A stretch of 64,000 nt of DNA from an uncultured Haloferula sp. (GCA_965652295.1 CBFGTS010000007.1:64001-128000); one strand, 5' to 3'. Numbered from the stretch's first letter, positions 1 to 64,000 are shown. The notes: a model not told the origin generated them from the letters alone. Made by a program: numbers and translations.

Positions 1-126
1 CCCGAACTTTGACTTCATTTTGCACGGACAATCAACCCATGTTCAGCATCCTACGCGATCGCGTAGGGCGAAGAACTCCCGGATTGAGGCTCGAAATAGA
101 CTGATTATCAACGATAAAGGAACAGA

Positions 127-162
127 AACGGCCGGAGTTTCCTTTCGGAAAGACCGGCCGTT
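127..162 (-). terminator. GC-rich hairpin downstream of the cyclophilin gene; probable terminator
   Basis: Imperfect inverted repeat aacggccgg...ccggccgtt, about 55 nt past the stop codon at 217. Confidence 0.4.
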
Positions 163-216
163 GAGTGGTTGAGATTGTTAGGGAAACCTAAAGATGCCGC
201 AGGATTCCGAGCGGGA

Positions 217-759
217 TTATTTTTCCAGGATCGAGTTCCAGTGCTCCACGTGGTCCTTTTGCGCTTCGAAGAGTGCCGCGGTGTCGTCGTGGATGGTGAT
301 GGAGCGGATCGCGTCGCCCTTGCCATCGGCTTTGCAGCCGGGCTCGCCGGTATTCACCTTGCCGACGATGTTCCCGACGACGTCCTGCCCGCCGGTGACT
401 TCACCGAAGACCGAGTGGCGGTTGTCGAGGAAGGGGGTGGGAACGAGCGTGATGAAGAACTGCGAGCCGTTGGTGCCCGGGCCGGCATTGGCCATGGAGA
501 ACATCCCGGGCTTGGTGTGTTTCAGATCGGGGTGGAACTCGTCCGCGAACTTGTAGCCCGGGCCGCCGCGACCGGTGCCGGTGGGATCGCCGCCTTGGAT
601 CATGAAGCGTTCGATGACCCGGTGAAAGGCCACCCCGTCATAGTAGCCGTGCTTGGCGAGGTTGAGGAAGTTGGCGACCGTCAGCGGTGCCTTTTCGGCG
701 AACATGGTGGCCTCGATGTCTCCCTTGTCGGTGTGGAGTGTGATGCGGATATCGGACAT
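217..759 (-). CDS. Cyclophilin-type peptidyl-prolyl cis-trans isomerase
   Basis: Motifs [24 protein letters not shown] and [17 protein letters not shown]; start taken at [13 protein letters not shown]. Confidence 0.95.
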
Positions 760-987
760 GGGCCGCATTCTCCGCGCCCGCCGCTGTCCGGGCCAGCGAA
801 ATTGCCCTGCAACCTGTGAGAAAGCGTGCTGGTGGGGCAGTGGTGACGAAATGAGGAGTCCATCTCAAGGCACACCCCTTGCCTGTCTATGAGCGGCGGC
901 AGCTCGACAATAAGGCCGGGCAAGCTTAGGAAACTCACCTCGGGCGGGAGTGGTCTCCACCTGCTTCCATCGGGTAGAGATTTTTCC

Positions 988-1269
988 ATGCAACGATCCC
1001 CAAATTCCTCACGCTTCAGGAGCGCCCTGACCTCTGGAAGCGCTGCGGTCCTTGTGTTGCTGGCCATCTCGGTGAACATCAGCGGCCTCGATGGGGTTTC
1101 GTGGATTCTCAAGGATTTTTGGCCCTTGTTTGCGGTGTCTGCCGTCCTGGCATTTGTCGTGGGCCTGTTCCTCAAGAAGCGAAGATTGAGGTGGAGCGCC
1201 CTGGCGGGTGCCGCAACCGGTCTGGTCTGCGCCTTGCTGATATTGATGTTCACAGTCTCGGGGATCTAA
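988..1269 (+). CDS. Small membrane protein (about 3 TM helices)
   Basis: Three hydrophobic stretches; start codon uncertain. Confidence 0.55.
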   Translation: MQRSPNSSRFRSALTSGSAAVLVLLAISVNISGLDGVSWILKDFWPLFAVSAVLAFVVGLFLKKRRLRWSALAGAATGLVCALLILMFTVSGI

Positions 1270-1350
1270 CCGGACTCATCAGGGGCGGGGGACCACGCGG
1301 AAACGTTGGCGCGAACTTGAGGAGGCCCTGTGCTCAGCAGTCCTTCCCGC

Positions 1351-1560
1351 TCAGGCGTCGTGTTGGAAGGCGAAGAGGACGAGGAGGGCGACGCCGATCC
1401 CCCAGAGCAGGATGAGGTTGGGGACGAGATAGGGATAGGTCATGAGGGCGACGCCGATGAGCTTGGGCTTCCAGCGGTCCAGGGTGCGGCCGTAGCGCCA
1501 GACGCCCCAGCCCAGGGTACCGAAAATGAAGCCGGCGAGTAGTTGGAGAGGGTGGAACAT
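1351..1560 (-). CDS. Small membrane protein, 69 aa
   Basis: MFHPLQLLAGFIFGTLGWGVWRYG...GVALMTYPYLV; starts 10 nt after the upstream gene's stop. Confidence 0.75.
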   Translation of the reverse strand: MFHPLQLLAGFIFGTLGWGVWRYGRTLDRWKPKLIGVALMTYPYLVPNLILLWGIGVALLVLFAFQHDA

Positions 1561-1570
1561 GCCCTGGGTT

Positions 1571-2935
1571 TCAGCGGGTGAACCAGACGGGAGAATCGTA
1601 TAGATTGAACTCGATCCGCCGGAAGACGCCGAAGTCGAAAGCCGCTTCCCCAAAGGTCTGGGAAGAGCCGATGAGCTTGCCGTCGCGCAGGTCTTCAAGG
1701 CGGAAGGTGACGTGGCCGCCATCGGCGAACCAGGCGCGGATGTCCCCGTTTCTCCGGATGGGTTTCCAGAATTTCTCGGGGTCCGAGGCCTCCTCCTCGG
1801 TGCGCAGGGCGAAGGTGCGGAGGCGGGAAACCGGGAGGGTGAAGTCTTTCAATGTCGAGGTGATGGTGACGCTGCCATGGGCGATGTCACGGATGCCGCC
1901 GTCGATGATGTCGCCGTTGCGGAGGATGATCCGGTTGGTGAGATCCTCCTTGATCGGTGGTGGACTCTCGGATTCGTCGAGGAAGCCTCGACGTTCCTGG
2001 AAACCACCTTCGAGGATGCCATCCCAGCTTTCGAGATGGATGCGGGAGACGGTGGCCCCGGCGGATTGACTGCGGAGTTCAAAGAACGGGCCGGCACCTT
2101 CCGGTGAAGGATCGGTGTCGCGCCAGTCGGCCACGACCCGGTCCCCCACGGCGAGGCGGAACAGCCCGTGTTCGATGTCCTGAAGCATTTCGATCCGGAC
2201 GGAGCCTTCTCGGTTGAGTTCATCGACGGCACCGGCACCGAGGGCACCGATGGGGTAAATCTGGGACGTCCCGTTCGGGCGGAGGGTGCGCTTGCGGAAG
2301 GAGATGTACTGGTTCTGGCAGGCGAGTTCATAGTACGTCTTGATGCGTTCGTCTTCGTCCTCGGTGGCGTGAGTGCGGATGCTGAGATCGGTGCGTTCAT
2401 TCCAGGTGACGTCCAAACCGATTCTGAGCCGGAGGTGTTTTCCGACGTCGCGGCGGATCCCGCCGTTGCTCTCGCAGATCAAGGCTCCCGCCGTGTATTT
2501 CCAAGAGCCCTCGTCGTCTTGAGTCCAGCCGTCGAGGCCCTCGGGGCCGCGGTAAATGGTGGCGGCACGATCCCGGACATCGAGGCTGGCGACCATGTCG
2601 CGGCGCAGCGTGAGTTCGCCGGCATAGTGGGTGCCGAGGACGATTTTCTCGTCATCAAGGGCGAGCAGCAGGCCGCGGAGTTCGTCGCCATTGCTGAGGA
2701 CGGCGCGGGCGGTGTGCTCGCCTTCCGGGAGGGCGGGTTCACGGGCGGTGGGGATGCGGATCTCCGCAAGGTCGGAAAGATGGAACCGGGCATCTTCGGC
2801 GAGCGATTCGGATTTCCACTGGAAACTGTCTTCCCGGATGGCCTGAAGTCGGCCGTGGAACTGATCTCCGCTCTTGAACTCGGCGGTCATGGGCAGGGCC
2901 ATGGCGGAGACGAGGGTGAGAAATGCACCGGTCAT
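1571..2935 (-). CDS. Exported beta-rich protein, paralog 3 of a tandem trio
   Basis: Signal-like N-terminus, repeated LxNGDxLxG motifs, IYRGPEGLDGW; ATGA overlap at 2932-2935. Confidence 0.8.
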   Translation of the reverse strand: MTGAFLTLVSAMALPMTAEFKSGDQFHGRLQAIREDSFQWKSESLAEDARFHLSDLAEIRIPTAREPALPEGEHTARAVLSNGDELRGLLLALDDEKIVLGTHYAGELTLRRDMVASLDVRDRAATIYRGPEGLDGWTQDDEGSWKYTAGALICESNGGIRRDVGKHLRLRIGLDVTWNERTDLSIRTHATEDEDERIKTYYELACQNQYISFRKRTLRPNGTSQIYPIGALGAGAVDELNREGSVRIEMLQDIEHGLFRLAVGDRVVADWRDTDPSPEGAGPFFELRSQSAGATVSRIHLESWDGILEGGFQERRGFLDESESPPPIKEDLTNRIILRNGDIIDGGIRDIAHGSVTITSTLKDFTLPVSRLRTFALRTEEEASDPEKFWKPIRRNGDIRAWFADGGHVTFRLEDLRDGKLIGSSQTFGEAAFDFGVFRRIEFNLYDSPVWFTR

Positions 2936-4254
2936 GGTTCTTCCTCCTCTCGTTCGTCCTGGGATGACAACTGCCTGTGGGCGAGCGCGCGCAGGGCGTC
3001 GCGGCGTGCGGTGAAACGGCCCAGAAGGGGATGGTCGATGCGGGCGGTGTCGTCGGAAAACACGCAGCCGGTGGCGCTGATCAGGCCGGCATCGGGTAGA
3101 CCGAGGAGGAGTTTCGGGCGGGGCACGTCCTTCTCCAGATTCTTGAAGAACAAGGTGGAAACGCATTCCACGGGCACCTCCAGAGGATCGGGGAAGTAGG
3201 AGCAATCGATAAGGACGACGGTTCCTTTCGAGGTGGTGCGGGTGCCGATGAGTTCGCCGCTGAAACGGTTGCCGTCATCGTCGATCAGGGCGTCCTCGGT
3301 CGGATCGCCGCGGTCCTCGCTGCTGTGGCGGTCGCGTTTGGAATTCCAGGCGCGGAGGGTGACCGAGCCGACCCGCAGGGTGCCGGGGTCGCCGCTGAGC
3401 GAGTTGAAGATGAGGATGTCTCCCTCGGGCGCTGGGGTGGGATCGGAGAGTTCTTTTGCCACCAGCTGGTCATTGACGTGGATTTGCAACTTGCGGCTCG
3501 GGCGATCGACCCGGAGTTCCAAGGTGGCGCGCTGGGTGGGGTAATCCGAGATCGACCACGGGATGTCACCGAGGGTTTGGAAGGTGTTCGGGCCTGAGCT
3601 TTGGCGGTCGAGCTTGAGACGATTGCCGCGGATCTGGAGGCGGTAGCGGTCTTCCTTGGCGCGGCCGGGGGAGGGATTGGAGGAGCAAAAATAGACCTCG
3701 AGGTTGGGCGTGCCTTTCCACAGGAGCTCGAACTGGAGGGAGAACGCGGTGGGCAGCTTGCCGGGATCGAACGCGGCGGCACCACGGCCGTTCGAAACGA
3801 ACCCCGCGGGTTCCAGCTCCCAGGCATTTCCCAGATCCCAACCCGAGGCATCATCCGGGCCCTTGTAGAGGACCCGGCGCGGGCGGATGCCCAGCTGGAG
3901 AGAGGCGATGTGGCGGCGCTCGACCTCGAGCGGCTCACAGTAGTCGGTGCGGATGCGGACCGAGTCCGGGCCGATTGATTCCAGCTCACAGGCGAGGCGA
4001 TCGCCATTGGCGAGGGCGAGCCGGGCCCCGTGTCTGCCGAGGGTTTCGCCGGATTCAGGGAAACGGACTTCGCGGACCGCGTCGAGCCGTAGCTTCAAGG
4101 GTGCGAGGGCGAGGGGGGTGCGGAGTTCGAGGATTTCGGCATCCAGGGCGGCGACGTCGCCCCGCATCGAACCGCCGTCCAGCATCGTCACCTGGTCCGC
4201 CGGTAGCGGAGACGCCGCGATCCACGCGCAGAGGATGGAGATGACGGATCTCAT
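2932..4254 (-). CDS. Exported beta-rich protein, paralog 2
   Basis: Signal peptide, LANGDRLAC and LYKGPDDASGW motifs; ATGA overlap at 4251-4254. Confidence 0.8.
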   Translation of the reverse strand: MRSVISILCAWIAASPLPADQVTMLDGGSMRGDVAALDAEILELRTPLALAPLKLRLDAVREVRFPESGETLGRHGARLALANGDRLACELESIGPDSVRIRTDYCEPLEVERRHIASLQLGIRPRRVLYKGPDDASGWDLGNAWELEPAGFVSNGRGAAAFDPGKLPTAFSLQFELLWKGTPNLEVYFCSSNPSPGRAKEDRYRLQIRGNRLKLDRQSSGPNTFQTLGDIPWSISDYPTQRATLELRVDRPSRKLQIHVNDQLVAKELSDPTPAPEGDILIFNSLSGDPGTLRVGSVTLRAWNSKRDRHSSEDRGDPTEDALIDDDGNRFSGELIGTRTTSKGTVVLIDCSYFPDPLEVPVECVSTLFFKNLEKDVPRPKLLLGLPDAGLISATGCVFSDDTARIDHPLLGRFTARRDALRALAHRQLSSQDEREEEEP

Positions 4255-5690
4255 AAGTCTTCGTCCCAAGGGCTGAGGAATTCTCCACCCTGCCGGAATT
4301 CCAGCAAGCTGACCGGGGAGAGATCGATGCGCACGGGGCCGAGGAGGGGTGATGCGATCTGGAGGTGGGTGGCGTCCGACTGGCTGACTTTTCCGGAAAT
4401 CGAGCCGATGGGCTGGAACAGCGCGCGGACGCGGTCGGCGCTGTCTTCCTCGACCGCTTCGATGGGGCGGTCGGCGAAGTGGACTTCGGCGATTTCTTCG
4501 AGCGGGATGGAGAGCTGGGCGTAGGCGCTTTCGAACTCAAGATGGCCGTCGGCGATGCTCTTGACCTCGCCGGAGAAACGATCGGTGCCGTTGGTGAGAA
4601 GAACCAAATCCCGTTCGGGATGGCGGAGGCTGCGTGCGGCATCCGGCATGCCGTTCCATTCGGCCACGAGGATATTGGAGATCCGCAGGGCCTCGCGGCT
4701 GCCCGGCACCATGAATCCGATGCCGCCGCCCGATGTGGGCTCTTCCGGCTGATCGTCGAGGTTCCATCGAAGCATGTAGCTGCCATCGACGAAGAGGGTG
4801 ACCGTACGCCGGTCGAGATCGGTGCGGATCTCGAAGTCGGCGCGGTCGCTGTGCCCGAATTCGACCGTGGAGGCCGCCGAGCGGATCATGCGGGAAAAGG
4901 GTTTCCCTTCCTCATCGAAACCGCAGCGCTGGAGCGTGGCGTAGGATCCGCGGAGGGTAAGGACCAGGCAGTTTCCGAAAGCGGTGGTGGGCAGGTCGGG
5001 GCGGGACCGCGGTTCCTCGTCATCGGGTGCGGGTGCGGGCGGGGAGGCGAAGTCGGCCATGAAGGCGACGGAAAACGGCGGGCGGTTCCGCCAATCGAGA
5101 TGGAAACGCAGCACTGACTGTCGGGGCGTTTCCAGAGGCAGCCGAAGGGCTTCGGGGCCACCGCTGTAGTACCAGTAGCCGCCGGTATGTTGCCAGGTCG
5201 GCGACGAATCGTCGCCATCGGCCTCTTCCAGACGCTCGGGATCGTCGGTCTGGGGATTGATGGTTTCCCACCCTTCGGCACTGAAGGGGCCGGCGTAGAT
5301 GAGCCGTCCGCCAAAGGGATTCGGCGCGAGCGAGGTCAGGTGGCGGGCGGGCACCGTGAGGGTGCCGGCGAAGGGGGTGTCGAGTGCGAGCTGGTCCGCA
5401 TCCATGCGCCGGATGACGCCGGGAAGGCAGTCGCCATTGGTGAGGAAAACGTGGGAACGGTCTCCGGTGGGCGTGGCGGGACGGGCGCCGCGGAGCGCGA
5501 TGTGCCGGACCTTGTCGAGGCGGAATTCAAGCGTGCTCCCGGCGTCCTCACGGTCCCATTGCAGCATGCCCGCGGGCGTGATGCCGGCGTACCGTCCTTC
5601 GAGGCTGCCGTCGGTCAGACGGAGCATGTCCGGCTCGGCGGCCGTGGCGAGGCCGGCAAGGAGCGGGAGCAGTCGGAGGAAGTACGTCAT
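4251..5690 (-). CDS. Exported beta-rich protein, paralog 1
   Basis: Signal peptide, LTNGDCLPG and IYAGPFSAEGW motifs; ATGA overlap at 5687-5690. Confidence 0.8.
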   Translation of the reverse strand: MTYFLRLLPLLAGLATAAEPDMLRLTDGSLEGRYAGITPAGMLQWDREDAGSTLEFRLDKVRHIALRGARPATPTGDRSHVFLTNGDCLPGVIRRMDADQLALDTPFAGTLTVPARHLTSLAPNPFGGRLIYAGPFSAEGWETINPQTDDPERLEEADGDDSSPTWQHTGGYWYYSGGPEALRLPLETPRQSVLRFHLDWRNRPPFSVAFMADFASPPAPAPDDEEPRSRPDLPTTAFGNCLVLTLRGSYATLQRCGFDEEGKPFSRMIRSAASTVEFGHSDRADFEIRTDLDRRTVTLFVDGSYMLRWNLDDQPEEPTSGGGIGFMVPGSREALRISNILVAEWNGMPDAARSLRHPERDLVLLTNGTDRFSGEVKSIADGHLEFESAYAQLSIPLEEIAEVHFADRPIEAVEEDSADRVRALFQPIGSISGKVSQSDATHLQIASPLLGPVRIDLSPVSLLEFRQGGEFLSPWDEDL

Positions 5691-6682
5691 TTCTCGTAAA
5701 TCGGAAGGTAGCGGTAGTTGATGGCGAGCGAGAGCAGGGCACCGGCGGTGCTGAAAGCCTCGCCCTTGTCGCCGGGCCAGGAGCCGTCGGTGCGCTGGAG
5801 CACGGCGAGGTAGCGGACGTTCTTGTCATTCCATGTCGTCCACAGCTCGTCGCTGGCCTGGTGGAGCGCCTGCGACATATAGTATTCGTAGTAGTAAGGG
5901 TAGTGCTGGTCGCGGTAGTCGAGGTGCTCGGCGAGGTAGCTCACGCTTTTCTCAAAGCCCTTGCCGGTGCGCTCCTTGGCGAGGCCGAGGCAGGTGACGC
6001 CGATGGCGGTGAGGGTCGGTTTTCCGCCGCCGGCGGAGGTGTAGCCGTAGGAGCCGTCTTCATCGCGGCAACGGGCCATGAAGGCGAGGCCCTTGCGGAT
6101 GGCTTCCTCCGGGACGCCGATGCCTGCATTCCGCGCGCCGAGCAGGGCGACGAGTTGGCAGCCGGAGACGGTGGTGTCGGCGTCGCGGCTTTCCGGTGAA
6201 TAGCGCCAGGCGTTGGCGGGGTTGCGTGCCTGGGCGGTGAGGATGAGCTGAACGGCGCTCTCCAGAGCTTCGGCGAGGTCCGGGTGACCGACCATGCCGT
6301 AGGCCTCGGCGAGGGCGAGGGTGGCGAAGCCGTGGTTGTACATCGAGTTGCCGATGTAGCCGTTGCGCTCCTTCTGGTTGGACAGGATGTAGTCGATGCC
6401 TTTGCGGATGGCCTCGGCGTAGGGACCGTGGACGGGATCGTCCCCGTGGGCGAGGAAGGCCTTGATGCAGAGGCCGACAACGGCGGGTTCGCCGCCCATC
6501 GGATCGTTCCAGTAGCCGTCGGAATTCTGGGTGCGCAGGAGGTAGTTGAGGCCGCGTTCATACATCGACTCGATCTGCGCCGGAATCGGATCGGTGGGCC
6601 GGTGGGGAAGGATTTGGGCGGCAAGGGGCGCGACCGTTGCGACGGCGACGAACCAGATGGAAACGAAGCGGAAGCCGGTCAT
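5687..6682 (-). CDS. Prenyltransferase/squalene-oxidase repeat protein with signal peptide (PVC type)
   Basis: QW-like repeats (TQNSDGYW, LQRTDGSW), MYNHGFATLALAEAYG, DADTTVSGCQLVAL. Confidence 0.85.
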   Translation of the reverse strand: MTGFRFVSIWFVAVATVAPLAAQILPHRPTDPIPAQIESMYERGLNYLLRTQNSDGYWNDPMGGEPAVVGLCIKAFLAHGDDPVHGPYAEAIRKGIDYILSNQKERNGYIGNSMYNHGFATLALAEAYGMVGHPDLAEALESAVQLILTAQARNPANAWRYSPESRDADTTVSGCQLVALLGARNAGIGVPEEAIRKGLAFMARCRDEDGSYGYTSAGGGKPTLTAIGVTCLGLAKERTGKGFEKSVSYLAEHLDYRDQHYPYYYEYYMSQALHQASDELWTTWNDKNVRYLAVLQRTDGSWPGDKGEAFSTAGALLSLAINYRYLPIYEK

Positions 6683-7311
6683 GGTTCGAGAGATTTGAGA
6701 CCGCGATTGTAGGCCTTGAGGGCGTCGTTGAACTCGGGCGGCAGGGTCTTTCCTGCCACGCCGGCACCTTTGGGGACGCGCCGTTGACCGGTGGCGCCCT
6801 CCATCGAGCCGTCGGTGCTTCCATTGGCGAGGTCGGAGTCGCCCGTCATTCCAGTGCCGCCACCCTCGCCGGGCTTCTTACCAGGTCCCTTCGGTGCACC
6901 GCCGGGCTGCATTCCGAGCATCCGCTGGAGCATCTGCATCATCGCGCCGTCCTCCGGCGATTCCCCGCCGTCGCCCGACTGTTCCTGACGTTTTTTGGCG
7001 GCTTGGTAGATTTTCTCGATGACCTCGGTCTGGGCGGCGAGGGTCGGGCCATCGGTTTCGTGCTCCCAGAGGCGCTCGCTGGCCTCGTCCATGGCGTCCT
7101 CGACCTCGCGGAAGAGGGCGATGACTTCCTCGGAGGTCTGCTCGATGGTCAGCTGCTGGACATCGGCCGCGAGTTCGTCCTGCTGGTCGGACAGGCGGCG
7201 CGAGCTTTCCTGATGGTGGGCGACGGCTTCGGCAAAATCGACCGGCTCACCGGCCGGCGCGACGAGCGGGGCGATGCAAAGAACGAGGGTGACGCGTTTC
7301 ACGGCCTTCAT
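6679..7311 (-). CDS. Exported coiled-coil protein with Gly-rich C-terminus
   Basis: Signal peptide MKAVKRVTLVLCIAP, helical core, C-terminal LPPEFNDALKAY; ATGA overlaps at both ends. Confidence 0.75.
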   Translation of the reverse strand: MKAVKRVTLVLCIAPLVAPAGEPVDFAEAVAHHQESSRRLSDQQDELAADVQQLTIEQTSEEVIALFREVEDAMDEASERLWEHETDGPTLAAQTEVIEKIYQAAKKRQEQSGDGGESPEDGAMMQMLQRMLGMQPGGAPKGPGKKPGEGGGTGMTGDSDLANGSTDGSMEGATGQRRVPKGAGVAGKTLPPEFNDALKAYNRGLKSLEP

Positions 7312-9920
7312 GGGGTTCCTCCTTGGCTGGCGGAGCGGCGCAGGGTTTCCAAGGCACGGGTGCGGGCGCGCAGGTCCTGTTCTTCCTGCACCATGCGCAT
7401 GACGCGCAGCATGAACTCGAAGTCCTCGTCTTCCGGAGATCCACCCCCGCCTCCGCCGCCCCCGCCTTGGGCCTGGTTGGCGGCTTCTTCGAGGAGCTTG
7501 GCCCACTCGCGCAGTTGATCGGCCCAGGTGTCGGAGGTGTCGGCGGCCAGGTAGCCTTGATTCCGCTCGATGCGCTGGCGGATGTTTTCCAACTCGATCT
7601 GGATGGCGGACGAACGCATGGCTTCCAGCACTCTGCCATAGTCGGGGTTGTCGGTACGGGTAAAAAAGTGGCCGAGGTCCTCCTCGATCCAGCGGATATC
7701 CGAGGTGGTTTCCGCCTGGAGGCGGAGGATGTCCTCAAGCTCGCCGAGATCGGCGGGATCCAATTCCTCCGGGCGCAGGCCGAATTGCTCCGAGCTATCG
7801 AGCGTGGCGTGGGTGATGCCATCCTGATCGGAGGCGGCCTTTTTGAGGCGACTGACGAAGGTGCTGGCCTCGAACCGCTGCTTGGCCTCGTTGGCCTCTT
7901 CAACTGTTTTGCGGATTTTTTCCAAGGCCTGCTTCTGCCGTTCGACGGCTTCGTCCATGTCGCGGCCGGTTTTCTCGTCGGTGTTCTTCGGATCGCCGGC
8001 TTCGCCGAGCTTCCCGCTCACGCCGGGCAGCGCGTCTTTTCCGAGTTCGCGTAGGGACTGCATCATTTCGCTCATGCGACGCAGCGTGTCGGGGTCGATG
8101 GTTTCGTTCCGTGCGCCGTCCTTGAGGAGTTGTTCGACGCGGTCGGCGAGGTCGCGCATCGCCTCCGCCTGCTGATTTTCCTGCTGTTCCTGGGTTTGGA
8201 GGCGCTTGAGGTTTTCCTCCTCGTGGAGTTCGGCCGGATCCAGCCGTTCGAGCCGCTGGTTTTCCTCGTAGAGGTTCCTTTCCCGGCGGGCGAGATCCTC
8301 CAATTCGCTGATGGAGCGGTCGAAGCGGTTCTTCAACATCTGCGCGTGCTCCTGAAGGCTGAGGACGTAGAGGGTGACGGGCTGCGAGTAGATCCGCCCG
8401 CGCTCCGGAAGGTAATCGGTGGCGTAGGCACGCAACGTGAGCTTTTGGGGCGGGATGCCGAAGGCGTCGGGCGAGAAGGCGACGGGAGCGCCCGCGCGGA
8501 CGAGATCGGGTGATCCCTGTTGCAGGGAAAGCGCACCATTGGCGGCGGCATCGGAGCCGGGGAGCGAGGGCTCGCCGGACCACTCGATACCGAGGTCTTT
8601 GAGCCCGAAATCGTCAGTCGCCGCGACGGTGAAATCGACCGTTTCGGCGGCGAGAATGGCCCGGGTGCCGGTGAGACCTTCGATGTACACGGTGGGAGCT
8701 TCATCCGGCACGGCATGGACCCTCAGCTCGAAGCCGGGAGCACCGTCGAGGCCGAGATGGTCGGTCCATTGGAAAGGGATCCTCAGGGAGGTGTCACGGA
8801 CGTCGATTGGCCCGGTCAGGGCACGGCCGCCTTCGACCTCCACCGCCACATCGGAATCCACGCGGGGGCGGGTATCGGCCGCGTCGGCGATCGCCTCGGC
8901 CGGGCCGGCGGAGGCCCGGGCCAGCTGGCGGTCGGACTGGATCGATAGACGCACCGTGGAGCCTTCGACCGCGCGGACCGAGCCGGTGGTCAGCGGCTGC
9001 TTTTCGACCGGGCGCTGGAGGTAGGGCGGATGATCGATCTCGGCTTCGCTGCGGGCGATGGTCGGTCGCAGCGTGGGCGTGACGAGCAGCTTGTGGATGG
9101 CATCGCCGATTTCCACCCTCAGGAACTCGCGCCGGAGCTGACCGGGGAACGCGAAGCGGTAGGTGCCGCTCTCCAGTCGCGCGGTTACCGGGTTCTGCGA
9201 ACCGTAGCGTGCCATGCCCTGCTCCGGCTGCCAGCGGCTGTCTGCATTCAGGCGCAGATCCAGCGTGAAGGCCTCGCCCATCGGCACCGCCATTTCCAGC
9301 GGGACATCGTCGAGTTGGGTGAAGGTGTAGCGCGGCGTTTCGGAGAGCGGAAAAAGCCAGCGCCGCAGCGAGTTCAGACCGGCCTCCGGAACCAGCGTTA
9401 GGGCCGTGCCCGCGACGAGGAAGAGGAGGATCACCGCGAGCGACCAGCGGCGGTGCCGGGAGAGCGGCAGCAGGTCGTCGAGCTTCCGGTTCCGTGTTTC
9501 CGCCGCCACCGAGTCCATCGCGGCGGCGCGCAGGCGGGGCGAGAGGGTGTCCTCGTTCTCGGACTGGTTGGCGAGGTCGATGACGCCCAGCAGCCGATCT
9601 CCGAGGCCGGGGTGCTTTCTGGAAATGAGCTTCGCGAGCTGGTCGTGATCGCGATGCCGCCAGACCCAGCGATGAAGCCACATCGGGGCGAAGACCGCGG
9701 ACAGCGACGTGCCGGCGACCAGGATGGCCAGCCGGGCCAGCGCGGGGGTCGCGGAAAAGCGATCGATGGCGAAGACGATCAGGAATGACAGCAGCAGGCC
9801 GAAGATGCCGGCGAAGACGGCCTCGGAGATCTTGGTTCTCCAGAGCTGCCGACGGTATTCGACCAACTGCTGGCGGAGGGACTCCGGCAGGGGTGTGCGG
9901 GTCGGTTTCGGTTCGAGCAT
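7308..9920 (-). CDS. Large membrane-anchored coiled-coil protein (DUF4175-like architecture)
   Basis: N-terminal TMs, HPGLGDRLLGVIDL, Ig-like middle with ATDDFGL, long coiled coil. Confidence 0.75.
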   Translation of the reverse strand: MLEPKPTRTPLPESLRQQLVEYRRQLWRTKISEAVFAGIFGLLLSFLIVFAIDRFSATPALARLAILVAGTSLSAVFAPMWLHRWVWRHRDHDQLAKLISRKHPGLGDRLLGVIDLANQSENEDTLSPRLRAAAMDSVAAETRNRKLDDLLPLSRHRRWSLAVILLFLVAGTALTLVPEAGLNSLRRWLFPLSETPRYTFTQLDDVPLEMAVPMGEAFTLDLRLNADSRWQPEQGMARYGSQNPVTARLESGTYRFAFPGQLRREFLRVEIGDAIHKLLVTPTLRPTIARSEAEIDHPPYLQRPVEKQPLTTGSVRAVEGSTVRLSIQSDRQLARASAGPAEAIADAADTRPRVDSDVAVEVEGGRALTGPIDVRDTSLRIPFQWTDHLGLDGAPGFELRVHAVPDEAPTVYIEGLTGTRAILAAETVDFTVAATDDFGLKDLGIEWSGEPSLPGSDAAANGALSLQQGSPDLVRAGAPVAFSPDAFGIPPQKLTLRAYATDYLPERGRIYSQPVTLYVLSLQEHAQMLKNRFDRSISELEDLARRERNLYEENQRLERLDPAELHEEENLKRLQTQEQQENQQAEAMRDLADRVEQLLKDGARNETIDPDTLRRMSEMMQSLRELGKDALPGVSGKLGEAGDPKNTDEKTGRDMDEAVERQKQALEKIRKTVEEANEAKQRFEASTFVSRLKKAASDQDGITHATLDSSEQFGLRPEELDPADLGELEDILRLQAETTSDIRWIEEDLGHFFTRTDNPDYGRVLEAMRSSAIQIELENIRQRIERNQGYLAADTSDTWADQLREWAKLLEEAANQAQGGGGGGGGGSPEDEDFEFMLRVMRMVQEEQDLRARTRALETLRRSASQGGTP

Positions 9921-10064
9921 CGGCGGGGTGAAATCGGGATCGACCGGATTTCCGGGAAAGTTCCAAAGGTTCCGGCAGTTAGCCAGCGGAAATGAGCGGG
10001 AGGGGCCGGGCGGCAGCTGCGTTTTTCCGGATCTTCCCGCACCCATGCCGGGCGGTGCGGGACC

Positions 10065-10724
10065 TCAAGACTCCGCTTGGACCACCATGTTGCTGATCCT
10101 TTCCCGTCCGATCGTCGTCGGATCCCCATGGCCGGGGAGGACGCGGGTGTCGTGAGGGAGCGGGTAGAGCTTTTCGACGATCCCGCGGCAGAGCAGGTCG
10201 AGATCGCCGCCGGGAAGATCGCCGCGGCCGGTGGAGCTGTGGAAAAGGGTGTCGCCGGCGAAGATGACTTCCATTTCCGGGAGGTGAAAAACGACGCTGT
10301 CCGCCGAATGGCCGGGGACGTGGAGGAGGGAGAAATCGAGCCCGTCGATTTCCAGCCGGTCTTGCCCCTCAAGCGTGTGATCGACAGCGAACTCTTCGAC
10401 ATCGAACGGCATGCCCCATTGGCGCACGACTTCTTCGAGGGTCAGGGCGCGGGAGAACGCATTCCATGCATAGACCGGCACGCCTTTGGCGGCGATGGCC
10501 GCCGCGGTCATGACGTGGTCGAAATGTTGGTGGGTGAGCAGCAGTGCCGTCGGCAGCACGCCGCGTTCGTCGAGCCAGCGGTCGGCCTCCATCGGCGCGT
10601 CGATCATCACGTGTCCGCCGCCCGGTGTTGAAACCAGATATCCGTTGGTGAGGAGATACCCTCCTTCAAATCGCTGGATGCCTTCCACGGCGGGAAAGGA
10701 AGCGGGCGGGATGGCGGGTGTCAA
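10065..10724 (-). CDS. MBL-fold metallo-hydrolase (glyoxalase II/YcbL-like)
   Basis: THQHFDH, PGHS, GDTLF and PGHG motifs; start uncertain. Confidence 0.9.
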   Translation of the reverse strand: MTPAIPPASFPAVEGIQRFEGGYLLTNGYLVSTPGGGHVMIDAPMEADRWLDERGVLPTALLLTHQHFDHVMTAAAIAAKGVPVYAWNAFSRALTLEEVVRQWGMPFDVEEFAVDHTLEGQDRLEIDGLDFSLLHVPGHSADSVVFHLPEMEVIFAGDTLFHSSTGRGDLPGGDLDLLCRGIVEKLYPLPHDTRVLPGHGDPTTIGRERISNMVVQAES

Positions 10725-10931
10725 ACCCGCGGCCGGGCCGGGATTTTGGAGGAAATCCGGCGTCCGGGTTCTAACGGCGCAACAATACGTATCGGTGCCG
10801 CGCGGGGCGACTCAGGTTTTAGTTGCCGCGCTTCCCAACCGGGGCCTAGACTTCCGCCCCCGATTCGACTCCGGATCGGAGAGGAAAGGGGTCCTCTCCC
10901 ATCCGGGGTTGGCCGGGCGACTTCATTCATC

Positions 10932-13900
10932 ATGAATCCAGACCGCGCGACCCTTAATTTCCTCAACGGTTTCCCCGAGGAATCCCGCAAGCTGGGCGAG
11001 ACCTTGCAGCAAGACGGCATGGTCACCCAGATCTTCGGCAACCACCTGTTCATCCAGGGGCGCGTCGAGCACGAGAGCGGTACCTTCCGCACCAGCCTGC
11101 GTCTCCAGGGTAACCGTTGGTTCGGCTCCTGCACCGCGGAGGACGAGATCATTTCCGGTGCCTGCCAGTACGCGACGATGATGGAGCGGATGCACCGTGG
11201 CGAGGCGCTGCCGGAATCTCCCAACGAGTTCGACGACACGCCGGTGCTCGACATCATCGAGGACAAGCTCGGCCGCGAGCTCGACGACAAGGAGGCGGAC
11301 TTCGTTTCCAAGGTCGAGAAGCGCTACCGCCGCTACGTCATCGAGGGCGAGATCCACGACCACGACATGGTGCGCCTGACGCCGCGCTGGGAAATCACCA
11401 CCTACGAGCCGCTCGAGCTGTGGCCGATGCCGCCGGGCGACATCCTCGAGTTCTGGAACTACCTCGCCTACGCCTTCTACAAGCGGAAGCTCCCGTATCC
11501 GGACTTCATGAACGTCATCACGGATCTGAACTACGTTCAGAAGAAGATGGCGGATTGGGAGCAGGAGCGCGAGGTCGCGGCCTGGTACGACCGCATCGAG
11601 CAGGTCAACGAACGCCCGCCGCAGGGCCCGCCGATGAACATCGCCTTCCGTCTGGTGGCGACGATCAACGAGGCCCGCCTCGAGGGCCGGGAGGGCAATG
11701 GCCCGTGGATGCAGCTGCGGGAAAAGAACGAGATCGAACGCTACTTCCCGCTCTTCGCCGAAGCCGCGCTGCGCATGGATGCACCCAGCCAGGTGCTGTG
11801 GGAGCATTTCCTCGCCTATTACAAAGAGACGGGCGAGACGACCTTCGACTTCGATCAGGAGCATGCCTGCCGCTTCATGAACCGTCTCTTCCGCCAGCCG
11901 GCGTTGAAGGGCTACCTCGTGAACCTGGACGAGAAGGAATTCAAGGTGGTGGACCGCCCCCTGAGCTGGGTCTGCGAGGACGATCCTTATGATCCGGGCA
12001 GCTACGCCCTGCAGCTCGTCACACTGGAGGGCGAGAACGTTTCCCACTCCGTGCGCATGCTGCCGGGCCGCAAGGAACTCTATCAGTCCGATGAAACCGT
12101 TTTCCCGGGCCCGCCGCGCTGGCTGGAGGAAACGGAGATCATGCCCCGCTACCTGATCCCGAAGAAGGTGATCGATTCGCTCGAGGGCGTCGAGTTCCTC
12201 CGCAAGATCGGTGCTTCGCTGCCGGAATCACTGAAGAAGCGCGTCGTGGATCTCGAGCTGAAGCCGAAGTTCGAGCTGAAGCTCGTCGCCGGCCTGACCG
12301 CGGCGGAGACCGAACACCTGGTGGTGGAGGTCAACGCCATCGAGTCCAAGGACCGCCGCACCGAAAAGCTCACCCGCGAGGGCTGGGAAGTCGTCGAGCA
12401 GCAGTCGTTGAAAGGCCGCCAGCTCCTGCGTTTCGCCCGCGAAGACCTCTACCCGGTGCCTTCGCTGCTGGAGGAAATGGGGCTGACCTACGATGAAAAG
12501 CTCGGAGCCTTCAAATCCCGGATCACCAAGCAGTTTCCCGAGAAATTCGCCGAATGGATCCAGACCATGCCCGAGGCGGTCACGCTCGATATCGATGTCC
12601 GCCTGAAGTCGATCCTCGCCGATCCCGTCACCGCCGCGGTGCGCTTCGAGGTCATCAATCAGGACATCGACTGGTTCGACCTGCGGATCGTCATCGACGT
12701 CGACGGCGTCAATCTTTCCAAGGCGCAGATCCGTCAACTCGTGGCCGCCCGCGGTGGCTACGTGCGGATGGAGGACGGCTCCTGGATGCGGCTTGAGATC
12801 AAGCTCGATCCCGAGCAGCGCGACGCCGTCACCCGCCTCGGCCTCGATCCCTTCGACCTTTCCGGAGAGACCCACCGCATGCACGCGCTGCAGTTGGCCG
12901 ATCCGAAAGCGGCCGAGGTCTTCGACCCGAAAGCGTGGAAGCGCATCAAGGACCGCGCTGGCGATATCACCATCGATGTGAGGCCGCCGGTGCCGGACCG
13001 TCTCGACGCCACCCTGCGGCCGTATCAGGTCGAGGGCTACCAGTTCCTCGCCTATCTTTCGACCAATCGCTTCGGCGGCATCCTGGCCGACGACATGGGT
13101 CTGGGGAAAACGATCCAGTCGCTCACCTACATCCTGTGGCTGCTTGAAGAGCGCGAGAAAAACAACGAGTCCCACCGCCCGGCGCTTATCGTCTGTCCGA
13201 AGTCGGTGCTCGATGTGTGGGCCAGCGAGGCGCAGAAATTCTGTCCCGGCGTGCGCGCCAAGATCCTCCGCAACCGCGACGATCTCGACGTGCCGGAGAC
13301 GCAGGAGAACATCGACATGCTCATCCTCAACTACGCGCAGTTGCGCGTTTGCGGAGACCTGCTCAATGAAATCAAGTGGCTCACCATCATCCTCGACGAA
13401 GGCCAGCAGATCAAGAATCCGGACTCGAAGGCCGCTAAGTGCGCCCGTGAGCTGGATTCGCAGAACCGCCTGGTGCTGACGGGAACGCCGATCGAGAACC
13501 GCCTCCTCGACATGTGGTCGCTGATGGCGTTCGCCATGCCCGGCGTCCTCGGCAGCCGCGCCTACTTCAAGAAGCGCTTCGACAAGAGGAAGGACCCGCT
13601 TTCCCAGAACCGCCTGGCCGCCCGCCTGCGCCCGTTCCTGCTCCGCCGGACCAAGCTCCAGGTGGCCCAGGACCTGCCGCCGCGGACGGAAGAGGAGGTC
13701 TACTCCACCATGGATGGCATCCAGCAGGATCTCTACAAGGCCGAGCTGAAGCGGATTCAGAAAGCGCTGTTGGGGCTCGATTCCGACGAGGCGGTGAAGA
13801 AGAACTCCTTCGCCATTCTCCAAGGACTCATGCGCCTGCGGCAGATCTGCTGCCACCCGGGCCTGATCGATCCGAAGTATCTCAAGGAAGAGAGCGCCAA

Positions 13901-14564
13901 GATGGAGTCTCTCTTCTACCTGCTTGATCAGCTCTACGAGGAAGGTCACAAGGTACTGGTCTTCTCGCAGTTCGTTTCGATGCTCGATCTGATCAAGGCG
14001 CGCCTTGAGCTGGACGCCCGTCCGTTCCACTACCTCACCGGGCAAACGAAGGACCGGAAGGGCGAGATCGAGAGCTTTCAGACGACCAAGGACGCCTCGG
14101 TGTTCATGCTTTCGCTGAAGGCGGGCGGTGCCGGGCTGAACCTGACCTCGGCCTCGTACGTGATTCTCTACGACCCGTGGTGGAACCCGGCGGTGGAAAA
14201 CCAAGCCATCGACCGCACGCACCGGATCGGTCAGAAGAGCAAGGTCATCGCCTATCGTCTGCTGACCCGCGACACGGTCGAAGAGAAGATCCGCATCCTG
14301 CAGCACCAGAAAACCCAGCTCGTCACCAACGTCCTGGGCGACGAGGGCTTCGCCTCGAATCTCGGGCTTGATGACTTGCAGTTCATCCTCAGCCACGGTG
14401 GGGAGGACGAGGAGGATTTCCCGCAGCCGGCACGCAAGACCGCGAAGAAGGTGGCGACCTCCGAGGAGGAAGAGGAATCCGAGACCCTGTCGCTCGCGAA
14501 AAAATTGCCCAAGAAGCTGCCAAAGAAAAAGGTGGCCAAAGAGGGCGCGAAAAAGCAGAAGTGA
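10932..14564 (+). CDS. SNF2-family helicase/ATPase
   Basis: GILADDMGLGKT, LDEGQQIKN, LTGTPIEN, DPWWNPAVENQAIDRTHRIGQ. Confidence 0.95.
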   Translation: MNPDRATLNFLNGFPEESRKLGETLQQDGMVTQIFGNHLFIQGRVEHESGTFRTSLRLQGNRWFGSCTAEDEIISGACQYATMMERMHRGEALPESPNEFDDTPVLDIIEDKLGRELDDKEADFVSKVEKRYRRYVIEGEIHDHDMVRLTPRWEITTYEPLELWPMPPGDILEFWNYLAYAFYKRKLPYPDFMNVITDLNYVQKKMADWEQEREVAAWYDRIEQVNERPPQGPPMNIAFRLVATINEARLEGREGNGPWMQLREKNEIERYFPLFAEAALRMDAPSQVLWEHFLAYYKETGETTFDFDQEHACRFMNRLFRQPALKGYLVNLDEKEFKVVDRPLSWVCEDDPYDPGSYALQLVTLEGENVSHSVRMLPGRKELYQSDETVFPGPPRWLEETEIMPRYLIPKKVIDSLEGVEFLRKIGASLPESLKKRVVDLELKPKFELKLVAGLTAAETEHLVVEVNAIESKDRRTEKLTREGWEVVEQQSLKGRQLLRFAREDLYPVPSLLEEMGLTYDEKLGAFKSRITKQFPEKFAEWIQTMPEAVTLDIDVRLKSILADPVTAAVRFEVINQDIDWFDLRIVIDVDGVNLSKAQIRQLVAARGGYVRMEDGSWMRLEIKLDPEQRDAVTRLGLDPFDLSGETHRMHALQLADPKAAEVFDPKAWKRIKDRAGDITIDVRPPVPDRLDATLRPYQVEGYQFLAYLSTNRFGGILADDMGLGKTIQSLTYILWLLEEREKNNESHRPALIVCPKSVLDVWASEAQKFCPGVRAKILRNRDDLDVPETQENIDMLILNYAQLRVCGDLLNEIKWLTIILDEGQQIKNPDSKAAKCARELDSQNRLVLTGTPIENRLLDMWSLMAFAMPGVLGSRAYFKKRFDKRKDPLSQNRLAARLRPFLLRRTKLQVAQDLPPRTEEEVYSTMDGIQQDLYKAELKRIQKALLGLDSDEAVKKNSFAILQGLMRLRQICCHPGLIDPKYLKEESAKMESLFYLLDQLYEEGHKVLVFSQFVSMLDLIKARLELDARPFHYLTGQTKDRKGEIESFQTTKDASVFMLSLKAGGAGLNLTSASYVILYDPWWNPAVENQAIDRTHRIGQKSKVIAYRLLTRDTVEEKIRILQHQKTQLVTNVLGDEGFASNLGLDDLQFILSHGGEDEEDFPQPARKTAKKVATSEEEEESETLSLAKKLPKKLPKKKVAKEGAKKQK

Positions 14565-14731
14565 AGAATCACGGATCTCATCCGTTTTCCAAAAACCCCA
14601 GACAATCGCCCTGCTCGCCGGTTTTCCGGTGGGTGGGGCGGTTCCTTTTTCCGGAGGCGCTTCTTGGAAGGGTTCTTAAATGATCCGCTTTGCCATCGCC
14701 AGCCGCAGCTCGGGCAACCATCCTCCGAGCC

Positions 14732-15664
14732 GTGCGGCGATTGGTATCCATCGACGAGATCGCGGGCCTTCCGGGTCCGGCTCACTTGGCTCTCGGGGTG
14801 TTTGACGGCGTCCACCTCGGGCACCAAGCGGTGATCGCGCGGGCGGTCGAGGCGGCGCGGGACCGCGGAGGCGCGGCGGGAGTGTTGACTTTTGATCCGA
14901 ACCCCCTCCGGGTCCTGGCTCCTGAGAAAGCGCCGGCGCGGCTTCTGGCTTCGCTCGATCACAAAGCGGAGATCCTGGCTCCCTTGGGGGTGGATTTCCT
15001 GGTGGCGCTGCCGTTCGATCAGGAGCGGGCGCGGGTCGAGGCGGAGGATTTCGTCAACGAACTCATTGCGGCGGGATGTGCGACGCTTGTCGCCGGCGAG
15101 GATTGGCGGTTCGGCCGGGATCGGCGCGGCGGGCGCGGCCTGCTCGACCGGATGGCGGCGGAGAGGGGTTTCGATTTCCACGCCATCGCGCCGGTGATGA
15201 TGGAGGGTGAGAGAATCAGCAGCACCCGGGTGCGTCAGGCGATCCGGGATGGAAACCTTGATGCCGCCGCGAGAATGCTGGGTCGCCGCTACACGGTGCA
15301 GGGGCGGGTGATCAAGGGGCGCGAGCTCGGCCGCAAGCTCGGCTTTCCCACCGCCAACCTCGAACGGGGGGAAGAACAGTACCCTCCCGATGGAGTCTGG
15401 GCGGTGCGGGCAGGAGTCGGTGGCGTGTGGCATCCGGCCGTCGCGAATCTCGGCGTGAGGCCGACGGTGGACGGCAGCGTGCGGCAACTCGAGGTGCACC
15501 TCATCGGGTTTCAAGGCGATCTGTATGGCGAGCTGATGGAGGTGGACTGGATCCGGCATCTGCGGGGCGAAAAGCGTTTTGCGAGTCTCGACGAACTGGC
15601 TGCGGCGATTGAGGTCGACCGGGCTGCCGCGGCCGCGTGCCTGGCCGATGCCAAAGAACGATGA
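14732..15664 (+). CDS. ribF: Bifunctional riboflavin kinase/FAD synthetase
   Basis: GVFDGVHLGHQ, ISSTRVR, GRKLGFPTAN, LEVHL; GTG start assumed. Confidence 0.95.
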   Translation: MRRLVSIDEIAGLPGPAHLALGVFDGVHLGHQAVIARAVEAARDRGGAAGVLTFDPNPLRVLAPEKAPARLLASLDHKAEILAPLGVDFLVALPFDQERARVEAEDFVNELIAAGCATLVAGEDWRFGRDRRGGRGLLDRMAAERGFDFHAIAPVMMEGERISSTRVRQAIRDGNLDAAARMLGRRYTVQGRVIKGRELGRKLGFPTANLERGEEQYPPDGVWAVRAGVGGVWHPAVANLGVRPTVDGSVRQLEVHLIGFQGDLYGELMEVDWIRHLRGEKRFASLDELAAAIEVDRAAAAACLADAKER

Positions 15665-15765
15665 AATTTCCCGGATTTTCGGCTTACGCTGCCCGATGCA
15701 GCTCCCTATAAGCCTTCGAAAACCCCGGCATGCCTGAACTTTCCATTGCGTCCATCCGCGTCCCG

Positions 15766-18198
15766 ATGCGCCATGTTCTAACTCTTACGGCCCTGATTTG
15801 TGCGGCAACGACCCTGCCCTTGGCGGCCCAGGGTTCGTCGCTCGCCGAGGCGGAGCTTCAACGCCGCACGGCTGCGGCCGTGGAAGCTCGCCAGCTCATG
15901 GAGAGTGGCGATGAAGCCTATCAGAAGGGGGAATACGACGAAGCTGCGAAAGCCTACCGTGGCGCCGTCGAACTGCTTCCTTCCGGGGCCCCAGTCTTCG
16001 CTGAACAGCGCGCCTTGGCCACTGAGCGCTTCGCGCAGGCTTCTGTCGAGATCGCGCGCAAGGCCCGTCGCTTGGGCAATCTGGACAAGGCGGAAGCCGC
16101 CTTGGATGCGGTGCTTCAGCCGGACATGCTCCCCAATGACATCGGGGCGCTCGCTGAGCGGGAGCAGCTCTTCGACCCCATTCGAACCAATCCGGCATCC
16201 AGCGCCGAACATACTTCCGACATCGAGGAAGTTCGCTTTCTTCTCTACCGCGCCCACGGTGCCTTCGAAGCAGGGAAATTCGATGAAGCGCATGCGGTGT
16301 TCGAGGACGTCCTCCGCGTGGATCCGACCAACACCGCCGCTCGCCGCGGAATGGAGAAAGTCGCCGCCGCGAAATCGAGCTATTTCATGGCCGCCCGCGA
16401 CCATGCCCGGGCCGAGATGCTCGGGATGGTGGATGGGGCGTGGGAGCTGGTTCCGCCCGCTCCGGAGGCCTTCGGTTTCGAAGATGTCCGGGTCGATTCA
16501 CGCGAGCAGGCGGTCGATTACTCCACCAAGATCCGCCAGATCGAAATCCCGGTCGTGATGCTGGAGGACGTCTCCATCATCGAAGCGATCGATTTCGTCC
16601 GCGGGCAGGCGATCGAGCTGGATTCCCAGGAGCTCGATCCTGCTCGGCGCGGAGTGAACATCGTTCTGGATCTGAACGACAACCCGGCGATTCTGAGCCA
16701 TCGGTTCAATCTCAGCCTGCGGAATGTGCCGCTGCTCCAAGTGATCGAATACATCGCCCAGGAAACCGGCACTGTGGTGGTCGAGCAGCCCTATGCGATC
16801 ACTCTCCGGCCGGCGGGTTCCTCATCCGCGGATCTCGTTACCCGCACCTTCCGGGTTCCCCCGGACTTCCTCAGCGCCGGATCGACCAATGCCGAAGCCC
16901 CTGTGGACGTCCCCGACCCGTTTGGCGACGATGGCAGCACGGGCGGTGGTGTGACTGCTCGCCGGCTCACCGCCCAGCAGGTGCTCGAATCGCGGGGCGT
17001 GACTTTCCCCGAGGGGGCCTCAGCGAGTTTCAATGCCTCGACCTCCGAGCTCCGGGTGATCAACTCCACCGCGAACCTGGCGATGGTGCAGCAGGTCGTG
17101 GATGCGCTGGCCAGTCAGGAGCCGACCTCGGTGATCGTCGAGGTGAAGGTGATCCGCACCAGCCAGAAGAATCTCGAAGAGCTGGGTTTTGACTGGCTGA
17201 TGGGGAACTTCGGTGTCGGCGGCGCGGGGAGCATCCCCGGCACCAATCCGGTGTACATCGGCGGTGGCACCCAGGGCAACGGGGGCGACTTGTCGGATAT
17301 CCCAGTGGGGGGCATGTTTCCCGCGCCGATGACAGCCGGAAACCGCAGTGGTCAGGAGGCGATCCCGCTCGACTCGCTCGACGACATCATCGCCAATCCC
17401 GATCGCATCGCCCAGAGCGTAGTTCCCCGCGCCCCCGGAGCCCTTTGGGTCAATGGGTTTGTCAACGATACCTTCGTCAACATGATGATGCGCGGGCTCG
17501 GCCAAAAGAAGGGGACGGACTTGATGACCAAGCCCTCGGTCGTGACCCGCAGTGGGCAGGCGGCGTCGGTGCGCGTGACCCGTGAGTTCATCTACCCTAC
17601 CGAATATGAACCGCCGGAGCTGCCGAACTCGATCGGCACCTCGTCGGTGATCGATTTCTCCGGTGGCTTCGGGTTAGGCGGTGGCTCGGGATCGAGCTTT
17701 CCCGTCACCCCGGCGACACCGACCAGCTTCGAAATGCGGGAAATCGGGGTGATCCTTGACGTACTGCCGACGGTCAGCGCCGACAAGAACTACGTCGATG
17801 TCAGTCTCAAGCCCGACCTCACCGAGTTCGACGGCTTTGTGAACTACGGCTCACCCATCACCTCTGGTTCTGCGTCGAGCCTTTCTTTCGGGGGGGGTGG
17901 CGTAAGCCTCACGGAGGAGCCGCAGATTCTCACTCGGAACGAGATCGTCATGCCTGTGTTTTCAAAAATGGCGACGGAAACCTCGCTCACCGTGGCGGAT
18001 GGCGCGACGATCGTCATCGGCGGCATGCTGGAAGAACGTCACCAGAACATCGAGGACCGGACCCCGGTGCTGGGCGACCTGCCCATCGTGGGCCGGCTGT
18101 TCCAGAGCAAGGTGGATGCGCCTACCCGGACAGCGATCCTGTTCCTCGTGAACGTGAAGGTAGTGGACGCAGCGGGTCGCCCGTTCAACAATAGGTGA
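15766..18198 (+). CDS. Type II/IV-pilus secretin with N-terminal TPR repeats (Amuc_1098-like)
   Basis: Signal peptide, TPRs, LEELGFDW, REFIYPTEY, VLGDLPIVGRLF. Confidence 0.88.
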   Translation: MRHVLTLTALICAATTLPLAAQGSSLAEAELQRRTAAAVEARQLMESGDEAYQKGEYDEAAKAYRGAVELLPSGAPVFAEQRALATERFAQASVEIARKARRLGNLDKAEAALDAVLQPDMLPNDIGALAEREQLFDPIRTNPASSAEHTSDIEEVRFLLYRAHGAFEAGKFDEAHAVFEDVLRVDPTNTAARRGMEKVAAAKSSYFMAARDHARAEMLGMVDGAWELVPPAPEAFGFEDVRVDSREQAVDYSTKIRQIEIPVVMLEDVSIIEAIDFVRGQAIELDSQELDPARRGVNIVLDLNDNPAILSHRFNLSLRNVPLLQVIEYIAQETGTVVVEQPYAITLRPAGSSSADLVTRTFRVPPDFLSAGSTNAEAPVDVPDPFGDDGSTGGGVTARRLTAQQVLESRGVTFPEGASASFNASTSELRVINSTANLAMVQQVVDALASQEPTSVIVEVKVIRTSQKNLEELGFDWLMGNFGVGGAGSIPGTNPVYIGGGTQGNGGDLSDIPVGGMFPAPMTAGNRSGQEAIPLDSLDDIIANPDRIAQSVVPRAPGALWVNGFVNDTFVNMMMRGLGQKKGTDLMTKPSVVTRSGQAASVRVTREFIYPTEYEPPELPNSIGTSSVIDFSGGFGLGGGSGSSFPVTPATPTSFEMREIGVILDVLPTVSADKNYVDVSLKPDLTEFDGFVNYGSPITSGSASSLSFGGGGVSLTEEPQILTRNEIVMPVFSKMATETSLTVADGATIVIGGMLEERHQNIEDRTPVLGDLPIVGRLFQSKVDAPTRTAILFLVNVKVVDAAGRPFNNR

Positions 18199-18227
18199 GC
18201 CCCGGACCGAGGACCGAGCGACACGTC

Positions 18228-19757
18228 ATGTCTGATTCTGATAAGGACAACTATAGCATTGATGAAATGCTGGAGCGCCTCAAATCGCGTTCCACCCCGA
18301 AAGCGGAGAATGAACCCGAGCTGGTGACCCGGGAGGATGGGTCACAGGTTTACCGCGTCCGCAAGCGCAAGCGAAGAAGTCGTCAGCCGCACAAGGAGAA
18401 GGAGGTGAAGCGCCGTCGGCGGACTTTGGTGACGGTGAGTTTCGCCACCATTGTCGCATTCTTTGCAGGCATTGCGGTCATTGTGTGGCTGCTCTATCTC
18501 AATGGCCCGAGCTATCAGGCCAAGGTGGAGGATCGCATTTCAAAGGTCAGCGGTGCCGAAGTGGAAACCACGCTGTTCCGGGCCACTCCCCTCGGCGTCG
18601 GATTCCAAAACATGACTTTGAAATGGCCCGAGACCTCGCCGGTCGCCAGCCTCAGGATCAGTCATGCCTCGGGCGATCTTGATTTTTCCAGTCATCTCAC
18701 AGGTCAGTGGCGGGGCGAGTTGTTGCGAGCCAATACCGTGGAGATGGTGCTGCAAGCGCCTGCTCCGGGGCCGCAAACCGGGGTGATCCCCGCTGGCGGC
18801 ATCCCTTTCCTCCAGCCCATACGGGCGGGCAACTTCAAGCTCCGCATGGGTGGGGAGAAGGCGACACCGCTGCTCCTTTCGGACGGCTTCGCGACTCTGA
18901 CCGTGACCGATCCGATGGCACCCCAGGCCACCTTGGTGGTGGAAAAGGGGAGACTACGAATCTGGAACTGGGGTCGTTTCGACCTCGGGGTCGCCAGCTT
19001 CAAGCTTGCAGAGAACGGAGTTCAACTCGGAACCATGGTGTTTTCGCCTCTGGAGCACCCGAAGTCGGAGTTCCGGCTTCAAGGCCAGCCGGAGGTGCCC
19101 CTGCCCTTGGATGGGAGCGAAGCCACGATGACGCTCGGCATCACCAACATGCCCAGCGAAGAGCTTCTTGGCGCGGACATGGGCTGCCTTTTCGAGGCCA
19201 CTCTGGAGAATGCCTCGGAAGCCGTGCCCTGCACGGTCACAGCCGATCTCACCAAGCTCGACTCGATCCGGGTGGAAGGGGCGGTTTCAAGCCAATCGAG
19301 TTCGCTCGCTTATCTCAAGAAGCTTCCGATGTTCCTCGCGTTGGCCGATTTGATGGACGACCAGAAATTCCATGAACCTCGTCTGGAGCTGAAGCAGCCG
19401 GTCTATTTCACCCGTGATCAGGTCGAGGGCACCACCCTCCGGGATTTCGATTTCGACGGCCGCGGAGTGTTGCGGCTCCGTGGAAAAATCACGGTCGATC
19501 CGCAAGGCAATCTCTCCGGGCGGCTTGACGTTGGGATCCACCAGACGTCGGCCTTGCTCTGCGATAGCCGTGCCTTCCCGATCGTTTTCTCACGCGAGAG
19601 TGAAAACTACGCTTGGGGGACGGTGGAGCTGTCCGGCAAGGCCCGCGCTCCTGCGGATGACCTCGCGGCGCAGATCGAGGCCGCACTCGCCGGTACATCT
19701 CCTGCCGTGCAAGGTGCCGGAGGCCTTGAGGACGAATTCGAGCGGCTTACACGCTGA
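18228..19757 (+). CDS. Single-pass membrane-anchored beta-rich protein (possibly AsmA-like)
   Basis: Basic cytoplasmic N-terminus, one TM, long beta-rich periplasmic part. Confidence 0.65.
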   Translation: MSDSDKDNYSIDEMLERLKSRSTPKAENEPELVTREDGSQVYRVRKRKRRSRQPHKEKEVKRRRRTLVTVSFATIVAFFAGIAVIVWLLYLNGPSYQAKVEDRISKVSGAEVETTLFRATPLGVGFQNMTLKWPETSPVASLRISHASGDLDFSSHLTGQWRGELLRANTVEMVLQAPAPGPQTGVIPAGGIPFLQPIRAGNFKLRMGGEKATPLLLSDGFATLTVTDPMAPQATLVVEKGRLRIWNWGRFDLGVASFKLAENGVQLGTMVFSPLEHPKSEFRLQGQPEVPLPLDGSEATMTLGITNMPSEELLGADMGCLFEATLENASEAVPCTVTADLTKLDSIRVEGAVSSQSSSLAYLKKLPMFLALADLMDDQKFHEPRLELKQPVYFTRDQVEGTTLRDFDFDGRGVLRLRGKITVDPQGNLSGRLDVGIHQTSALLCDSRAFPIVFSRESENYAWGTVELSGKARAPADDLAAQIEAALAGTSPAVQGAGGLEDEFERLTR

Positions 19758-19824
19758 GTTCCGCCGCGTCTTCTATGCTTGTGGCTTCCCGGCTCCGTCT
19801 CCAGTCTGTTTCCGCTTCCGGACC

Positions 19825-20928
19825 ATGAGTGCCTCCCCACCTCCGCAACCTTTCTTCGAACACTTCGGACAGGGTGGGGCGATCCATGCTCCGGGGATCA
19901 ACGACCGGGCGGAACGTAAACTCGGTCGTACCTTGCTCCAACCGGTCGAGGCCCTCGGCCGCGGGATTCTCCTGCGCGCTCCGCGTGCCGGATATGGGAA
20001 GACCCATGTTCTGGAGAGGGTCCGCCAGCAGATCGGCGATGGGCATGAGTTCATCCCCTTGCGTCCACTCGACAGCGCCAAGCCGAATGCGGCCGCGGCT
20101 GTCGAGGATGCCCTCCGGCGCTTGACCCGCCAGCTCCCTGCCTCGGGCGGACTGTCTTCGCTCGATATTTATTCCCGTCATCTCTTCGCCCTTGGCCTTC
20201 AGCCACTCGTCAGCTCGGGAGAGGTGCCATGCCAGGATCGCGAGGCGGCGTCACAGGCGCTGCTGAAGCGTCCTGTGGAAACCTTCAACTTCCATCACGC
20301 CCAGGCGGTCACCGCGCATTGGACGCGCGAGAATTTCGAAGTCCTGGGCCCCCGGATTTCGCTGGAAATCAGCAGGGAAACCGGATGCTCGCTCAACCAG
20401 GTTGCCTTTTGGGTGGCTTCCTTGTTCCGCTTTGCCACGGCCTCGCCGGAGCAGGCTGGACGCGGCGGCCTGCTGCTCCAAACGGCGACTGAAAATGCGG
20501 ACGCGGACCGCTTCGGCACCCTTCTGGCGCTGCTTTCGCGGCTCAGACGGATCGTCCTCATCGTCGACGACCTTGAGGGCGTTCACGGCGATCCTGCCGG
20601 GGCCCGCGCGATCGCCGGTTTTCTCTCCACCCTTCGCCAGGAAGCCCCGCGGGTGGACATCGTCGTTTCCGTCAACGACGACGTGTGGGACAGTGCGTTT
20701 GTGCCCGCGTTGAGCGGAGGGCTCCTCGACCGTTTGTCCGAGGTGGTGATCCGGCTCGATCCCATCGATCACCAGGGGGTTCTCTCTCTTCTCCATGCCC
20801 GCGGCTATCCGAATGCCGATGAATTGGCTCGTCACGTCGGTGGTGGAGAGACCGGAACCCACCCCCGTGCGGTCCTGAGACACGCCACGGAAATGGTCGC
20901 CGATCCGACTTCCTCGGCCACGTCCTGA
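19825..20928 (+). CDS. P-loop NTPase of unknown function
   Basis: Walker A variant APRAGYGKT and Walker B IVLIVDDLE. Confidence 0.75.
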   Translation: MSASPPPQPFFEHFGQGGAIHAPGINDRAERKLGRTLLQPVEALGRGILLRAPRAGYGKTHVLERVRQQIGDGHEFIPLRPLDSAKPNAAAAVEDALRRLTRQLPASGGLSSLDIYSRHLFALGLQPLVSSGEVPCQDREAASQALLKRPVETFNFHHAQAVTAHWTRENFEVLGPRISLEISRETGCSLNQVAFWVASLFRFATASPEQAGRGGLLLQTATENADADRFGTLLALLSRLRRIVLIVDDLEGVHGDPAGARAIAGFLSTLRQEAPRVDIVVSVNDDVWDSAFVPALSGGLLDRLSEVVIRLDPIDHQGVLSLLHARGYPNADELARHVGGGETGTHPRAVLRHATEMVADPTSSATS

Positions 20929-21038
20929 GTGATGACGCGGGTGGGTCGATGGATGTCGATTCACGGACATTTTTCCCTTGCCTCAGGCCCGGATCACGTC
21001 CCATCTTCCGCCCGCCCCGTCGGGGCAAACCAAGAAAT

Positions 21039-21113
21039 TCCGGTGTAGCTCAGCGGTAGAGCGGGTGGCTGTTAACCACTAGGTCGTAGGTTCGAACCCT
21101 ACCGCCGGAGCCA
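21039..21113 (+). tRNA. tRNA-Asn(GTT)
   Basis: Cloverleaf: acceptor TCCGGTG/CGCCGGA, anticodon GTT at 21071-21073, GGTTCGAACCC T-arm, encoded CCA. Confidence 0.97.
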
Positions 21114-21156
21114 ATGAAGGGCGCTGATTCTCAATGAGTCAGCGCCCTTCGCCTTT
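21080..21156 (+). repeat. Left attachment site (tRNA 3' end plus terminator)
   Basis: 76/77 identical to 39711-39787; the mismatch is T21135 vs C39766. Confidence 0.95.
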
Positions 21157-21158
21157 TT
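21116..21158 (+). terminator. Intrinsic terminator after tRNA-Asn
   Basis: gaagggcgctgattc-tcaat-gagtcagcgcccttc stem followed by gccttttt. Confidence 0.8.
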
Positions 21159-21167
21159 CGGGTGGAG

Positions 21168-21193
21168 TCAGACTGAACACTCAGACTGAACGC
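21168..21193. repeat. Tandem TCAGACTGAAC(A/G)C x2; putative integrase arm-type sites, left end
   Basis: 13-bp direct repeat just inside the left att; core ACTGAAC is shared with the right-end repeats. Confidence 0.7.
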
Positions 21194-21251
21194 TTGTGCT
21201 GGCACGGCTGTCCCTTGAAGCACGGTGTCCTCCTGATATGGAAGGAGGAGC

Positions 21252-22013
21252 ATGTCCGACGAAACTTTCAATGCTCTCCAGCTGATTCTTCAATGCCTCG
21301 GTTTGGTGGTTGGGGTGGTGCTCTTCGTTGCCGCGGTGTGGCGCGATGACTTCAAAGCGCGAAGGGTGAAGCCCGAGCTGAAACTCGTTCCAGAGGATAT
21401 CCCTAAAGGAGAGCGAACCACGGTGTACCAGAGGGGGAGTGGATTCCGTAGGAGAGAGAGCTACCGAAGGAGCGAGGAAGAGGAGTCGGAATCTACCGAT
21501 GCCCCAGATGACCGGGATTCGCGCGATGAGAGCCACGATGGTTCATCTTCCAGGTCTGATGGAACCCCCGCGTTTTATTGGCACCTCAAGCTGGTGAACG
21601 AAAGGCCTTGGGTTGTAGCCAAGAACGTGGAGCTTCGGCTACTAAAGCTCTCGGTTCGCGAAGGTAGTGAGAGGACTTCCGAGCGGCCGTTGTCCGGATC
21701 GTTGCCGATGATTCAAAAAGGAGGCGAGCATATCGCCGACGTGGGCTACAAGAGCATCAACTGCGGGCTGGTTCGCCTGGTAGCCGGGTGCGGCCTGCAA
21801 TTGCGGATAGCTGGCCGTATTCCCAATAATCTCCGGCCCCGGCTGTACGATCCAGGATCGATGGAGCTCGTGTTGCAGGCCCAAGGCGACAACGCTGTGA
21901 GCAATACCCTCATCGTCCAGATCGACTGGGACGGCGGATTTCCTGATTGGGATGATGGAGCGGACTGTGTGAGGTTCAATGTCCGAGAGGTTTACGATGG
22001 ATCGTGGATCTGA
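21252..22013 (+). CDS. Membrane-anchored hypothetical protein (element cargo)
   Basis: Strong RBS AAGGAGG, N-terminal TM, acidic/Ser low-complexity insert, beta-rich C-terminal domain. Confidence 0.75.
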   Translation: MSDETFNALQLILQCLGLVVGVVLFVAAVWRDDFKARRVKPELKLVPEDIPKGERTTVYQRGSGFRRRESYRRSEEEESESTDAPDDRDSRDESHDGSSSRSDGTPAFYWHLKLVNERPWVVAKNVELRLLKLSVREGSERTSERPLSGSLPMIQKGGEHIADVGYKSINCGLVRLVAGCGLQLRIAGRIPNNLRPRLYDPGSMELVLQAQGDNAVSNTLIVQIDWDGGFPDWDDGADCVRFNVREVYDGSWI

Positions 22014-22131
22014 GTGCGTTCGCAATCAGGTGGCGGTCCTTGGTCTTGACCTAGGTGACAAAAACCTTCGAATGGTCGAAGTTTTCTCGGCAAGGCACGA
22101 GGTAGCCGACCCTCGTAACCGTTTCGCCTCC

Positions 22132-22476
22132 ATGAATGTCATCAAAATTCTCCGCCTTTTGCCCGTTCTATGGCTGGTGAGCTGCGCGACTTCCAACGTC
22201 ATTTCGTGCGGCCCTGACACCTTCATGGTGACATCGTCGGGAGCTGGTTTCGACACCGGTTCAGTGAGAGAGAATTGCTTTAAAAAGGCGAATGACTTCT
22301 GCGAGGAACGCGACCTGGTCATGATGCCAGTTGCCATCGATGTCCAAGGCGGAGAGCTGGGCAAACGCCCGCCAACAGCTGAACTCACATTTCGCGCTCT
22401 CAGGCAGGGAGATCCAGAGATCGGGCGCCCAAATCTTGAGAAGCCCGATGCCATCATCCGCATCGAATCCCGCTGA
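22132..22476 (+). CDS. Small lipoprotein (element cargo), 114 aa
   Basis: Lipobox LVSC after a short signal peptide; GPDTFMV...KKANDFC pattern. Confidence 0.75.
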   Translation: MNVIKILRLLPVLWLVSCATSNVISCGPDTFMVTSSGAGFDTGSVRENCFKKANDFCEERDLVMMPVAIDVQGGELGKRPPTAELTFRALRQGDPEIGRPNLEKPDAIIRIESR

Positions 22477-22679
22477 GGAAACTTGTCCGAAAAGGTAAGT
22501 CGAGGGAGGAGCTCGGTTGAAAGCCCTGCCCTCGGTCACGAAGGCGGGGCAGGTTTCGAGAGAGCGCGAGGCTGCTCAGAGAGGTGAGACGTAGCCAAAC
22601 GAAGCGTATTCAAGCCGATGAGGCTGTCGACGAGGAATGAGGGGCATGGGTCGCGGAGAGGCTCTCGGATGGCGAATCC

Positions 22680-22717
22680 GTTACGGTTTGTTACGGTTTG
22701 TTACGGTTTGTTACGGT
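22680..22717. repeat. Tandem 10-bp repeat (GTTACGGTTT) x3.8
   Basis: Read directly in the non-coding gap between convergent genes. Confidence 0.9.
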
Positions 22718-23041
22718 GTGGAGCCCCGTACGCCACTGATTTCGAGAGCGGCAGGCAGGGGAGAACGTTCGTTTACGCTCGCCGAGAGAGGCAGAGGGTC
22801 GCGGTGAACCGTCGCGGCACCTCTCACGCAGCCATGGCACCACCTACGAAGGGACGGTACCAGAGACTTCCAAAACGGTGAAGAGGCCGACCTCGGCATG
22901 GTCGGAGGATTCGAGGAGCTTTCGTTGGAGAATTTCGTTCATTGGAGTTGAGGTGGTCGGTTGGAGGCCCCGCCGGCGTGTGCCAGCGGGGCTCTGGATT
23001 CGGGACCACGCACTCCTCCCAGGTGGAGCGTGGTTCCAATT

Positions 23042-23593
23042 TTACTGGGCCTCTCTCATTTTCATGGCGGCCCAATACAGCTCGCCTTCCTTTCGAGCCC
23101 AAAAGGCTTTCAACACGGCAATCTGTTGGAGCTTCAGCACCGTCGTTCCGGCATGGACGGCCATGATTTTCAGGCGATTGAAGGTTCTCGGATTCGAATA
23201 AAGGACGTCCAGGACTGCCAGCTTTCCGTTTCTGAAGTTCACGTTCTCCCGCTCCTTGAGCCAGAGTTTAACGATGCCGCTCCTTCCAGCTTCCCGGAGT
23301 TCGTCGTCATCGCTGAAAAACCCATAGCTGAGAATGGCGAAGTGGTTTTCAACGTCCCGGTCGAAATTCTCGCGACACTCTGGACGCGTAGCGAAATGCT
23401 TCTCAAGATAGTCCTTGATTCGGAAGGGAATCGGAACCTTCGCGACCACGCCGCTCGCTCCGGAATGGAGCGGGCTCACATCAGCACGGTTCCGTCTGGG
23501 AATCTCCACGGTGAGGGTTTCGAGCTTCCGCGGGCTCTTCTTCGGAGTGGTGACGGCCGTGGTGGCGGTGGGAGGTTCTGCGGTGTGATTCAT
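23042..23593 (-). CDS. Hypothetical protein, 183 aa; probable tandem-RHH paralog of 23928-24437
   Basis: IPFRIKDYL and LSYGF match MPSRIADYL and SKYGF of the other gene; both have Thr-rich N-termini. Confidence 0.65.
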   Translation of the reverse strand: MNHTAEPPTATTAVTTPKKSPRKLETLTVEIPRRNRADVSPLHSGASGVVAKVPIPFRIKDYLEKHFATRPECRENFDRDVENHFAILSYGFFSDDDELREAGRSGIVKLWLKERENVNFRNGKLAVLDVLYSNPRTFNRLKIMAVHAGTTVLKLQQIAVLKAFWARKEGELYWAAMKMREAQ

Positions 23594-23631
23594 CTTTGAG
23601 TCGGGTTGTTGGTTTCGGAGGCGGTAGGCGG

Positions 23632-23895
23632 TCAGGGCTGTTGCTGTGGATCCGCCGGAGGCAAGAAGGCGGCCTTGTAGTCGGTGAGGGTGACGTAGTG
23701 GTCGCGGTGGCCGTCGCGGATGATGCGGCACCGTTTGGCGAGCTGTCGCTGAGTGACGCCGGCGAGGTGGCAGGCCACCGGGACGGGAAGGCGGCGGAGA
23801 GCGTCGGGGTCGCCGATAGCCTCGAGCATCCGGTCGGCGACGATTTCGGCGGCTCGTCCGATGATTTCCCGGCGCTCTGACGGTGAGAAGTTCAT
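23632..23895 (-). CDS. Small HTH (Xis/Cro-like) DNA-binding protein
   Basis: LPVPVACHLAGVTQRQLAKR helix-turn-helix pattern followed by a wing-like segment. Confidence 0.6.
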   Translation of the reverse strand: MNFSPSERREIIGRAAEIVADRMLEAIGDPDALRRLPVPVACHLAGVTQRQLAKRCRIIRDGHRDHYVTLTDYKAAFLPPADPQQQP

Positions 23896-23927
23896 GATGG
23901 AGCGATGAGGTGCGGGTTGCTTCCGGA

Positions 23928-24437
23928 TCAGAGTCCAGCCGTTGGAGCATGGTGGGCGTGAAAGCGCTTCAATGATTCAACCCGGTAGGTGAGTGAGGCC
24001 CTCAGTAGGCACTCGATGTCGACGTCGAGAGCTGCGGCGACCTGGTTCATTCTCTTCCAGTCGCGCTCCTTCATCTTCACGGTGAAGGGCACGGAGGGTT
24101 CTCCGCAGAGGTCGGAGGAAATCCGCGCCCGCTGCTGGAGATCCCGGCAAACGAAGGCCTGAGTCTTCCCGCTCTCAAGATCGAGTGCGGCGAGATAGCC
24201 CACATGGGCGGCGTCGAATCCGTATTTCGAAATCACGTGTTCGGACCGACTGAGGAGGTAGTCGGCGATCCGGGAGGGCATGCGGAAATCGATCTTCACC
24301 CACTTCTCAATCACGTCGAATCCGGTGGCTTTGATTCCGGAGCGCGGGCGTTGCCGTGAGGCTGAGTGTTGAACTTTACGAGGCTGGCGAGTGGTGGCGG
24401 TGGTCTCGGTCATCGGTTGAGTTGGCGTGGTTTTCAT
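23928..24437 (-). CDS. Putative tandem ribbon-helix-helix DNA-binding protein, 169 aa
   Basis: WVKIDFRMPSRIADYL and VPFTVKMKERDWKRMNQVAAALDVDIECLLRASL fit RHH patterns. Confidence 0.6.
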   Translation of the reverse strand: MKTTPTQPMTETTATTRQPRKVQHSASRQRPRSGIKATGFDVIEKWVKIDFRMPSRIADYLLSRSEHVISKYGFDAAHVGYLAALDLESGKTQAFVCRDLQQRARISSDLCGEPSVPFTVKMKERDWKRMNQVAAALDVDIECLLRASLTYRVESLKRFHAHHAPTAGL

Positions 24438-24504
24438 TTCGCTAGCAAAGCTAGCGAAAGAAAGATGGAAACGGCAAGAGAAATCGGCTAGCAAAGCTAG
24501 CGAA
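24438..24504. promoter_or_regulatory. Two operator-like sites GCTAGC-AAA-GCTAGCGAA between divergent RHH genes
   Basis: Identical 18-mers at 24441-24458 and 24487-24504; the first extends to the perfect inverted repeat TTCGCTAGC-aaa-GCTAGCGAA. Confidence 0.8.
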
Positions 24505-24674
24505 TGGCGAAGAAGGAAAAGACGATCGGGATGCGGGTCGACACAGAGCTCGATGAGGTGCTCTCGCGTCTCGCCGAGGAAGAGCAGCGAACCCCGGCCG
24601 GCATGGCTCGCGTGCTGGTCATTGAAGCCCTGACGAAAAGGAAGGCATGGCCTCCGAAGGGGCGGAAGAAGTAG
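24504..24674 (+). CDS. CopG/Arc-family ribbon-helix-helix repressor, 56 aa (not in ORF track)
   Basis: Hand translation: MAKKEKTIGMRVDTELDEVLSRLAEEEQRTPAGMARVLVIEALTKRKAWPPKGRKK*. Confidence 0.85.
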   Translation: MAKKEKTIGMRVDTELDEVLSRLAEEEQRTPAGMARVLVIEALTKRKAWPPKGRKK

Positions 24675-24705
24675 CCCCGTCCCGTCCTCCAGAGCAGTGA
24701 GGTCT

Positions 24706-25026
24706 TCATGTCGTGGGCTTCCTCTCTTCCAGCAGTCGTAGAACCTCCGCCTCATCGCCTGCCGGGCATAGGTCGTGGACCTGGCGGAGAAATCGCTTCC
24801 GGTCTCCTGGTAGCGCGGAGAATGCGAAACCGGCTTCCTGCATATCGTCGAGAGCGGCATGGGCGGCCTCGGTGATGTCGGCGCGGGTCGCCCGGGTGAC
24901 GTAGCGCCACCGATCCCCGTCCTTCCAGCCGAAGCGCCAGTAGCTCGGACCGTCGTCGGATTTGCGCCACGGGCTGATGCGAACATGATAGTTGCCCTTT
25001 CTGAGGGTGAAGGGTTTGCGGCTCAT
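24706..25026 (-). CDS. 106-aa protein resembling a stand-alone integrase N-terminal arm-binding domain
   Basis: Basic three-strand-plus-helix pattern YWRFGWKDGDRWRYVTRATRADITEAA; no catalytic domain follows. Confidence 0.55.
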   Translation of the reverse strand: MSRKPFTLRKGNYHVRISPWRKSDDGPSYWRFGWKDGDRWRYVTRATRADITEAAHAALDDMQEAGFAFSALPGDRKRFLRQVHDLCPAGDEAEVLRLLEERKPTT

Positions 25027-25053
25027 TCGTTGGGGTTCGCTCGGGATTGAGGT

Positions 25054-28000
25054 TTATTGGGACCGGTGGCGGAGCAGCTTCCCAGCGCGTTTGCGCACCT
25101 CCTGCGAGGCGTGGGCGGAGGAAAGAGCTTCCAGAAACGCCTCGCGCTGGGATTCGTCCATGGGAGCGAGAATCGAGGCGAGCTTGTCGGCTTTGGCGTC
25201 GCGCTTGGCGCGGCGGACCTTCTTGTCCGGCTTGCCGTCCTCGCGGGTCGATGGGCCGAGGGTGTCGTCGAGGTCACGGGAGAACTTCGAGAAGCGAGCC
25301 TTGAGGAGTTCGATGCGGTCGGCTTCGGAAAGGCTGCCGCCGGCGGTGTTGTAGGCACCCAGGACGCTCTCGCCGAGGTTGGCGGCCTGAGCGGCGACGG
25401 CCGCACCGGGAATGAGGGTGCCCCATGCCTGGACGCTGTCGATCGCCGCGTCGGCACGTTCCTCGACGGTGGCGTCCGCGGCGAAGATGTCGCCGCTGCG
25501 GAATGCCTGGCGACCGGCGCGAACCAGCGGGTTCGGATTCGAATCGAAATACCGCACCTCGCTTTCCTGCCAGCGCTCGGCGAAGTCGGCGGGCAAGGTG
25601 TTCTCGATGATCCATTCGGCCGCATCGCTGTCGAAGGCACCGGCGGCGGTGGCGGCGGCACCCTCTCCGAGCACCGGCACGGAACGAAGGTGCTCGGTGG
25701 AGAGAGCGTAGGCCCACGCCTTCGGATCGGTCATGCGGTCCTTGTAGCGAGCCCACCAGCTCTCTTCCTCGTCATCCTTGCCCTTGGCGGTGGCGGCCCA
25801 CATCGAACCGAGGGCAGTGACCAGCGCCGGCATCACGACCAAACCGGCGAAGGCCTGTTGGGCGGCCATGCCGCGGCCGTAGGTGCCCTTGCCGGTGAGG
25901 AGTTCCCGCACGGCCATGAAGGTGATGGCGGTGTTTTTCCGGCGCTCGGAGATGAACAGGGCGAACGGGAGAGACAGCGGACTCTCGAGCATCATCAGTT
26001 CGAACTCCGATTTGGCAAAGCGGAGAGTCGGTTGGGCCGCCCGGAGCAACACGACATCGACCTTGCGGTCGGCGGCGGCGCGGGCTTGCTCCTCGCTCAA
26101 GCCGTCGGCGAGGGACTGCTTGCGGGTGCGCTCCCAGATGAAGGCGGCGGCCACGGTGTTGGCGCCCGTATCGACGATGTTGATGGCCTCCATTGCCGGC
26201 ATCGCGGCAGCATCCGCCACCGCCATCAGCGGCTTGGCGGTCGGTCCGCGTGACTTGGCAAGCTGGGCCTCGAAGGTCGCGCCACCCTTGAGGCGGCGCT
26301 GGATGGCCGGCGACTTCCAGGCATCTCTGAAGGCCGCGGGATTGGCGATCACGTCACGCATCCCGGCGAGAAGCTCTCCATACGGGACCTCGTAGGTGAC
26401 GTTGGCAACGGCGGAGGTATTCGCCACCAGCGTGGACACGCGGCCACCGAGCACACCGATGGCGAAATTCCTGACGACGCTCTTCACCGCACGCTCGATC
26501 CAGAGCAGGGAGTTCGCTCGCAGGGAGCCTCCCGCCTCGATGCGACGGAAGCGCCGTTGAAGCGCCTCATGGAAGGCGGACCCCATGCGGGCCTTGATGC
26601 TTCCGGAGAGCCTCTCGTCGCGCAGAACCCCGCCCCACTCGCGAAGCGCGGAGACGTGGGAGAGCCAGAAGTTCGTCTGCTGCCGATGGGCGAGGAACAC
26701 GGCGAGCGCGTTGATGTAGTCCGGCGGCGCGGAGTTCGTGACGCGCTGCTTGGTGAAGGAGATCGAACGGCCGGTGTGCTGGATTCCGCCACCGTCGAGC
26801 GCGATTTCCCCGGTGGTGGAGAGGGCGACGTCGTTGCGCACCGGGAAGTATCGCTCGACGAGCCGGAGCCCGATTCCCTTCTCGGTGCGGTGAAGAGCAT
26901 CGATAGCCATCTGATCAGCCGCGAGGTAGTCGGTCATCCATGCGCCGAGTGCCTTCGTCTGGGGCTCGAGGAATGCCTCCAGCTCGGCCATGGTCTCCGC
27001 GTCGTATCCCAGGCCTTCGAGCTTCTCGGCTTGATCCGGCTGGCGCATCGTGAGGTAGAGCTGGAGCGCTTCGAGCTGGGACACCGGCCCGATGCTCTTC
27101 CGCTCGCCCGCTGCCTCGACGGTGGTGACGGGGATCGACCGGCGGCGGACCCTCTCCGGCTCGGGCAGGTCGAGAAAGGCTTCCAGCTCGGTGGCGAGTG
27201 CCTTCACCTGGCGCGCTGAGAGTTCGACCCTCTCGCCGGAGCGGGTGTCGAACCCGCCGGCCTCCCCGTTGACGATGGCCTCCGCGAACTTGACCGGCAC
27301 GGAGATGGTGACGGTCCTGCGTCCCTCGATCTTGGAGACTGGCACGGGCGTCTGCTTGTCATTGCTGGAAAGCTCGTGGAGCCGCTTCGCGAGCCCGTGG
27401 CGAGAACGGGCTCCGAGGATTGCGCGGAGAGCCTGCGAGACCTCTTCGGAGTCCTTCAGGTCCCTCTCCTGTTGGTCGATCTCGGCCGCGGCGAAGTCCC
27501 ACTCCATTTCCTCGACGAGGGTCGACACCTCGGGATCCTCGGAAAGCTCCGCGAGCCGGCGGAAGGTCTGGCTCCCTCCGATCATGGCCCCCATCAAACC
27601 CTCGCCGAGGCGGCGGAGTTTGGATTCATCGGCACGGACGCGGCGGCTGCGGTCTCTGTCCTCAATGGGACGGTCCATCTTGAGGCCCTCACGGAGCTTC
27701 TTCACACGGGCATCCCTCAACTCACGACGAGCGACGAGCACCTCGACCCACTCGCGCCGGCCGTCGGTGTAGACGCCCTGCAGGAAGGCTAGAGCCTCTT
27801 CGAGTCGGGCGGAATCGGCGTTCTGGTAGTCGCCGAAAAGCTCGAGCGCCGCAATACGGCCGTCGAGTTCCTCGATCTGCTCCACGGTGAGGCTCTCGCC
27901 ACCGACGAGGCTTTCATTCAGCGCCACCGCCCACGGGTCCATCACCGACTTCTGTTCGGCGGTGGGGTTGGCGATGCCGGCGTTTTCGAGCATCTGCTGA

Positions 28001-31000
28001 AGGACCTCCCCGCGGAAGGTGGCGGCCTCCGGTTCCAGCGGCATCGCCACCTTCACCTGATCGAGAACCGCGTGACCCACAGCCCCGATCTTGCCACCCC
28101 GAGTTCGAGCGTCGGAGAGCTTCGCCTCGCCCTTGGCCACCTCCTTGCGGATCGCGGTCCGGTAGAGGGTCTGAAGGTGGCTTTCGAGAGCCTGCTCGAT
28201 CTTCGGGAGGAGTGAGACAAGGTATTCCCCGCGAGCCTCCGAGGTGCGGAGTTCGGCGAGCTTGCGGAAGGAGGTTGAGAGCTTGCCGCGCACCGCGGCG
28301 GGGAGAGCCCGGGCGATGGCCTCCAAGGTGGCGATGTCTTGGAGCTGCTCGAAGCGGGCCTGGCGCTTGGTGAACTCGTCGGCCTGGGCACGGATGGAAT
28401 CCTCGCCAGCCTTCCCCCGGCGGCCGATCGCTTCCTCACGGCGCTTGGCTTCCCGGCGGCGCTCCCTTTCCCGGGTGGCGAGCTTCGTCATCTCGGCCCG
28501 GTGGCGGGCACGCTCCTTGTCGCGGAGACCCTTGAAACGGGCGGCGACGGTCTTGCGGGCCTCGGCCATGGCGGTGCGGGCCTGCTGCTTGCGCTCCGGC
28601 CCCCACTTCGCGAGGAGCCTCTCTCCTTCGCTCTGGATGGCGGTCTCTTCGTCGTGATCGAGTTGTTCGAGGTTCCGGGTGTGGGTGTTGCGCTCTTCCT
28701 CTCGCTGGACCTCGATGCCGGCGAGGTCGGTTTCCAGCCGCTGGGCGGACTCCTGCGAATCGAGTTCTTCCTGAAGGTCCAGCTCGGCAAGCGAGCGCTC
28801 GGCGGCTTCGGCATCCATGCCGGACGGGCCGCGCTTCTCGGAACGTTGGCGAACGCCGCGGACCTCCCTCGCCATGGTTTTCCAGACCTTCGCCCGGGAG
28901 CTGACGCCGCCGGATTTCACGGCAATGAGGTTGGCCAGGGAGAACAGCGATTCTCCATCTCGCGAAATGGAGAGGGTCTCGCCGGCGGGAGGCTCGACAT
29001 TCTCCGCCACCATTCGGGCTTCGGCATCCGTCCGCAGCCGCTCCATCTCCGTTTCCTGATTCCCGTCGAAGCCGAGAGACTCGCGGATGGTACTCTCCAG
29101 AGCCGGAGAAAGCTCGCCTCCTTGGGAGAGGCGACGCAGGTCTTTCGACAGGGTGAACATGGCCGCGATCTTCTCGGCCATGAGATTGAGGAATCGCTTG
29201 AGCTTCTCTCCGAAGTTGAGATCCGCGAAGTTGCCGGCGGCATACTCGCGGGCGACGTAGGAGAAGCCTTCCACGAGGTTGTCGCGAGACTCTCCGGCGA
29301 GGAACTGCTTGCCGGTCTGGCGCTCGACGCGGCGCAACTCGGTGAGAAGCTCGGACTCGCTCCACCGGCCACCCTCGTTGAGCTGGGCATGCATGTAGGT
29401 CTCGGCCTGTTCTTCCCACAGGGCGGCGACATCCTTTTCGCCCTTGGCGAGGGTGATCGCACCTTCCAGCACTCCGTTGGCGAAGCGGGCCTCCGCGTCG
29501 GCGGATCCACGGACGGTGAATTGATCGAAGTCCGATGGGGTGAAGCCTTCGAGAGAGGTCCCGGTCTGGGCAGCGTAGTCTCGCACCCGCTGCCATGCTT
29601 GAGAGATGGTGACCTGTCCACTCCGCCGGAGGCCACCGATGGTGGCGGCTTCGCTTTCCGTGACCTCGACACCTGGCCGGGCTTCCTGGAAGCGTGCCTG
29701 CTCTTCTTCGAAAGCTCCCTCGATGTCCTCTTCGGAAAGGGCCTCTTCACTGACCCGCCGGGCTTCCTCGAAGTGCTGGGCGATCCATGTCGAGTGAGCG
29801 GAAACCGCCTCTTCCTCGGTGGCGGCGGTCTCGGTGGTGCCGTCGGGATAGGAAACCTCGAATCCTCCTTCGGCGCGGGGGCGAACCACGGGGAGCATGC
29901 TTCCTTCCGTGGCGGACTCCATCACGCTCTCCGTGGCTTGCTGGCGCTGCTCGGCGGTCTTGCCCCGATAGATCTCTTGAAAGCGCTCGACCTTCTCCTC
30001 GGTGCCTTCCAAGGCGGTGACGCTGTCGATTTCCTCGTCGGTGAAAGCCAGAGCCTGCATGCCCTTCCGGTCGGCCATCATGGCGTCGAGGTGATTACGG
30101 CGGAAGCGGTCCGCCACGGTCGCGCCACCGGCACCGAGCACGGAAAGCGGGAGGATGGCGAAAAAGGTTCGCGGTGCCTGCTCGGCCAGTTCCTTCATCT
30201 CACCGCGGAAACTGGCATCGAGTCCGGAATCGTCGGTGATGCGCTCGGCCAGCTCGCGGGCGACGGGCAGCATGGCGTTCTGGACATTCTCCTGCCCGAA
30301 CTCCGCCGCGGTCGTGACCGCCGTTCGCTTGAGGAACCCGCCACCGGCCAGTCCCTTGAGCAGCTTGTTGGCTCCGGGGAACTTGCCGAAGAGGGTCTTA
30401 GCCTGGAAGCGCTCGATGGCCGCCATCGGCACGGCCGCGGCATCAGCGACGTTGCGCAGAGTGGCGTCATCCACGTCGGGATGCTGGGCTTTGAGCTGGC
30501 GGAAGTTGTCCTCCGAATAGACCGCTCCGTTGAGCACCGTTCCAATCGGGCCGGCGAAAGCGGCCCCCATGTAGGGCAGGGACTGGGTGGCGTCGTAAAC
30601 GCCCTGGGCGAGCATGTTCTCGCTCTGGATGCGGGAAACCTCTCCCTTGTAGTCCTTGAGCACCTGCTTGGCCGACTGGAGCCGGGTGAGATGGGTGGCG
30701 AACTGGTCGAGCATGAGACGCTCGGGAGCGGTGAGAAGCCGGCGCTCCTTGTCACGGTCGGCATGGAGACCGTATTCCCCGATGCCCTGGCCTCGGGCGA
30801 GGTTGCCGAGCACGTTCAGGGCAGCGTCGCGGGGTGTCCGGGCTTCTTCCACCGGAACATAGATCGGAGCATCCTCTTCAACGAGCTTGCGAATCTCCGC
30901 CGCCTGGCGACCCCGCATGAACGTATCGAGGGAGATCCCGTAGGCCTCCATGCCTCGATCGAAGGAGCCCGCGACCTTGCGGAAGAACCCGTCCACATCT

Positions 31001-31890
31001 TCGCCGTGTTCCCGGGCGAGGGCATCGAGGGCAAAGACCATCTTCGGGAAGTCCTCTTCGGGGAGGGTGGCGAAGGCGTTCACCGCTTCGTCGAGGGAAG
31101 GAAAGGCACGGTGTGCGGCGGCATCCGTGCCGGCGGCCTGCGCCACTGTCGCGAACACCCGGCGGGCGAGAGGAATCACGTCGCCGAACTCCCGCTGGAG
31201 ATGCTCCCGGGTGAAGTAGAGCGTGCGGGCGCTGGCCTCCATCTCCTCCGGCGAGAGTTCCTCGGCGGAAAGCTCCGATTTTGCCACCGTCCATGCTTCC
31301 TGCGGAGTGAGCTTGGTGACGGCCATGCGCGAGCCGAGGTCCTGCATCCGCCGGCGGCGGTCGCGCTCCCGATCCTTCCCGCGCAGGTAGGCGGACATGC
31401 CGGCGTCGAAAGCTTCGTCGGAGGGCTCGTCGATCCCGAGCACCTCCTTCGCCACCTTCATCTGAGGGACGCCGGTGCGGAGCTCTTCGGGTGTGGCGCC
31501 GGTGATGTCCTGGACGAAGAGGTCGCGTGCGAGCTTGGGACGAAGTTCTTCCCGCGGAATCAGCTCGGCAGCGCGCTCGAATCCGTCGAGGAAGCCGCGC
31601 TTCTTCGCCACCTCCGCGAAGCTGGCGTCGTGACCGAGAGCGAGCCAGTCGTCGAGCGTCTCATTTTCGCGCTCGGCGCGGCGCCGGGCCTCGACGGTCT
31701 CGGCATGAGAGAACAGCGGCCGACGGCGGCGCGTCTTCCAGTCCGAGTATTGCCGGAGGTTCTCGCGAAGCTCGTCGGAAGGGGTGGCGGCAAACGAATC
31801 CTGCCATTCCATCGCCGCGGTGTCGGCGGCAACATCGGTGAGGAGGGGATCGGTGAAGTCGATGGCGACGGAATCGAGCGTGGTGGGCAT
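25054..31890 (-). CDS. Large internal virion/DNA-ejection protein, 2278 aa (T7 gp16-position analogue)
   Basis: Helical and coiled-coil throughout, with Gly/Ala-rich hydrophobic segments near aa 470-600 and in the C-terminal 500 aa; last of three ejection-type genes. ORF certain, function inferred. Confidence 0.75.
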   Translation of the reverse strand: MPTTLDSVAIDFTDPLLTDVAADTAAMEWQDSFAATPSDELRENLRQYSDWKTRRRRPLFSHAETVEARRRAERENETLDDWLALGHDASFAEVAKKRGFLDGFERAAELIPREELRPKLARDLFVQDITGATPEELRTGVPQMKVAKEVLGIDEPSDEAFDAGMSAYLRGKDRERDRRRRMQDLGSRMAVTKLTPQEAWTVAKSELSAEELSPEEMEASARTLYFTREHLQREFGDVIPLARRVFATVAQAAGTDAAAHRAFPSLDEAVNAFATLPEEDFPKMVFALDALAREHGEDVDGFFRKVAGSFDRGMEAYGISLDTFMRGRQAAEIRKLVEEDAPIYVPVEEARTPRDAALNVLGNLARGQGIGEYGLHADRDKERRLLTAPERLMLDQFATHLTRLQSAKQVLKDYKGEVSRIQSENMLAQGVYDATQSLPYMGAAFAGPIGTVLNGAVYSEDNFRQLKAQHPDVDDATLRNVADAAAVPMAAIERFQAKTLFGKFPGANKLLKGLAGGGFLKRTAVTTAAEFGQENVQNAMLPVARELAERITDDSGLDASFRGEMKELAEQAPRTFFAILPLSVLGAGGATVADRFRRNHLDAMMADRKGMQALAFTDEEIDSVTALEGTEEKVERFQEIYRGKTAEQRQQATESVMESATEGSMLPVVRPRAEGGFEVSYPDGTTETAATEEEAVSAHSTWIAQHFEEARRVSEEALSEEDIEGAFEEEQARFQEARPGVEVTESEAATIGGLRRSGQVTISQAWQRVRDYAAQTGTSLEGFTPSDFDQFTVRGSADAEARFANGVLEGAITLAKGEKDVAALWEEQAETYMHAQLNEGGRWSESELLTELRRVERQTGKQFLAGESRDNLVEGFSYVAREYAAGNFADLNFGEKLKRFLNLMAEKIAAMFTLSKDLRRLSQGGELSPALESTIRESLGFDGNQETEMERLRTDAEARMVAENVEPPAGETLSISRDGESLFSLANLIAVKSGGVSSRAKVWKTMAREVRGVRQRSEKRGPSGMDAEAAERSLAELDLQEELDSQESAQRLETDLAGIEVQREEERNTHTRNLEQLDHDEETAIQSEGERLLAKWGPERKQQARTAMAEARKTVAARFKGLRDKERARHRAEMTKLATRERERRREAKRREEAIGRRGKAGEDSIRAQADEFTKRQARFEQLQDIATLEAIARALPAAVRGKLSTSFRKLAELRTSEARGEYLVSLLPKIEQALESHLQTLYRTAIRKEVAKGEAKLSDARTRGGKIGAVGHAVLDQVKVAMPLEPEAATFRGEVLQQMLENAGIANPTAEQKSVMDPWAVALNESLVGGESLTVEQIEELDGRIAALELFGDYQNADSARLEEALAFLQGVYTDGRREWVEVLVARRELRDARVKKLREGLKMDRPIEDRDRSRRVRADESKLRRLGEGLMGAMIGGSQTFRRLAELSEDPEVSTLVEEMEWDFAAAEIDQQERDLKDSEEVSQALRAILGARSRHGLAKRLHELSSNDKQTPVPVSKIEGRRTVTISVPVKFAEAIVNGEAGGFDTRSGERVELSARQVKALATELEAFLDLPEPERVRRRSIPVTTVEAAGERKSIGPVSQLEALQLYLTMRQPDQAEKLEGLGYDAETMAELEAFLEPQTKALGAWMTDYLAADQMAIDALHRTEKGIGLRLVERYFPVRNDVALSTTGEIALDGGGIQHTGRSISFTKQRVTNSAPPDYINALAVFLAHRQQTNFWLSHVSALREWGGVLRDERLSGSIKARMGSAFHEALQRRFRRIEAGGSLRANSLLWIERAVKSVVRNFAIGVLGGRVSTLVANTSAVANVTYEVPYGELLAGMRDVIANPAAFRDAWKSPAIQRRLKGGATFEAQLAKSRGPTAKPLMAVADAAAMPAMEAINIVDTGANTVAAAFIWERTRKQSLADGLSEEQARAAADRKVDVVLLRAAQPTLRFAKSEFELMMLESPLSLPFALFISERRKNTAITFMAVRELLTGKGTYGRGMAAQQAFAGLVVMPALVTALGSMWAATAKGKDDEEESWWARYKDRMTDPKAWAYALSTEHLRSVPVLGEGAAATAAGAFDSDAAEWIIENTLPADFAERWQESEVRYFDSNPNPLVRAGRQAFRSGDIFAADATVEERADAAIDSVQAWGTLIPGAAVAAQAANLGESVLGAYNTAGGSLSEADRIELLKARFSKFSRDLDDTLGPSTREDGKPDKKVRRAKRDAKADKLASILAPMDESQREAFLEALSSAHASQEVRKRAGKLLRHRSQ

Positions 31891-31956
31891 GAGAACGAAG
31901 AGGTGTGGGGACGAAGGCAGGGGGCGGAAGGTGAGATGAGCGACGAGACCAGCTCT

Positions 31957-33837
31957 CTACCACCCACGGCGGAAGAGTTTGCTCTCGGCGATGCGGCGGC
32001 GCTCCAAGCCACGCAGGCGCTTCCCGCTGGCATTGCGGTAGAGGAGGATCTTGCTCGCGATTTCCGCCTTGCTGCGGGTGCCACCGGCGAGGAGCTGGCG
32101 AATCTTGCCAGTGTTGAAGTCGAAGCTCGTGAGGGCATCGAGTTCGTGCGGCTCGAACTCGATACCGACCCGTGCGGCCTCGTCTTCGACCCGCTTCCGG
32201 TGCTGGGAGAGTTCGACGTCGAGACGCCGCGCGGCTTCGGCCTTGTCGATGACCTCGCCGGGTTGCGCCTTGGTCCCGTAACCAATGCTCCACTGGCCGT
32301 GGTCCCAATAGGCTTTGCGGTGAAAGCCCTCGGCCTCTCCACCGGCCTCGAACTGCTTCACCATGTCCTTGAGGCTTCCGCCGACTGGCTGATCGGGGGT
32401 GGCGTCTCGCGCGCCGGGCGGCCCGCCGGCTTCTCCCAGCATCTCCGAGAGCGAGCGCCGACGTTCCTCGACAGGCACGGAGCCTCCAGAGAGGACCGAT
32501 CCGGCGATCTCATCCATCGCCACCTTCCGGAACTGCTGATCGAAATCCTTGGCCTCGGGGTTGTCGCGCAACCATTCGGTCATCCGTTCCTCGACCCTCT
32601 CACGACGGCGGAGGATCTCGGTTTCCCGCTCGGCATACTCGAAGGGCGATAGCTCCTCGTCTTCGTCAATCGATCCGAACGCGCCGGCCTTCTGATAGAC
32701 CGCTGAGAGCTTCGAAATCTCCCGCTCGCGGCTCTGATCGCGCGCCTCCTGAAGGTTCTTGCCGTTCCAGGCAGCCGGGTCGAGAGCATGAACACGTTGC
32801 CGGAGCGCACCGGACCCGTCTCGGGCACCCATGGCATACACGACCTGGGCCACTTCGTCGTGAGCCGCCCGGTAGTCATCCAGGTTCATTTCTCCCGACT
32901 TGTAGGCGTCATGGAGTTCGTTGAGCTGGTCGGTGATCGCGAAACGGGATTCGGCATCGACCGGCTGTGCCTGTTGGAAGTTGAACAGCAGCTCATCATG
33001 CAAGGCCTCCTCGATGTAGGGACTCCTCTCCAATTGTCGGCGCAATTCTTCCTCGGTCGAGACTTCCCCGGTCTCAATCGCCGTGGAGATCGCCTTGAGC
33101 TGCTCTTTCTGAAAGGCCTGAACATCCGCCTCAAGCCCACGAACGAGGCGCTCCCGGTCCACCTCGGAAATTCCTGGGGTGTTGGTTACAAAATCTGGTG
33201 TCCTCACTTCTTCCAGAAGAGCCCTCGGGTCTTCCTCCCGACGTTGCGAAAGCTCTCTGAGAGTCGCCATCCGCAGCCCCTCCCGCTGGAGCCGATCCCG
33301 ATCGGCCTCCCCAACAAGTCCAGTCGCGATGCCTCGGCTCACGGCTTGTTCGTACTGATTCAGGTCTCCACGCGACGCATGGTAGTTCAGCTCTCCCGCG
33401 AACTTCGCCTGCGAGTTCTGATATATTTTGCGGGCCGCCAAGCCTTCAAATTGAAGCGTCTTCCGGACTGCCCATCCTTCGAACTCACCAAGGGCCTTTC
33501 CCTGAGCTTCGGGGGAGAGTTCAAGCGTTGCGAGCTGGTTTCGCATCTGGGAGATCATCTGAGCCGAATCCCCCTTCCAATTCTCCGGATCTTGCCGACT
33601 GATCAAGCCGTCCTCAAAACGTGAAGCCTCCATTGAGGCTTGCCGCATGAAGGCAGAGATTTTGCCTCCCTCCTCGGCGACGCGGATTTCCTCGGCAAGC
33701 TGAAAGCCCTTGTCCCCAACGGCAGCAATGGTCTGCCCGAATTGGGCCATGGCCTTGCCTCTGGCCATGGCGACAGAGGGATCGGCTCGCGGCATAGCTG
33801 GGCCCGCGGACAGGTATTGAGTTGGCGGAAGTGGCAT
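31957..33837 (-). CDS. Internal virion protein with C-terminal GH24 lysozyme domain, 626 aa
   Basis: EGFHRKAYWDHGQWSIGYG, DALTSFDFNTG, GLERRRIAESKLF; amphipathic N-terminus GKAMAQFGQTIAAVG. Confidence 0.8.
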   Translation of the reverse strand: MPLPPTQYLSAGPAMPRADPSVAMARGKAMAQFGQTIAAVGDKGFQLAEEIRVAEEGGKISAFMRQASMEASRFEDGLISRQDPENWKGDSAQMISQMRNQLATLELSPEAQGKALGEFEGWAVRKTLQFEGLAARKIYQNSQAKFAGELNYHASRGDLNQYEQAVSRGIATGLVGEADRDRLQREGLRMATLRELSQRREEDPRALLEEVRTPDFVTNTPGISEVDRERLVRGLEADVQAFQKEQLKAISTAIETGEVSTEEELRRQLERSPYIEEALHDELLFNFQQAQPVDAESRFAITDQLNELHDAYKSGEMNLDDYRAAHDEVAQVVYAMGARDGSGALRQRVHALDPAAWNGKNLQEARDQSREREISKLSAVYQKAGAFGSIDEDEELSPFEYAERETEILRRRERVEERMTEWLRDNPEAKDFDQQFRKVAMDEIAGSVLSGGSVPVEERRRSLSEMLGEAGGPPGARDATPDQPVGGSLKDMVKQFEAGGEAEGFHRKAYWDHGQWSIGYGTKAQPGEVIDKAEAARRLDVELSQHRKRVEDEAARVGIEFEPHELDALTSFDFNTGKIRQLLAGGTRSKAEIASKILLYRNASGKRLRGLERRRIAESKLFRRGW

Positions 33838-33839
33838 GG

Positions 33840-34352
33840 TTAGTTGATGGCAGTGGTGGATTTTGGGGAGCGTTTGAGCTTCCCAGAAGAGGTGAGGTAG
33901 CCGGAGGTGGCGGAAGAAACTCCCTGCAGGGCGGTGGCATAACTCTGCGTTCTCAGGGCTGCTGCTTCGTTTTCACCCTGCCAGATGTCCATCTGTGCGC
34001 CTTGAATCAGAGCCCGGTAGCGATTCGAGGCCTCAAAGGACATGTCCTGAATGTCGCGATCCAGCATGGCGGCCGTTTCTCCCAATACCGCCAATGGAGT
34101 ACCCTCCATCGTCAGTCCGCTCGCCGCATTGGCGGCCCGGATTCGCGCAAGTTCGCGGTTGTTCTCTCGGGCTTTGCGGCGGGCATTCTCGGCGACCACT
34201 TTGTTCTCCTGGTCGGCCTGCTGGCGCTGGAGTTCCGAGTTGTAGCGGGCTGAGTTTTCGGCGGCCTTGGCGGCGTTCTGCTGGCCTTGGACGGAGACAG
34301 CCGTACCGGCGAGGGAAACGACAGTGGAGATGCCGATGATCCAGTAGCTCAT
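33840..34352 (-). CDS. T7 gp14-like internal virion (ejection) protein, 170 aa
   Basis: Hydrophobic N-terminus, QQNAAKAAE coiled coil, AASGLTMEGTPLAVLGET motif, Gly/Ser-rich C-terminus. Confidence 0.8.
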   Translation of the reverse strand: MSYWIIGISTVVSLAGTAVSVQGQQNAAKAAENSARYNSELQRQQADQENKVVAENARRKARENNRELARIRAANAASGLTMEGTPLAVLGETAAMLDRDIQDMSFEASNRYRALIQGAQMDIWQGENEAAALRTQSYATALQGVSSATSGYLTSSGKLKRSPKSTTAIN

Positions 34353-34837
34353 GATTGGGGAAGGTTATGTGGCTGGGACGCCCATCCGTGGGAGAGCGCC
34401 GGGTGATTTTCCGGAAGAAGGGAGTTCTGGTGAGGTTCCAGAATTTGCTCCCCGATTTTGAGAATATCGGTCTCCTCGGTGACGTGAAAGGTGGTCCAGA
34501 TGGTGTCGTCGAGAGCGTAAAGCATGCGGCGCGTTCCTGGTTCAGTGACACCGGTGAAAGGCGCGGCGTATTCGACGTGCTCCGTCTCGGAGATGACGCG
34601 GATCCGCCCGGCGGAAATCACGAACGGATGCCGGGTCTTGTGGGTGGCCGAGGTGAGGAGGGCTCCTTTGGGAATGTGGCACTCCCGAATATAGAGACCT
34701 GGAGTGAAACGATGGACGACGTGGATTGCAGCGTGTTCAGCCCCATTGGCGATGCTGTTTGCCATCGCTGCCTCAAGCTCGTCGATCGAGTCTCCCGCCA
34801 CCTTCGATGGCTTCTGGCGTGGATTTAGGGAGTTCAT
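34349..34837 (-). CDS. Phage cupin-like protein, 162 aa
   Basis: HRFTPGLYIRECHIPKG...HKTRH...PGTRRMLYALDDTIWTTFH. Confidence 0.75.
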   Translation of the reverse strand: MNSLNPRQKPSKVAGDSIDELEAAMANSIANGAEHAAIHVVHRFTPGLYIRECHIPKGALLTSATHKTRHPFVISAGRIRVISETEHVEYAAPFTGVTEPGTRRMLYALDDTIWTTFHVTEETDILKIGEQILEPHQNSLLPENHPALSHGWASQPHNLPQS

Positions 34838-35100
34838 GATTTCAGGAATTTCGAGAGTTCTTCCGTCCCCTTGGAAGTCAGGGAATAGATGGTCTTGCCG
34901 CCGGACTTCACGGCCTCCGCCAACCCCTCCGCCAGAAGGTGGTTCTGGAGGCAATTCCAGATGCCTGAGGTGCTGCCGCCGGTGCGTTCGACGAGCTGGG
35001 CGTATGAGACGTCACCTGTGCCGATCTCAAGCAGCACGAGCAGCTCCAGGTCGCTCCAGCGGCGGCGGAACTTCCGTTGGATAATCGATTTCAGTTTCAT
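34834..35100 (-). CDS. Winged-helix DNA-binding protein (ArsR/MarR/PadR-like), 88 aa
   Basis: VSYAQLVERTGGSTSGIWNCL...IYSLTSKG. Confidence 0.75.
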   Translation of the reverse strand: MKLKSIIQRKFRRRWSDLELLVLLEIGTGDVSYAQLVERTGGSTSGIWNCLQNHLLAEGLAEAVKSGGKTIYSLTSKGTEELSKFLKS

Positions 35101-35363
35101 CCGCAGGCGGCGTGAAATTGACGGTGAAACGCGAACATCCTTTCCCGGCTTTCGCGGACGGTTTGAACGAGGTCTTCGGCCTGGGCGTCCGTGTGCTCGA
35201 AAATCGCCGCCTCGAAGCATCTCGGGCACTCGTTCGTCTCGATGCTCCCTAGCTTCAGGATGTCCGGGCGAAGTAGATCCGTTCGGCAAACTGCGAAGGC
35301 CTTCCCGCAGGTCTCGCACTCGTAATATCGGATGGCACCGTGGTAGGAAGGTGGCGTGGTCAT
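35097..35363 (-). CDS. Zinc-ribbon protein, 88 aa
   Basis: CETC...CPRC; ATGA overlaps at both ends. Confidence 0.65.
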   Translation of the reverse strand: MTTPPSYHGAIRYYECETCGKAFAVCRTDLLRPDILKLGSIETNECPRCFEAAIFEHTDAQAEDLVQTVRESRERMFAFHRQFHAACG

Positions 35364-36235
35364 GGTTCGCGGCAGAGGGCTAGAGCTTCCTCGGTGGTGA
35401 GGGTTTCGCAGTCGTCGGGCTCGATCTTTGATGAAATCGGAACTGATTGGGCGCGGGAGTCCCACCAGCTCTTGCCGGTGCTGCGCCACCACGGGCGGAT
35501 TTTCTGAATGGCCTCGAAATATTGGCGGAGAAACTCGCCTCGATCGCGGGGCCAGAGCTTTCGGCCGCGAACGCGGTCGGTTGCCTCATTCCACGCGAGG
35601 ATGGCCGACCAATCGTCCGGGGCATGGTCCTGGAGGTGGGGGAGGATGAGACGGAAGTCGGCTCGCTCAGCCGGAGAGAGAGCCGGGGGAGCATCGGAGA
35701 AGCACCGGCAGAGATGGTCGAGGATCTCGCAGGGCACTCCGAGAGCATCGGCCGACGAAGTCGGGGGGGTGGGGGCACACGTTCCCTCCCCCGTTCCCTT
35801 TGGGTTCCTTTTGGGATCGTAGGCAGAATCCTTCCGGGGTGGGGGGTAGGATTCTTCCGGGGTGGGGGGCTGTTTTCTGCCGGGGGTGGTGACAGAATCC
35901 TTCCGGGGTGCTGTTTTCTTCACCCCGGCAGAATCCTTCCGGGGTGATTTCATGGATTCCGCGCGGTTTTTCAAAAAATCCATTTCCACGCGGTAAACGG
36001 TTGTTCTGCCTGGGCGCTCTCTCAGCACGGAAAGCTCTCCGCTCTCCAACAGAGCGCGGAGGTGGACACGCACGCCACGCTCGCTTTCCAGCCCGCATTT
36101 CAGCGCCATCGTGGTGAGGCTTGGCCAAGCGTTCCCCTCATCATTGGCGCAGTCCGCCAGCGCCAGCAACACGAGCTTCCGTGCCCCTTTCGCGCGACTG
36201 CCGAACCATACTGCCGTGGTGGCGGCCACGCTCAT
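35360..36235 (-). CDS. Phage-type replication initiator (N-terminal HTH_36-like domain), 291 aa
   Basis: KLVLLALADCANDEGNAWPSLTTMALKCG; iterons lie inside the linker-coding region. Confidence 0.85.
   Translation of the reverse strand: MSVAATTAVWFGSRAKGARKLVLLALADCANDEGNAWPSLTTMALKCGLESERGVRVHLRALLESGELSVLRERPGRTTVYRVEMDFLKNRAESMKSPRKDSAGVKKTAPRKDSVTTPGRKQPPTPEESYPPPRKDSAYDPKRNPKGTGEGTCAPTPPTSSADALGVPCEILDHLCRCFSDAPPALSPAERADFRLILPHLQDHAPDDWSAILAWNEATDRVRGRKLWPRDRGEFLRQYFEAIQKIRPWWRSTGKSWWDSRAQSVPISSKIEPDDCETLTTEEALALCREP
35824..35946. repeat. Iterons CAGAATCCTTCCGGGGTG; putative replication origin
   Basis: Exact copies at 35824, 35893 and 35929; variants at 35847 and 35870; the first four are at 23-bp intervals. 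Confidence 0.8.
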
Positions 36236-36501
36236 GATTCGTGTGAATCGGGGGTTGAAAGGAGTCGGTAGCTGGAACGGATCCGGCGGCCTTTCATTCG
36301 CTGCTGGAGGTTCTCTATCCGCCACCCATAGGGTTTCCTCAATTTTGCGACGGAGGAATGAACGGCGCCGTTGCAGGATTTGCGCATGAGCACATCGAGG
36401 CCGACGGGATCGGGATAGGCTTCCTCGAGGAGTTCGAGAACGGTGGCGCATTGGGTTCCTTTATTCGGGCGGCGAGGTTGGTAATCTGATTGTTCGGACA
36501 T
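36232..36501 (-). CDS. Winged-HTH protein, 89 aa
   Basis: TQCATVLELL...AVHSSVAKLRKPYGWRIEN...SSYRL. Confidence 0.7.
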   Translation of the reverse strand: MSEQSDYQPRRPNKGTQCATVLELLEEAYPDPVGLDVLMRKSCNGAVHSSVAKLRKPYGWRIENLQQRMKGRRIRSSYRLLSTPDSHES

Positions 36502-36589
36502 GGTCGTTTGTAGTTGCGACCAGCTCCTGAGAATGGTTCCCTGCGGTTGCGACGGCGGGGGCCGGTTCTCTTCGGAGGCCGGTCTTTTG

Positions 36590-36835
36590 CTATCCGTGCG
36601 TGGCGATTTTGATTTCGGAGGATTTCCCGATTCCGGCTTCAATGAAGCGATCAAGGGACTGGCGACAGATCAGCCGGCGACCTCGGCTTGCTCCCGGAGC
36701 GCGGACTGTCGAGGAGACGATCAAGCGATCGTTGATGTAGTTCCGGAGCGTCCGGATGTTGAGACCGGAATAGATCGCAGCGTCCTGCATCGTGAGCCAG
36801 CGACGCTCCGTCTGGCAGTGTTGGGGGTTAGGCAT
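36590..36835 (-). CDS. Excisionase/AlpA-like HTH protein
   Basis: WLTMQDAAIYSGLNIRTLRNYI...RRLICRQSLDRFI. Confidence 0.85.
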   Translation of the reverse strand: MPNPQHCQTERRWLTMQDAAIYSGLNIRTLRNYINDRLIVSSTVRAPGASRGRRLICRQSLDRFIEAGIGKSSEIKIATHG

Positions 36836-36904
36836 GCGCTAACCATGCCCGTCGATTCCTTCGAAATACCTGAGACGTTCAGAGATGAACTCTCATGTGT
36901 TGAA

Positions 36905-37750
36905 TCACTGGGAAAGCGACTTCACCTCGTTGCCCAGCGTCACAATAAATCCCCGATCCATCTTCCTGTTGTGATTGGGGGGGCCTTCGTATCCAATGAG
37001 CTTGAAAGCCTTGGTGTAGGGCGCTTGATCGTCGGTTGCCGGCATTTTGTCCGGATATGCGGTCTCAAGAAACACCTTGAATTCGGCCTTCGTTGGAAGC
37101 CGGCGGAGGCGGTCCTCAAGCCACGGGACCCAGCGTAGGACCTCAGCGGCGATGCGCATGTGATGGGGCGGAGCGATCTCATCCGCGGCGCGAATGATCC
37201 GAAGGGTGGAACTCAGGGCCTCCATGCGAGGAACGTCCAAGCAAAAGACTGCTCGGAGCATCATGGCTTCCATTATTCCTCGGGCGAGGATCCTCACGCC
37301 TTGATCCCGCTTCGTATTTTTGGGGCCTCTCGGCGAAAGGATCTCTGGATAGAGGAAGGCATCCAGTACCGGGAGCCACTCCGGCATGTGGGGTGAGAAG
37401 GTTCCCTTTTTTCCGGTGGCTGAGAGTGTCACGTATGCGAGACGCCGCCGCACTCGCTCGATGTCTTTGCAGCGCTGAGCCGAATCCTCTTTTCTGAACG
37501 CCTCAACAATCTTGTTTGCCAGCTCGTTGCGACTGAGGGCGGCGGCTTCATTGACCACTCCGCCCGTGAGGAGCCGGAACGCGAAGTAGGAAATCAGCTC
37601 GGGGCTCGGTATCGGGAGCGATCCATCGTGAAGCCAATCGTTGAGAAGAATCTCCGCGGCACGGGGGTGATTGACGAAGCTCTCCACCTCCTGAAGGAGC
37701 TTTTGCCCCTGGTCGGTGAGGGTGGAATCGAAAGAGAGCTGGGCCTTCAT
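36905..37750 (-). CDS. Hypothetical protein, 281 aa
   Basis: Open frame starting 7 nt after the hicB stop; no motif recognised. Confidence 0.7.
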   Translation of the reverse strand: MKAQLSFDSTLTDQGQKLLQEVESFVNHPRAAEILLNDWLHDGSLPIPSPELISYFAFRLLTGGVVNEAAALSRNELANKIVEAFRKEDSAQRCKDIERVRRRLAYVTLSATGKKGTFSPHMPEWLPVLDAFLYPEILSPRGPKNTKRDQGVRILARGIMEAMMLRAVFCLDVPRMEALSSTLRIIRAADEIAPPHHMRIAAEVLRWVPWLEDRLRRLPTKAEFKVFLETAYPDKMPATDDQAPYTKAFKLIGYEGPPNHNRKMDRGFIVTLGNEVKSLSQ

Positions 37751-37757
37751 CGAAAGC

Positions 37758-38180
37758 TCAAGCGAGCGCTTTGCGGACGCTCCTAGGATCGGAGGCGGCG
37801 AGACGGAGGAGAGTGCGGGCAGCCCCGCTGGGCCGGGACACGTGTTGTTCCCACTTGTGGAGGGTGCGCACGCTCACGTTGAGCAGCCGGGCGAATTCTG
37901 CTTGGGAAAGCCCCATGGCTTTGCGGGTGAGGACCGGGTCCGGGTCGGTCGGTGCGTTGGCCGGAGGTTCAGGGAGCTTGAGCCCTGCTTCGTCCCATTG
38001 CGCCACCGTCTCCTCTGCGAGCCGGTTGAGGGCTCTGAAGACTTCGACCGGATCGTCTCCATGGTCGCAATCGCCGCAGAGACCTTCGATGCTGCCAATG
38101 AAAGCTCCATCCTCGTCGCTCCAACGGACGGACTTCGGGTAGGCGGCGGCGCGTTGCCGGATTTCAGGGGTGATCTTCAT
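37758..38180 (-). CDS. hicB: HicB-like antitoxin with C-terminal XRE HTH
   Basis: WSDEDGAFIGSIEGLCGDCDHGDDPVEV plus GLSQAEFARLLNVSVRTLHKWEQ; ATGA overlap with hicA. Confidence 0.85.
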   Translation of the reverse strand: MKITPEIRQRAAAYPKSVRWSDEDGAFIGSIEGLCGDCDHGDDPVEVFRALNRLAEETVAQWDEAGLKLPEPPANAPTDPDPVLTRKAMGLSQAEFARLLNVSVRTLHKWEQHVSRPSGAARTLLRLAASDPRSVRKALA

Positions 38181-38377
38181 GGCTTGGTTTCTTCGATCTT
38201 CTGTTTCACCTGCCGCTCCAGGTAGGTCTTCGCGTCATCGCCATCCCGGCCTGGGATGATCATGACGGTCCGCCCTTGGTTGGCTTCGAACTTGCGGTGG
38301 CTTCCTTTTCCCCCGGGGACGTGCTGGAAGCCCGCCTTGCGGAGGTCTTTGATGAGATCGCGGATCTTGCGTGGCAT
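38177..38377 (-). CDS. hicA: HicA mRNA-interferase toxin
   Basis: 66 aa, KAGF...GKGSHRKF motif. Confidence 0.9.
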   Translation of the reverse strand: MPRKIRDLIKDLRKAGFQHVPGGKGSHRKFEANQGRTVMIIPGRDGDDAKTYLERQVKQKIEETKP

Positions 38378-38416
38378 GGGTACTATGCCCTAAATGGGCA
38401 GGGTTTCAAGAGGGAA

Positions 38417-39604
38417 TCAGAAGGAAGGGAGGGCGGCGATGGCGCGATCGAGGGCCTCGTCGTGGTGGGTGTAGCGGCCATGCACGCCGGCGCTGCTGTG
38501 TCCGGTGAGGCGCTGGCGCACGTCGGCGTGAATGTCGGCCTCGGCGAGCCAGGAGGCGAAGCTATGGCGGAGGCTGTGAAAGCTCCGGCGTTTTACCACG
38601 TCGCCGGCCTCGGTGATTTCCCGCGCTACCCCGGCCCGCTCCATGAGTCGGGTGAATTGGGTGGAAAGGGTGCCGGTTTTTGTCCCCTTCAGGGAGGGGA
38701 AGAAAGCTCCCTCGCGTTCTCCGATCCATGCGAGGCAAGGGGGTGTGAGGGGGACCGTGAGGGTCTTCCGGCTCCGCTTCGTCTTCTCAGGGCGGATCAC
38801 CAGCCGGGAGCCCTCGAGGTGCTCTCGTCCGAGTCGGATCACGTCGCCAAGCCGCAGACCAGTGTGGGCAGCGATGAGGATCACACCGCGCCATTCGTCG
38901 GACGTGCCGGGATGATCGAGCATGGCGCGGACCTCCTGAGTGGTGAAAGGGGCGCGTTCGGTGCTGTCGTCGGTGGGAAGGGGGCGGATACCTTCCGCAG
39001 CGTTGGCCTTGGCGAGTCCCGCATCGACCGCGTCGCGGAGGGCCCGGCGGAGGCACCGGAGGTCAAGGTTGGCGGTGGCGGCTGTGACGGTGCGGCCGCT
39101 GCCCTTCACCTTGGTCTTCACGATCTTGCCGATGGCCTTCTCAATGTCCGCCTGTTTGAGGTCTCCGACGGCGCTGGCGGCGAGCTTCGGACCGAGAGCG
39201 GCCACGATGCGGCGTTCCATGTCCTTATAGACCCGGAGGGTGCTCTCGGAGACGTGCGGGGCCTGGCGTTTCACCCAGCCGGCGAGGTGTTCCGCGAGGG
39301 TGACGTCCACAAAATCCGGGTTCGCCACCTTGTGGAGCTTTCGGATGAGTTCCTCAGCCCGGGCAAGGGTGAGTTCGCCGGCCGCGGCTTCCCGGGTGGC
39401 GGCATCCACTACCGCGGCAAAGGCCTTGGGGAGGTGGGAGTTGCTCTTCCGCTTCTCGCGCTCCTTCGCCTCGAAGTCGGCAGCGATCTCGCGGGCCTCA
39501 CGCTTCTTGGGTGTCCTGGTCGACCTCGAAATCCGCTTCCCGTCGGCATCGATGAAGCGGGCGAACCAGTTCGGGTTGTCGGGATCTCGGTAGAGGGTAG
39601 CCAT
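38417..39604 (-). CDS. int: Tyrosine integrase, 395 aa
   Basis: Catalytic R (GLRLGD), K, HSLRH, GHS and Y all present; N-terminal arm domain; adjacent to the att site. Confidence 0.95.
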   Translation of the reverse strand: MATLYRDPDNPNWFARFIDADGKRISRSTRTPKKREAREIAADFEAKEREKRKSNSHLPKAFAAVVDAATREAAAGELTLARAEELIRKLHKVANPDFVDVTLAEHLAGWVKRQAPHVSESTLRVYKDMERRIVAALGPKLAASAVGDLKQADIEKAIGKIVKTKVKGSGRTVTAATANLDLRCLRRALRDAVDAGLAKANAAEGIRPLPTDDSTERAPFTTQEVRAMLDHPGTSDEWRGVILIAAHTGLRLGDVIRLGREHLEGSRLVIRPEKTKRSRKTLTVPLTPPCLAWIGEREGAFFPSLKGTKTGTLSTQFTRLMERAGVAREITEAGDVVKRRSFHSLRHSFASWLAEADIHADVRQRLTGHSSAGVHGRYTHHDEALDRAIAALPSF

Positions 39605-39616
39605 CGGAGCGGGGCT

Positions 39617-39672
39617 GACTGAACACGATACTGAACAGACTGAACAGGAAAGCACGGGAAAAGTGTTCAGTT
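39617..39672. repeat. ACTGAACA x3 direct plus one inverted copy; putative arm-type sites, right end
   Basis: Copies at 39618, 39630 and 39639; inverted GTGTTCAGTT at 39663-39672. Confidence 0.7.
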
Positions 39673-39710
39673 GGCCTAGAATCCATTGCGGCTCTAAGGC
39701 TGTGGTGTAA

Positions 39711-39787
39711 TAGGTCGTAGGTTCGAACCCTACCGCCGGAGCCAATGAAGGGCGCTGATTCTCAACGAGTCAGCGCCCTTCGCCTTT
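39711..39787 (+). repeat. Right attachment site (duplicated tRNA-Asn 3' end plus terminator)
   Basis: 76/77 identity to 21080-21156. Confidence 0.95.
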
Positions 39788-39815
39788 CCTGAGGGCGAAA
39801 TCGAGGTGAACATTC

Positions 39816-40127
39816 GTGAAAGAAATGCGCGGCGATTTGCCTCGTGATCCGGATAGTGGACGGGAAGATTTCGTTTTGATGAAAAACCTGGAAGATGCCT
39901 TTATCGAGCTTGATGACGCCTTGGAGCGCGCAGTCGCAGCCGGTCTTGCCCTGAGGCAGTTGAGGACCAGTCGGATCCACGAAGTGTGGACTCCCGACAT
40001 CGGCTCCGAACTCGAGCCTCTCCTCAAGGAGATGTCGGATGCCTGCCATCTGCTGTACCAGGCAAATGAGACGGTCGAACTCATGAACCGGGAACGACTC
40101 AACTCCGCCGTATCGAGAGACGCTTGA
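39816..40127 (+). CDS. Small helical hypothetical protein
   Basis: Fills the gap between the right att and the S41 gene; start may be 39879. Confidence 0.45.
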   Translation: MKEMRGDLPRDPDSGREDFVLMKNLEDAFIELDDALERAVAAGLALRQLRTSRIHEVWTPDIGSELEPLLKEMSDACHLLYQANETVELMNRERLNSAVSRDA

Positions 40128-40184
40128 GTTTCACCCCGCGCCGCTTTCGGCGCTCGGGCATGCTGTTGGGAGGTGCCCTTTTTT

Positions 40185-41387
40185 TCAACGTGGAGCGGCC
40201 AATCTTTCCAGAGCGGTGCGGAGAACGGGATCGGTCCAGTCGTCAAGGCGGCGCTCTTCTTCGGCGGTGAGCGAGGTTCGGCGGAAAGAGAGAGCGATCT
40301 TCTCGCGGGTGGCGTCATCGGTTTCCACGGTCACGTCGGGCTCGATCCCGGTGAGATGGGGTGTCCTGCCACTGGGGGTGTGGTAGGTGGCGATGGTGAG
40401 GCGCAGGGCAGTGCCGCCGCCCATCGGGATGATGTTCTGAACCGAGCCTTTCCCGTAGGAGAGTTCACCGATGACTTCGGCCCGCTTGAGATCCTGCAAT
40501 GCTCCCGCCGTAAGTTCGGAGGCGGACGCGGAGCCGCGATCGATGAGGACGACGAGCGGGTAGTCACGCTTCTGGCGCTGTCGGTCCGGAGTCCGGAGGG
40601 TTTCATCGGTCCCGCCACGGGCGCGGGTGGTGACGACTTCAGTGTCGGGCGGCAGAAAAAGACCGAGGATTTTCACCGTGGCGGCGAGCGATCCGCCGGG
40701 GTTGCCGCGGAGGTCGAGGATGAGGCGCTGCATGCCGCCTTCTTCCATTTCGTCGAGAGAGGCCTCGATTTCACGCGGAGCGGCGTCGGTGAATTCCGCG
40801 AGCCGAAGGTAACCGGTGTCGGTCTCGGGGATCAGGTGGAAATCAGTCACCGCGCGGGTGGGGACAGCGTGGTGGGTGAGTTCGACCTCGATCGGCTTCG
40901 GCGCGGCAGGGGACTTGAGTGTCAAGGTGGAGGTCTCGCCGGGTTCCTGGCGGAGGGCGTTGAGGGTGGCGGCGAGATCGGTCACCGGAAGCCCGTCGAT
41001 TTCCAAAAGAGCCGAGCCCGGGATCAGCTCGGCGGCGGTGGCAGGGGAGCCGGGGAGGACTTGGGCGAGGTAGGCACCGTCGTCGCGCCACCCGAGGACG
41101 AGGCCGAGGGATGGAAGCGAAGGGTCGAGGTCGGGATCGGCCTTCATCATGGCCGCCATTTCCGGGTGGATGAAGGATGAGTGGGGATCGAGCGAGGCGA
41201 GCATGCCTTCCAGCGCGTGATTCACGAGGCGGTCGTAGGCCAGCTTGTCGACATCAGGGTGGCGCTGGCGGACCTGTTCGAGCACCTCGACGAAACGCTC
41301 GATCGCCGGATAGGCGGCTTCCTCCGGATCCGGCGGGGATTGGGCGAGAAGCGGGGTGCAGAGGGAGAGGAGAAGCAGATGTCGCAC
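40185..41387 (-). CDS. S41 family C-terminal processing protease (CtpA-like)
   Basis: LDPHS, PDZ domain, DLRGNPGG, SASASE, YGKGSVQ. Confidence 0.93.
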   Translation of the reverse strand: MRHLLLLSLCTPLLAQSPPDPEEAAYPAIERFVEVLEQVRQRHPDVDKLAYDRLVNHALEGMLASLDPHSSFIHPEMAAMMKADPDLDPSLPSLGLVLGWRDDGAYLAQVLPGSPATAAELIPGSALLEIDGLPVTDLAATLNALRQEPGETSTLTLKSPAAPKPIEVELTHHAVPTRAVTDFHLIPETDTGYLRLAEFTDAAPREIEASLDEMEEGGMQRLILDLRGNPGGSLAATVKILGLFLPPDTEVVTTRARGGTDETLRTPDRQRQKRDYPLVVLIDRGSASASELTAGALQDLKRAEVIGELSYGKGSVQNIIPMGGGTALRLTIATYHTPSGRTPHLTGIEPDVTVETDDATREKIALSFRRTSLTAEEERRLDDWTDPVLRTALERLAAPR

Positions 41388-41440
41388 GCGAGGATGTTGC
41401 CGATTCCACGCGCTGGTGCGAAGGGAGAAGTGGGGTGGTG

Positions 41441-41695
41441 TTAATCGGTGTGCCGGCGGAGCCAGGCTGCCGCGTACCCGCAGATGGGGCGGATTTTGAG
41501 GCCGCGGGCGCGGGCGATTTCCACAAGTCCCTGCATCAGGCGCCCGGCGGTGCCCTGACCCCGTAGGGCGGGGTCGGCCTCGACGTGGGGAATCACCAGG
41601 GTGTCGCCCTCAAGGCGGTAATCGGCGAAGGCGAGCTTGTCCTGCTCGACCAGCTCGAAGCGCTGGAGCCTGGGGTTGTCCGTGACGCCATACAT
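41441..41695 (-). CDS. Small GNAT-like acetyltransferase (YjdJ-like)
   Basis: HVEADPALRGQGTAGRL...PICGYA. Confidence 0.85.
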   Translation of the reverse strand: MYGVTDNPRLQRFELVEQDKLAFADYRLEGDTLVIPHVEADPALRGQGTAGRLMQGLVEIARARGLKIRPICGYAAAWLRRHTD

Positions 41696-41698
41696 GAC

Positions 41699-42070
41699 TC
41701 AGATGCGGGTCAGCCAGGTCTCGGCATCGGTCTCGGCGCTGAGGGGGAAGGCTTTGACTTCGAGATTGGGGAAAAGATGCCCTTCCCACTCGCTGACATT
41801 TCGCAGCCAGTTTTTGTCGGCCAGGATGGCGGCGCGCCGGAATCGCTTCATGAGGTGCAACATCTTCGGCATGCGGGAGATCTCCAAGGCCATCGCTCCC
41901 GGCGTGGGGATGTGGAAGTCGTCGATGCGATAGAGCATCGTGCCGGTCCCGTCCTCGATCGTTTCGGCCTGGGCGGCAAATTCATCGAGAACCTCGCGCA
42001 TGGTATCGCGGTCGAGTTTGCCGCCGAAGGTGATGTCGAGGTGGTTGCCGGTGCGGTGGATCTTGAACAT
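41699..42070 (-). CDS. SpoIIAA-like (STAS/SEC14) protein
   Basis: GKLD...FRRAAILADKNWL...LEVKAF...AETWL. Confidence 0.8.
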   Translation of the reverse strand: MFKIHRTGNHLDITFGGKLDRDTMREVLDEFAAQAETIEDGTGTMLYRIDDFHIPTPGAMALEISRMPKMLHLMKRFRRAAILADKNWLRNVSEWEGHLFPNLEVKAFPLSAETDAETWLTRI

Positions 42071-42134
42071 GACGGAAGTGGTTCGGTTCATGATACCGAT
42101 CGCACGCTTCGACGCCCTGCGCAAAGAAAGCATT

Positions 42135-43007
42135 TCATGACCGCCGGCGGCGGAGCATGAGCGAGCCCAAGGGTAGGAGCAGGAGAATCCCCGAGGGCTC
42201 CGGGACGGCGACGATCCCGGTATTTTCCGTGATCCACGGGAAGAAGGAGTCGAGGTAGGTCGCACCACTGATCGCGCCGTAGCGGCTGTTGGTGCCCTGC
42301 GGACGGCTGTCGAGGGTGCTGCGGAAGCTGGCGATGCCGACCAGTCGCGGGACGCCGTTGATGGTCACGAATACCCCGCCGCCGCTGTCGCCTGGCGCCA
42401 CCGCACCTTCCAAGGCACTGGCCAGAGAGGAGGAGCCGGGTGCGTTGTCGAGGTCGTTGCCGCTGTCGAAATCGGAGAGAATCGAGGAGCCGGGAAGGCC
42501 TTCGTAGTCGGGATGATCGCCGAACACGTCGATGACATTGGTGAAGGCGCGCGTCTCGATCACCGGATTGGCACCCGAAGTGCCGGTGCCGGTGAAACCG
42601 GTGCCGACCCAGGTGGCGTCGAGGCCGATCACATCGGTCGGCGTGCCGAACTGATTCATACTGGCGGCAGGGACGTTGCCCACCGCGGTCTGAAGGAAGA
42701 GCAGCCCGAGATCGGAGCTTGGAAACGAGAAATCTGGATGGGGAATGGCGGTGGTGACCGAGTAGATCGTCCCGCCGAGGGTGAAGGTGCCGCTGCCGGA
42801 TTTACCTTGGGCGATATGTCCGGCCGTGAGCACCCAGCGATCCCCGATCAGGACGCCGGAGCCTTGAAGCCCGGGGCCGCCGACCGTGCCGACAGAAGGA
42901 AACTGGGTGGCGAGGTCGCGGGAAAGCTGCGGATCGACCGAATCGAGGAGAGTTGAACCGAAAGCCATGGGCATTCCGAGCAGGCCGACGAGGAGGCGGA
43001 AAAGCAT
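42135..43007 (-). CDS. Trypsin-like serine protease with PEP-CTERM sorting signal
   Basis: WVLTAGH, DLGLL, GDSGGG; C-terminal VPEP + TM + RRRR. Confidence 0.92.
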   Translation of the reverse strand: MLFRLLVGLLGMPMAFGSTLLDSVDPQLSRDLATQFPSVGTVGGPGLQGSGVLIGDRWVLTAGHIAQGKSGSGTFTLGGTIYSVTTAIPHPDFSFPSSDLGLLFLQTAVGNVPAASMNQFGTPTDVIGLDATWVGTGFTGTGTSGANPVIETRAFTNVIDVFGDHPDYEGLPGSSILSDFDSGNDLDNAPGSSSLASALEGAVAPGDSGGGVFVTINGVPRLVGIASFRSTLDSRPQGTNSRYGAISGATYLDSFFPWITENTGIVAVPEPSGILLLLPLGSLMLRRRRS

Positions 43008-43117
43008 GACTTATGGAATAGGTGGAACCGGTTCGATAAGACACTTCTTTCTGAGCTGACGATGAGATTTCAGAAGTGCTGAGTCGTGGCGGTGACAATG
43101 AGCAGCTTGTTGTCCGT

Positions 43118-44911
43118 CTAGCCCAGAAGCGATCTGGCGAGCGAATAGCCGGATTTGTCCGGAGCTTTGCCGTTGGCGGAAAGGAGTTGCTCGCAGCGGT
43201 GCGCGCCGCGGTCGCAGATGTACTGGGCGATCTGAATCGAGTGTCTGTCCCCGAGGTGATGGGCGCGGGCGGCGGAGACGCTCATGGTGAGCAGCTCGGC
43301 GGCGGTATCGACGAGGCGTCCCAGGAGGAGCTGCTGGCGGTCGAGTTTCGGACCGTATCTTGCCATGGAGTGGAAGATGGCGCGGGCAAGCCGACGACTC
43401 AGCGACGCGGTGCGGCGCATGGAGGACTTGAGGCCGCCGTCGAGGTCGTGGGGGAGTTTGCCGGAAACCGGCAGCCAGCGCTGCGGATACCAGCGGGCGT
43501 AGTGAAGGCCGGCGGAAACGGCGGTTTTCGCGCGCTCGGACATGGGTTTGCGGGTGTCAAGAGCGGCGGCCCCGCGGCGCAGATGGGGATCGAGCGCCTC
43601 ACGGGCGATGAAGAGATGCATGATTTCGGTGGATCCCTCGAAGATCGTGTTGATACGGGAATCGCGGAGAAGGCGTTCGATGGGGTCGGGCTTTTCGCCG
43701 CGGCTGCGGAGTGAGTCCGCGGTTTCATAGCCACGTCCACCTTTGATCTGCATGGTGGAATCGACGCCGTGCCAGCCGGCTTCGGTGCCCCAGAGCTTGG
43801 CGATGGCGGCTTCCATGCGGATGTCCGAGGAGTGGTCGCGGTCGACCAGGGCGGAGGTGAAAAGTACGAGGCTCTCCGTAGCGAAGGCGTCGGCGGCGAG
43901 ATCGGCCAGCTTGGCGGCGATGGCGGCGTGTTTGCCGATTTCCTGGCCCCACTGGACGCGGGTGCGTGACCAATCGAGCGCCATATCGAGACAGCGGTCG
44001 AGCAAACCGACGCAGGCGGCGGGGAGGGTGAGACGTCCGGTGTTGAGGGTGGTGAGTGCAACCTTGAGGCCCTTGCCGACGCCACCGACGACGTTCTCGT
44101 TTGGGATCCGGACATCGGTGAAACGAATCACGCCATTGTAGAGCGCCTTGAGGCCCATGAAGTGACAGCGGTTGACGATCTCGACGCCGGGCCAGTTGGT
44201 CTCGACGATGAAGGCGGTAGTCGCGTGCGGCTTCTCCTCGGTCCGGGTGCGTGCCATGACGATGACCGCGTCGGATTTGAGGACGTTCGTGCACCAGAGT
44301 TTCTCGCCGTTGAGCACCCAGCCATCGCCGGTGTATCGCGCCTCGGTTTTCATCCGGGCGGGATCGGATCCGACTTCCTTTTCGGTGAGGGCGAAGGCGG
44401 AAATGGAGCCGGCGGCGCAGCGGGTGAGGTATTTCTTTTTCTGCGCCTCGGTGCCGAAAACGAGCAGGGGCTGCGGCAGGCCGATCGACTGGTGGGCGGA
44501 AAGCAGTGCGGTGAGGTTGCCGCAATGGCTGCCGAGCACCATGGCGGCGCGGGAGTAGTTGGTTTGGGAAAGCCCGAGGCCTCCGTATTCAGCCGGGATC
44601 TTGATGCCGAAGGCTCCGAGGCGGGCGAGCCCTTCGATCACATGGTCGGGGATCTCGCCGTCGCGATCGATGGCGTCGGGATCGGTTTCGTTTTCAAGAA
44701 AGTTGCGGAGTTTCGAAATGAACTCGTCGCCAGCGGCGCGGTCGTCGTCCGGCTGGGCGGGAAAGGGGAAGATGAGGGAGAAGTCGGGCGAGCCGTTGAA
44801 GACGGAGGCGGCGAAACCGGAGAGTTCGCGGGTATCACGCGAGGACTCCGCGAGCTCGAGCGCGGCGCGCTGGCCCTCGGTCATTTTGGAGGTGTCGATC
44901 AGGCTGCTCAT
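43118..44911 (-). CDS. Acyl-CoA dehydrogenase (long-chain type)
   Basis: AFALTEKEVGSD, LNGEKLWCTN, QIKGGRGY, IFEGSTEI. Confidence 0.93.
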   Translation of the reverse strand: MSSLIDTSKMTEGQRAALELAESSRDTRELSGFAASVFNGSPDFSLIFPFPAQPDDDRAAGDEFISKLRNFLENETDPDAIDRDGEIPDHVIEGLARLGAFGIKIPAEYGGLGLSQTNYSRAAMVLGSHCGNLTALLSAHQSIGLPQPLLVFGTEAQKKKYLTRCAAGSISAFALTEKEVGSDPARMKTEARYTGDGWVLNGEKLWCTNVLKSDAVIVMARTRTEEKPHATTAFIVETNWPGVEIVNRCHFMGLKALYNGVIRFTDVRIPNENVVGGVGKGLKVALTTLNTGRLTLPAACVGLLDRCLDMALDWSRTRVQWGQEIGKHAAIAAKLADLAADAFATESLVLFTSALVDRDHSSDIRMEAAIAKLWGTEAGWHGVDSTMQIKGGRGYETADSLRSRGEKPDPIERLLRDSRINTIFEGSTEIMHLFIAREALDPHLRRGAAALDTRKPMSERAKTAVSAGLHYARWYPQRWLPVSGKLPHDLDGGLKSSMRRTASLSRRLARAIFHSMARYGPKLDRQQLLLGRLVDTAAELLTMSVSAARAHHLGDRHSIQIAQYICDRGAHRCEQLLSANGKAPDKSGYSLARSLLG

Positions 44912-44917
44912 GGCGGT

Positions 44918-46873
44918 TCACTTACTGGATTTATCGTAGATGGGTCCGCCGCGGAAAGGGGCGAAGCCGGTGCCGAGGACCATGGCGAGGTCGATGTCGT
45001 CGGCGGACTCGGCGACGCCCTCGTCGAGGCAGCGGCTGGCTTCGTCAGCCATGAGTTGCGCGAGGCGGCTTTGGAGATCCCGCGGGGCGGCTTCGGAGCC
45101 GGAGCGCAGGCTGAGGGCCTGCGGCGAGGGTTCGTGGCCCTTTTTTCCGTAGTGATAGAATCCCCTGCTGGTTTTGCGGCCGAGGTGCCCGGCCTCGACG
45201 AGCTTTCCGGCGATGGCGGGGACGCGCATCCGGTCGGGGAAGGCGGCGGCGAGGGTGCGGGCGACGTGGACGGCGACGTCGAGGCCGACCTCGTCGAGCA
45301 ATCGCAGCGGGCCCATGGGCATGCCGTAGTCGAGCATGGCGTCATCGATGACCTTCGGGTTGCCGCCCTTTTCGAAGATGTCGGCGGCCTCGACGAGGTA
45401 GGGGAGGAGGATGCGGTTGACGAGGAAGCCGGGCGAATCTTTGACCAGCACGGGCGTTTTGCCGATGCGGCGGACGAAAGCGATGGCGGTGGCGATGGCT
45501 TCGTCGGAAGTGGCAGGTGTGCGCACGACTTCGACGAGCTGCATGCGGTGGACGGGATTGAAGAAGTGAAGGCCGAGCAGGCGCGAGGGGTTGTCGATGG
45601 CATCCGCGAGTTCGTGGATCGGGAGGGCGGAGGTGTTGGTGGCGAGGATGGCGCCGGAGCTGGTGCGCTGCGAAAGATCGGCGAAGATCTTCTTTTTAAT
45701 GGCGAGTTCTTCGGATGCGGCCTCGATGACAAGCTGGCAGCGGTGGAGCGGAACCGGCTTCGCGGTGGCACGGACGCGGTCGTATCCACGGGCGGCTTCG
45801 GTCGCGGTGAGGATGTGCTTCTTACGGGATGTCTCGTAGTTCTGTGAAATGCGGTCCATACCGGCGGCGACGGCTTTTTCTGAGATATCGCGCAGGACGA
45901 CATCAACCCCCCGCGTGCTCAGCCAGTAGGCGATGCCGGCCCCCATGACGCCGGCTCCGATTACTGCGGTGCGGTCGATCGGACGCGGGTCGGCATCGGT
46001 GTAGCGGTATTTTTTGGCGCGCTCCGTGAGATGGAAGAGGCGCATCAGGCTGGCGGTTTCCGGACGACCGGCGAGGTGCAGGATGGCGTCCTTTTCGCGG
46101 GCGAAGGAGGCGTTTTGTGATCCGGAGACGGCGTGACACATGACCTCGAGCGCGGCGGGCTGGGCGGGGTAGAGGCCGCGGGTTTTATCTTCCAACGAAC
46201 CGGTGGCGTTCTTGCGGATGATCGCGACCGAGACGGGGTTGTGGAGGAGGGGGTGGCGGGGCGCGGAACGGATGCCGTTTTTGAGAAAACCGAGGGAGTG
46301 GGACTGGAGGTGCTCGTGCGGGACGACGGCGTCGACCAGACCCTTGCGGCGGGCGGCTTCCGGTTTGAGGAGCTTGCCGCCGAGGACGAGGGGGAGGGCG
46401 GTGGGCAGGCCGACGAGGCGGGGGAGGCGTGTGGATCCGCCCCAGGCGGGGAGGATGCCGAGCTTGGTTTCGGGCAGGCCGATGCGGGTTTTCGAGGAAT
46501 CCGAAGCGACGCGCCAGTCGCAGGCGAGGGCGAGTTCGTAGCCGCCGCCGACGCAGGCACCATGGATCGCGGCGACGGTGGGAATGGAGAGGTTTTCGAG
46601 ACGGTTGAAGACGCGGTGGCCGAGATCGATGAGCGAGGCGAGTTCGTCGCCGGTGGCCTTGGAAAGGGTGTCGAGATCGGCTCCGGCAATGAAGATGGAG
46701 GGCTTTGCGGAGCGGATGAGGAGACCCTTGAGACCTTTGTCGGCGGCAATCTGGTCGAGGAAATCGGAGAGTTCGTGAAGGGTGCCACGGTCGAAGATGT
46801 TGGCGGATGAGCCCTCACGGTCGAAGGTGAGGGTGGCGATGCCGTGGTCGGTGGTGAGGGAGAGGTTGGACAT
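44918..46873 (-). CDS. Fatty-acid oxidation complex alpha subunit (enoyl-CoA hydratase/3-hydroxyacyl-CoA dehydrogenase, FadJ/FadB-like)
   Basis: FIAGAD, GGGYELAL, GAGVMG, GLHFFNP. Confidence 0.93.
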   Translation of the reverse strand: MSNLSLTTDHGIATLTFDREGSSANIFDRGTLHELSDFLDQIAADKGLKGLLIRSAKPSIFIAGADLDTLSKATGDELASLIDLGHRVFNRLENLSIPTVAAIHGACVGGGYELALACDWRVASDSSKTRIGLPETKLGILPAWGGSTRLPRLVGLPTALPLVLGGKLLKPEAARRKGLVDAVVPHEHLQSHSLGFLKNGIRSAPRHPLLHNPVSVAIIRKNATGSLEDKTRGLYPAQPAALEVMCHAVSGSQNASFAREKDAILHLAGRPETASLMRLFHLTERAKKYRYTDADPRPIDRTAVIGAGVMGAGIAYWLSTRGVDVVLRDISEKAVAAGMDRISQNYETSRKKHILTATEAARGYDRVRATAKPVPLHRCQLVIEAASEELAIKKKIFADLSQRTSSGAILATNTSALPIHELADAIDNPSRLLGLHFFNPVHRMQLVEVVRTPATSDEAIATAIAFVRRIGKTPVLVKDSPGFLVNRILLPYLVEAADIFEKGGNPKVIDDAMLDYGMPMGPLRLLDEVGLDVAVHVARTLAAAFPDRMRVPAIAGKLVEAGHLGRKTSRGFYHYGKKGHEPSPQALSLRSGSEAAPRDLQSRLAQLMADEASRCLDEGVAESADDIDLAMVLGTGFAPFRGGPIYDKSSK

Positions 46874-46920
46874 GAAAGTTTGTTGGTTTTCAGTGTTCCG
46901 TTTTCAGGTCCGCTGGTGCG

Positions 46921-48150
46921 TCAACGTTCGAGGAAAAGGGCGGCACCCTGGCCTCCGCCGACGCAGAGGGTGCAGAGGGCGCGGTGGGCCTTGAGTTCGC
47001 GGAGTTGATCGAGCGCGGTAAGGACGAGGCGGGCTCCGGTGGCTCCGACGGGGTGACCGAGAGCGATGGCTCCGCCGCGGCGGTTGAGGATTTCCGAAGG
47101 GATGTCCCAACCGGTGCGGGAAAGCTCTTTCAAGACGGCGATGGCTTGGGCGGCGAAGGCTTCGTTGAGTTCGACGATTTCGGCGCTGGCGGGATCGACG
47201 CCGCGGTGACGGAGGCGGGCGATGGCATGGACGGGGCCGAGGCCCATGCGGGCGGGATCGCAGCCGCTGTAGGCGAAGGCGGTCAGACGACCGAGCGGCT
47301 CAAGGCCAAGCCGCTGGGCGGCGGCTTCGGTGCCGACGAGCAGGGCGACGGCTCCATCGGTGATCTGCGAGCTGTTGCCGGCGGTGACGGTGCCGGTGCG
47401 CTTGTCGAAAATGGGACGGAGCTTTGCGAGTCGTTCGGGCGTGGAATCGTCGCGGATGCCGTTGTCGGCGGTGACCGCCTTGCCGTGGAGATGGACGGGG
47501 GAAATCTCGGTCTTGAGGGCGTCCATGGCGTTGAGGGCCTTGCGGTGGGACTCGGCGGCGAACGCATCCTGTTCGCTACGAGAGATATCGTACTCGCGGG
47601 CGAGGACCTCGGCGGTGTCGCCCATGATCATGCCGGAGACGGGATCGGTGAGGCCGAGTTGGAGGCCGATGCGGGGTTTGAAATCGGCGGTGGTGAACGA
47701 GCTCAGGGCGGAGAGCTTCTGGCCCAGCGACCTGGCGCGCTGGAGACGGGCGAGTTTTTTTGCGGTGGCGTGGGGGTAGAGGAGCGGGATGCGGGACATG
47801 CTCTCGGTGCCACCGACGAGGAAGAGATCGCCGTGACCGCTGGCGGCGCGCTGGGCGGCGGTGGTGATGGCTTCCATGCCGGAGGCGCAGTTGCGGTGGA
47901 CGGTGGCGGCGGGCACGTGCTGTGGAACGCCGGCGCGGAGGGCGATGACGCGGGCGATGTTGGCGGCGTCGGCGGGTTGGGCGACGCAGCCGAAGATGAC
48001 CTCGGAGATTTCACCGGGGTCGATGCCGGTCTGCGTGAGTACGGCGGCGGCGGCGTGCCGACCGAGATCGGCGGCGTCGAGCGGGTCGAGGTCGCTGCCC
48101 ATGCGGCAGAAAGGAGTGCGGGTGCCGGCGAGGATGAAGAGGGGTGACAT
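46921..48150 (-). CDS. Acetyl-CoA C-acyltransferase (thiolase, FadI/FadA-like)
   Basis: NCASG, NEAFA, GHPVGATG, CVGGG. Confidence 0.95.
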   Translation of the reverse strand: MSPLFILAGTRTPFCRMGSDLDPLDAADLGRHAAAAVLTQTGIDPGEISEVIFGCVAQPADAANIARVIALRAGVPQHVPAATVHRNCASGMEAITTAAQRAASGHGDLFLVGGTESMSRIPLLYPHATAKKLARLQRARSLGQKLSALSSFTTADFKPRIGLQLGLTDPVSGMIMGDTAEVLAREYDISRSEQDAFAAESHRKALNAMDALKTEISPVHLHGKAVTADNGIRDDSTPERLAKLRPIFDKRTGTVTAGNSSQITDGAVALLVGTEAAAQRLGLEPLGRLTAFAYSGCDPARMGLGPVHAIARLRHRGVDPASAEIVELNEAFAAQAIAVLKELSRTGWDIPSEILNRRGGAIALGHPVGATGARLVLTALDQLRELKAHRALCTLCVGGGQGAALFLER

Positions 48151-48206
48151 GGGAGAAGATGGAAGATGGTGATTGCGAGCTGAAGCTCGCGGTCCGATGA
48201 GGGCGG

Positions 48207-49667
48207 TCAGGTTTCCTTGGGGCGGTGATCGACGACTTTCTGCTCTTTGAGTTCCTTGCCTACGCCTTGCATGCGACGCATCTCGTCCCAGGTGTGGAAA
48301 CCGATGTCGTTGGGCGAGAACTCGGTGACTTTGTGAAAGCGTTCCTCGATCCGTTCGCGGAGTTCGTCCTTGCCGATGCCTTCGAGGGGGACGGCGTGGA
48401 CGAGGACGAGATCGCTTTCGAGCGGGTCGTCATTCCGCTTCCGGAGTTCGATCTGCCAAGCACCGAGGCCGTCGGTGTCGTCGAGGAGATTCTCAAGGGC
48501 GTTGAAATCGACGAGGGTACCCTTGAGCTTACCGATGTTGAGGCGGCGGATGTCGGAAACCCGGGAGATTTTTCCGATCAGCCGCGGGCAGGTGCGGCCG
48601 CAGTAGGGGCAGGGCTCACGGGTGATGCCGCCATCGATGAGGTCGCCGGTTCGGTAGCGGAGGACGACGGTGCCGCGGGCGTCCAAGGGCGTGTAAACGA
48701 TTTCGCCGGGCTGGCCATCAGGGACCCGCTCGCCGCTCTCGGGGTCGATGATTTCCACGAATCCCATGTCAGGATAGGTGTGGAAGCCGGAGGGCTCGGA
48801 GCCGGCCTCGGGCGGCATGCATTCGGTCCAGGCAATCTTGGCTTCGGTGAAGCCGTAGGTGGACATGATGCGGACATCGTTCGCACCAAGGTCGTTGCAG
48901 AGGGCGGTGATCTTCCGCCGCATGCCGCTGGGGACCTTCTCTCCGCCAAGGACGATGCGCTTGAGGTTGGTCCACTCGGATCCGTTCTCCTCGCCTTCCT
49001 GAAGAAGGTGATAGAGGAAGGTGGGCATGGCGATGATCGAGTCCGGGTTGATCTTGTCGATCAGGCGGATGTTTCCCTCCGTGCCCATGGTTTTCCCGCC
49101 GCCGGTGGAGAGCACGAAGGTGGTGAAGCCGAGGCCGGCATAGTGGGCCTGCCAGAAGGCGAGGTGGGGGGCGAAGGGAAAGGCGTTGATGTGCCGCCAG
49201 GAGTTCTCTGCTCCGCAGAGCTGCATGAGACGCTTGCCGCCTTCTTCGAGCCGGGCGAGGTCGTGCTTGGTGTAAAGAAACGGGACCGGCGCGGCGGAGC
49301 GGCCGGTGGTGCTGGTGAGGAGGATCGGGCGGAGTTCCTCGGCGAGCACCTGCTTCACGCCGCGGGGACCGTGGCGGAAGACTCTCCGCAAGGTGGACCA
49401 TTGCTTTTTGAGCACATCCTCATCGGGAATGATGACGAAGTCGCGCGGGTTTTCGATGTGGCTTTTTCTCGTGAACGGAATCCGCGTGAGGTCCTCGACG
49501 GTGCGGATCTCGCGCGGGTCGATGCCTTTTTCCTCGAACTGCTTCCGATAGTAGGCGGCGAAGGGCACGACGCGGTCGCGCAAATACGGGGTGAGCAGTT
49601 GGTTCTGGCGGTGGGCGATCTCGTCAGGCGACGCGGTCTCCCACCAGGTCTTCCCGCTGGGTTTCAT
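48207..49667 (-). CDS. Phenylacetate-CoA ligase (PaaK)-like adenylating enzyme
   Basis: DLTRIPFTRK, STYGFTE, VLRYRTGD; divergent P-loop TSTTGRS. Confidence 0.8.
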   Translation of the reverse strand: MKPSGKTWWETASPDEIAHRQNQLLTPYLRDRVVPFAAYYRKQFEEKGIDPREIRTVEDLTRIPFTRKSHIENPRDFVIIPDEDVLKKQWSTLRRVFRHGPRGVKQVLAEELRPILLTSTTGRSAAPVPFLYTKHDLARLEEGGKRLMQLCGAENSWRHINAFPFAPHLAFWQAHYAGLGFTTFVLSTGGGKTMGTEGNIRLIDKINPDSIIAMPTFLYHLLQEGEENGSEWTNLKRIVLGGEKVPSGMRRKITALCNDLGANDVRIMSTYGFTEAKIAWTECMPPEAGSEPSGFHTYPDMGFVEIIDPESGERVPDGQPGEIVYTPLDARGTVVLRYRTGDLIDGGITREPCPYCGRTCPRLIGKISRVSDIRRLNIGKLKGTLVDFNALENLLDDTDGLGAWQIELRKRNDDPLESDLVLVHAVPLEGIGKDELRERIEERFHKVTEFSPNDIGFHTWDEMRRMQGVGKELKEQKVVDHRPKET

Positions 49668-50631
49668 GGGTTTGGTGGGTGGGGTTGAGCAGCGCGCGGA
49701 TGTCGTCGATATGACGGGTGGCCACCTCGCGGCCGGCTTCGATGAATTGCCGGAAATTCGAGTAGTCGTGCCACATGGCGGAAGAATGCCCGGGGCGGAG
49801 GCAAAGGTCGGCCCGGTTGATGGAATCGTGGGCGAGGCGGATCTGGGCGGCGCGGATGCTCTGGCGGAAGGTGTCGATGACGTTGCCGGGGGCGAGCAGG
49901 TTGAGGTTGCGGTTGAGGGCGCTGGTGGCGCGGTGCCAGAGCGGTGGGTCTGAGGGTTCTTCGCCGACGTTGGCGAGGCCGGCGTCGATTTCGGCAAAGG
50001 TGGGGATGACGGAGACGGCGAGAATGCGGTCGATGCCGCCGAATTTTTCCAGCGCTCCGACGGGGACGGGTTCGACGACGCCGCCATCGACGCAACGGTG
50101 GGAACCGAGGCGGACCGGGGCGATGATGCCGGGCATGGCGCAGGAGGCGTGGACGGCATCGACGAGCGATCCACTGCGAAGCACGAGCCGCTCTTTGGTG
50201 TCGATGTCCACCGTGACGATCAGCAGGCGGCGCTCGAGGTCCTCGAACGTCAGGTCTCCGAGGGATCGCGCGAGATGGGCTTTGGCTTTGAGGCCATGGA
50301 AAAGGCCCTTCATGGGCGGCACGATGGGGTCGGCGAGTTTCCAAAGCTGGCGGCGATCGTGCATTTCCGCGGCGAGCTCCTCAAGGTCGGTGCCGGAGAA
50401 GCCAGCTGCCCACAGCGCACCGACGTAAGCACCCATGCTGGAGCCGGCGATGGCGTGGATCTCGATGCCGTTTTCCTCGAGAACCTGGAGAACACCGACA
50501 TGGGCGAGCCCGCGGGCTCCGCCGGACGAGAGAGCGAGGCCGAGTTTCGGAGCCTCGGAGCCGCGCAGCGGCCGGTCCACGCGGGAGCGGGAGGGATCGC
50601 GACGGAAGAAGCTGAGGATGCGGCTGAACAT
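49624..50631 (-). CDS. Patatin-like phospholipase
   Basis: SSGGARG, GSSMG, DGG motifs. Confidence 0.92.
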   Translation of the reverse strand: MFSRILSFFRRDPSRSRVDRPLRGSEAPKLGLALSSGGARGLAHVGVLQVLEENGIEIHAIAGSSMGAYVGALWAAGFSGTDLEELAAEMHDRRQLWKLADPIVPPMKGLFHGLKAKAHLARSLGDLTFEDLERRLLIVTVDIDTKERLVLRSGSLVDAVHASCAMPGIIAPVRLGSHRCVDGGVVEPVPVGALEKFGGIDRILAVSVIPTFAEIDAGLANVGEEPSDPPLWHRATSALNRNLNLLAPGNVIDTFRQSIRAAQIRLAHDSINRADLCLRPGHSSAMWHDYSNFRQFIEAGREVATRHIDDIRALLNPTHQTHETQREDLVGDRVA

Positions 50632-50820
50632 GGGTAGGAAAGAACTCAACCTAACAGTAGGGCCGTTCCTGCGCGGGCGCAAATGAAGAGAAGCGATTCG
50701 CGGGGTGGGTACGCGAAAAACACGCTCCCGGGGCGGGAAGCGTGTTGAGCAAGAGGCAGAGGAGAGGCGCGCTGCCTCAATCACGGCTCGCCCCGATAAG
50801 TCGGGGCGGCCCCTCTTTGA

Positions 50821-52092
<1,272 letters not shown>

Positions 52093-52179
52093 GTCGGAAA
52101 TAGAGATGGGTCGGGGCTGAAAAGCAAGTGGGGTGCCACGGACCTGCCGCGGCACCCCGATAGACTAGCGTTAAAAAGA

Positions 52180-52872
52180 TCAGGCGTCGTCCTTTTTTCC
52201 GTCATCCGGACCATCAAGGGCGGATTGCACGGCGTCGGGGAGTTGCTTGCGGCTTTCGAGGACCTTGTCCACGAGGCCGTATGCCACGGCTTCTTCGCTG
52301 GTCATGTAATTGTCGCGGTCGCTGTCGTTTTCGACCTGCTCGACGGTCTTGCCGGTGTGTTTGGCGAGGATGCCGTTGAGGCGCTTCTTGAGGTTGAACA
52401 TGAACCCGATGGTCCGTTCGACGTCGGAAGCGGTGCCCTGGGCTCCGCCGGAGACCTGGTGGATCATCACGTGGGAGTTCGGCAGGCAGAAGCGCTTGCC
52501 CTTGGTGCCCGCGGTGAGCAGGACCGAGCCCATGGAGGCGGCGATGCCGATGCAGTAGGTGTTCACATCGCAGGTGACGAACTGCATCGTGTCGTACATC
52601 GCGAGCCCGGCGGTGACGGAGCCGCCGGGGGAGTTAATGTAGATGTGGATGTCCTTCTTCGGGTCCTGCATCTGCAGGAAAAGGAGCTGGGCGATCACCG
52701 AGTTGGCGACGAAATCATCGATCGGCGTGCCGATGAAGATGATGCGGTCCTTGAGGAGCCGCGAGTAGATGTCGAACGAGCGCTCGCCGCGGGCGTCCTG
52801 CTCGATGACGACGGGCACGTAATAATTGGCGCGCGGCCCGCCGGCCTGCGGAATGGAGGTGGGATGGTTCAT
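52180..52872 (-). CDS. clpP: Clp protease proteolytic subunit
   Basis: [28 protein letters not shown]. Confidence 0.97.
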
Positions 52873-54206
52873 GCTTCGGAGGTCTCCGGAGTTTCAGCCG
52901 GGATTTCCTCGACGGTTGCGTGTTCGAGCACGAAGTCAATGGCCTTGCCCACCAGCATCGAGTTGCGGATGCCGGGGATGCGGCCCTCGCGTTGGAGCTG
53001 CTTGATGAACTTCTTGGGGTTTTCCTTCCGGCTGCTCGCGATCTGGGCGAGGTGGGAAATGAGTTCCTGATCGCCGACGGTGAGGTTCTCGGCACGGGCG
53101 ATTTCCTGAAGGATGAAGTTCGTCTTGAGGTTCGTGCGCGCCTGCATGCCGGCGGTGGCGAAGATCTCCTCGCGCTGGGCGGAGAGTTCCTCTTCGGACA
53201 TGCCGGACTGGGCACCGCGCTGGACCAAGCTGTCGGCCTGGCTCTGGGTTTCCTGACGGAGGAGGTTGTCGGGCAGCTCGAAATCGACGGCGCTGTTGAA
53301 GTGCTCGACGATCTGGTTGACCTTCATGTCGTCGATCTGCCGCTGCTTTTCGTAGCCCATGCGCTGGCGGAGCATCTCCTTGAGCTGATCGAGACCTTGA
53401 CCGCCGGTGATTTTGGTGGCGAAGGCGTCGTCGAGTTCGGGCAGGGTGGCTTCCTTGATTTCCTGCACGGTGACTTCGAAGGTGAGTTCCTTGCCGTGAA
53501 GTTCGGAAACCGGGAAATCGTCGGGCACGGTGACTTTCGCGGTGCGTTGGTCGCCCTTGTTCGCTCCTTCGAGTTGGGCGGCGAAGCCGGGGAGGAACGA
53601 CTCCTCGTCGAGTTTCATCCAGAATCCCTCACGGCCGGCGATGTAGCCGACCGGGCGGCCGATGACTTCCTCGATGGGTTGGCCGTCGACGGTGCCCGTG
53701 TAGTCGATCACCGCGATGTCGCCGTTCTGCGCCGGGCGGTCCGCGACATCGTTGTATTCGGCGGAACGCTCGCGGAGCACCTGAAGCTGTTGGTCGAGCT
53801 CTTCCTCGGTGATCTCCGCCGAGGGGGCATTGATCGTAAGGCCCTTGTATTCCGGCAGCGCAATGTCGGGAGCGAGGGTGAGGACGGCCTCGAACGCGAT
53901 GGCTCCATCGCCCGAGGTCGAGAAACCGGACGGGCGGCCGAAATCGAGCACCTTGATGTCCTGTGTTTTCAGGGCTTCATCGAATGCCTTGCGGGTGAGG
54001 CGGTCTTCGAGTTCTTCGGAAATCTGCTCCGCGAAACGCTTTTCGACGACCTTTTTCGGAGCCTTGCCGGGGCGGAATCCCTGGATGCGGGCCTGGGTGG
54101 CGTAGCTGGAGACGATGTTGTTCCGCTCCGTCTGGACGGTTTCCGAGGGAATCTCGACGCGGAGGGTGGCGGTGCAGTTCTGCTGCTTTTCGACGCTGAT
54201 GTTCAT
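52869..54206 (-). CDS. tig: Trigger factor
   Basis: GFRPGKAP signature, FKBP domain, synteny with clpP-clpX. Confidence 0.96.
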
Positions 54207-54379
54207 GATCCGGGAGCGGCTTGGGCGGCGGGTTTCGGCCGCGGGGCGCGAGGCTTAGGAGACGCGGGGCGGGATGTCAAAGCGAAGTAACCGAGCCTAA
54301 CCCCTTCCTGGACATGAGGGGACATGGTCCTTGACGCCGATAGGGTCGGCCGGGTTTCATCCGGCCATCGCTGAACCAC

Positions 54380-56743
54380 ATGGATTTTTCATCCTTTTAT
54401 CAAATCAGGGGCATGGTCCGAGTGGCCGGTCGGGTGCTGGGCTTGCTGGCCGCGGTGTGGGTGACATCCTTGGGTGTCGCTTCCGCTCAGGATTTCGAAG
54501 GCCAGAAGGTCACCGGAGTCGATTTCCGCTATGAGGGGCCCCGCACGGTCGATGAAGAGCGACTGCGGAACTTCATCCAGCTCGCGCCGGGAACGACCTA
54601 CCGCACCGACACGATCGATAATGACATCAAGGCGCTCTACGAGTCAGGCTTCGTCAACGACGTGCGGGTGCTGGCCGAGCCGGTGGACGACGGGGTGCGC
54701 GTGGTCTACGCGGTGACGCCTCGTGAGGGCGTGGTGGCGATCGGTTTCGTGGGCAACTCGGTGTTCAGCGACACCAAGCTGGCGAAGGCCTCGAAGATGT
54801 CGGCGGGTGGAGCGCTGAGCGATCAGGCGATTCTCGATGCCCGCACGAACCTTGAGCAGCACTACATGGACGCGGGGTATCCCGACGTTGAGATTTCCCA
54901 CCGCATCCAGCCTTCGCCTTCGGGCAACGGCGCGGAGCTGATCTTCGTCATCGACGAAGGTGTGAAGAACGAAATCCGCGACATTCGCTTCGAGGGCAAC
55001 ACGGTTTTCGATGACCGCACGCTCCGTCGTCAGATGGATGTGAAGGAGAAGGGCCTGTTTTCGTTTTTCACCAAGTCCGGCCGGTTCGAAGTCGGCCAGC
55101 TCGATGAGGACGTGGAGAAGGTGCTCGATTACTACCGCTCGAAGGGCTACCTGCGCGCCAGCAGCCCGGGGATCCGCCGCGAGCCGGTGGGCGATGGCCG
55201 CGTGGACCTGGTGATTCCGGTCAACGAGGGTGAGAAATACACCGTCAAGGGAGTCGGCTTTGGCAAGATGAGCGTCTTCAGCGAGGAGGAACTCTATCCC
55301 GCGCTCACGCTCAACGGTGGCGATGCTTACAACTCGAAGAAGATGCGGGCGGACATGACGACCATCCGCAGCTACTACGGTTCCCGCGGCTACGCCGATG
55401 CGACTGTCACTCCCGACATTCGTGACGCCGGTCCGAATCAGGTGAACGTGATCTACCGCATCACCGAAGGCCGCCGGTTCCGCGTCGGAAACGTGAACAT
55501 CCAGGGCAACACCAAGACTCAGGACCGCGTGATCCGGCGCGAAGTTCCGCTGAAGCCAGACGACTATTTCAATTCCGTCGAGCTCGACACCACCAAGTCG
55601 CGCCTCGAAGGCCTGCAATACTTCGGCACCGTCCAGGTGGACAGCTCGCCCAGCGCGCGTGGCAGTGGCTATCGTGACGTGGACATCCTCGTCGACGAAA
55701 AGAAGACCGGTTCCGTGAGTGCCGGTATCGGCTTCAGCTCGATCGACAACGTCGTCGGTTTCGTGAACCTGGAGCAGTCGAACTTCGACATCCGCAACCC
55801 GTGGCGTTTCACCGGGGGTGGACAACGCTTCGCGATGAACCTGCGGTTGGGCTCCGAACGGACCGACTTCTCGATCTCCCTGGTCGAGCCGTGGTTCCTG
55901 GGTCGGCCGCTGGCCGTGGGTGGCGAGCTGTTCTATCGTGACTCCCAGTATTTCTCCGATGCCTACGAGCAAACCAACGTCGGAGCGGCGATCAACGTCC
56001 GCAAGCCGTTGACGGAGCACACCTATTTCACCGCGGAATACCGGATCGAGAACGTGGAGATCGATCTGGAGCAGCAAACCCGCGTGCTCTCCGCCAACTC
56101 CGTTGCAGGTGGCGGTCCCGCCTCCCTTTTGATCCCCGAAGCGGGCGACTACATCCGCAGCGCAATCAGCGGTCACTGGATCTACGACACGCGTGATGCC
56201 CTGATCGAAACCCGCAGCGGCACCAAGATCGACGTGGGTCTGGACGTTGCCGGCACGTTCCTCGGGGGCGACGTCGACATCATCGGAGGCTCCCTCCGCG
56301 CTCAGAAATATTGGAATCTCAAGTGGGACTCGATTCTCTCCGTCAACGGCGAGTTGGCGGCGGTGGAAGCCACCAGTGGCAACGTGCCGATCTTCGACCG
56401 GATGTTCCTCGGCGGTGCCCGCACGCTTCGCGGCTACGACTTCCGGGATGTGGGGCCGCGCGATCCCGTGACCGGCGAGGTGATCGGTGGCACTTCTTTG
56501 GGCTACGGCCAGGTGGAGTACACGGTGCCGATCATCGACAACGTCCGGATCGCCGCCTTCTACGACCTCGGCTTCGTGGATTCCGCATCCGAGATCTACC
56601 ACGACATCGGCGTGGGCGTGCGTCTGCGTCTGCCGGTGAGCCCGGTGCCGATCGCCCTCGACTACGCGATCCCCATCGAAAGTCCGGATCCCCGCGCCGA
56701 CCAAGGCGGCCGCTTCAACTTCTCGCTGAGCTACGAATACTGA
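54380..56743 (+). CDS. bamA: Outer membrane protein assembly factor BamA
   Basis: POTRA repeats, LRGY motif, C-terminal aromatic residue; start may be 54413. Confidence 0.93.
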   Translation: MDFSSFYQIRGMVRVAGRVLGLLAAVWVTSLGVASAQDFEGQKVTGVDFRYEGPRTVDEERLRNFIQLAPGTTYRTDTIDNDIKALYESGFVNDVRVLAEPVDDGVRVVYAVTPREGVVAIGFVGNSVFSDTKLAKASKMSAGGALSDQAILDARTNLEQHYMDAGYPDVEISHRIQPSPSGNGAELIFVIDEGVKNEIRDIRFEGNTVFDDRTLRRQMDVKEKGLFSFFTKSGRFEVGQLDEDVEKVLDYYRSKGYLRASSPGIRREPVGDGRVDLVIPVNEGEKYTVKGVGFGKMSVFSEEELYPALTLNGGDAYNSKKMRADMTTIRSYYGSRGYADATVTPDIRDAGPNQVNVIYRITEGRRFRVGNVNIQGNTKTQDRVIRREVPLKPDDYFNSVELDTTKSRLEGLQYFGTVQVDSSPSARGSGYRDVDILVDEKKTGSVSAGIGFSSIDNVVGFVNLEQSNFDIRNPWRFTGGGQRFAMNLRLGSERTDFSISLVEPWFLGRPLAVGGELFYRDSQYFSDAYEQTNVGAAINVRKPLTEHTYFTAEYRIENVEIDLEQQTRVLSANSVAGGGPASLLIPEAGDYIRSAISGHWIYDTRDALIETRSGTKIDVGLDVAGTFLGGDVDIIGGSLRAQKYWNLKWDSILSVNGELAAVEATSGNVPIFDRMFLGGARTLRGYDFRDVGPRDPVTGEVIGGTSLGYGQVEYTVPIIDNVRIAAFYDLGFVDSASEIYHDIGVGVRLRLPVSPVPIALDYAIPIESPDPRADQGGRFNFSLSYEY

Positions 56744-56788
56744 AGCTCTCCGCTCCGATCTTCCAAGGCGTGGCCCCTCCCGTGGGGG

Positions 56789-57604
56789 TCACGCCTTCTG
56801 CTTGGCGCGGAGAACGGTGCCGGGTGAGGAGGCGATTTCGAACTGGTCCCGGTCGAAGGCACTCTTGCGAAGATAGCCAAGGGCGTGTGTTCCCGAGGGA
56901 GCGACGCTGGTGACTTCCCCGCAGGTCTCGCCATCCGCTGCGAGGGCGTCACCGGCAGCGACCTGACCCTCGACGGCGAAGAGCGTGAGACGGCGGTTGA
57001 GCTTTCCGGCGCTCTTGATTCGGGAAAGGGTTTCTTGGCCGATGTAGCAGCCTTTGTTGAACGAAACGGCGGTGGTATCGAGCCCGGCTTCCGGAGGCAG
57101 CATGCCGGGAACGAGTTCCGCACCCCATTGCGGCACGCCAGCCAGTACGCGCATCTCTTCGATTTCGTCGTCGGACAGGAGGATGTCGGCGGAGGAAGGG
57201 CTCTCGCGTGTCCAGACGTCGAACCAGTCGCTCCCAGGCCATGATGCGTGGCGCACGATGGCAGCTCCAGAAGCCGGTGAGGTGGTGCGTTGACGGTGCC
57301 AGCTGCCGGTGAGATCGACGAGCGCGACATCGTCGGCGATTAGGTAGCGGTCCAGCCTTTCGAGCACCGCTGCCGATTCGTCAGGTCGACAGGTGACCCA
57401 GATGGAGCCTTCGGCGGGGCCGGCGAGCACCTCCACGAGGTGCTGGAGCTTCCCCTTGGCATCCGTGATGCAGGAAAGCCGCGTCAGCTGCCCGAGCGAC
57501 CGAACGTCCTGGGTGAGCTGCCCGTTGAGAAAGCGCACGGCATCGGAGCCGGTGGCTTCGATGAGACCTGGTGATTCGGGCGGAAAGTTCCGGGTGGGAA
57601 TCAT
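56789..57604 (-). CDS. ygfZ: Folate-binding YgfZ/GcvT-family protein
   Basis: FLNGQLTQD and KGCYIGQE signature. Confidence 0.92.
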   Translation of the reverse strand: MIPTRNFPPESPGLIEATGSDAVRFLNGQLTQDVRSLGQLTRLSCITDAKGKLQHLVEVLAGPAEGSIWVTCRPDESAAVLERLDRYLIADDVALVDLTGSWHRQRTTSPASGAAIVRHASWPGSDWFDVWTRESPSSADILLSDDEIEEMRVLAGVPQWGAELVPGMLPPEAGLDTTAVSFNKGCYIGQETLSRIKSAGKLNRRLTLFAVEGQVAAGDALAADGETCGEVTSVAPSGTHALGYLRKSAFDRDQFEIASSPGTVLRAKQKA

Positions 57605-58435
57605 TTATTCGGCCTCCTCGCGTTTCAGGGCGAGCTCGACGAGTTTGGTTGCCTGCGTGTGGATCTCCTTGATCTCCTCCTCGGTCGGTTGCTGGTCTTT
57701 CTCGATCACCATTTCCGTCCGCATCCCGGCGAGGAGGTCCCGCATTTCGATGTAGCTGGGCCTTTCGGCGATGCGGGGCTCAAGCGAACCGACGATCGAA
57801 GAGTAGTAGTCGGCGATATCCTCACGCATCACCTCGCGGGCCCGTTCCGGAGAGAATTGGCGGACGACGGCAGCCGAGGCGACGTCGAGGGCGCGGATCC
57901 AACCGCCGAGCGAAATCAGGTGGGCGAGGTCGGCGTCGCGGAGGGACACGAGCTCCATTTCGACGTCTTTCTGGGTGGCGGTGAGTTCCTTTTTGAGCTG
58001 GTCCACATGACCCTCCCGGGCGCTTTCCAAGAGGCTGGCGGCGTGGCGGTTCACCCGGTCTCCGGCACCCAGGGCCTTGCCGTAGCGGGTCAGGTGGCTG
58101 GCGAGATCCTCGACCTTGCCCAGCTCGCCCGCCTGCACGATGAGAAAGCCGTCGGCGATCAGGAATCCCAGCTCCACCGCCAGATCGGCCCGGTTGAGGG
58201 GGGTGCGCTCGGGAATCTCCCGCGTGTGTTCGTTGATGGGAAGCGGGGCCAGAGATTCCAGCGAATCGAAGATCCGGGAAATGGAAGGAGCGGTGAACTC
58301 ATTGATCGCGAGTTCCTCCCGGACATGAGGGTCTTCGAGCAGGTCGGGCGGGATGGCCGGCGCGATGAGGTCGTCTGGGTCCTGAGCCAACAAGGTCGGC
58401 ATGAGGGCGCTCACAAGAAGGAGATTCCGGATCAC
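57605..58435 (-). CDS. Exported helical hypothetical protein
   Basis: GTG start gives signal peptide MIRNLLLVSALMPTLLA; ISLGGWIRAL motif. Confidence 0.7.
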   Translation of the reverse strand: MIRNLLLVSALMPTLLAQDPDDLIAPAIPPDLLEDPHVREELAINEFTAPSISRIFDSLESLAPLPINEHTREIPERTPLNRADLAVELGFLIADGFLIVQAGELGKVEDLASHLTRYGKALGAGDRVNRHAASLLESAREGHVDQLKKELTATQKDVEMELVSLRDADLAHLISLGGWIRALDVASAAVVRQFSPERAREVMREDIADYYSSIVGSLEPRIAERPSYIEMRDLLAGMRTEMVIEKDQQPTEEEIKEIHTQATKLVELALKREEAE

Positions 58436-58708
58436 GGGAAAACCTTGGCAGGGGAGCGGGGAGTCCGCAACGGGAATGCAGGGCAGGATCGGAACTTGAC
58501 GGAACAAGTGATTCCTGCTGGCCTTCCGGCCTGCCGCGCCAGCGGTGAAGGGTGACGTGATGCACTGATCTCCAAGCTCTTCCGGCAGGCGTTCGGGCGG
58601 AACAACCGCGGAACGCGGGCTGCGGCGTCTTTCGCTTTCTTCCTTCATTCGACGCGCCTCTCCCAACCGAACGAGTTCTTCCCTTTTTTCAAACCCTTTC
58701 CCACCGCT

Positions 58709-60202
58709 ATGGATCTCTGGTCATCTCCCCTCTGGTATGCCTCCTACCTCGTCGTCCTTCTGGGCTTGGCAGGATACGGTGCCCACCGCCTCACGATCGT
58801 CTACCTCTACCTTAGGCACGCCCGCCGGCGGCCGGAGCCTGCCCGCCGCTTCGAGGATCTGCCGCTGGTGACCATCCAGCTGCCGGTTTTCAACGAGCTC
58901 CACGTGGTGGACCGGCTGCTCGATTCCGTGGCGGCTCTGGATTACCCGAAGGACAAGATGCAGATCCAGGTGCTGGACGATTCGACGGACGAAACCACCG
59001 AGATCTGCCGTGCCGGAGTGGCACGTCTGGTCGCGCGGGGCTTCGACGCCCAGCTCATTCATCGCGTCGACCGGACCGGCTTCAAAGCGGGAGCGCTTGA
59101 AAACGGCACTAAGGAAGCGAAAGGGGATCTGCTTTTCATCCTCGACGCGGACTTCGTTCCAAACCCCGACGTCCTCCAGCGGACGATCCATTATTTCAGC
59201 GACGAAAGGATCGGCATGATCCAGACGCGCTGGGGACACTTGAACCGCACGTTCAATGTCCTCACCCGCATCCAGGCGATGTTCCTCGACGGGCATCTGG
59301 AGCTGGAGCAGACCGCCCGCAACCGCAGCGGCCGGTTCTTCACCTTCAACGGCACCGCCGGGATCTGGCGGAAGTCGTGCATTGCCGATGCCGGCGGCTG
59401 GGAGCATGACACCCTCACGGAGGACATGGACCTCAGCTACCGGGCCCAGCTGAAGGGCTGGCGGTTCATTTTCCTCAATGACGTGGAAACCCCGGCGGAG
59501 CTGCCGGTGGACATGGACGGCTTCAAAAGCCAGCAACACCGCTGGACGAAGGGATCGATCCAGGTTTGCAAAAAAGTCCTGCCCGCGATTTGGAAGAGCG
59601 ATGTGCCCCTCTATGTGAAGCTCGAGGCCACCGCCCATCTCACCTCGAACTTCGCCTACCTGCTGCTGATCTGCCTTTGCTTCCTGATCTATCCGAACCA
59701 GCACGCGGCACCGGATTTCGGGCCCCTGACTTACTACATCGTCAATGTACCGATCTTCTTCTTCGCGTCGGTATCGGTGATCGTGTTCTACCTCACTTCG
59801 CAAAAGGCCCTGCGCCCGGGTTCCTGGTGGAAGGAAATCCCCTACCTGCCGTTGCTGCTCGCTCTGGGGATCGGGATGTCCGTCAACAATGCGAAAGCCG
59901 TGCTGGAAGCCATCTTCAACCACCAGTCCGGCTTCGTCCGGACGCCGAAGTACGGCATCGGGCTGTCTCGCAAGACCGACTGGAAAAAGAGCAGCTACAA
60001 GGCGATCAAGTCGCTTACTCCAATTGTCGAGCTGTTGTTCGGCTTCTTCTTCCTGTTCGTGGTGGTGGAGGCTGCCATCGATCAGCGCTGGTCATCCGCA
60101 ATTCTTCTGCTTCCCTTCCCAGTGGGATTTTTCTACACTTCCCTGTCATCGATCGCACGGATGCTCCCCGGCCCGAAGGACGAGCAGTCGCCGGTCGATT
60201 GA
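58709..60202 (+). CDS. GT2 glycosyltransferase (cellulose-synthase-like)
   Basis: DDSTD, KAGAL, DAD, TED, QQHRW motifs; multiple TMs. Confidence 0.93.
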
Positions 60203-60225
60203 AGTACACCCACCCTTTGTAGAAT

Positions 60226-60855
60226 ATGACACACAAGCTGCGGATTTTTCTGCTTCAGGCGGGATTGATCCTTGGCTGTGCCTTGATTTCCAGTTGTGGC
60301 ACGAGTCGGGACACTCGCAACAAGATGCTGGTCAGCGTGCGCGATCAGCAGATGCTCCTCGTCCGGGATGGCAAGCCGGTCAAAGCGTATAAGATTTCGA
60401 CCTCCAAATTCGGACTTGGATCGCGCAGTGGCTCGAATTGCACTCCCTTGGGACAAATGGAGATCGCCCGCAAGATCGGTGGCGGCTCCCCCAGTGGGAT
60501 GGTCTTCAAGAGCCGTCGTCCGACCGGTGAAGTGATCCGGCCGAACGCACCCGGCCGGGACCCGATCGTCGGCCGGATCCTCTGGCTGCACGGCAGGGAA
60601 AGCCACAACCGCAACACCTTCGGCCGCTGCATCTACATCCATGGCACCCCGGAGGAGTGGCGTCTCGGCACGCCCGCCTCGTATGGCTGCATCCGCATGG
60701 CCCAGAGGGATGTCGTCGATCTCTACAACCGCGTCGGTGTCGGAGCGCAAGTGAAGGTGTTCCGGGGATCGCTGCTCACCACGCCGGAAGGCGTCGAGTA
60801 CGCCCAGAAGAGTGCTGACGGCCGGTTTCTGGGGTACACGGCTTCGCGGCGTTGA
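60226..60855 (+). CDS. L,D-transpeptidase (YkuD family) lipoprotein
   Basis: Lipobox ISSC; IYIHGT...ASYGCIRM. Confidence 0.92.
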   Translation: MTHKLRIFLLQAGLILGCALISSCGTSRDTRNKMLVSVRDQQMLLVRDGKPVKAYKISTSKFGLGSRSGSNCTPLGQMEIARKIGGGSPSGMVFKSRRPTGEVIRPNAPGRDPIVGRILWLHGRESHNRNTFGRCIYIHGTPEEWRLGTPASYGCIRMAQRDVVDLYNRVGVGAQVKVFRGSLLTTPEGVEYAQKSADGRFLGYTASRR

Positions 60856-60874
60856 TTTTTGCGGTCCGAGGAGC

Positions 60875-60902
60875 TTGACAAGCCCTCGCCAATCCCTATT
60901 TT
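60875..60902 (+). promoter_or_regulatory. Putative sigma70 promoter of rpsT
   Basis: TTGACA-N16-TATTTT upstream of rpsT. Confidence 0.5.
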
Positions 60903-60969
60903 CCCGCCCCCGAAGCACGGTCCGTCCGTCTGTTGCGGGGTCGATCGCTCCACTTTTTCTCAATCCACC

Positions 60970-61233
60970 ATGGCCAACCACAAGTCAGCCCTCAAGCGCG
61001 TCCGTCAGACCAAAGTCCGGACCGAGCGCAACCGCGCCCGCAAGACCACCATCAAAAAGCTCCGCAAGGAAACCCTCGCTGCCGTTGCCGAGGGCGACAG
61101 CAAGACGGCTGCTTCCGCTGCTTCCAAGCTTTCCTCCGCGTTGGACAAGGCGGCCAAGAAGGGCCTGATCCACGCCAACAAGGCTTCCAACATCAAGAGC
61201 AAGACGTCCAAAGCTCTCGCCTCCATCGGCTGA
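60970..61233 (+). CDS. rpsT: 30S ribosomal protein S20
   Basis: MANHKSALKRVRQ...LDKAAKKGLIHANKA. Confidence 0.97.
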   Translation: MANHKSALKRVRQTKVRTERNRARKTTIKKLRKETLAAVAEGDSKTAASAASKLSSALDKAAKKGLIHANKASNIKSKTSKALASIG

Positions 61234-61274
61234 ATCCGGGAGCGTCTGCCGAAAGGGCGTCCGAAAAATCACTC

Positions 61275-61305
61275 AAGCGGCGCCGAATCCCGGTGCCGCT
61301 TTTTT
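61275..61305 (+). terminator. Intrinsic terminator after rpsT
   Basis: aagcggcgccg-aatcc-cggtgccgctt stem followed by a T run. Confidence 0.75.
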
Positions 61306-61317
61306 CGTAGTAACCTC

Positions 61318-61557
61318 ATGAGCGAATCATCCCCGCCCCCGCCATCGGCTCGCCAAATGAAAGCCGCGGAAATCGCGTCGAATCCCTCCGGCTACAAGGT
61401 CTGCGAAGGCTGTGAATCGATCGTCGGCCGTGGCGTGGTGCTTTGCCCGAATTGCCATAGCTTCCGGTTTGACGGGGCTTCGGTGCGGGTCATCGAGCAG
61501 GCGACCTTGCTCGGTTCCCGCGACCAGACTTCGGTCACCATGGGCGACTTGTCCTGA
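61318..61557 (+). CDS. Small zinc-ribbon protein
   Basis: YKVCEGCESIV...CPNC. Confidence 0.75.
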   Translation: MSESSPPPPSARQMKAAEIASNPSGYKVCEGCESIVGRGVVLCPNCHSFRFDGASVRVIEQATLLGSRDQTSVTMGDLS

Positions 61558-61587
61558 CACGGGTCGTTTGCTGGCAGGCAGGCTCGC

Positions 61588-61944
61588 TCAGTCCTCTCGC
61601 AGCAGCGCTTCCCGCGTCTGCCGGGCGCGTTCGGCGAGCAGGGAACGCACGACGCTCACCAAGACCACCGCTGAGGCGACGAAAGCGGCCGTTTCCCAAG
61701 TGGCAGAGGGATCTTCGCCGAGCCGGATCAGCGCCGGAGCGCAGCGCGCAGCACCGAGGAGGGCCAGCACCCCCGCGCCGATGACGCCGTGCCAGCGGGA
61801 GCGAAGGGAAAACAGACCGCAGATGATCCAGCCGCCGCCGAGCGTCAACGCACCTTGAAGAAGCCCGGGGTTGCCGATGCGGGCTTCCGCGACAAAGCCC
61901 ATGGCGACCAAAAAACCGCCCGCGAGGAAAAGGAGAGGACGCAT
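61588..61944 (-). CDS. Small membrane protein (about 4 TM)
   Basis: Hydrophobic helices; starts 3 nt after the glnD stop. Confidence 0.7.
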   Translation of the reverse strand: MRPLLFLAGGFLVAMGFVAEARIGNPGLLQGALTLGGGWIICGLFSLRSRWHGVIGAGVLALLGAARCAPALIRLGEDPSATWETAAFVASAVVLVSVVRSLLAERARQTREALLRED

Positions 61945-61947
61945 GGG

Positions 61948-64000
61948 TTATTGAAGTTGGATGACTTTCTCCAAACGTTCCTGAAGGGCTTCAAGCAGGC
62001 CTTCCTCGGTGGCTTGGCCACCGCCGGGCATGGTGACGTAGAGGGTGTCGAGTGCCGCGCCTTTCTCGGTGCAGATGCGGGCATGGACGGTATCGAGCCC
62101 GGACTCGTTGATCGCGTGGAAGAGGTCGTGGAGCAGACCGATCCGGTCGATCGCCTGGATTTCGACGATGGTGCTCTGAGGGTCGAGATCGTTGGAAACA
62201 TGGGCCCGCACCGGAAAGGCAATGCCACCCTCCTCGCGCGGACGCAGGAGGTTTCGCTTCGGCTTGAGATAGTCGCGTGAATTGAAATCCTCGCTTTTCA
62301 TCAGCTTGTAGAGGGTGCTGACGATCGATTCCCTGATCTTCGGGTCGGACACCGGTGCGAAGTCCACCGTGCAGACGCGGAAGATATCGACCACGATGCC
62401 ATCGGATCTCGTGTGGAAATCCGCGGACAGGATGTTCACTCCTTCCGAGGCGATCGCGCAGCAGACTTTTTCGAGGAACAGCGGTCGATCGCGCGAGACG
62501 ACGACCACCTCGGTGTAGCCGCGGTCGGCCCGGTCGAGGCCTTGGATGGCGCATTCGAAGGATCCATCGCTTTTCTCCTCCCGCTCCCTGAATTGGCGGA
62601 CGGCGCGAACATGGACAGGAATGGTCCGCGGACTGCGGAAACGGAAATAGCTCGTCGGCATCCGCTCGAAGTGTTCCTCGATCTCCTGCCTCCATTCGTC
62701 GCCCATGGTGTTGAGCGACTGCTCCTTGAGCGACTCGCGTTCGAGACGGATGATTTCGTTGAACCGGTCCTTGCCGTCGGTGAGGAAGCTGCGGGTCGAG
62801 GAATGGAGCTGACGGAGCAGCATTTCCTTCCAGCTCGTCCATGCGTCCGGGGAGGTGGCGTTCGAGTCGGCGTAGGTGAAAAGCAGGAGGGCATCGAGCC
62901 GTGCGGTGGTGCGCATCAGCCTGGCGAATTCGGCGACCACCGTCGGGTCTTCGATGTTGCGGCTGGTGCCGTAGCGCCAGAGCGTGAGGTGGTGGTCCAC
63001 CAGGAACATGATGAGCTGCCGCCGCGAACCGCGCACCTGGAGACGGTTGCATAGGCGCTGGGCGAGCATGGCGGAGCCGTCGATGTGCTCCCGGACGTTT
63101 TCCGAGCGGCCGGTGTCGTGGAGAAGGATGGCCAGGTAGAGGGCCACCGGGTCCTCGATGTCGATCAGCAGCTGGCGGTAGAGCTGGAGTTTCGGGTCGT
63201 CGCTATCGACCAGAGCGTCGATGGCTTCGATGAACCGGAGCGTGTGCTCATCGGCGGTGTAGCGGTGGAAGAACTCGTGCTGCACGAGGCAGTCGAGCGC
63301 GCCGAACTCCGGCAGGTAGCGGCCGAGGAAACCGACGCGGTGCATCTGGCGGAGCGTCCGGGCGACATCGCCCTTGCGGCTGAGGATGCCCTCGAAGACC
63401 TCACGGTTGAGCTTGTTGTAGCGGAACGGCCGGTCGATGTCCTCCCAGTGCTTTTTCACCAGCTTGCGCACCGGCGGGCTGAGCCGCAGGTTCCGCACCT
63501 GGCAGTGCTGGAAGAGCCGCATCAGCCGCTGGGGGTCTTCCTTGAAGATCTCACCGTTGGCCGGATAGATGCGGCCGTCGCGGGCGACGAATCCGTCGAA
63601 CTCCTCGCGCTTCTTTTTGCGAAAGGTGAGGAAACTCGCGAGACCGGTCTCGCGGTTGTCTTCCTCGATCTCGAAGATCTCCATCAACGAAGTCGTGTGC
63701 TGGTAGAGGTTGCGCGTGTGCCAGTAGTAGTCGCGCATGAAAGCCTCGGTGCGGCGGAGGATCGATCGCTGCGGATAGCCGAAATCGGTGGAGACGACAC
63801 CTTGAAGGCGTAGCGTGAGCTGGTCCGAGCCACGACCGGCCTGGTAGTGCAATTCGTTGCGGACGCGGTGGAGGAAATCGTAGGCCTCGTTGATTTCGCG
63901 CAGCGCGGAGCGGGTCAGAAGGCGGCCCTCGACCAGTTTGTCCAGGGAGTTCCAGCCGCGTTTGACTTTGATCACCCAGAGCATGTTCTGGTAGTCGCGC
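61948..64000 (-). CDS. glnD: [Protein-PII] uridylyltransferase, 5' part lies outside the window
   Basis: VRNELH, HEFFHRYTADEHT, LLHD, two C-terminal ACT domains (DRPLFL, DRIGLL). Confidence 0.93.
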   Translation of the reverse strand, partial: RDYQNMLWVIKVKRGWNSLDKLVEGRLLTRSALREINEAYDFLHRVRNELHYQAGRGSDQLTLRLQGVVSTDFGYPQRSILRRTEAFMRDYYWHTRNLYQHTTSLMEIFEIEEDNRETGLASFLTFRKKKREEFDGFVARDGRIYPANGEIFKEDPQRLMRLFQHCQVRNLRLSPPVRKLVKKHWEDIDRPFRYNKLNREVFEGILSRKGDVARTLRQMHRVGFLGRYLPEFGALDCLVQHEFFHRYTADEHTLRFIEAIDALVDSDDPKLQLYRQLLIDIEDPVALYLAILLHDTGRSENVREHIDGSAMLAQRLCNRLQVRGSRRQLIMFLVDHHLTLWRYGTSRNIEDPTVVAEFARLMRTTARLDALLLFTYADSNATSPDAWTSWKEMLLRQLHSSTRSFLTDGKDRFNEIIRLERESLKEQSLNTMGDEWRQEIEEHFERMPTSYFRFRSPRTIPVHVRAVRQFREREEKSDGSFECAIQGLDRADRGYTEVVVVSRDRPLFLEKVCCAIASEGVNILSADFHTRSDGIVVDIFRVCTVDFAPVSDPKIRESIVSTLYKLMKSEDFNSRDYLKPKRNLLRPREEGGIAFPVRAHVSNDLDPQSTIVEIQAIDRIGLLHDLFHAINESGLDTVHARICTEKGAALDTLYVTMPGGGQATEEGLLEALQERLEKVIQLQ

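Follow-up and report, generated by a model that had tools for sequence, protein, structure and literature searches.

The window analysed here, a stretch of 64,000 nucleotides from an uncultured Haloferula sp., contains a mobile island of 18,631 bp. Judged from its gene content, this island is probably an integrative satellite, with a PICI-like layout, of the temperate short-tailed phages of its host, which the source name of one homologue places probably in the Verrucomicrobiota. Genes for a virion shell or tail are missing and proteins of the ejection type are kept under selection, which points to a probable phage parasite of a little-studied kind.

The island lies between att repeats at a tRNA-Asn gene, as located by ARAGORN and a repeat search of the window:

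21039–21113, plus strand: tRNA-Asn(GTT) (ARAGORN), the integration target, with its 3' part duplicated as att
21067–21156, no strand: attL repeat, a 90-nt direct repeat with the identical 55-nt core at 21080–21134
39698–39787, no strand: attR repeat, a 90-nt direct repeat with the identical core from 39711

The repeats are 92% identical and their 55-nt core is perfect. The distance of 18,631 bp given for the att repeats in the first-pass annotation is confirmed.

Natural variation exists for this insertion, as a related soil population has the site precisely unoccupied. A contig from an independent soil study joins position 21079 to 39711 and skips exactly 18,631 bp; the short side of this joint carries just 24 unique letters. 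In the same study, the depth of the flank is about twice that of the element, and the element copies are 3–6% diverged compared with a flank difference of 0.3%. Differences in the giant gene (see below) at 26322–26392 are mostly at third codon positions, by reading of the listed positions. The soil variants have 28 nt in place of 22699–22881.

It is highly improbable that a phage or satellite contig was misjoined into the chromosome during assembly or binning. The genome is metagenome-derived and, in the likely source run, independent contigs end at both att repeats, but contig breaks are expected at a 55-nt repeat. In that run the depths of flank and element are similar (14–15, 12.4 and 12). 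Furthermore, the att repeat is a copy of the tRNA 3' end, exactly what site-specific integration produces, and the distance skipped by the empty-site contig, which stems from another study, is exactly that from repeat to repeat.

Roughly half of the element is occupied by a block of four genes (9.9 kb):

34349–34954, minus strand: small 201-aa phage protein, cupin-like (phrog_12032 'short tail fiber', 5e-32)
33840–34352, minus strand: 170-aa internal virion protein of the T7 gp14 family (PF24072, 29.4 bits, cutoff 27; phrog_418, 5e-15)
31957–33837, minus strand: 626-aa protein at the gp15 position, with a GH24 phage lysozyme at its C-terminus (aa 501–618)
25054–31890, minus strand: giant of 2278 aa, an uninterrupted ORF, virion-type, putatively of the large polyvalent protein class, at the gp16 position in full prophages

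Short-tailed phages pack internal proteins inside the head and inject them along with the DNA. The first-pass annotation had described the block as ejection genes of podovirus type. This description holds for the gp14-family match and for the gp14, gp15 and gp16 slots in full prophages; the giant is not recognisable as T7 gp16. The gp15 and gp16 assignments reflect gene position in full prophages, and neither the gp15-position protein nor the giant has a family, PDB-sequence or fold match to T7 gp15/gp16. The giant of the window has no Pfam or PHROG match of its own. Its homologues carry LPD3, LPD23, RadC-JAB, ART-PolyVal or MuF_C domains within a variable middle part. A model of the conserved C-terminus of the giant matches the C-terminal parts of phage polyvalent proteins in BFVD, with low TM-scores. 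The giant of the window lacks ~290 residues that are present in its nearest relative.

The cupin-like call on the 201-aa protein was made by eye and from one Atlas neighbour cluster with AraC_binding in 11% of its members. The PHROG label of this protein as a short tail fiber was rejected. Vibrio phage 234P9 has its homologue, a small gene, immediately upstream of the 'DNA ejection' gene; the 201-aa ORF is therefore regarded as a member of the ejection block and not as a tail gene.

All recognised genes from the integrase to the giant are encoded on the minus strand (Pfam and PHROG scans). The genes for integration, regulation and replication are as follows:

38417–39745, minus strand: tyrosine integrase (PF00589, 3e-17; phrog_1, 2e-55)
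38177–38377, minus strand: HicA toxin (PF07927, 5e-12)
37758–38180, minus strand: HicB-type HTH antitoxin, the partner of HicA (Pfam/PHROG scans)
36905–37750, minus strand: 281-aa protein, no function assigned by Pfam/PHROG scans
36590–36835, minus strand: 81-aa HTH_17 (AlpA/Xis-type) protein (27.5 bits, cutoff 27)
35360–36451, minus strand: lambda-O-like replication initiator (phrog_391, 4e-21)
34834–35319, minus strand: 161-aa ORF, no family match in Pfam and PHROG scans

The R..HxxR..H..Y motifs are visible in the translated integrase. The first ~46 codons of its ORF overlap the att/tRNA fragment; translation therefore probably begins at the next Met. The HTH_17 protein, with a score just above the cutoff, is separated from the integrase by HicAB and the 281-aa gene. 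Four iteron units of 20 nt are located at 35822–35946, inside the O-like initiator gene. The element has its own predicted replication initiator and origin iterons, and the initiator family differs from the PICI primase-rep. The Pfam/PHROG scans and the repeat search agree with the integrase, HicAB, regulators and iteron-bearing initiator proposed earlier. Of the 161-aa ORF, probably just the last ~90 aa, which by eye resemble a winged helix, correspond to a real gene.

The left arm (21156–24700) is poorly defined and contains long ORFs with Arg/Pro-rich heads, which resemble wrong-frame extensions. The following features were recorded up to the giant:

21252–22476, plus strand: two cargo ORFs of 253 aa and 165 aa, no family match in Pfam/PHROG scans
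22680–22719, no strand: four tandem 10-nt units, GTTACGGTTT (repeat search)
23042–24470, minus strand: small accessory ORFs (ORF reading)
24706–25026, minus strand: 106-aa protein directly downstream of the giant (homologue search)

By eye, the 253-aa cargo protein has an N-terminal hydrophobic helix and the 165-aa protein a lipoprotein-like leader; the accessory ORFs at 23042–23590 and 23928–24470 (~180 aa each) have N-termini that are alike.

Capsid, portal, terminase, tail-tube, other tail and lysis genes were not found among the ORFs of the element in Pfam and PHROG scans, in line with the lack of portal, large terminase and capsid genes stated in the first-pass annotation. In the window's copy no small terminase was detected (best E 0.34) and no packaging-redirection gene (TerS, Rpp, Ppi or Cpm) was found. 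A podoprophage elsewhere in the genome, which had been envisaged as well, did not emerge: the rest of the genome (98% complete, 35 contigs) contains no portal, capsid, tail-tube, scaffold, TerL or TerS gene of this phage group. Searches with the giant in the related, phylum and order samples revealed no second giant locus in any genome with a small element.

Homologues of the giant are present in 10 of 61 related genomes, which are kin and not independent samples, in 35 of 401 genomes of a phylum sample and in 52 of 401 genomes of an order sample. The contexts of 46 homologues were fetched and scanned with Pfam and PHROG. Head or tail genes adjoin the giant in 31 of them, and the giant occupies the gp16 slot where the order is clear. 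Eight contexts, the window's element included, are intact small elements with int/rep genes and a giant but without head or tail genes. One further small element is degraded (G678) and six contexts are unclassified. The clearest full prophages (G054, G050, G060 and G724) contain TerS, TerL, capsid, tail tube A/B, gp14-like, gp15-like, giant and portal genes. In full prophages of the same phylum, the four-gene block has the tail-tube genes on one side and tail fibre or portal genes on the other; in the small elements it comes immediately after the replication module.

Direct repeats delimit five of the small elements. These are the window's element (18.6 kb, tRNA-Asn) and elements of 17.8 kb (tRNA-Ser), 18.1 kb (tRNA-Ala), 27.7 kb (tRNA-Tyr) and 12.9 kb, the last with no tRNA found at its repeat. 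Four of the eight small elements encode a small terminase but no large one, a combination regarded as a satellite hallmark (G757 and G039, PF03592 above cutoff; G023 and L103, phrog_51). Backbone genes are common to small elements with giants of different clades. Homologues of the window's 106-aa gene were detected at the same position only in the small elements of G033 (50% identity) and G014 (42% identity), the O-like rep is shared with G033, and the HTH_17 protein with G014 and G757. The 87-aa accessory ORF (23632–23895) has homologues in the small elements of G023 and G014. The O-like rep profile has zero matches in the full-prophage contexts among those scanned.

These relatives bear on the question of whether the island is packaged by a phage at all. 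It could be an integrative element that moves by some non-phage route and employs its giant/lysozyme module within the resident cell, for example in envelope-crossing or anti-defence. For the window's copy no helper, pac/cos site or terminase gene was found, and giant polyvalent proteins are said to be known from conjugative elements too. This explanation is nevertheless improbable, given the relatives with small terminases and the nature of the block: every classified homologue is a podophage virion module or a similar small element, and in phages the gp14-like and cupin-like genes belong to the virion module. Additionally, Pfam and PHROG scans of the element's ORFs revealed no conjugation gene, be it for a relaxase, a coupling protein or another component.

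The ejection block is under purifying selection. For the giant, dN/dS relative to G023, the nearest small element, is 0.20 at a dS of 0.88, with values of 0.10–0.35 in all seven 300-codon windows; dN/dS is 0.26 for the gp15-like and 0.47 for the gp14-like gene. The giants of all eight small elements are intact ORFs (2045–3001 aa). In the tree of giants, the clade of G000, G023 and G757 consists of three giants from small elements (SH-aLRT 100). The small-element giants as a whole are not one clade; there are five label changes and monophyly is rejected (p-AU 1.7e-5, for a group named after the tree was seen). The giant of G033 is sister to that of the full prophage G009. Such a scattered distribution is compatible with cassette exchange with helpers and also with repeated reduction of prophages.

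A decaying prophage has to be considered, in which deletions removed the head, tail and lysis genes of a temperate podophage and too little time has passed for the ejection block to erode. One or two deletions from the full prophage order yield the small-element layout, giants of small elements, such as that of G033, are interspersed with those of full phages, and no resident helper was found in the genome. The visibly degraded copy in G678 indicates that such elements do decay. For the window's element we consider this origin unlikely. The identical loss would be needed at least three to five times with the same junction of rep and ejection block. The low dN/dS was obtained between two small elements, and a third one branches outside them. 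None of the eight giants is interrupted, a small terminase is retained without the large one, and the small elements have backbone genes in common, among which the 106-aa homologues and the matches to the O-like rep profile are confined to them. The different tRNAs and different integrases indicate movement as small elements. Furthermore, EcCIMP1 of E. coli (see below) shows that this layout is functional.

A same-site relative with a full head/tail block, relaxed selection on the ejection genes and a lack of independent elements with this architecture had been named in the first-pass annotation as findings contrary to its reading. Instead, the architecture recurs (eight intact small elements and one degraded copy among the 46), selection is not relaxed and no close relative with a head/tail block at the same site was seen.

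As a satellite, the element might propagate as follows. A helper podophage of ~38–39 kb, infecting or induced, would trigger excision and Rep/iteron replication. The satellite DNA would be packaged by the helper terminase, and capsids and tails would be taken from the helper. In several relatives the satellite-encoded small terminase presumably redirects helper packaging; the window's copy may use a shared pac site or an unrecognised small protein. The satellite's own internal proteins would be loaded in helper particles. At the next infection, these proteins would form an envelope-spanning conduit and be injected along with the DNA of the satellite. The full prophage G050 measures 37,723 bp between 95-nt repeats, about twice 18.6 kb. 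A simple possibility is that a normal head takes up two copies, one unit being about half as long as the helper genome.

In bearing an integrase and missing most virion genes, the island resembles the helper-dependent P4-like, cf-PICI, PLE, PICMI and marine VEIME satellites. The hallmark genes of P4-like satellites are sid/psu/delta, and PLE and PICMI have their own core genes; general Pfam and PHROG scans of the element gave no match to P4-like/PLE/PICMI hallmark genes. The cf-PICIs differ in carrying their own capsid, portal and head-maturation genes, none of which is present in the window's element. In the literature searched, no report of ejection proteins was found for any of these five groups. 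VEIMEs are packaged as concatemers in heads of normal size (PMC9618062).

The ejection block resembles that of T7 in its gp14-family match above the Pfam cutoff, in the presence of a cell-wall hydrolase domain and in the order of the full prophages (tail tube, small protein, gp14-like, gp15-position, giant, tail fibre). The hydrolase of T7 is a transglycosylase at the N-terminus of gp16, whereas the GH24 lysozyme is found here at the C-terminus of the gp15-position protein, and the giant does not match gp16 in sequence or fold. Iyer, Burroughs, Anand, de Souza and Aravind reportedly described in 2017 the large polyvalent proteins that phages and conjugative elements encode. LPD/effector domains of this class are present in homologues of the giant, but none was found by Pfam in that of the window.

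With Gram-negative PICIs the element shares the order of integrase, regulator, replication, 'morphogenesis slot' and accessory genes, the size class, the tRNA integration and, in relatives, small terminases. It differs in its initiator family and in the slot being filled by ejection proteins, and genes of the Rpp, Ppi or capsid-size kind were not found.

The closest counterpart makes the claim of a new satellite type an overstatement, since EcCIMP1, tested in E. coli, shares the layout, its ejection cassette being of P22 type. EcCIMP1 is a PICI of E. coli MP1 and is mobilised by the podophage Kapi1 (Pick, Stadel & Raivio, ISME J 2025, PMC11773190). It comprises 19,963 bp at a tRNA-Thr, is excised on Kapi1 induction and is transduced by Kapi1 (PMC11773190). 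Its gene order is int, AlpA, primase, phrog_651, phrog_598 'DNA ejection', phrog_917 and phrog_770 'DNA transfer protein' with a transglycosylase. In the paper, the cassette genes are viewed as packaging candidates 'similar to DNA transfer proteins' and not as an ejection apparatus (PMC11773190). Both elements are of ~20 kb, integrated at a tRNA, equipped with an integrase and an AlpA-type regulator (a candidate one in the window's element) and devoid of capsid, terminase and tail genes. The order of modules corresponds as well: in EcCIMP1, genes for a small head-module protein, two ejection proteins and a large protein with a peptidoglycan hydrolase domain come directly after the replication gene, and accessory genes come next. 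The length of EcCIMP1 is about half of what a P22-like helper genome should measure. They differ in the cassette (phrog_651/598/917/770 of P22 type versus gp14-type plus a putative giant polyvalent protein) and in replication (primase-helicase versus O-like initiator), belong to different phyla and have no detectable sequence relation. Mobilisation is demonstrated for EcCIMP1 and predicted for the window's element.

Tentatively, ejection-cassette satellites could form a phylum-spanning class, which is defined by head-packed, injected proteins and comprises the P22-cassette type of EcCIMP1 together with a Verrucomicrobiota type, whose cassette combines gp14/gp15 with a giant polyvalent protein. 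The backbone of integrase, AlpA-type HTH, rep and small accessory genes would then persist, with the cassette swapped to suit the lineage of the current helper. Satellite proteins would replace those of the helper and either serve satellite DNA in cis or spoil helper progeny. Units of 18 kb and 12.9 kb would correspond to one half or one third of 37.7 kb, and their concatemers would fill an unmodified head.

The element is an 18,631-bp island at a tRNA-Asn gene, bounded by a 90-nt direct repeat with an identical 55-nt core that begins at 21080 and 39711. The spacing of the att repeats given in the first-pass annotation is thereby borne out. Gene content between the repeats was assigned by Pfam and PHROG scans; genes are listed in order from the right end.

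Features of the element (window coordinates)
21039-21113: tRNA-Asn, integration target
21067-21156 and 39698-39787: 90-nt direct repeat, spacing 18,631 bp
38417-39745, minus: tyrosine integrase (Pfam/PHROG), rightmost gene
after the integrase, minus: HicA and an HTH HicB-type partner
after the HicA/HicB-type pair, minus: 281-aa protein, no function assigned
after the 281-aa gene, minus: 81-aa HTH_17 (AlpA/Xis-type) protein
next, minus: lambda-O-like initiator, four 20-nt iterons within the gene
between initiator and 201-aa gene, minus: small ORF, no assignment
next, minus: 201-aa phage protein (phrog_12032)
next, minus: T7-gp14-family protein (PF24072, 29.4 bits against a cutoff of 27)
next, minus: 626-aa protein, final 120 residues a phage lysozyme
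after the 626-aa gene, minus: uninterrupted 2278-aa ORF (the giant)
directly downstream of the giant, minus: 106-aa ORF
22680-22719, left arm: four tandem 10-nt units (GTTACGGTTT)

Integration is site-specific and a replication module is present. The listed integrase ORF opens within the att/tRNA fragment, and tRNA-like sequence is translated into its first ~46 residues, so the true start is probably the next Met. To the left of the 106-aa ORF, ~3.5 kb is occupied by small ORFs that are poorly defined. The tandem units at 22680-22719 may represent a binding-site array or a pac-like site. Two ORFs of ~180 aa (23042-23590 and 23928-24470) have no family match; by eye, their N-termini are similar and Thr/Pro-rich, and the two may be paralogues. 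At the tRNA-proximal end, plus-strand ORFs for a membrane-helix protein and a lipoprotein-like protein occupy 21252-22476, a region of lower G+C (0.57). These ORFs are moron-like cargo with a possible role in exclusion. Apart from weak partial matches, PADLOC detected no defence system in the cargo of this element or of the related element in genome G023.

Genes for morphogenesis are lacking. The Pfam and PHROG scans gave no match to capsid, portal, terminase, tail-tube or lysis-cassette families between the att repeats, in agreement with the claimed absence of capsid, terminase, portal and tail genes. No small terminase (TerS) was found in this copy, its left arm included. A search for a podoprophage elsewhere in the genome had been proposed as well, and here the result was negative: portal, capsid, tail tube, scaffold, TerL and TerS of the relevant phage group had no match in the whole assembly (98% complete, 35 contigs). 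This search combined PHROG profiles, purpose-built profiles and tblastn, and in related prophages the purpose-built profiles did detect these genes.

For the giant itself there is no family match, and matches among named phages are only marginal; no relative turned up when IMG/VR was scanned with its C-terminal half. In the clearest full prophages (G054, G050, G060 and G724), TerS, TerL, the major capsid and tail tubes A and B come first, followed by a small protein, the gp14-like protein, the gp15-position protein and the giant. Beyond it, some have portal and scaffold genes, others lysis genes and a T7-type tail fibre. In these phages, the giant is thus the internal protein at the gp16 position. 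Homologues of the 201-aa gene occur in 62 phage records, and in Vibrio phage 234P9 the homologue is located directly upstream of an annotated 'DNA ejection' gene. From this phage context and the position of the giant it follows that the block 25054-34954 is a four-gene internal-virion module. The earlier description as podovirus-type internal virion genes therefore stands for the virion origin of the block and for the matched gp14 family, with gp15 and gp16 assigned by gene position only.

In the variable middle part of giant homologues LPD3, LPD23, RadC-JAB, ART-PolyVal or MuF_C domains are present. For the 779 conserved C-terminal residues, an AlphaFold model of moderate quality was obtained (pLDDT 68.6, pTM 0.38). 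Against BFVD it yielded 50 matches at E <= 0.001, with low TM-scores, to C-terminal pieces of 'polyvalent' phage proteins; Foldseek found no match to it in the PDB. PDB profile searches with the giant, gp14-like and gp15-like proteins gave nothing usable.

Among relatives, 10 of 61 have a homologue of the giant, as do 35 of 401 genomes in a sample of the phylum and 52 of 401 in a sample of the order; the related genomes surveyed are kin of one another. Forty-six contexts were fetched and scanned with PHROGs and with profiles from the first full prophages. Head or tail genes adjoin the giant in 31 of them. Eight, including that of the window (G000), are intact small elements in which integrase and/or replication genes adjoin the giant and head and tail genes are absent (G000, G023, G014, G033, G039, G757, G519 and metagenome locus L103). 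The remaining contexts comprise one degraded small element and six without a clear class. Hence the architecture recurs and is not the one-off deletion that had been considered. Five small elements are bounded by direct repeats.

Small elements bounded by direct repeats (genome, size, site)
G000 (this window): 18.6 kb, tRNA-Asn
G014: 17.8 kb, tRNA-Ser
G757: 18.1 kb, tRNA-Ala
G023: 27.7 kb, tRNA-Tyr
G033: 12.9 kb, 61-nt repeat, no tRNA found there

A small terminase without a large one is found in 4 of the 8 intact small elements, by PF03592 above cutoff in G757 and G039 and by phrog_51 in G023 and L103. In G023, ~11 kb of extra small ORFs with almost no family matches lie between tRNA-Tyr and the TerS-like genes. 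The degraded element (G678) is located at tRNA-Ala, with 15.9 kb between 16-nt repeats; its giant is broken into pieces and its gp15-like gene is truncated. In G145 and G142, an integrase directly abuts a tail-tube A gene; the gp15-like gene and the giant come next, and recombination genes lie downstream of them. Full prophages in G264 and G443 have giants nearly identical to those of these two loci, which represent either another permutation of the prophage or a recent deletion. In G105 a giant homologue is flanked by secretin-like genes on one side and by a sigma factor/kinase pair on the other; a second ORF of 3534 aa is located upstream, and no phage genes were recognised nearby.

A metagenome scan for related loci yielded only four, namely the small element L103 and three fragments of full phages (L101, L102 and L104). 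Among the longest contigs with giant homologues (proteins P0002-P0036), 9 of 36 measure 17.0-19.5 kb and 9 of 36 measure 36-43 kb. These clusters may correspond to unit-length small elements and full phages, but only as a hint, since L104, at 18.8 kb, is a fragment of a full phage.

The ejection block is under purifying selection. The comparison with G023, which is the nearest small element and belongs to the same genus, gives the giant a dN of 0.18, a dS of 0.88 and a dN/dS of 0.20; the ratio stays within 0.10-0.35 across all seven 300-codon windows. The corresponding dN/dS is 0.26 for the gp15-position gene and 0.47 for the gp14-like gene. Relaxed selection, named beforehand as an argument against the satellite reading, is not seen.

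In a tree of 38 giants (513 columns of the conserved C-terminus), G000, G023 and G757 group with full support in a clade that contains small elements only, and the giants of the remaining small elements are interspersed with those of full phages. G460, labelled a small element in the first tree, was moved to the phage class because PHROGs show recombination genes upstream and a portal downstream of its giant. After this reclassification the small and full labels need five changes on the tree. Forcing seven small elements together, a group named after the tree had been seen, costs 380 log-likelihood units (p-AU 1.7e-5). Such a distribution may reflect repeated reduction of prophages to small elements. 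Small elements also have backbone genes in common where their giants share only ~25% identity. Homologues of the 106-aa gene are found in G033 (50% identity) and G014 (42%), the G033 homologue of the O-like initiator is 39.5% identical, the HTH_17 gene is common to the element, G014 and G757, and the 87-aa gene has homologues in G023 and G014. The initiator profile had no match in any full-prophage context scanned. Shared backbones with unrelated cassettes fit an exchange of cassettes with phages.

Contigs of four public runs were mapped onto the element. One contig from an independent soil study joins 21079 to 39711 and skips exactly 18,631 bp, with only 24 unique letters on the short side of the joint. 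In the same study the depth of the flank is about twice that of the element. The element is thus polymorphic for presence and absence. Soil copies are 3–6% diverged from that of the window; the flank differs by 0.3%. At 26322-26392 in the giant, most differences fall on third codon positions, as read from the listed positions. Variant contigs span the junction of rep and ejection block and contain no extra genes there. No joint of a circular form was seen in the four runs, which consist of contigs and would not reveal one. In two soil runs 22699-22881 is replaced by 28 other letters. One soil variant has 552 other letters in place of 33341-34880. The replaced stretch covers the gp14-like gene together with the N-terminus of the gp15-position gene and the larger part of the 201-aa gene, so that some copies may be devoid of the gp14-like gene. 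Small elements G757 and G033 lack it as well.

The element is real, and it is probably satellite-type and active. A helper phage would trigger its excision and replication, and the helper terminase would package its DNA. Helper heads and tails would be taken over, the element's own internal proteins would be loaded into the particles, and these would serve at the next entry. Between its 95-nt repeats, one full prophage of the group spans 37,723 bp; concatemers of units of 18 kb (half) or 12.9 kb (one third) could therefore fill a head of normal size, a numerical match in few cases. If confirmed, the internal cargo of the particle would be contested between helper and satellite. This would bear on how the entry of transduced DNA, anti-defence proteins and host range are determined, on why giant 'polyvalent' proteins evolve as swappable cassettes, and on satellite detection, as such elements score incomplete in current finders. 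Satellites would also be extended to soil Verrucomicrobiota.

Known satellites are described as taking over or altering the capsids, terminases or tails of phages, and the marine VEIMEs are much smaller. In the literature searched, no satellite is described as carrying ejection proteins that are injected with its DNA. VEIMEs are reported to encode no major capsid genes (PMC9618062). The closest comparison is EcCIMP1 of E. coli MP1, a 19,963-bp island at tRNA-Thr that excises and circularises only upon induction of podophage Kapi1 and is transduced by it at low frequency (PMC11773190). It is reported to have no identifiable capsid or terminase genes and, downstream of its primase, to carry three CDS 'similar to DNA transfer proteins'; current satellite finders score it as incomplete (Pick et al., PMC11773190). 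By RefSeq annotation and PHROGs, these three CDS and the preceding gene constitute a complete P22-type cassette: phrog_651, phrog_598 ('DNA ejection'), phrog_917 ('released from the phage upon host infection') and phrog_770 ('DNA transfer protein', with a transglycosylase). The layouts of EcCIMP1 and the element correspond gene for gene in kind, whereas the sequences are unrelated; EcCIMP1 was mobilised in experiment and the element is known from its sequence. The idea of a satellite with its own ejection genes is therefore sound, but the type is not new, as EcCIMP1 is already one mobilised member of this kind, its cassette unstudied so far. In a kind that is itself barely characterised, the element adds a new phylum, Verrucomicrobiota, and a new cassette composed of a gp14-type protein and a polyvalent giant.
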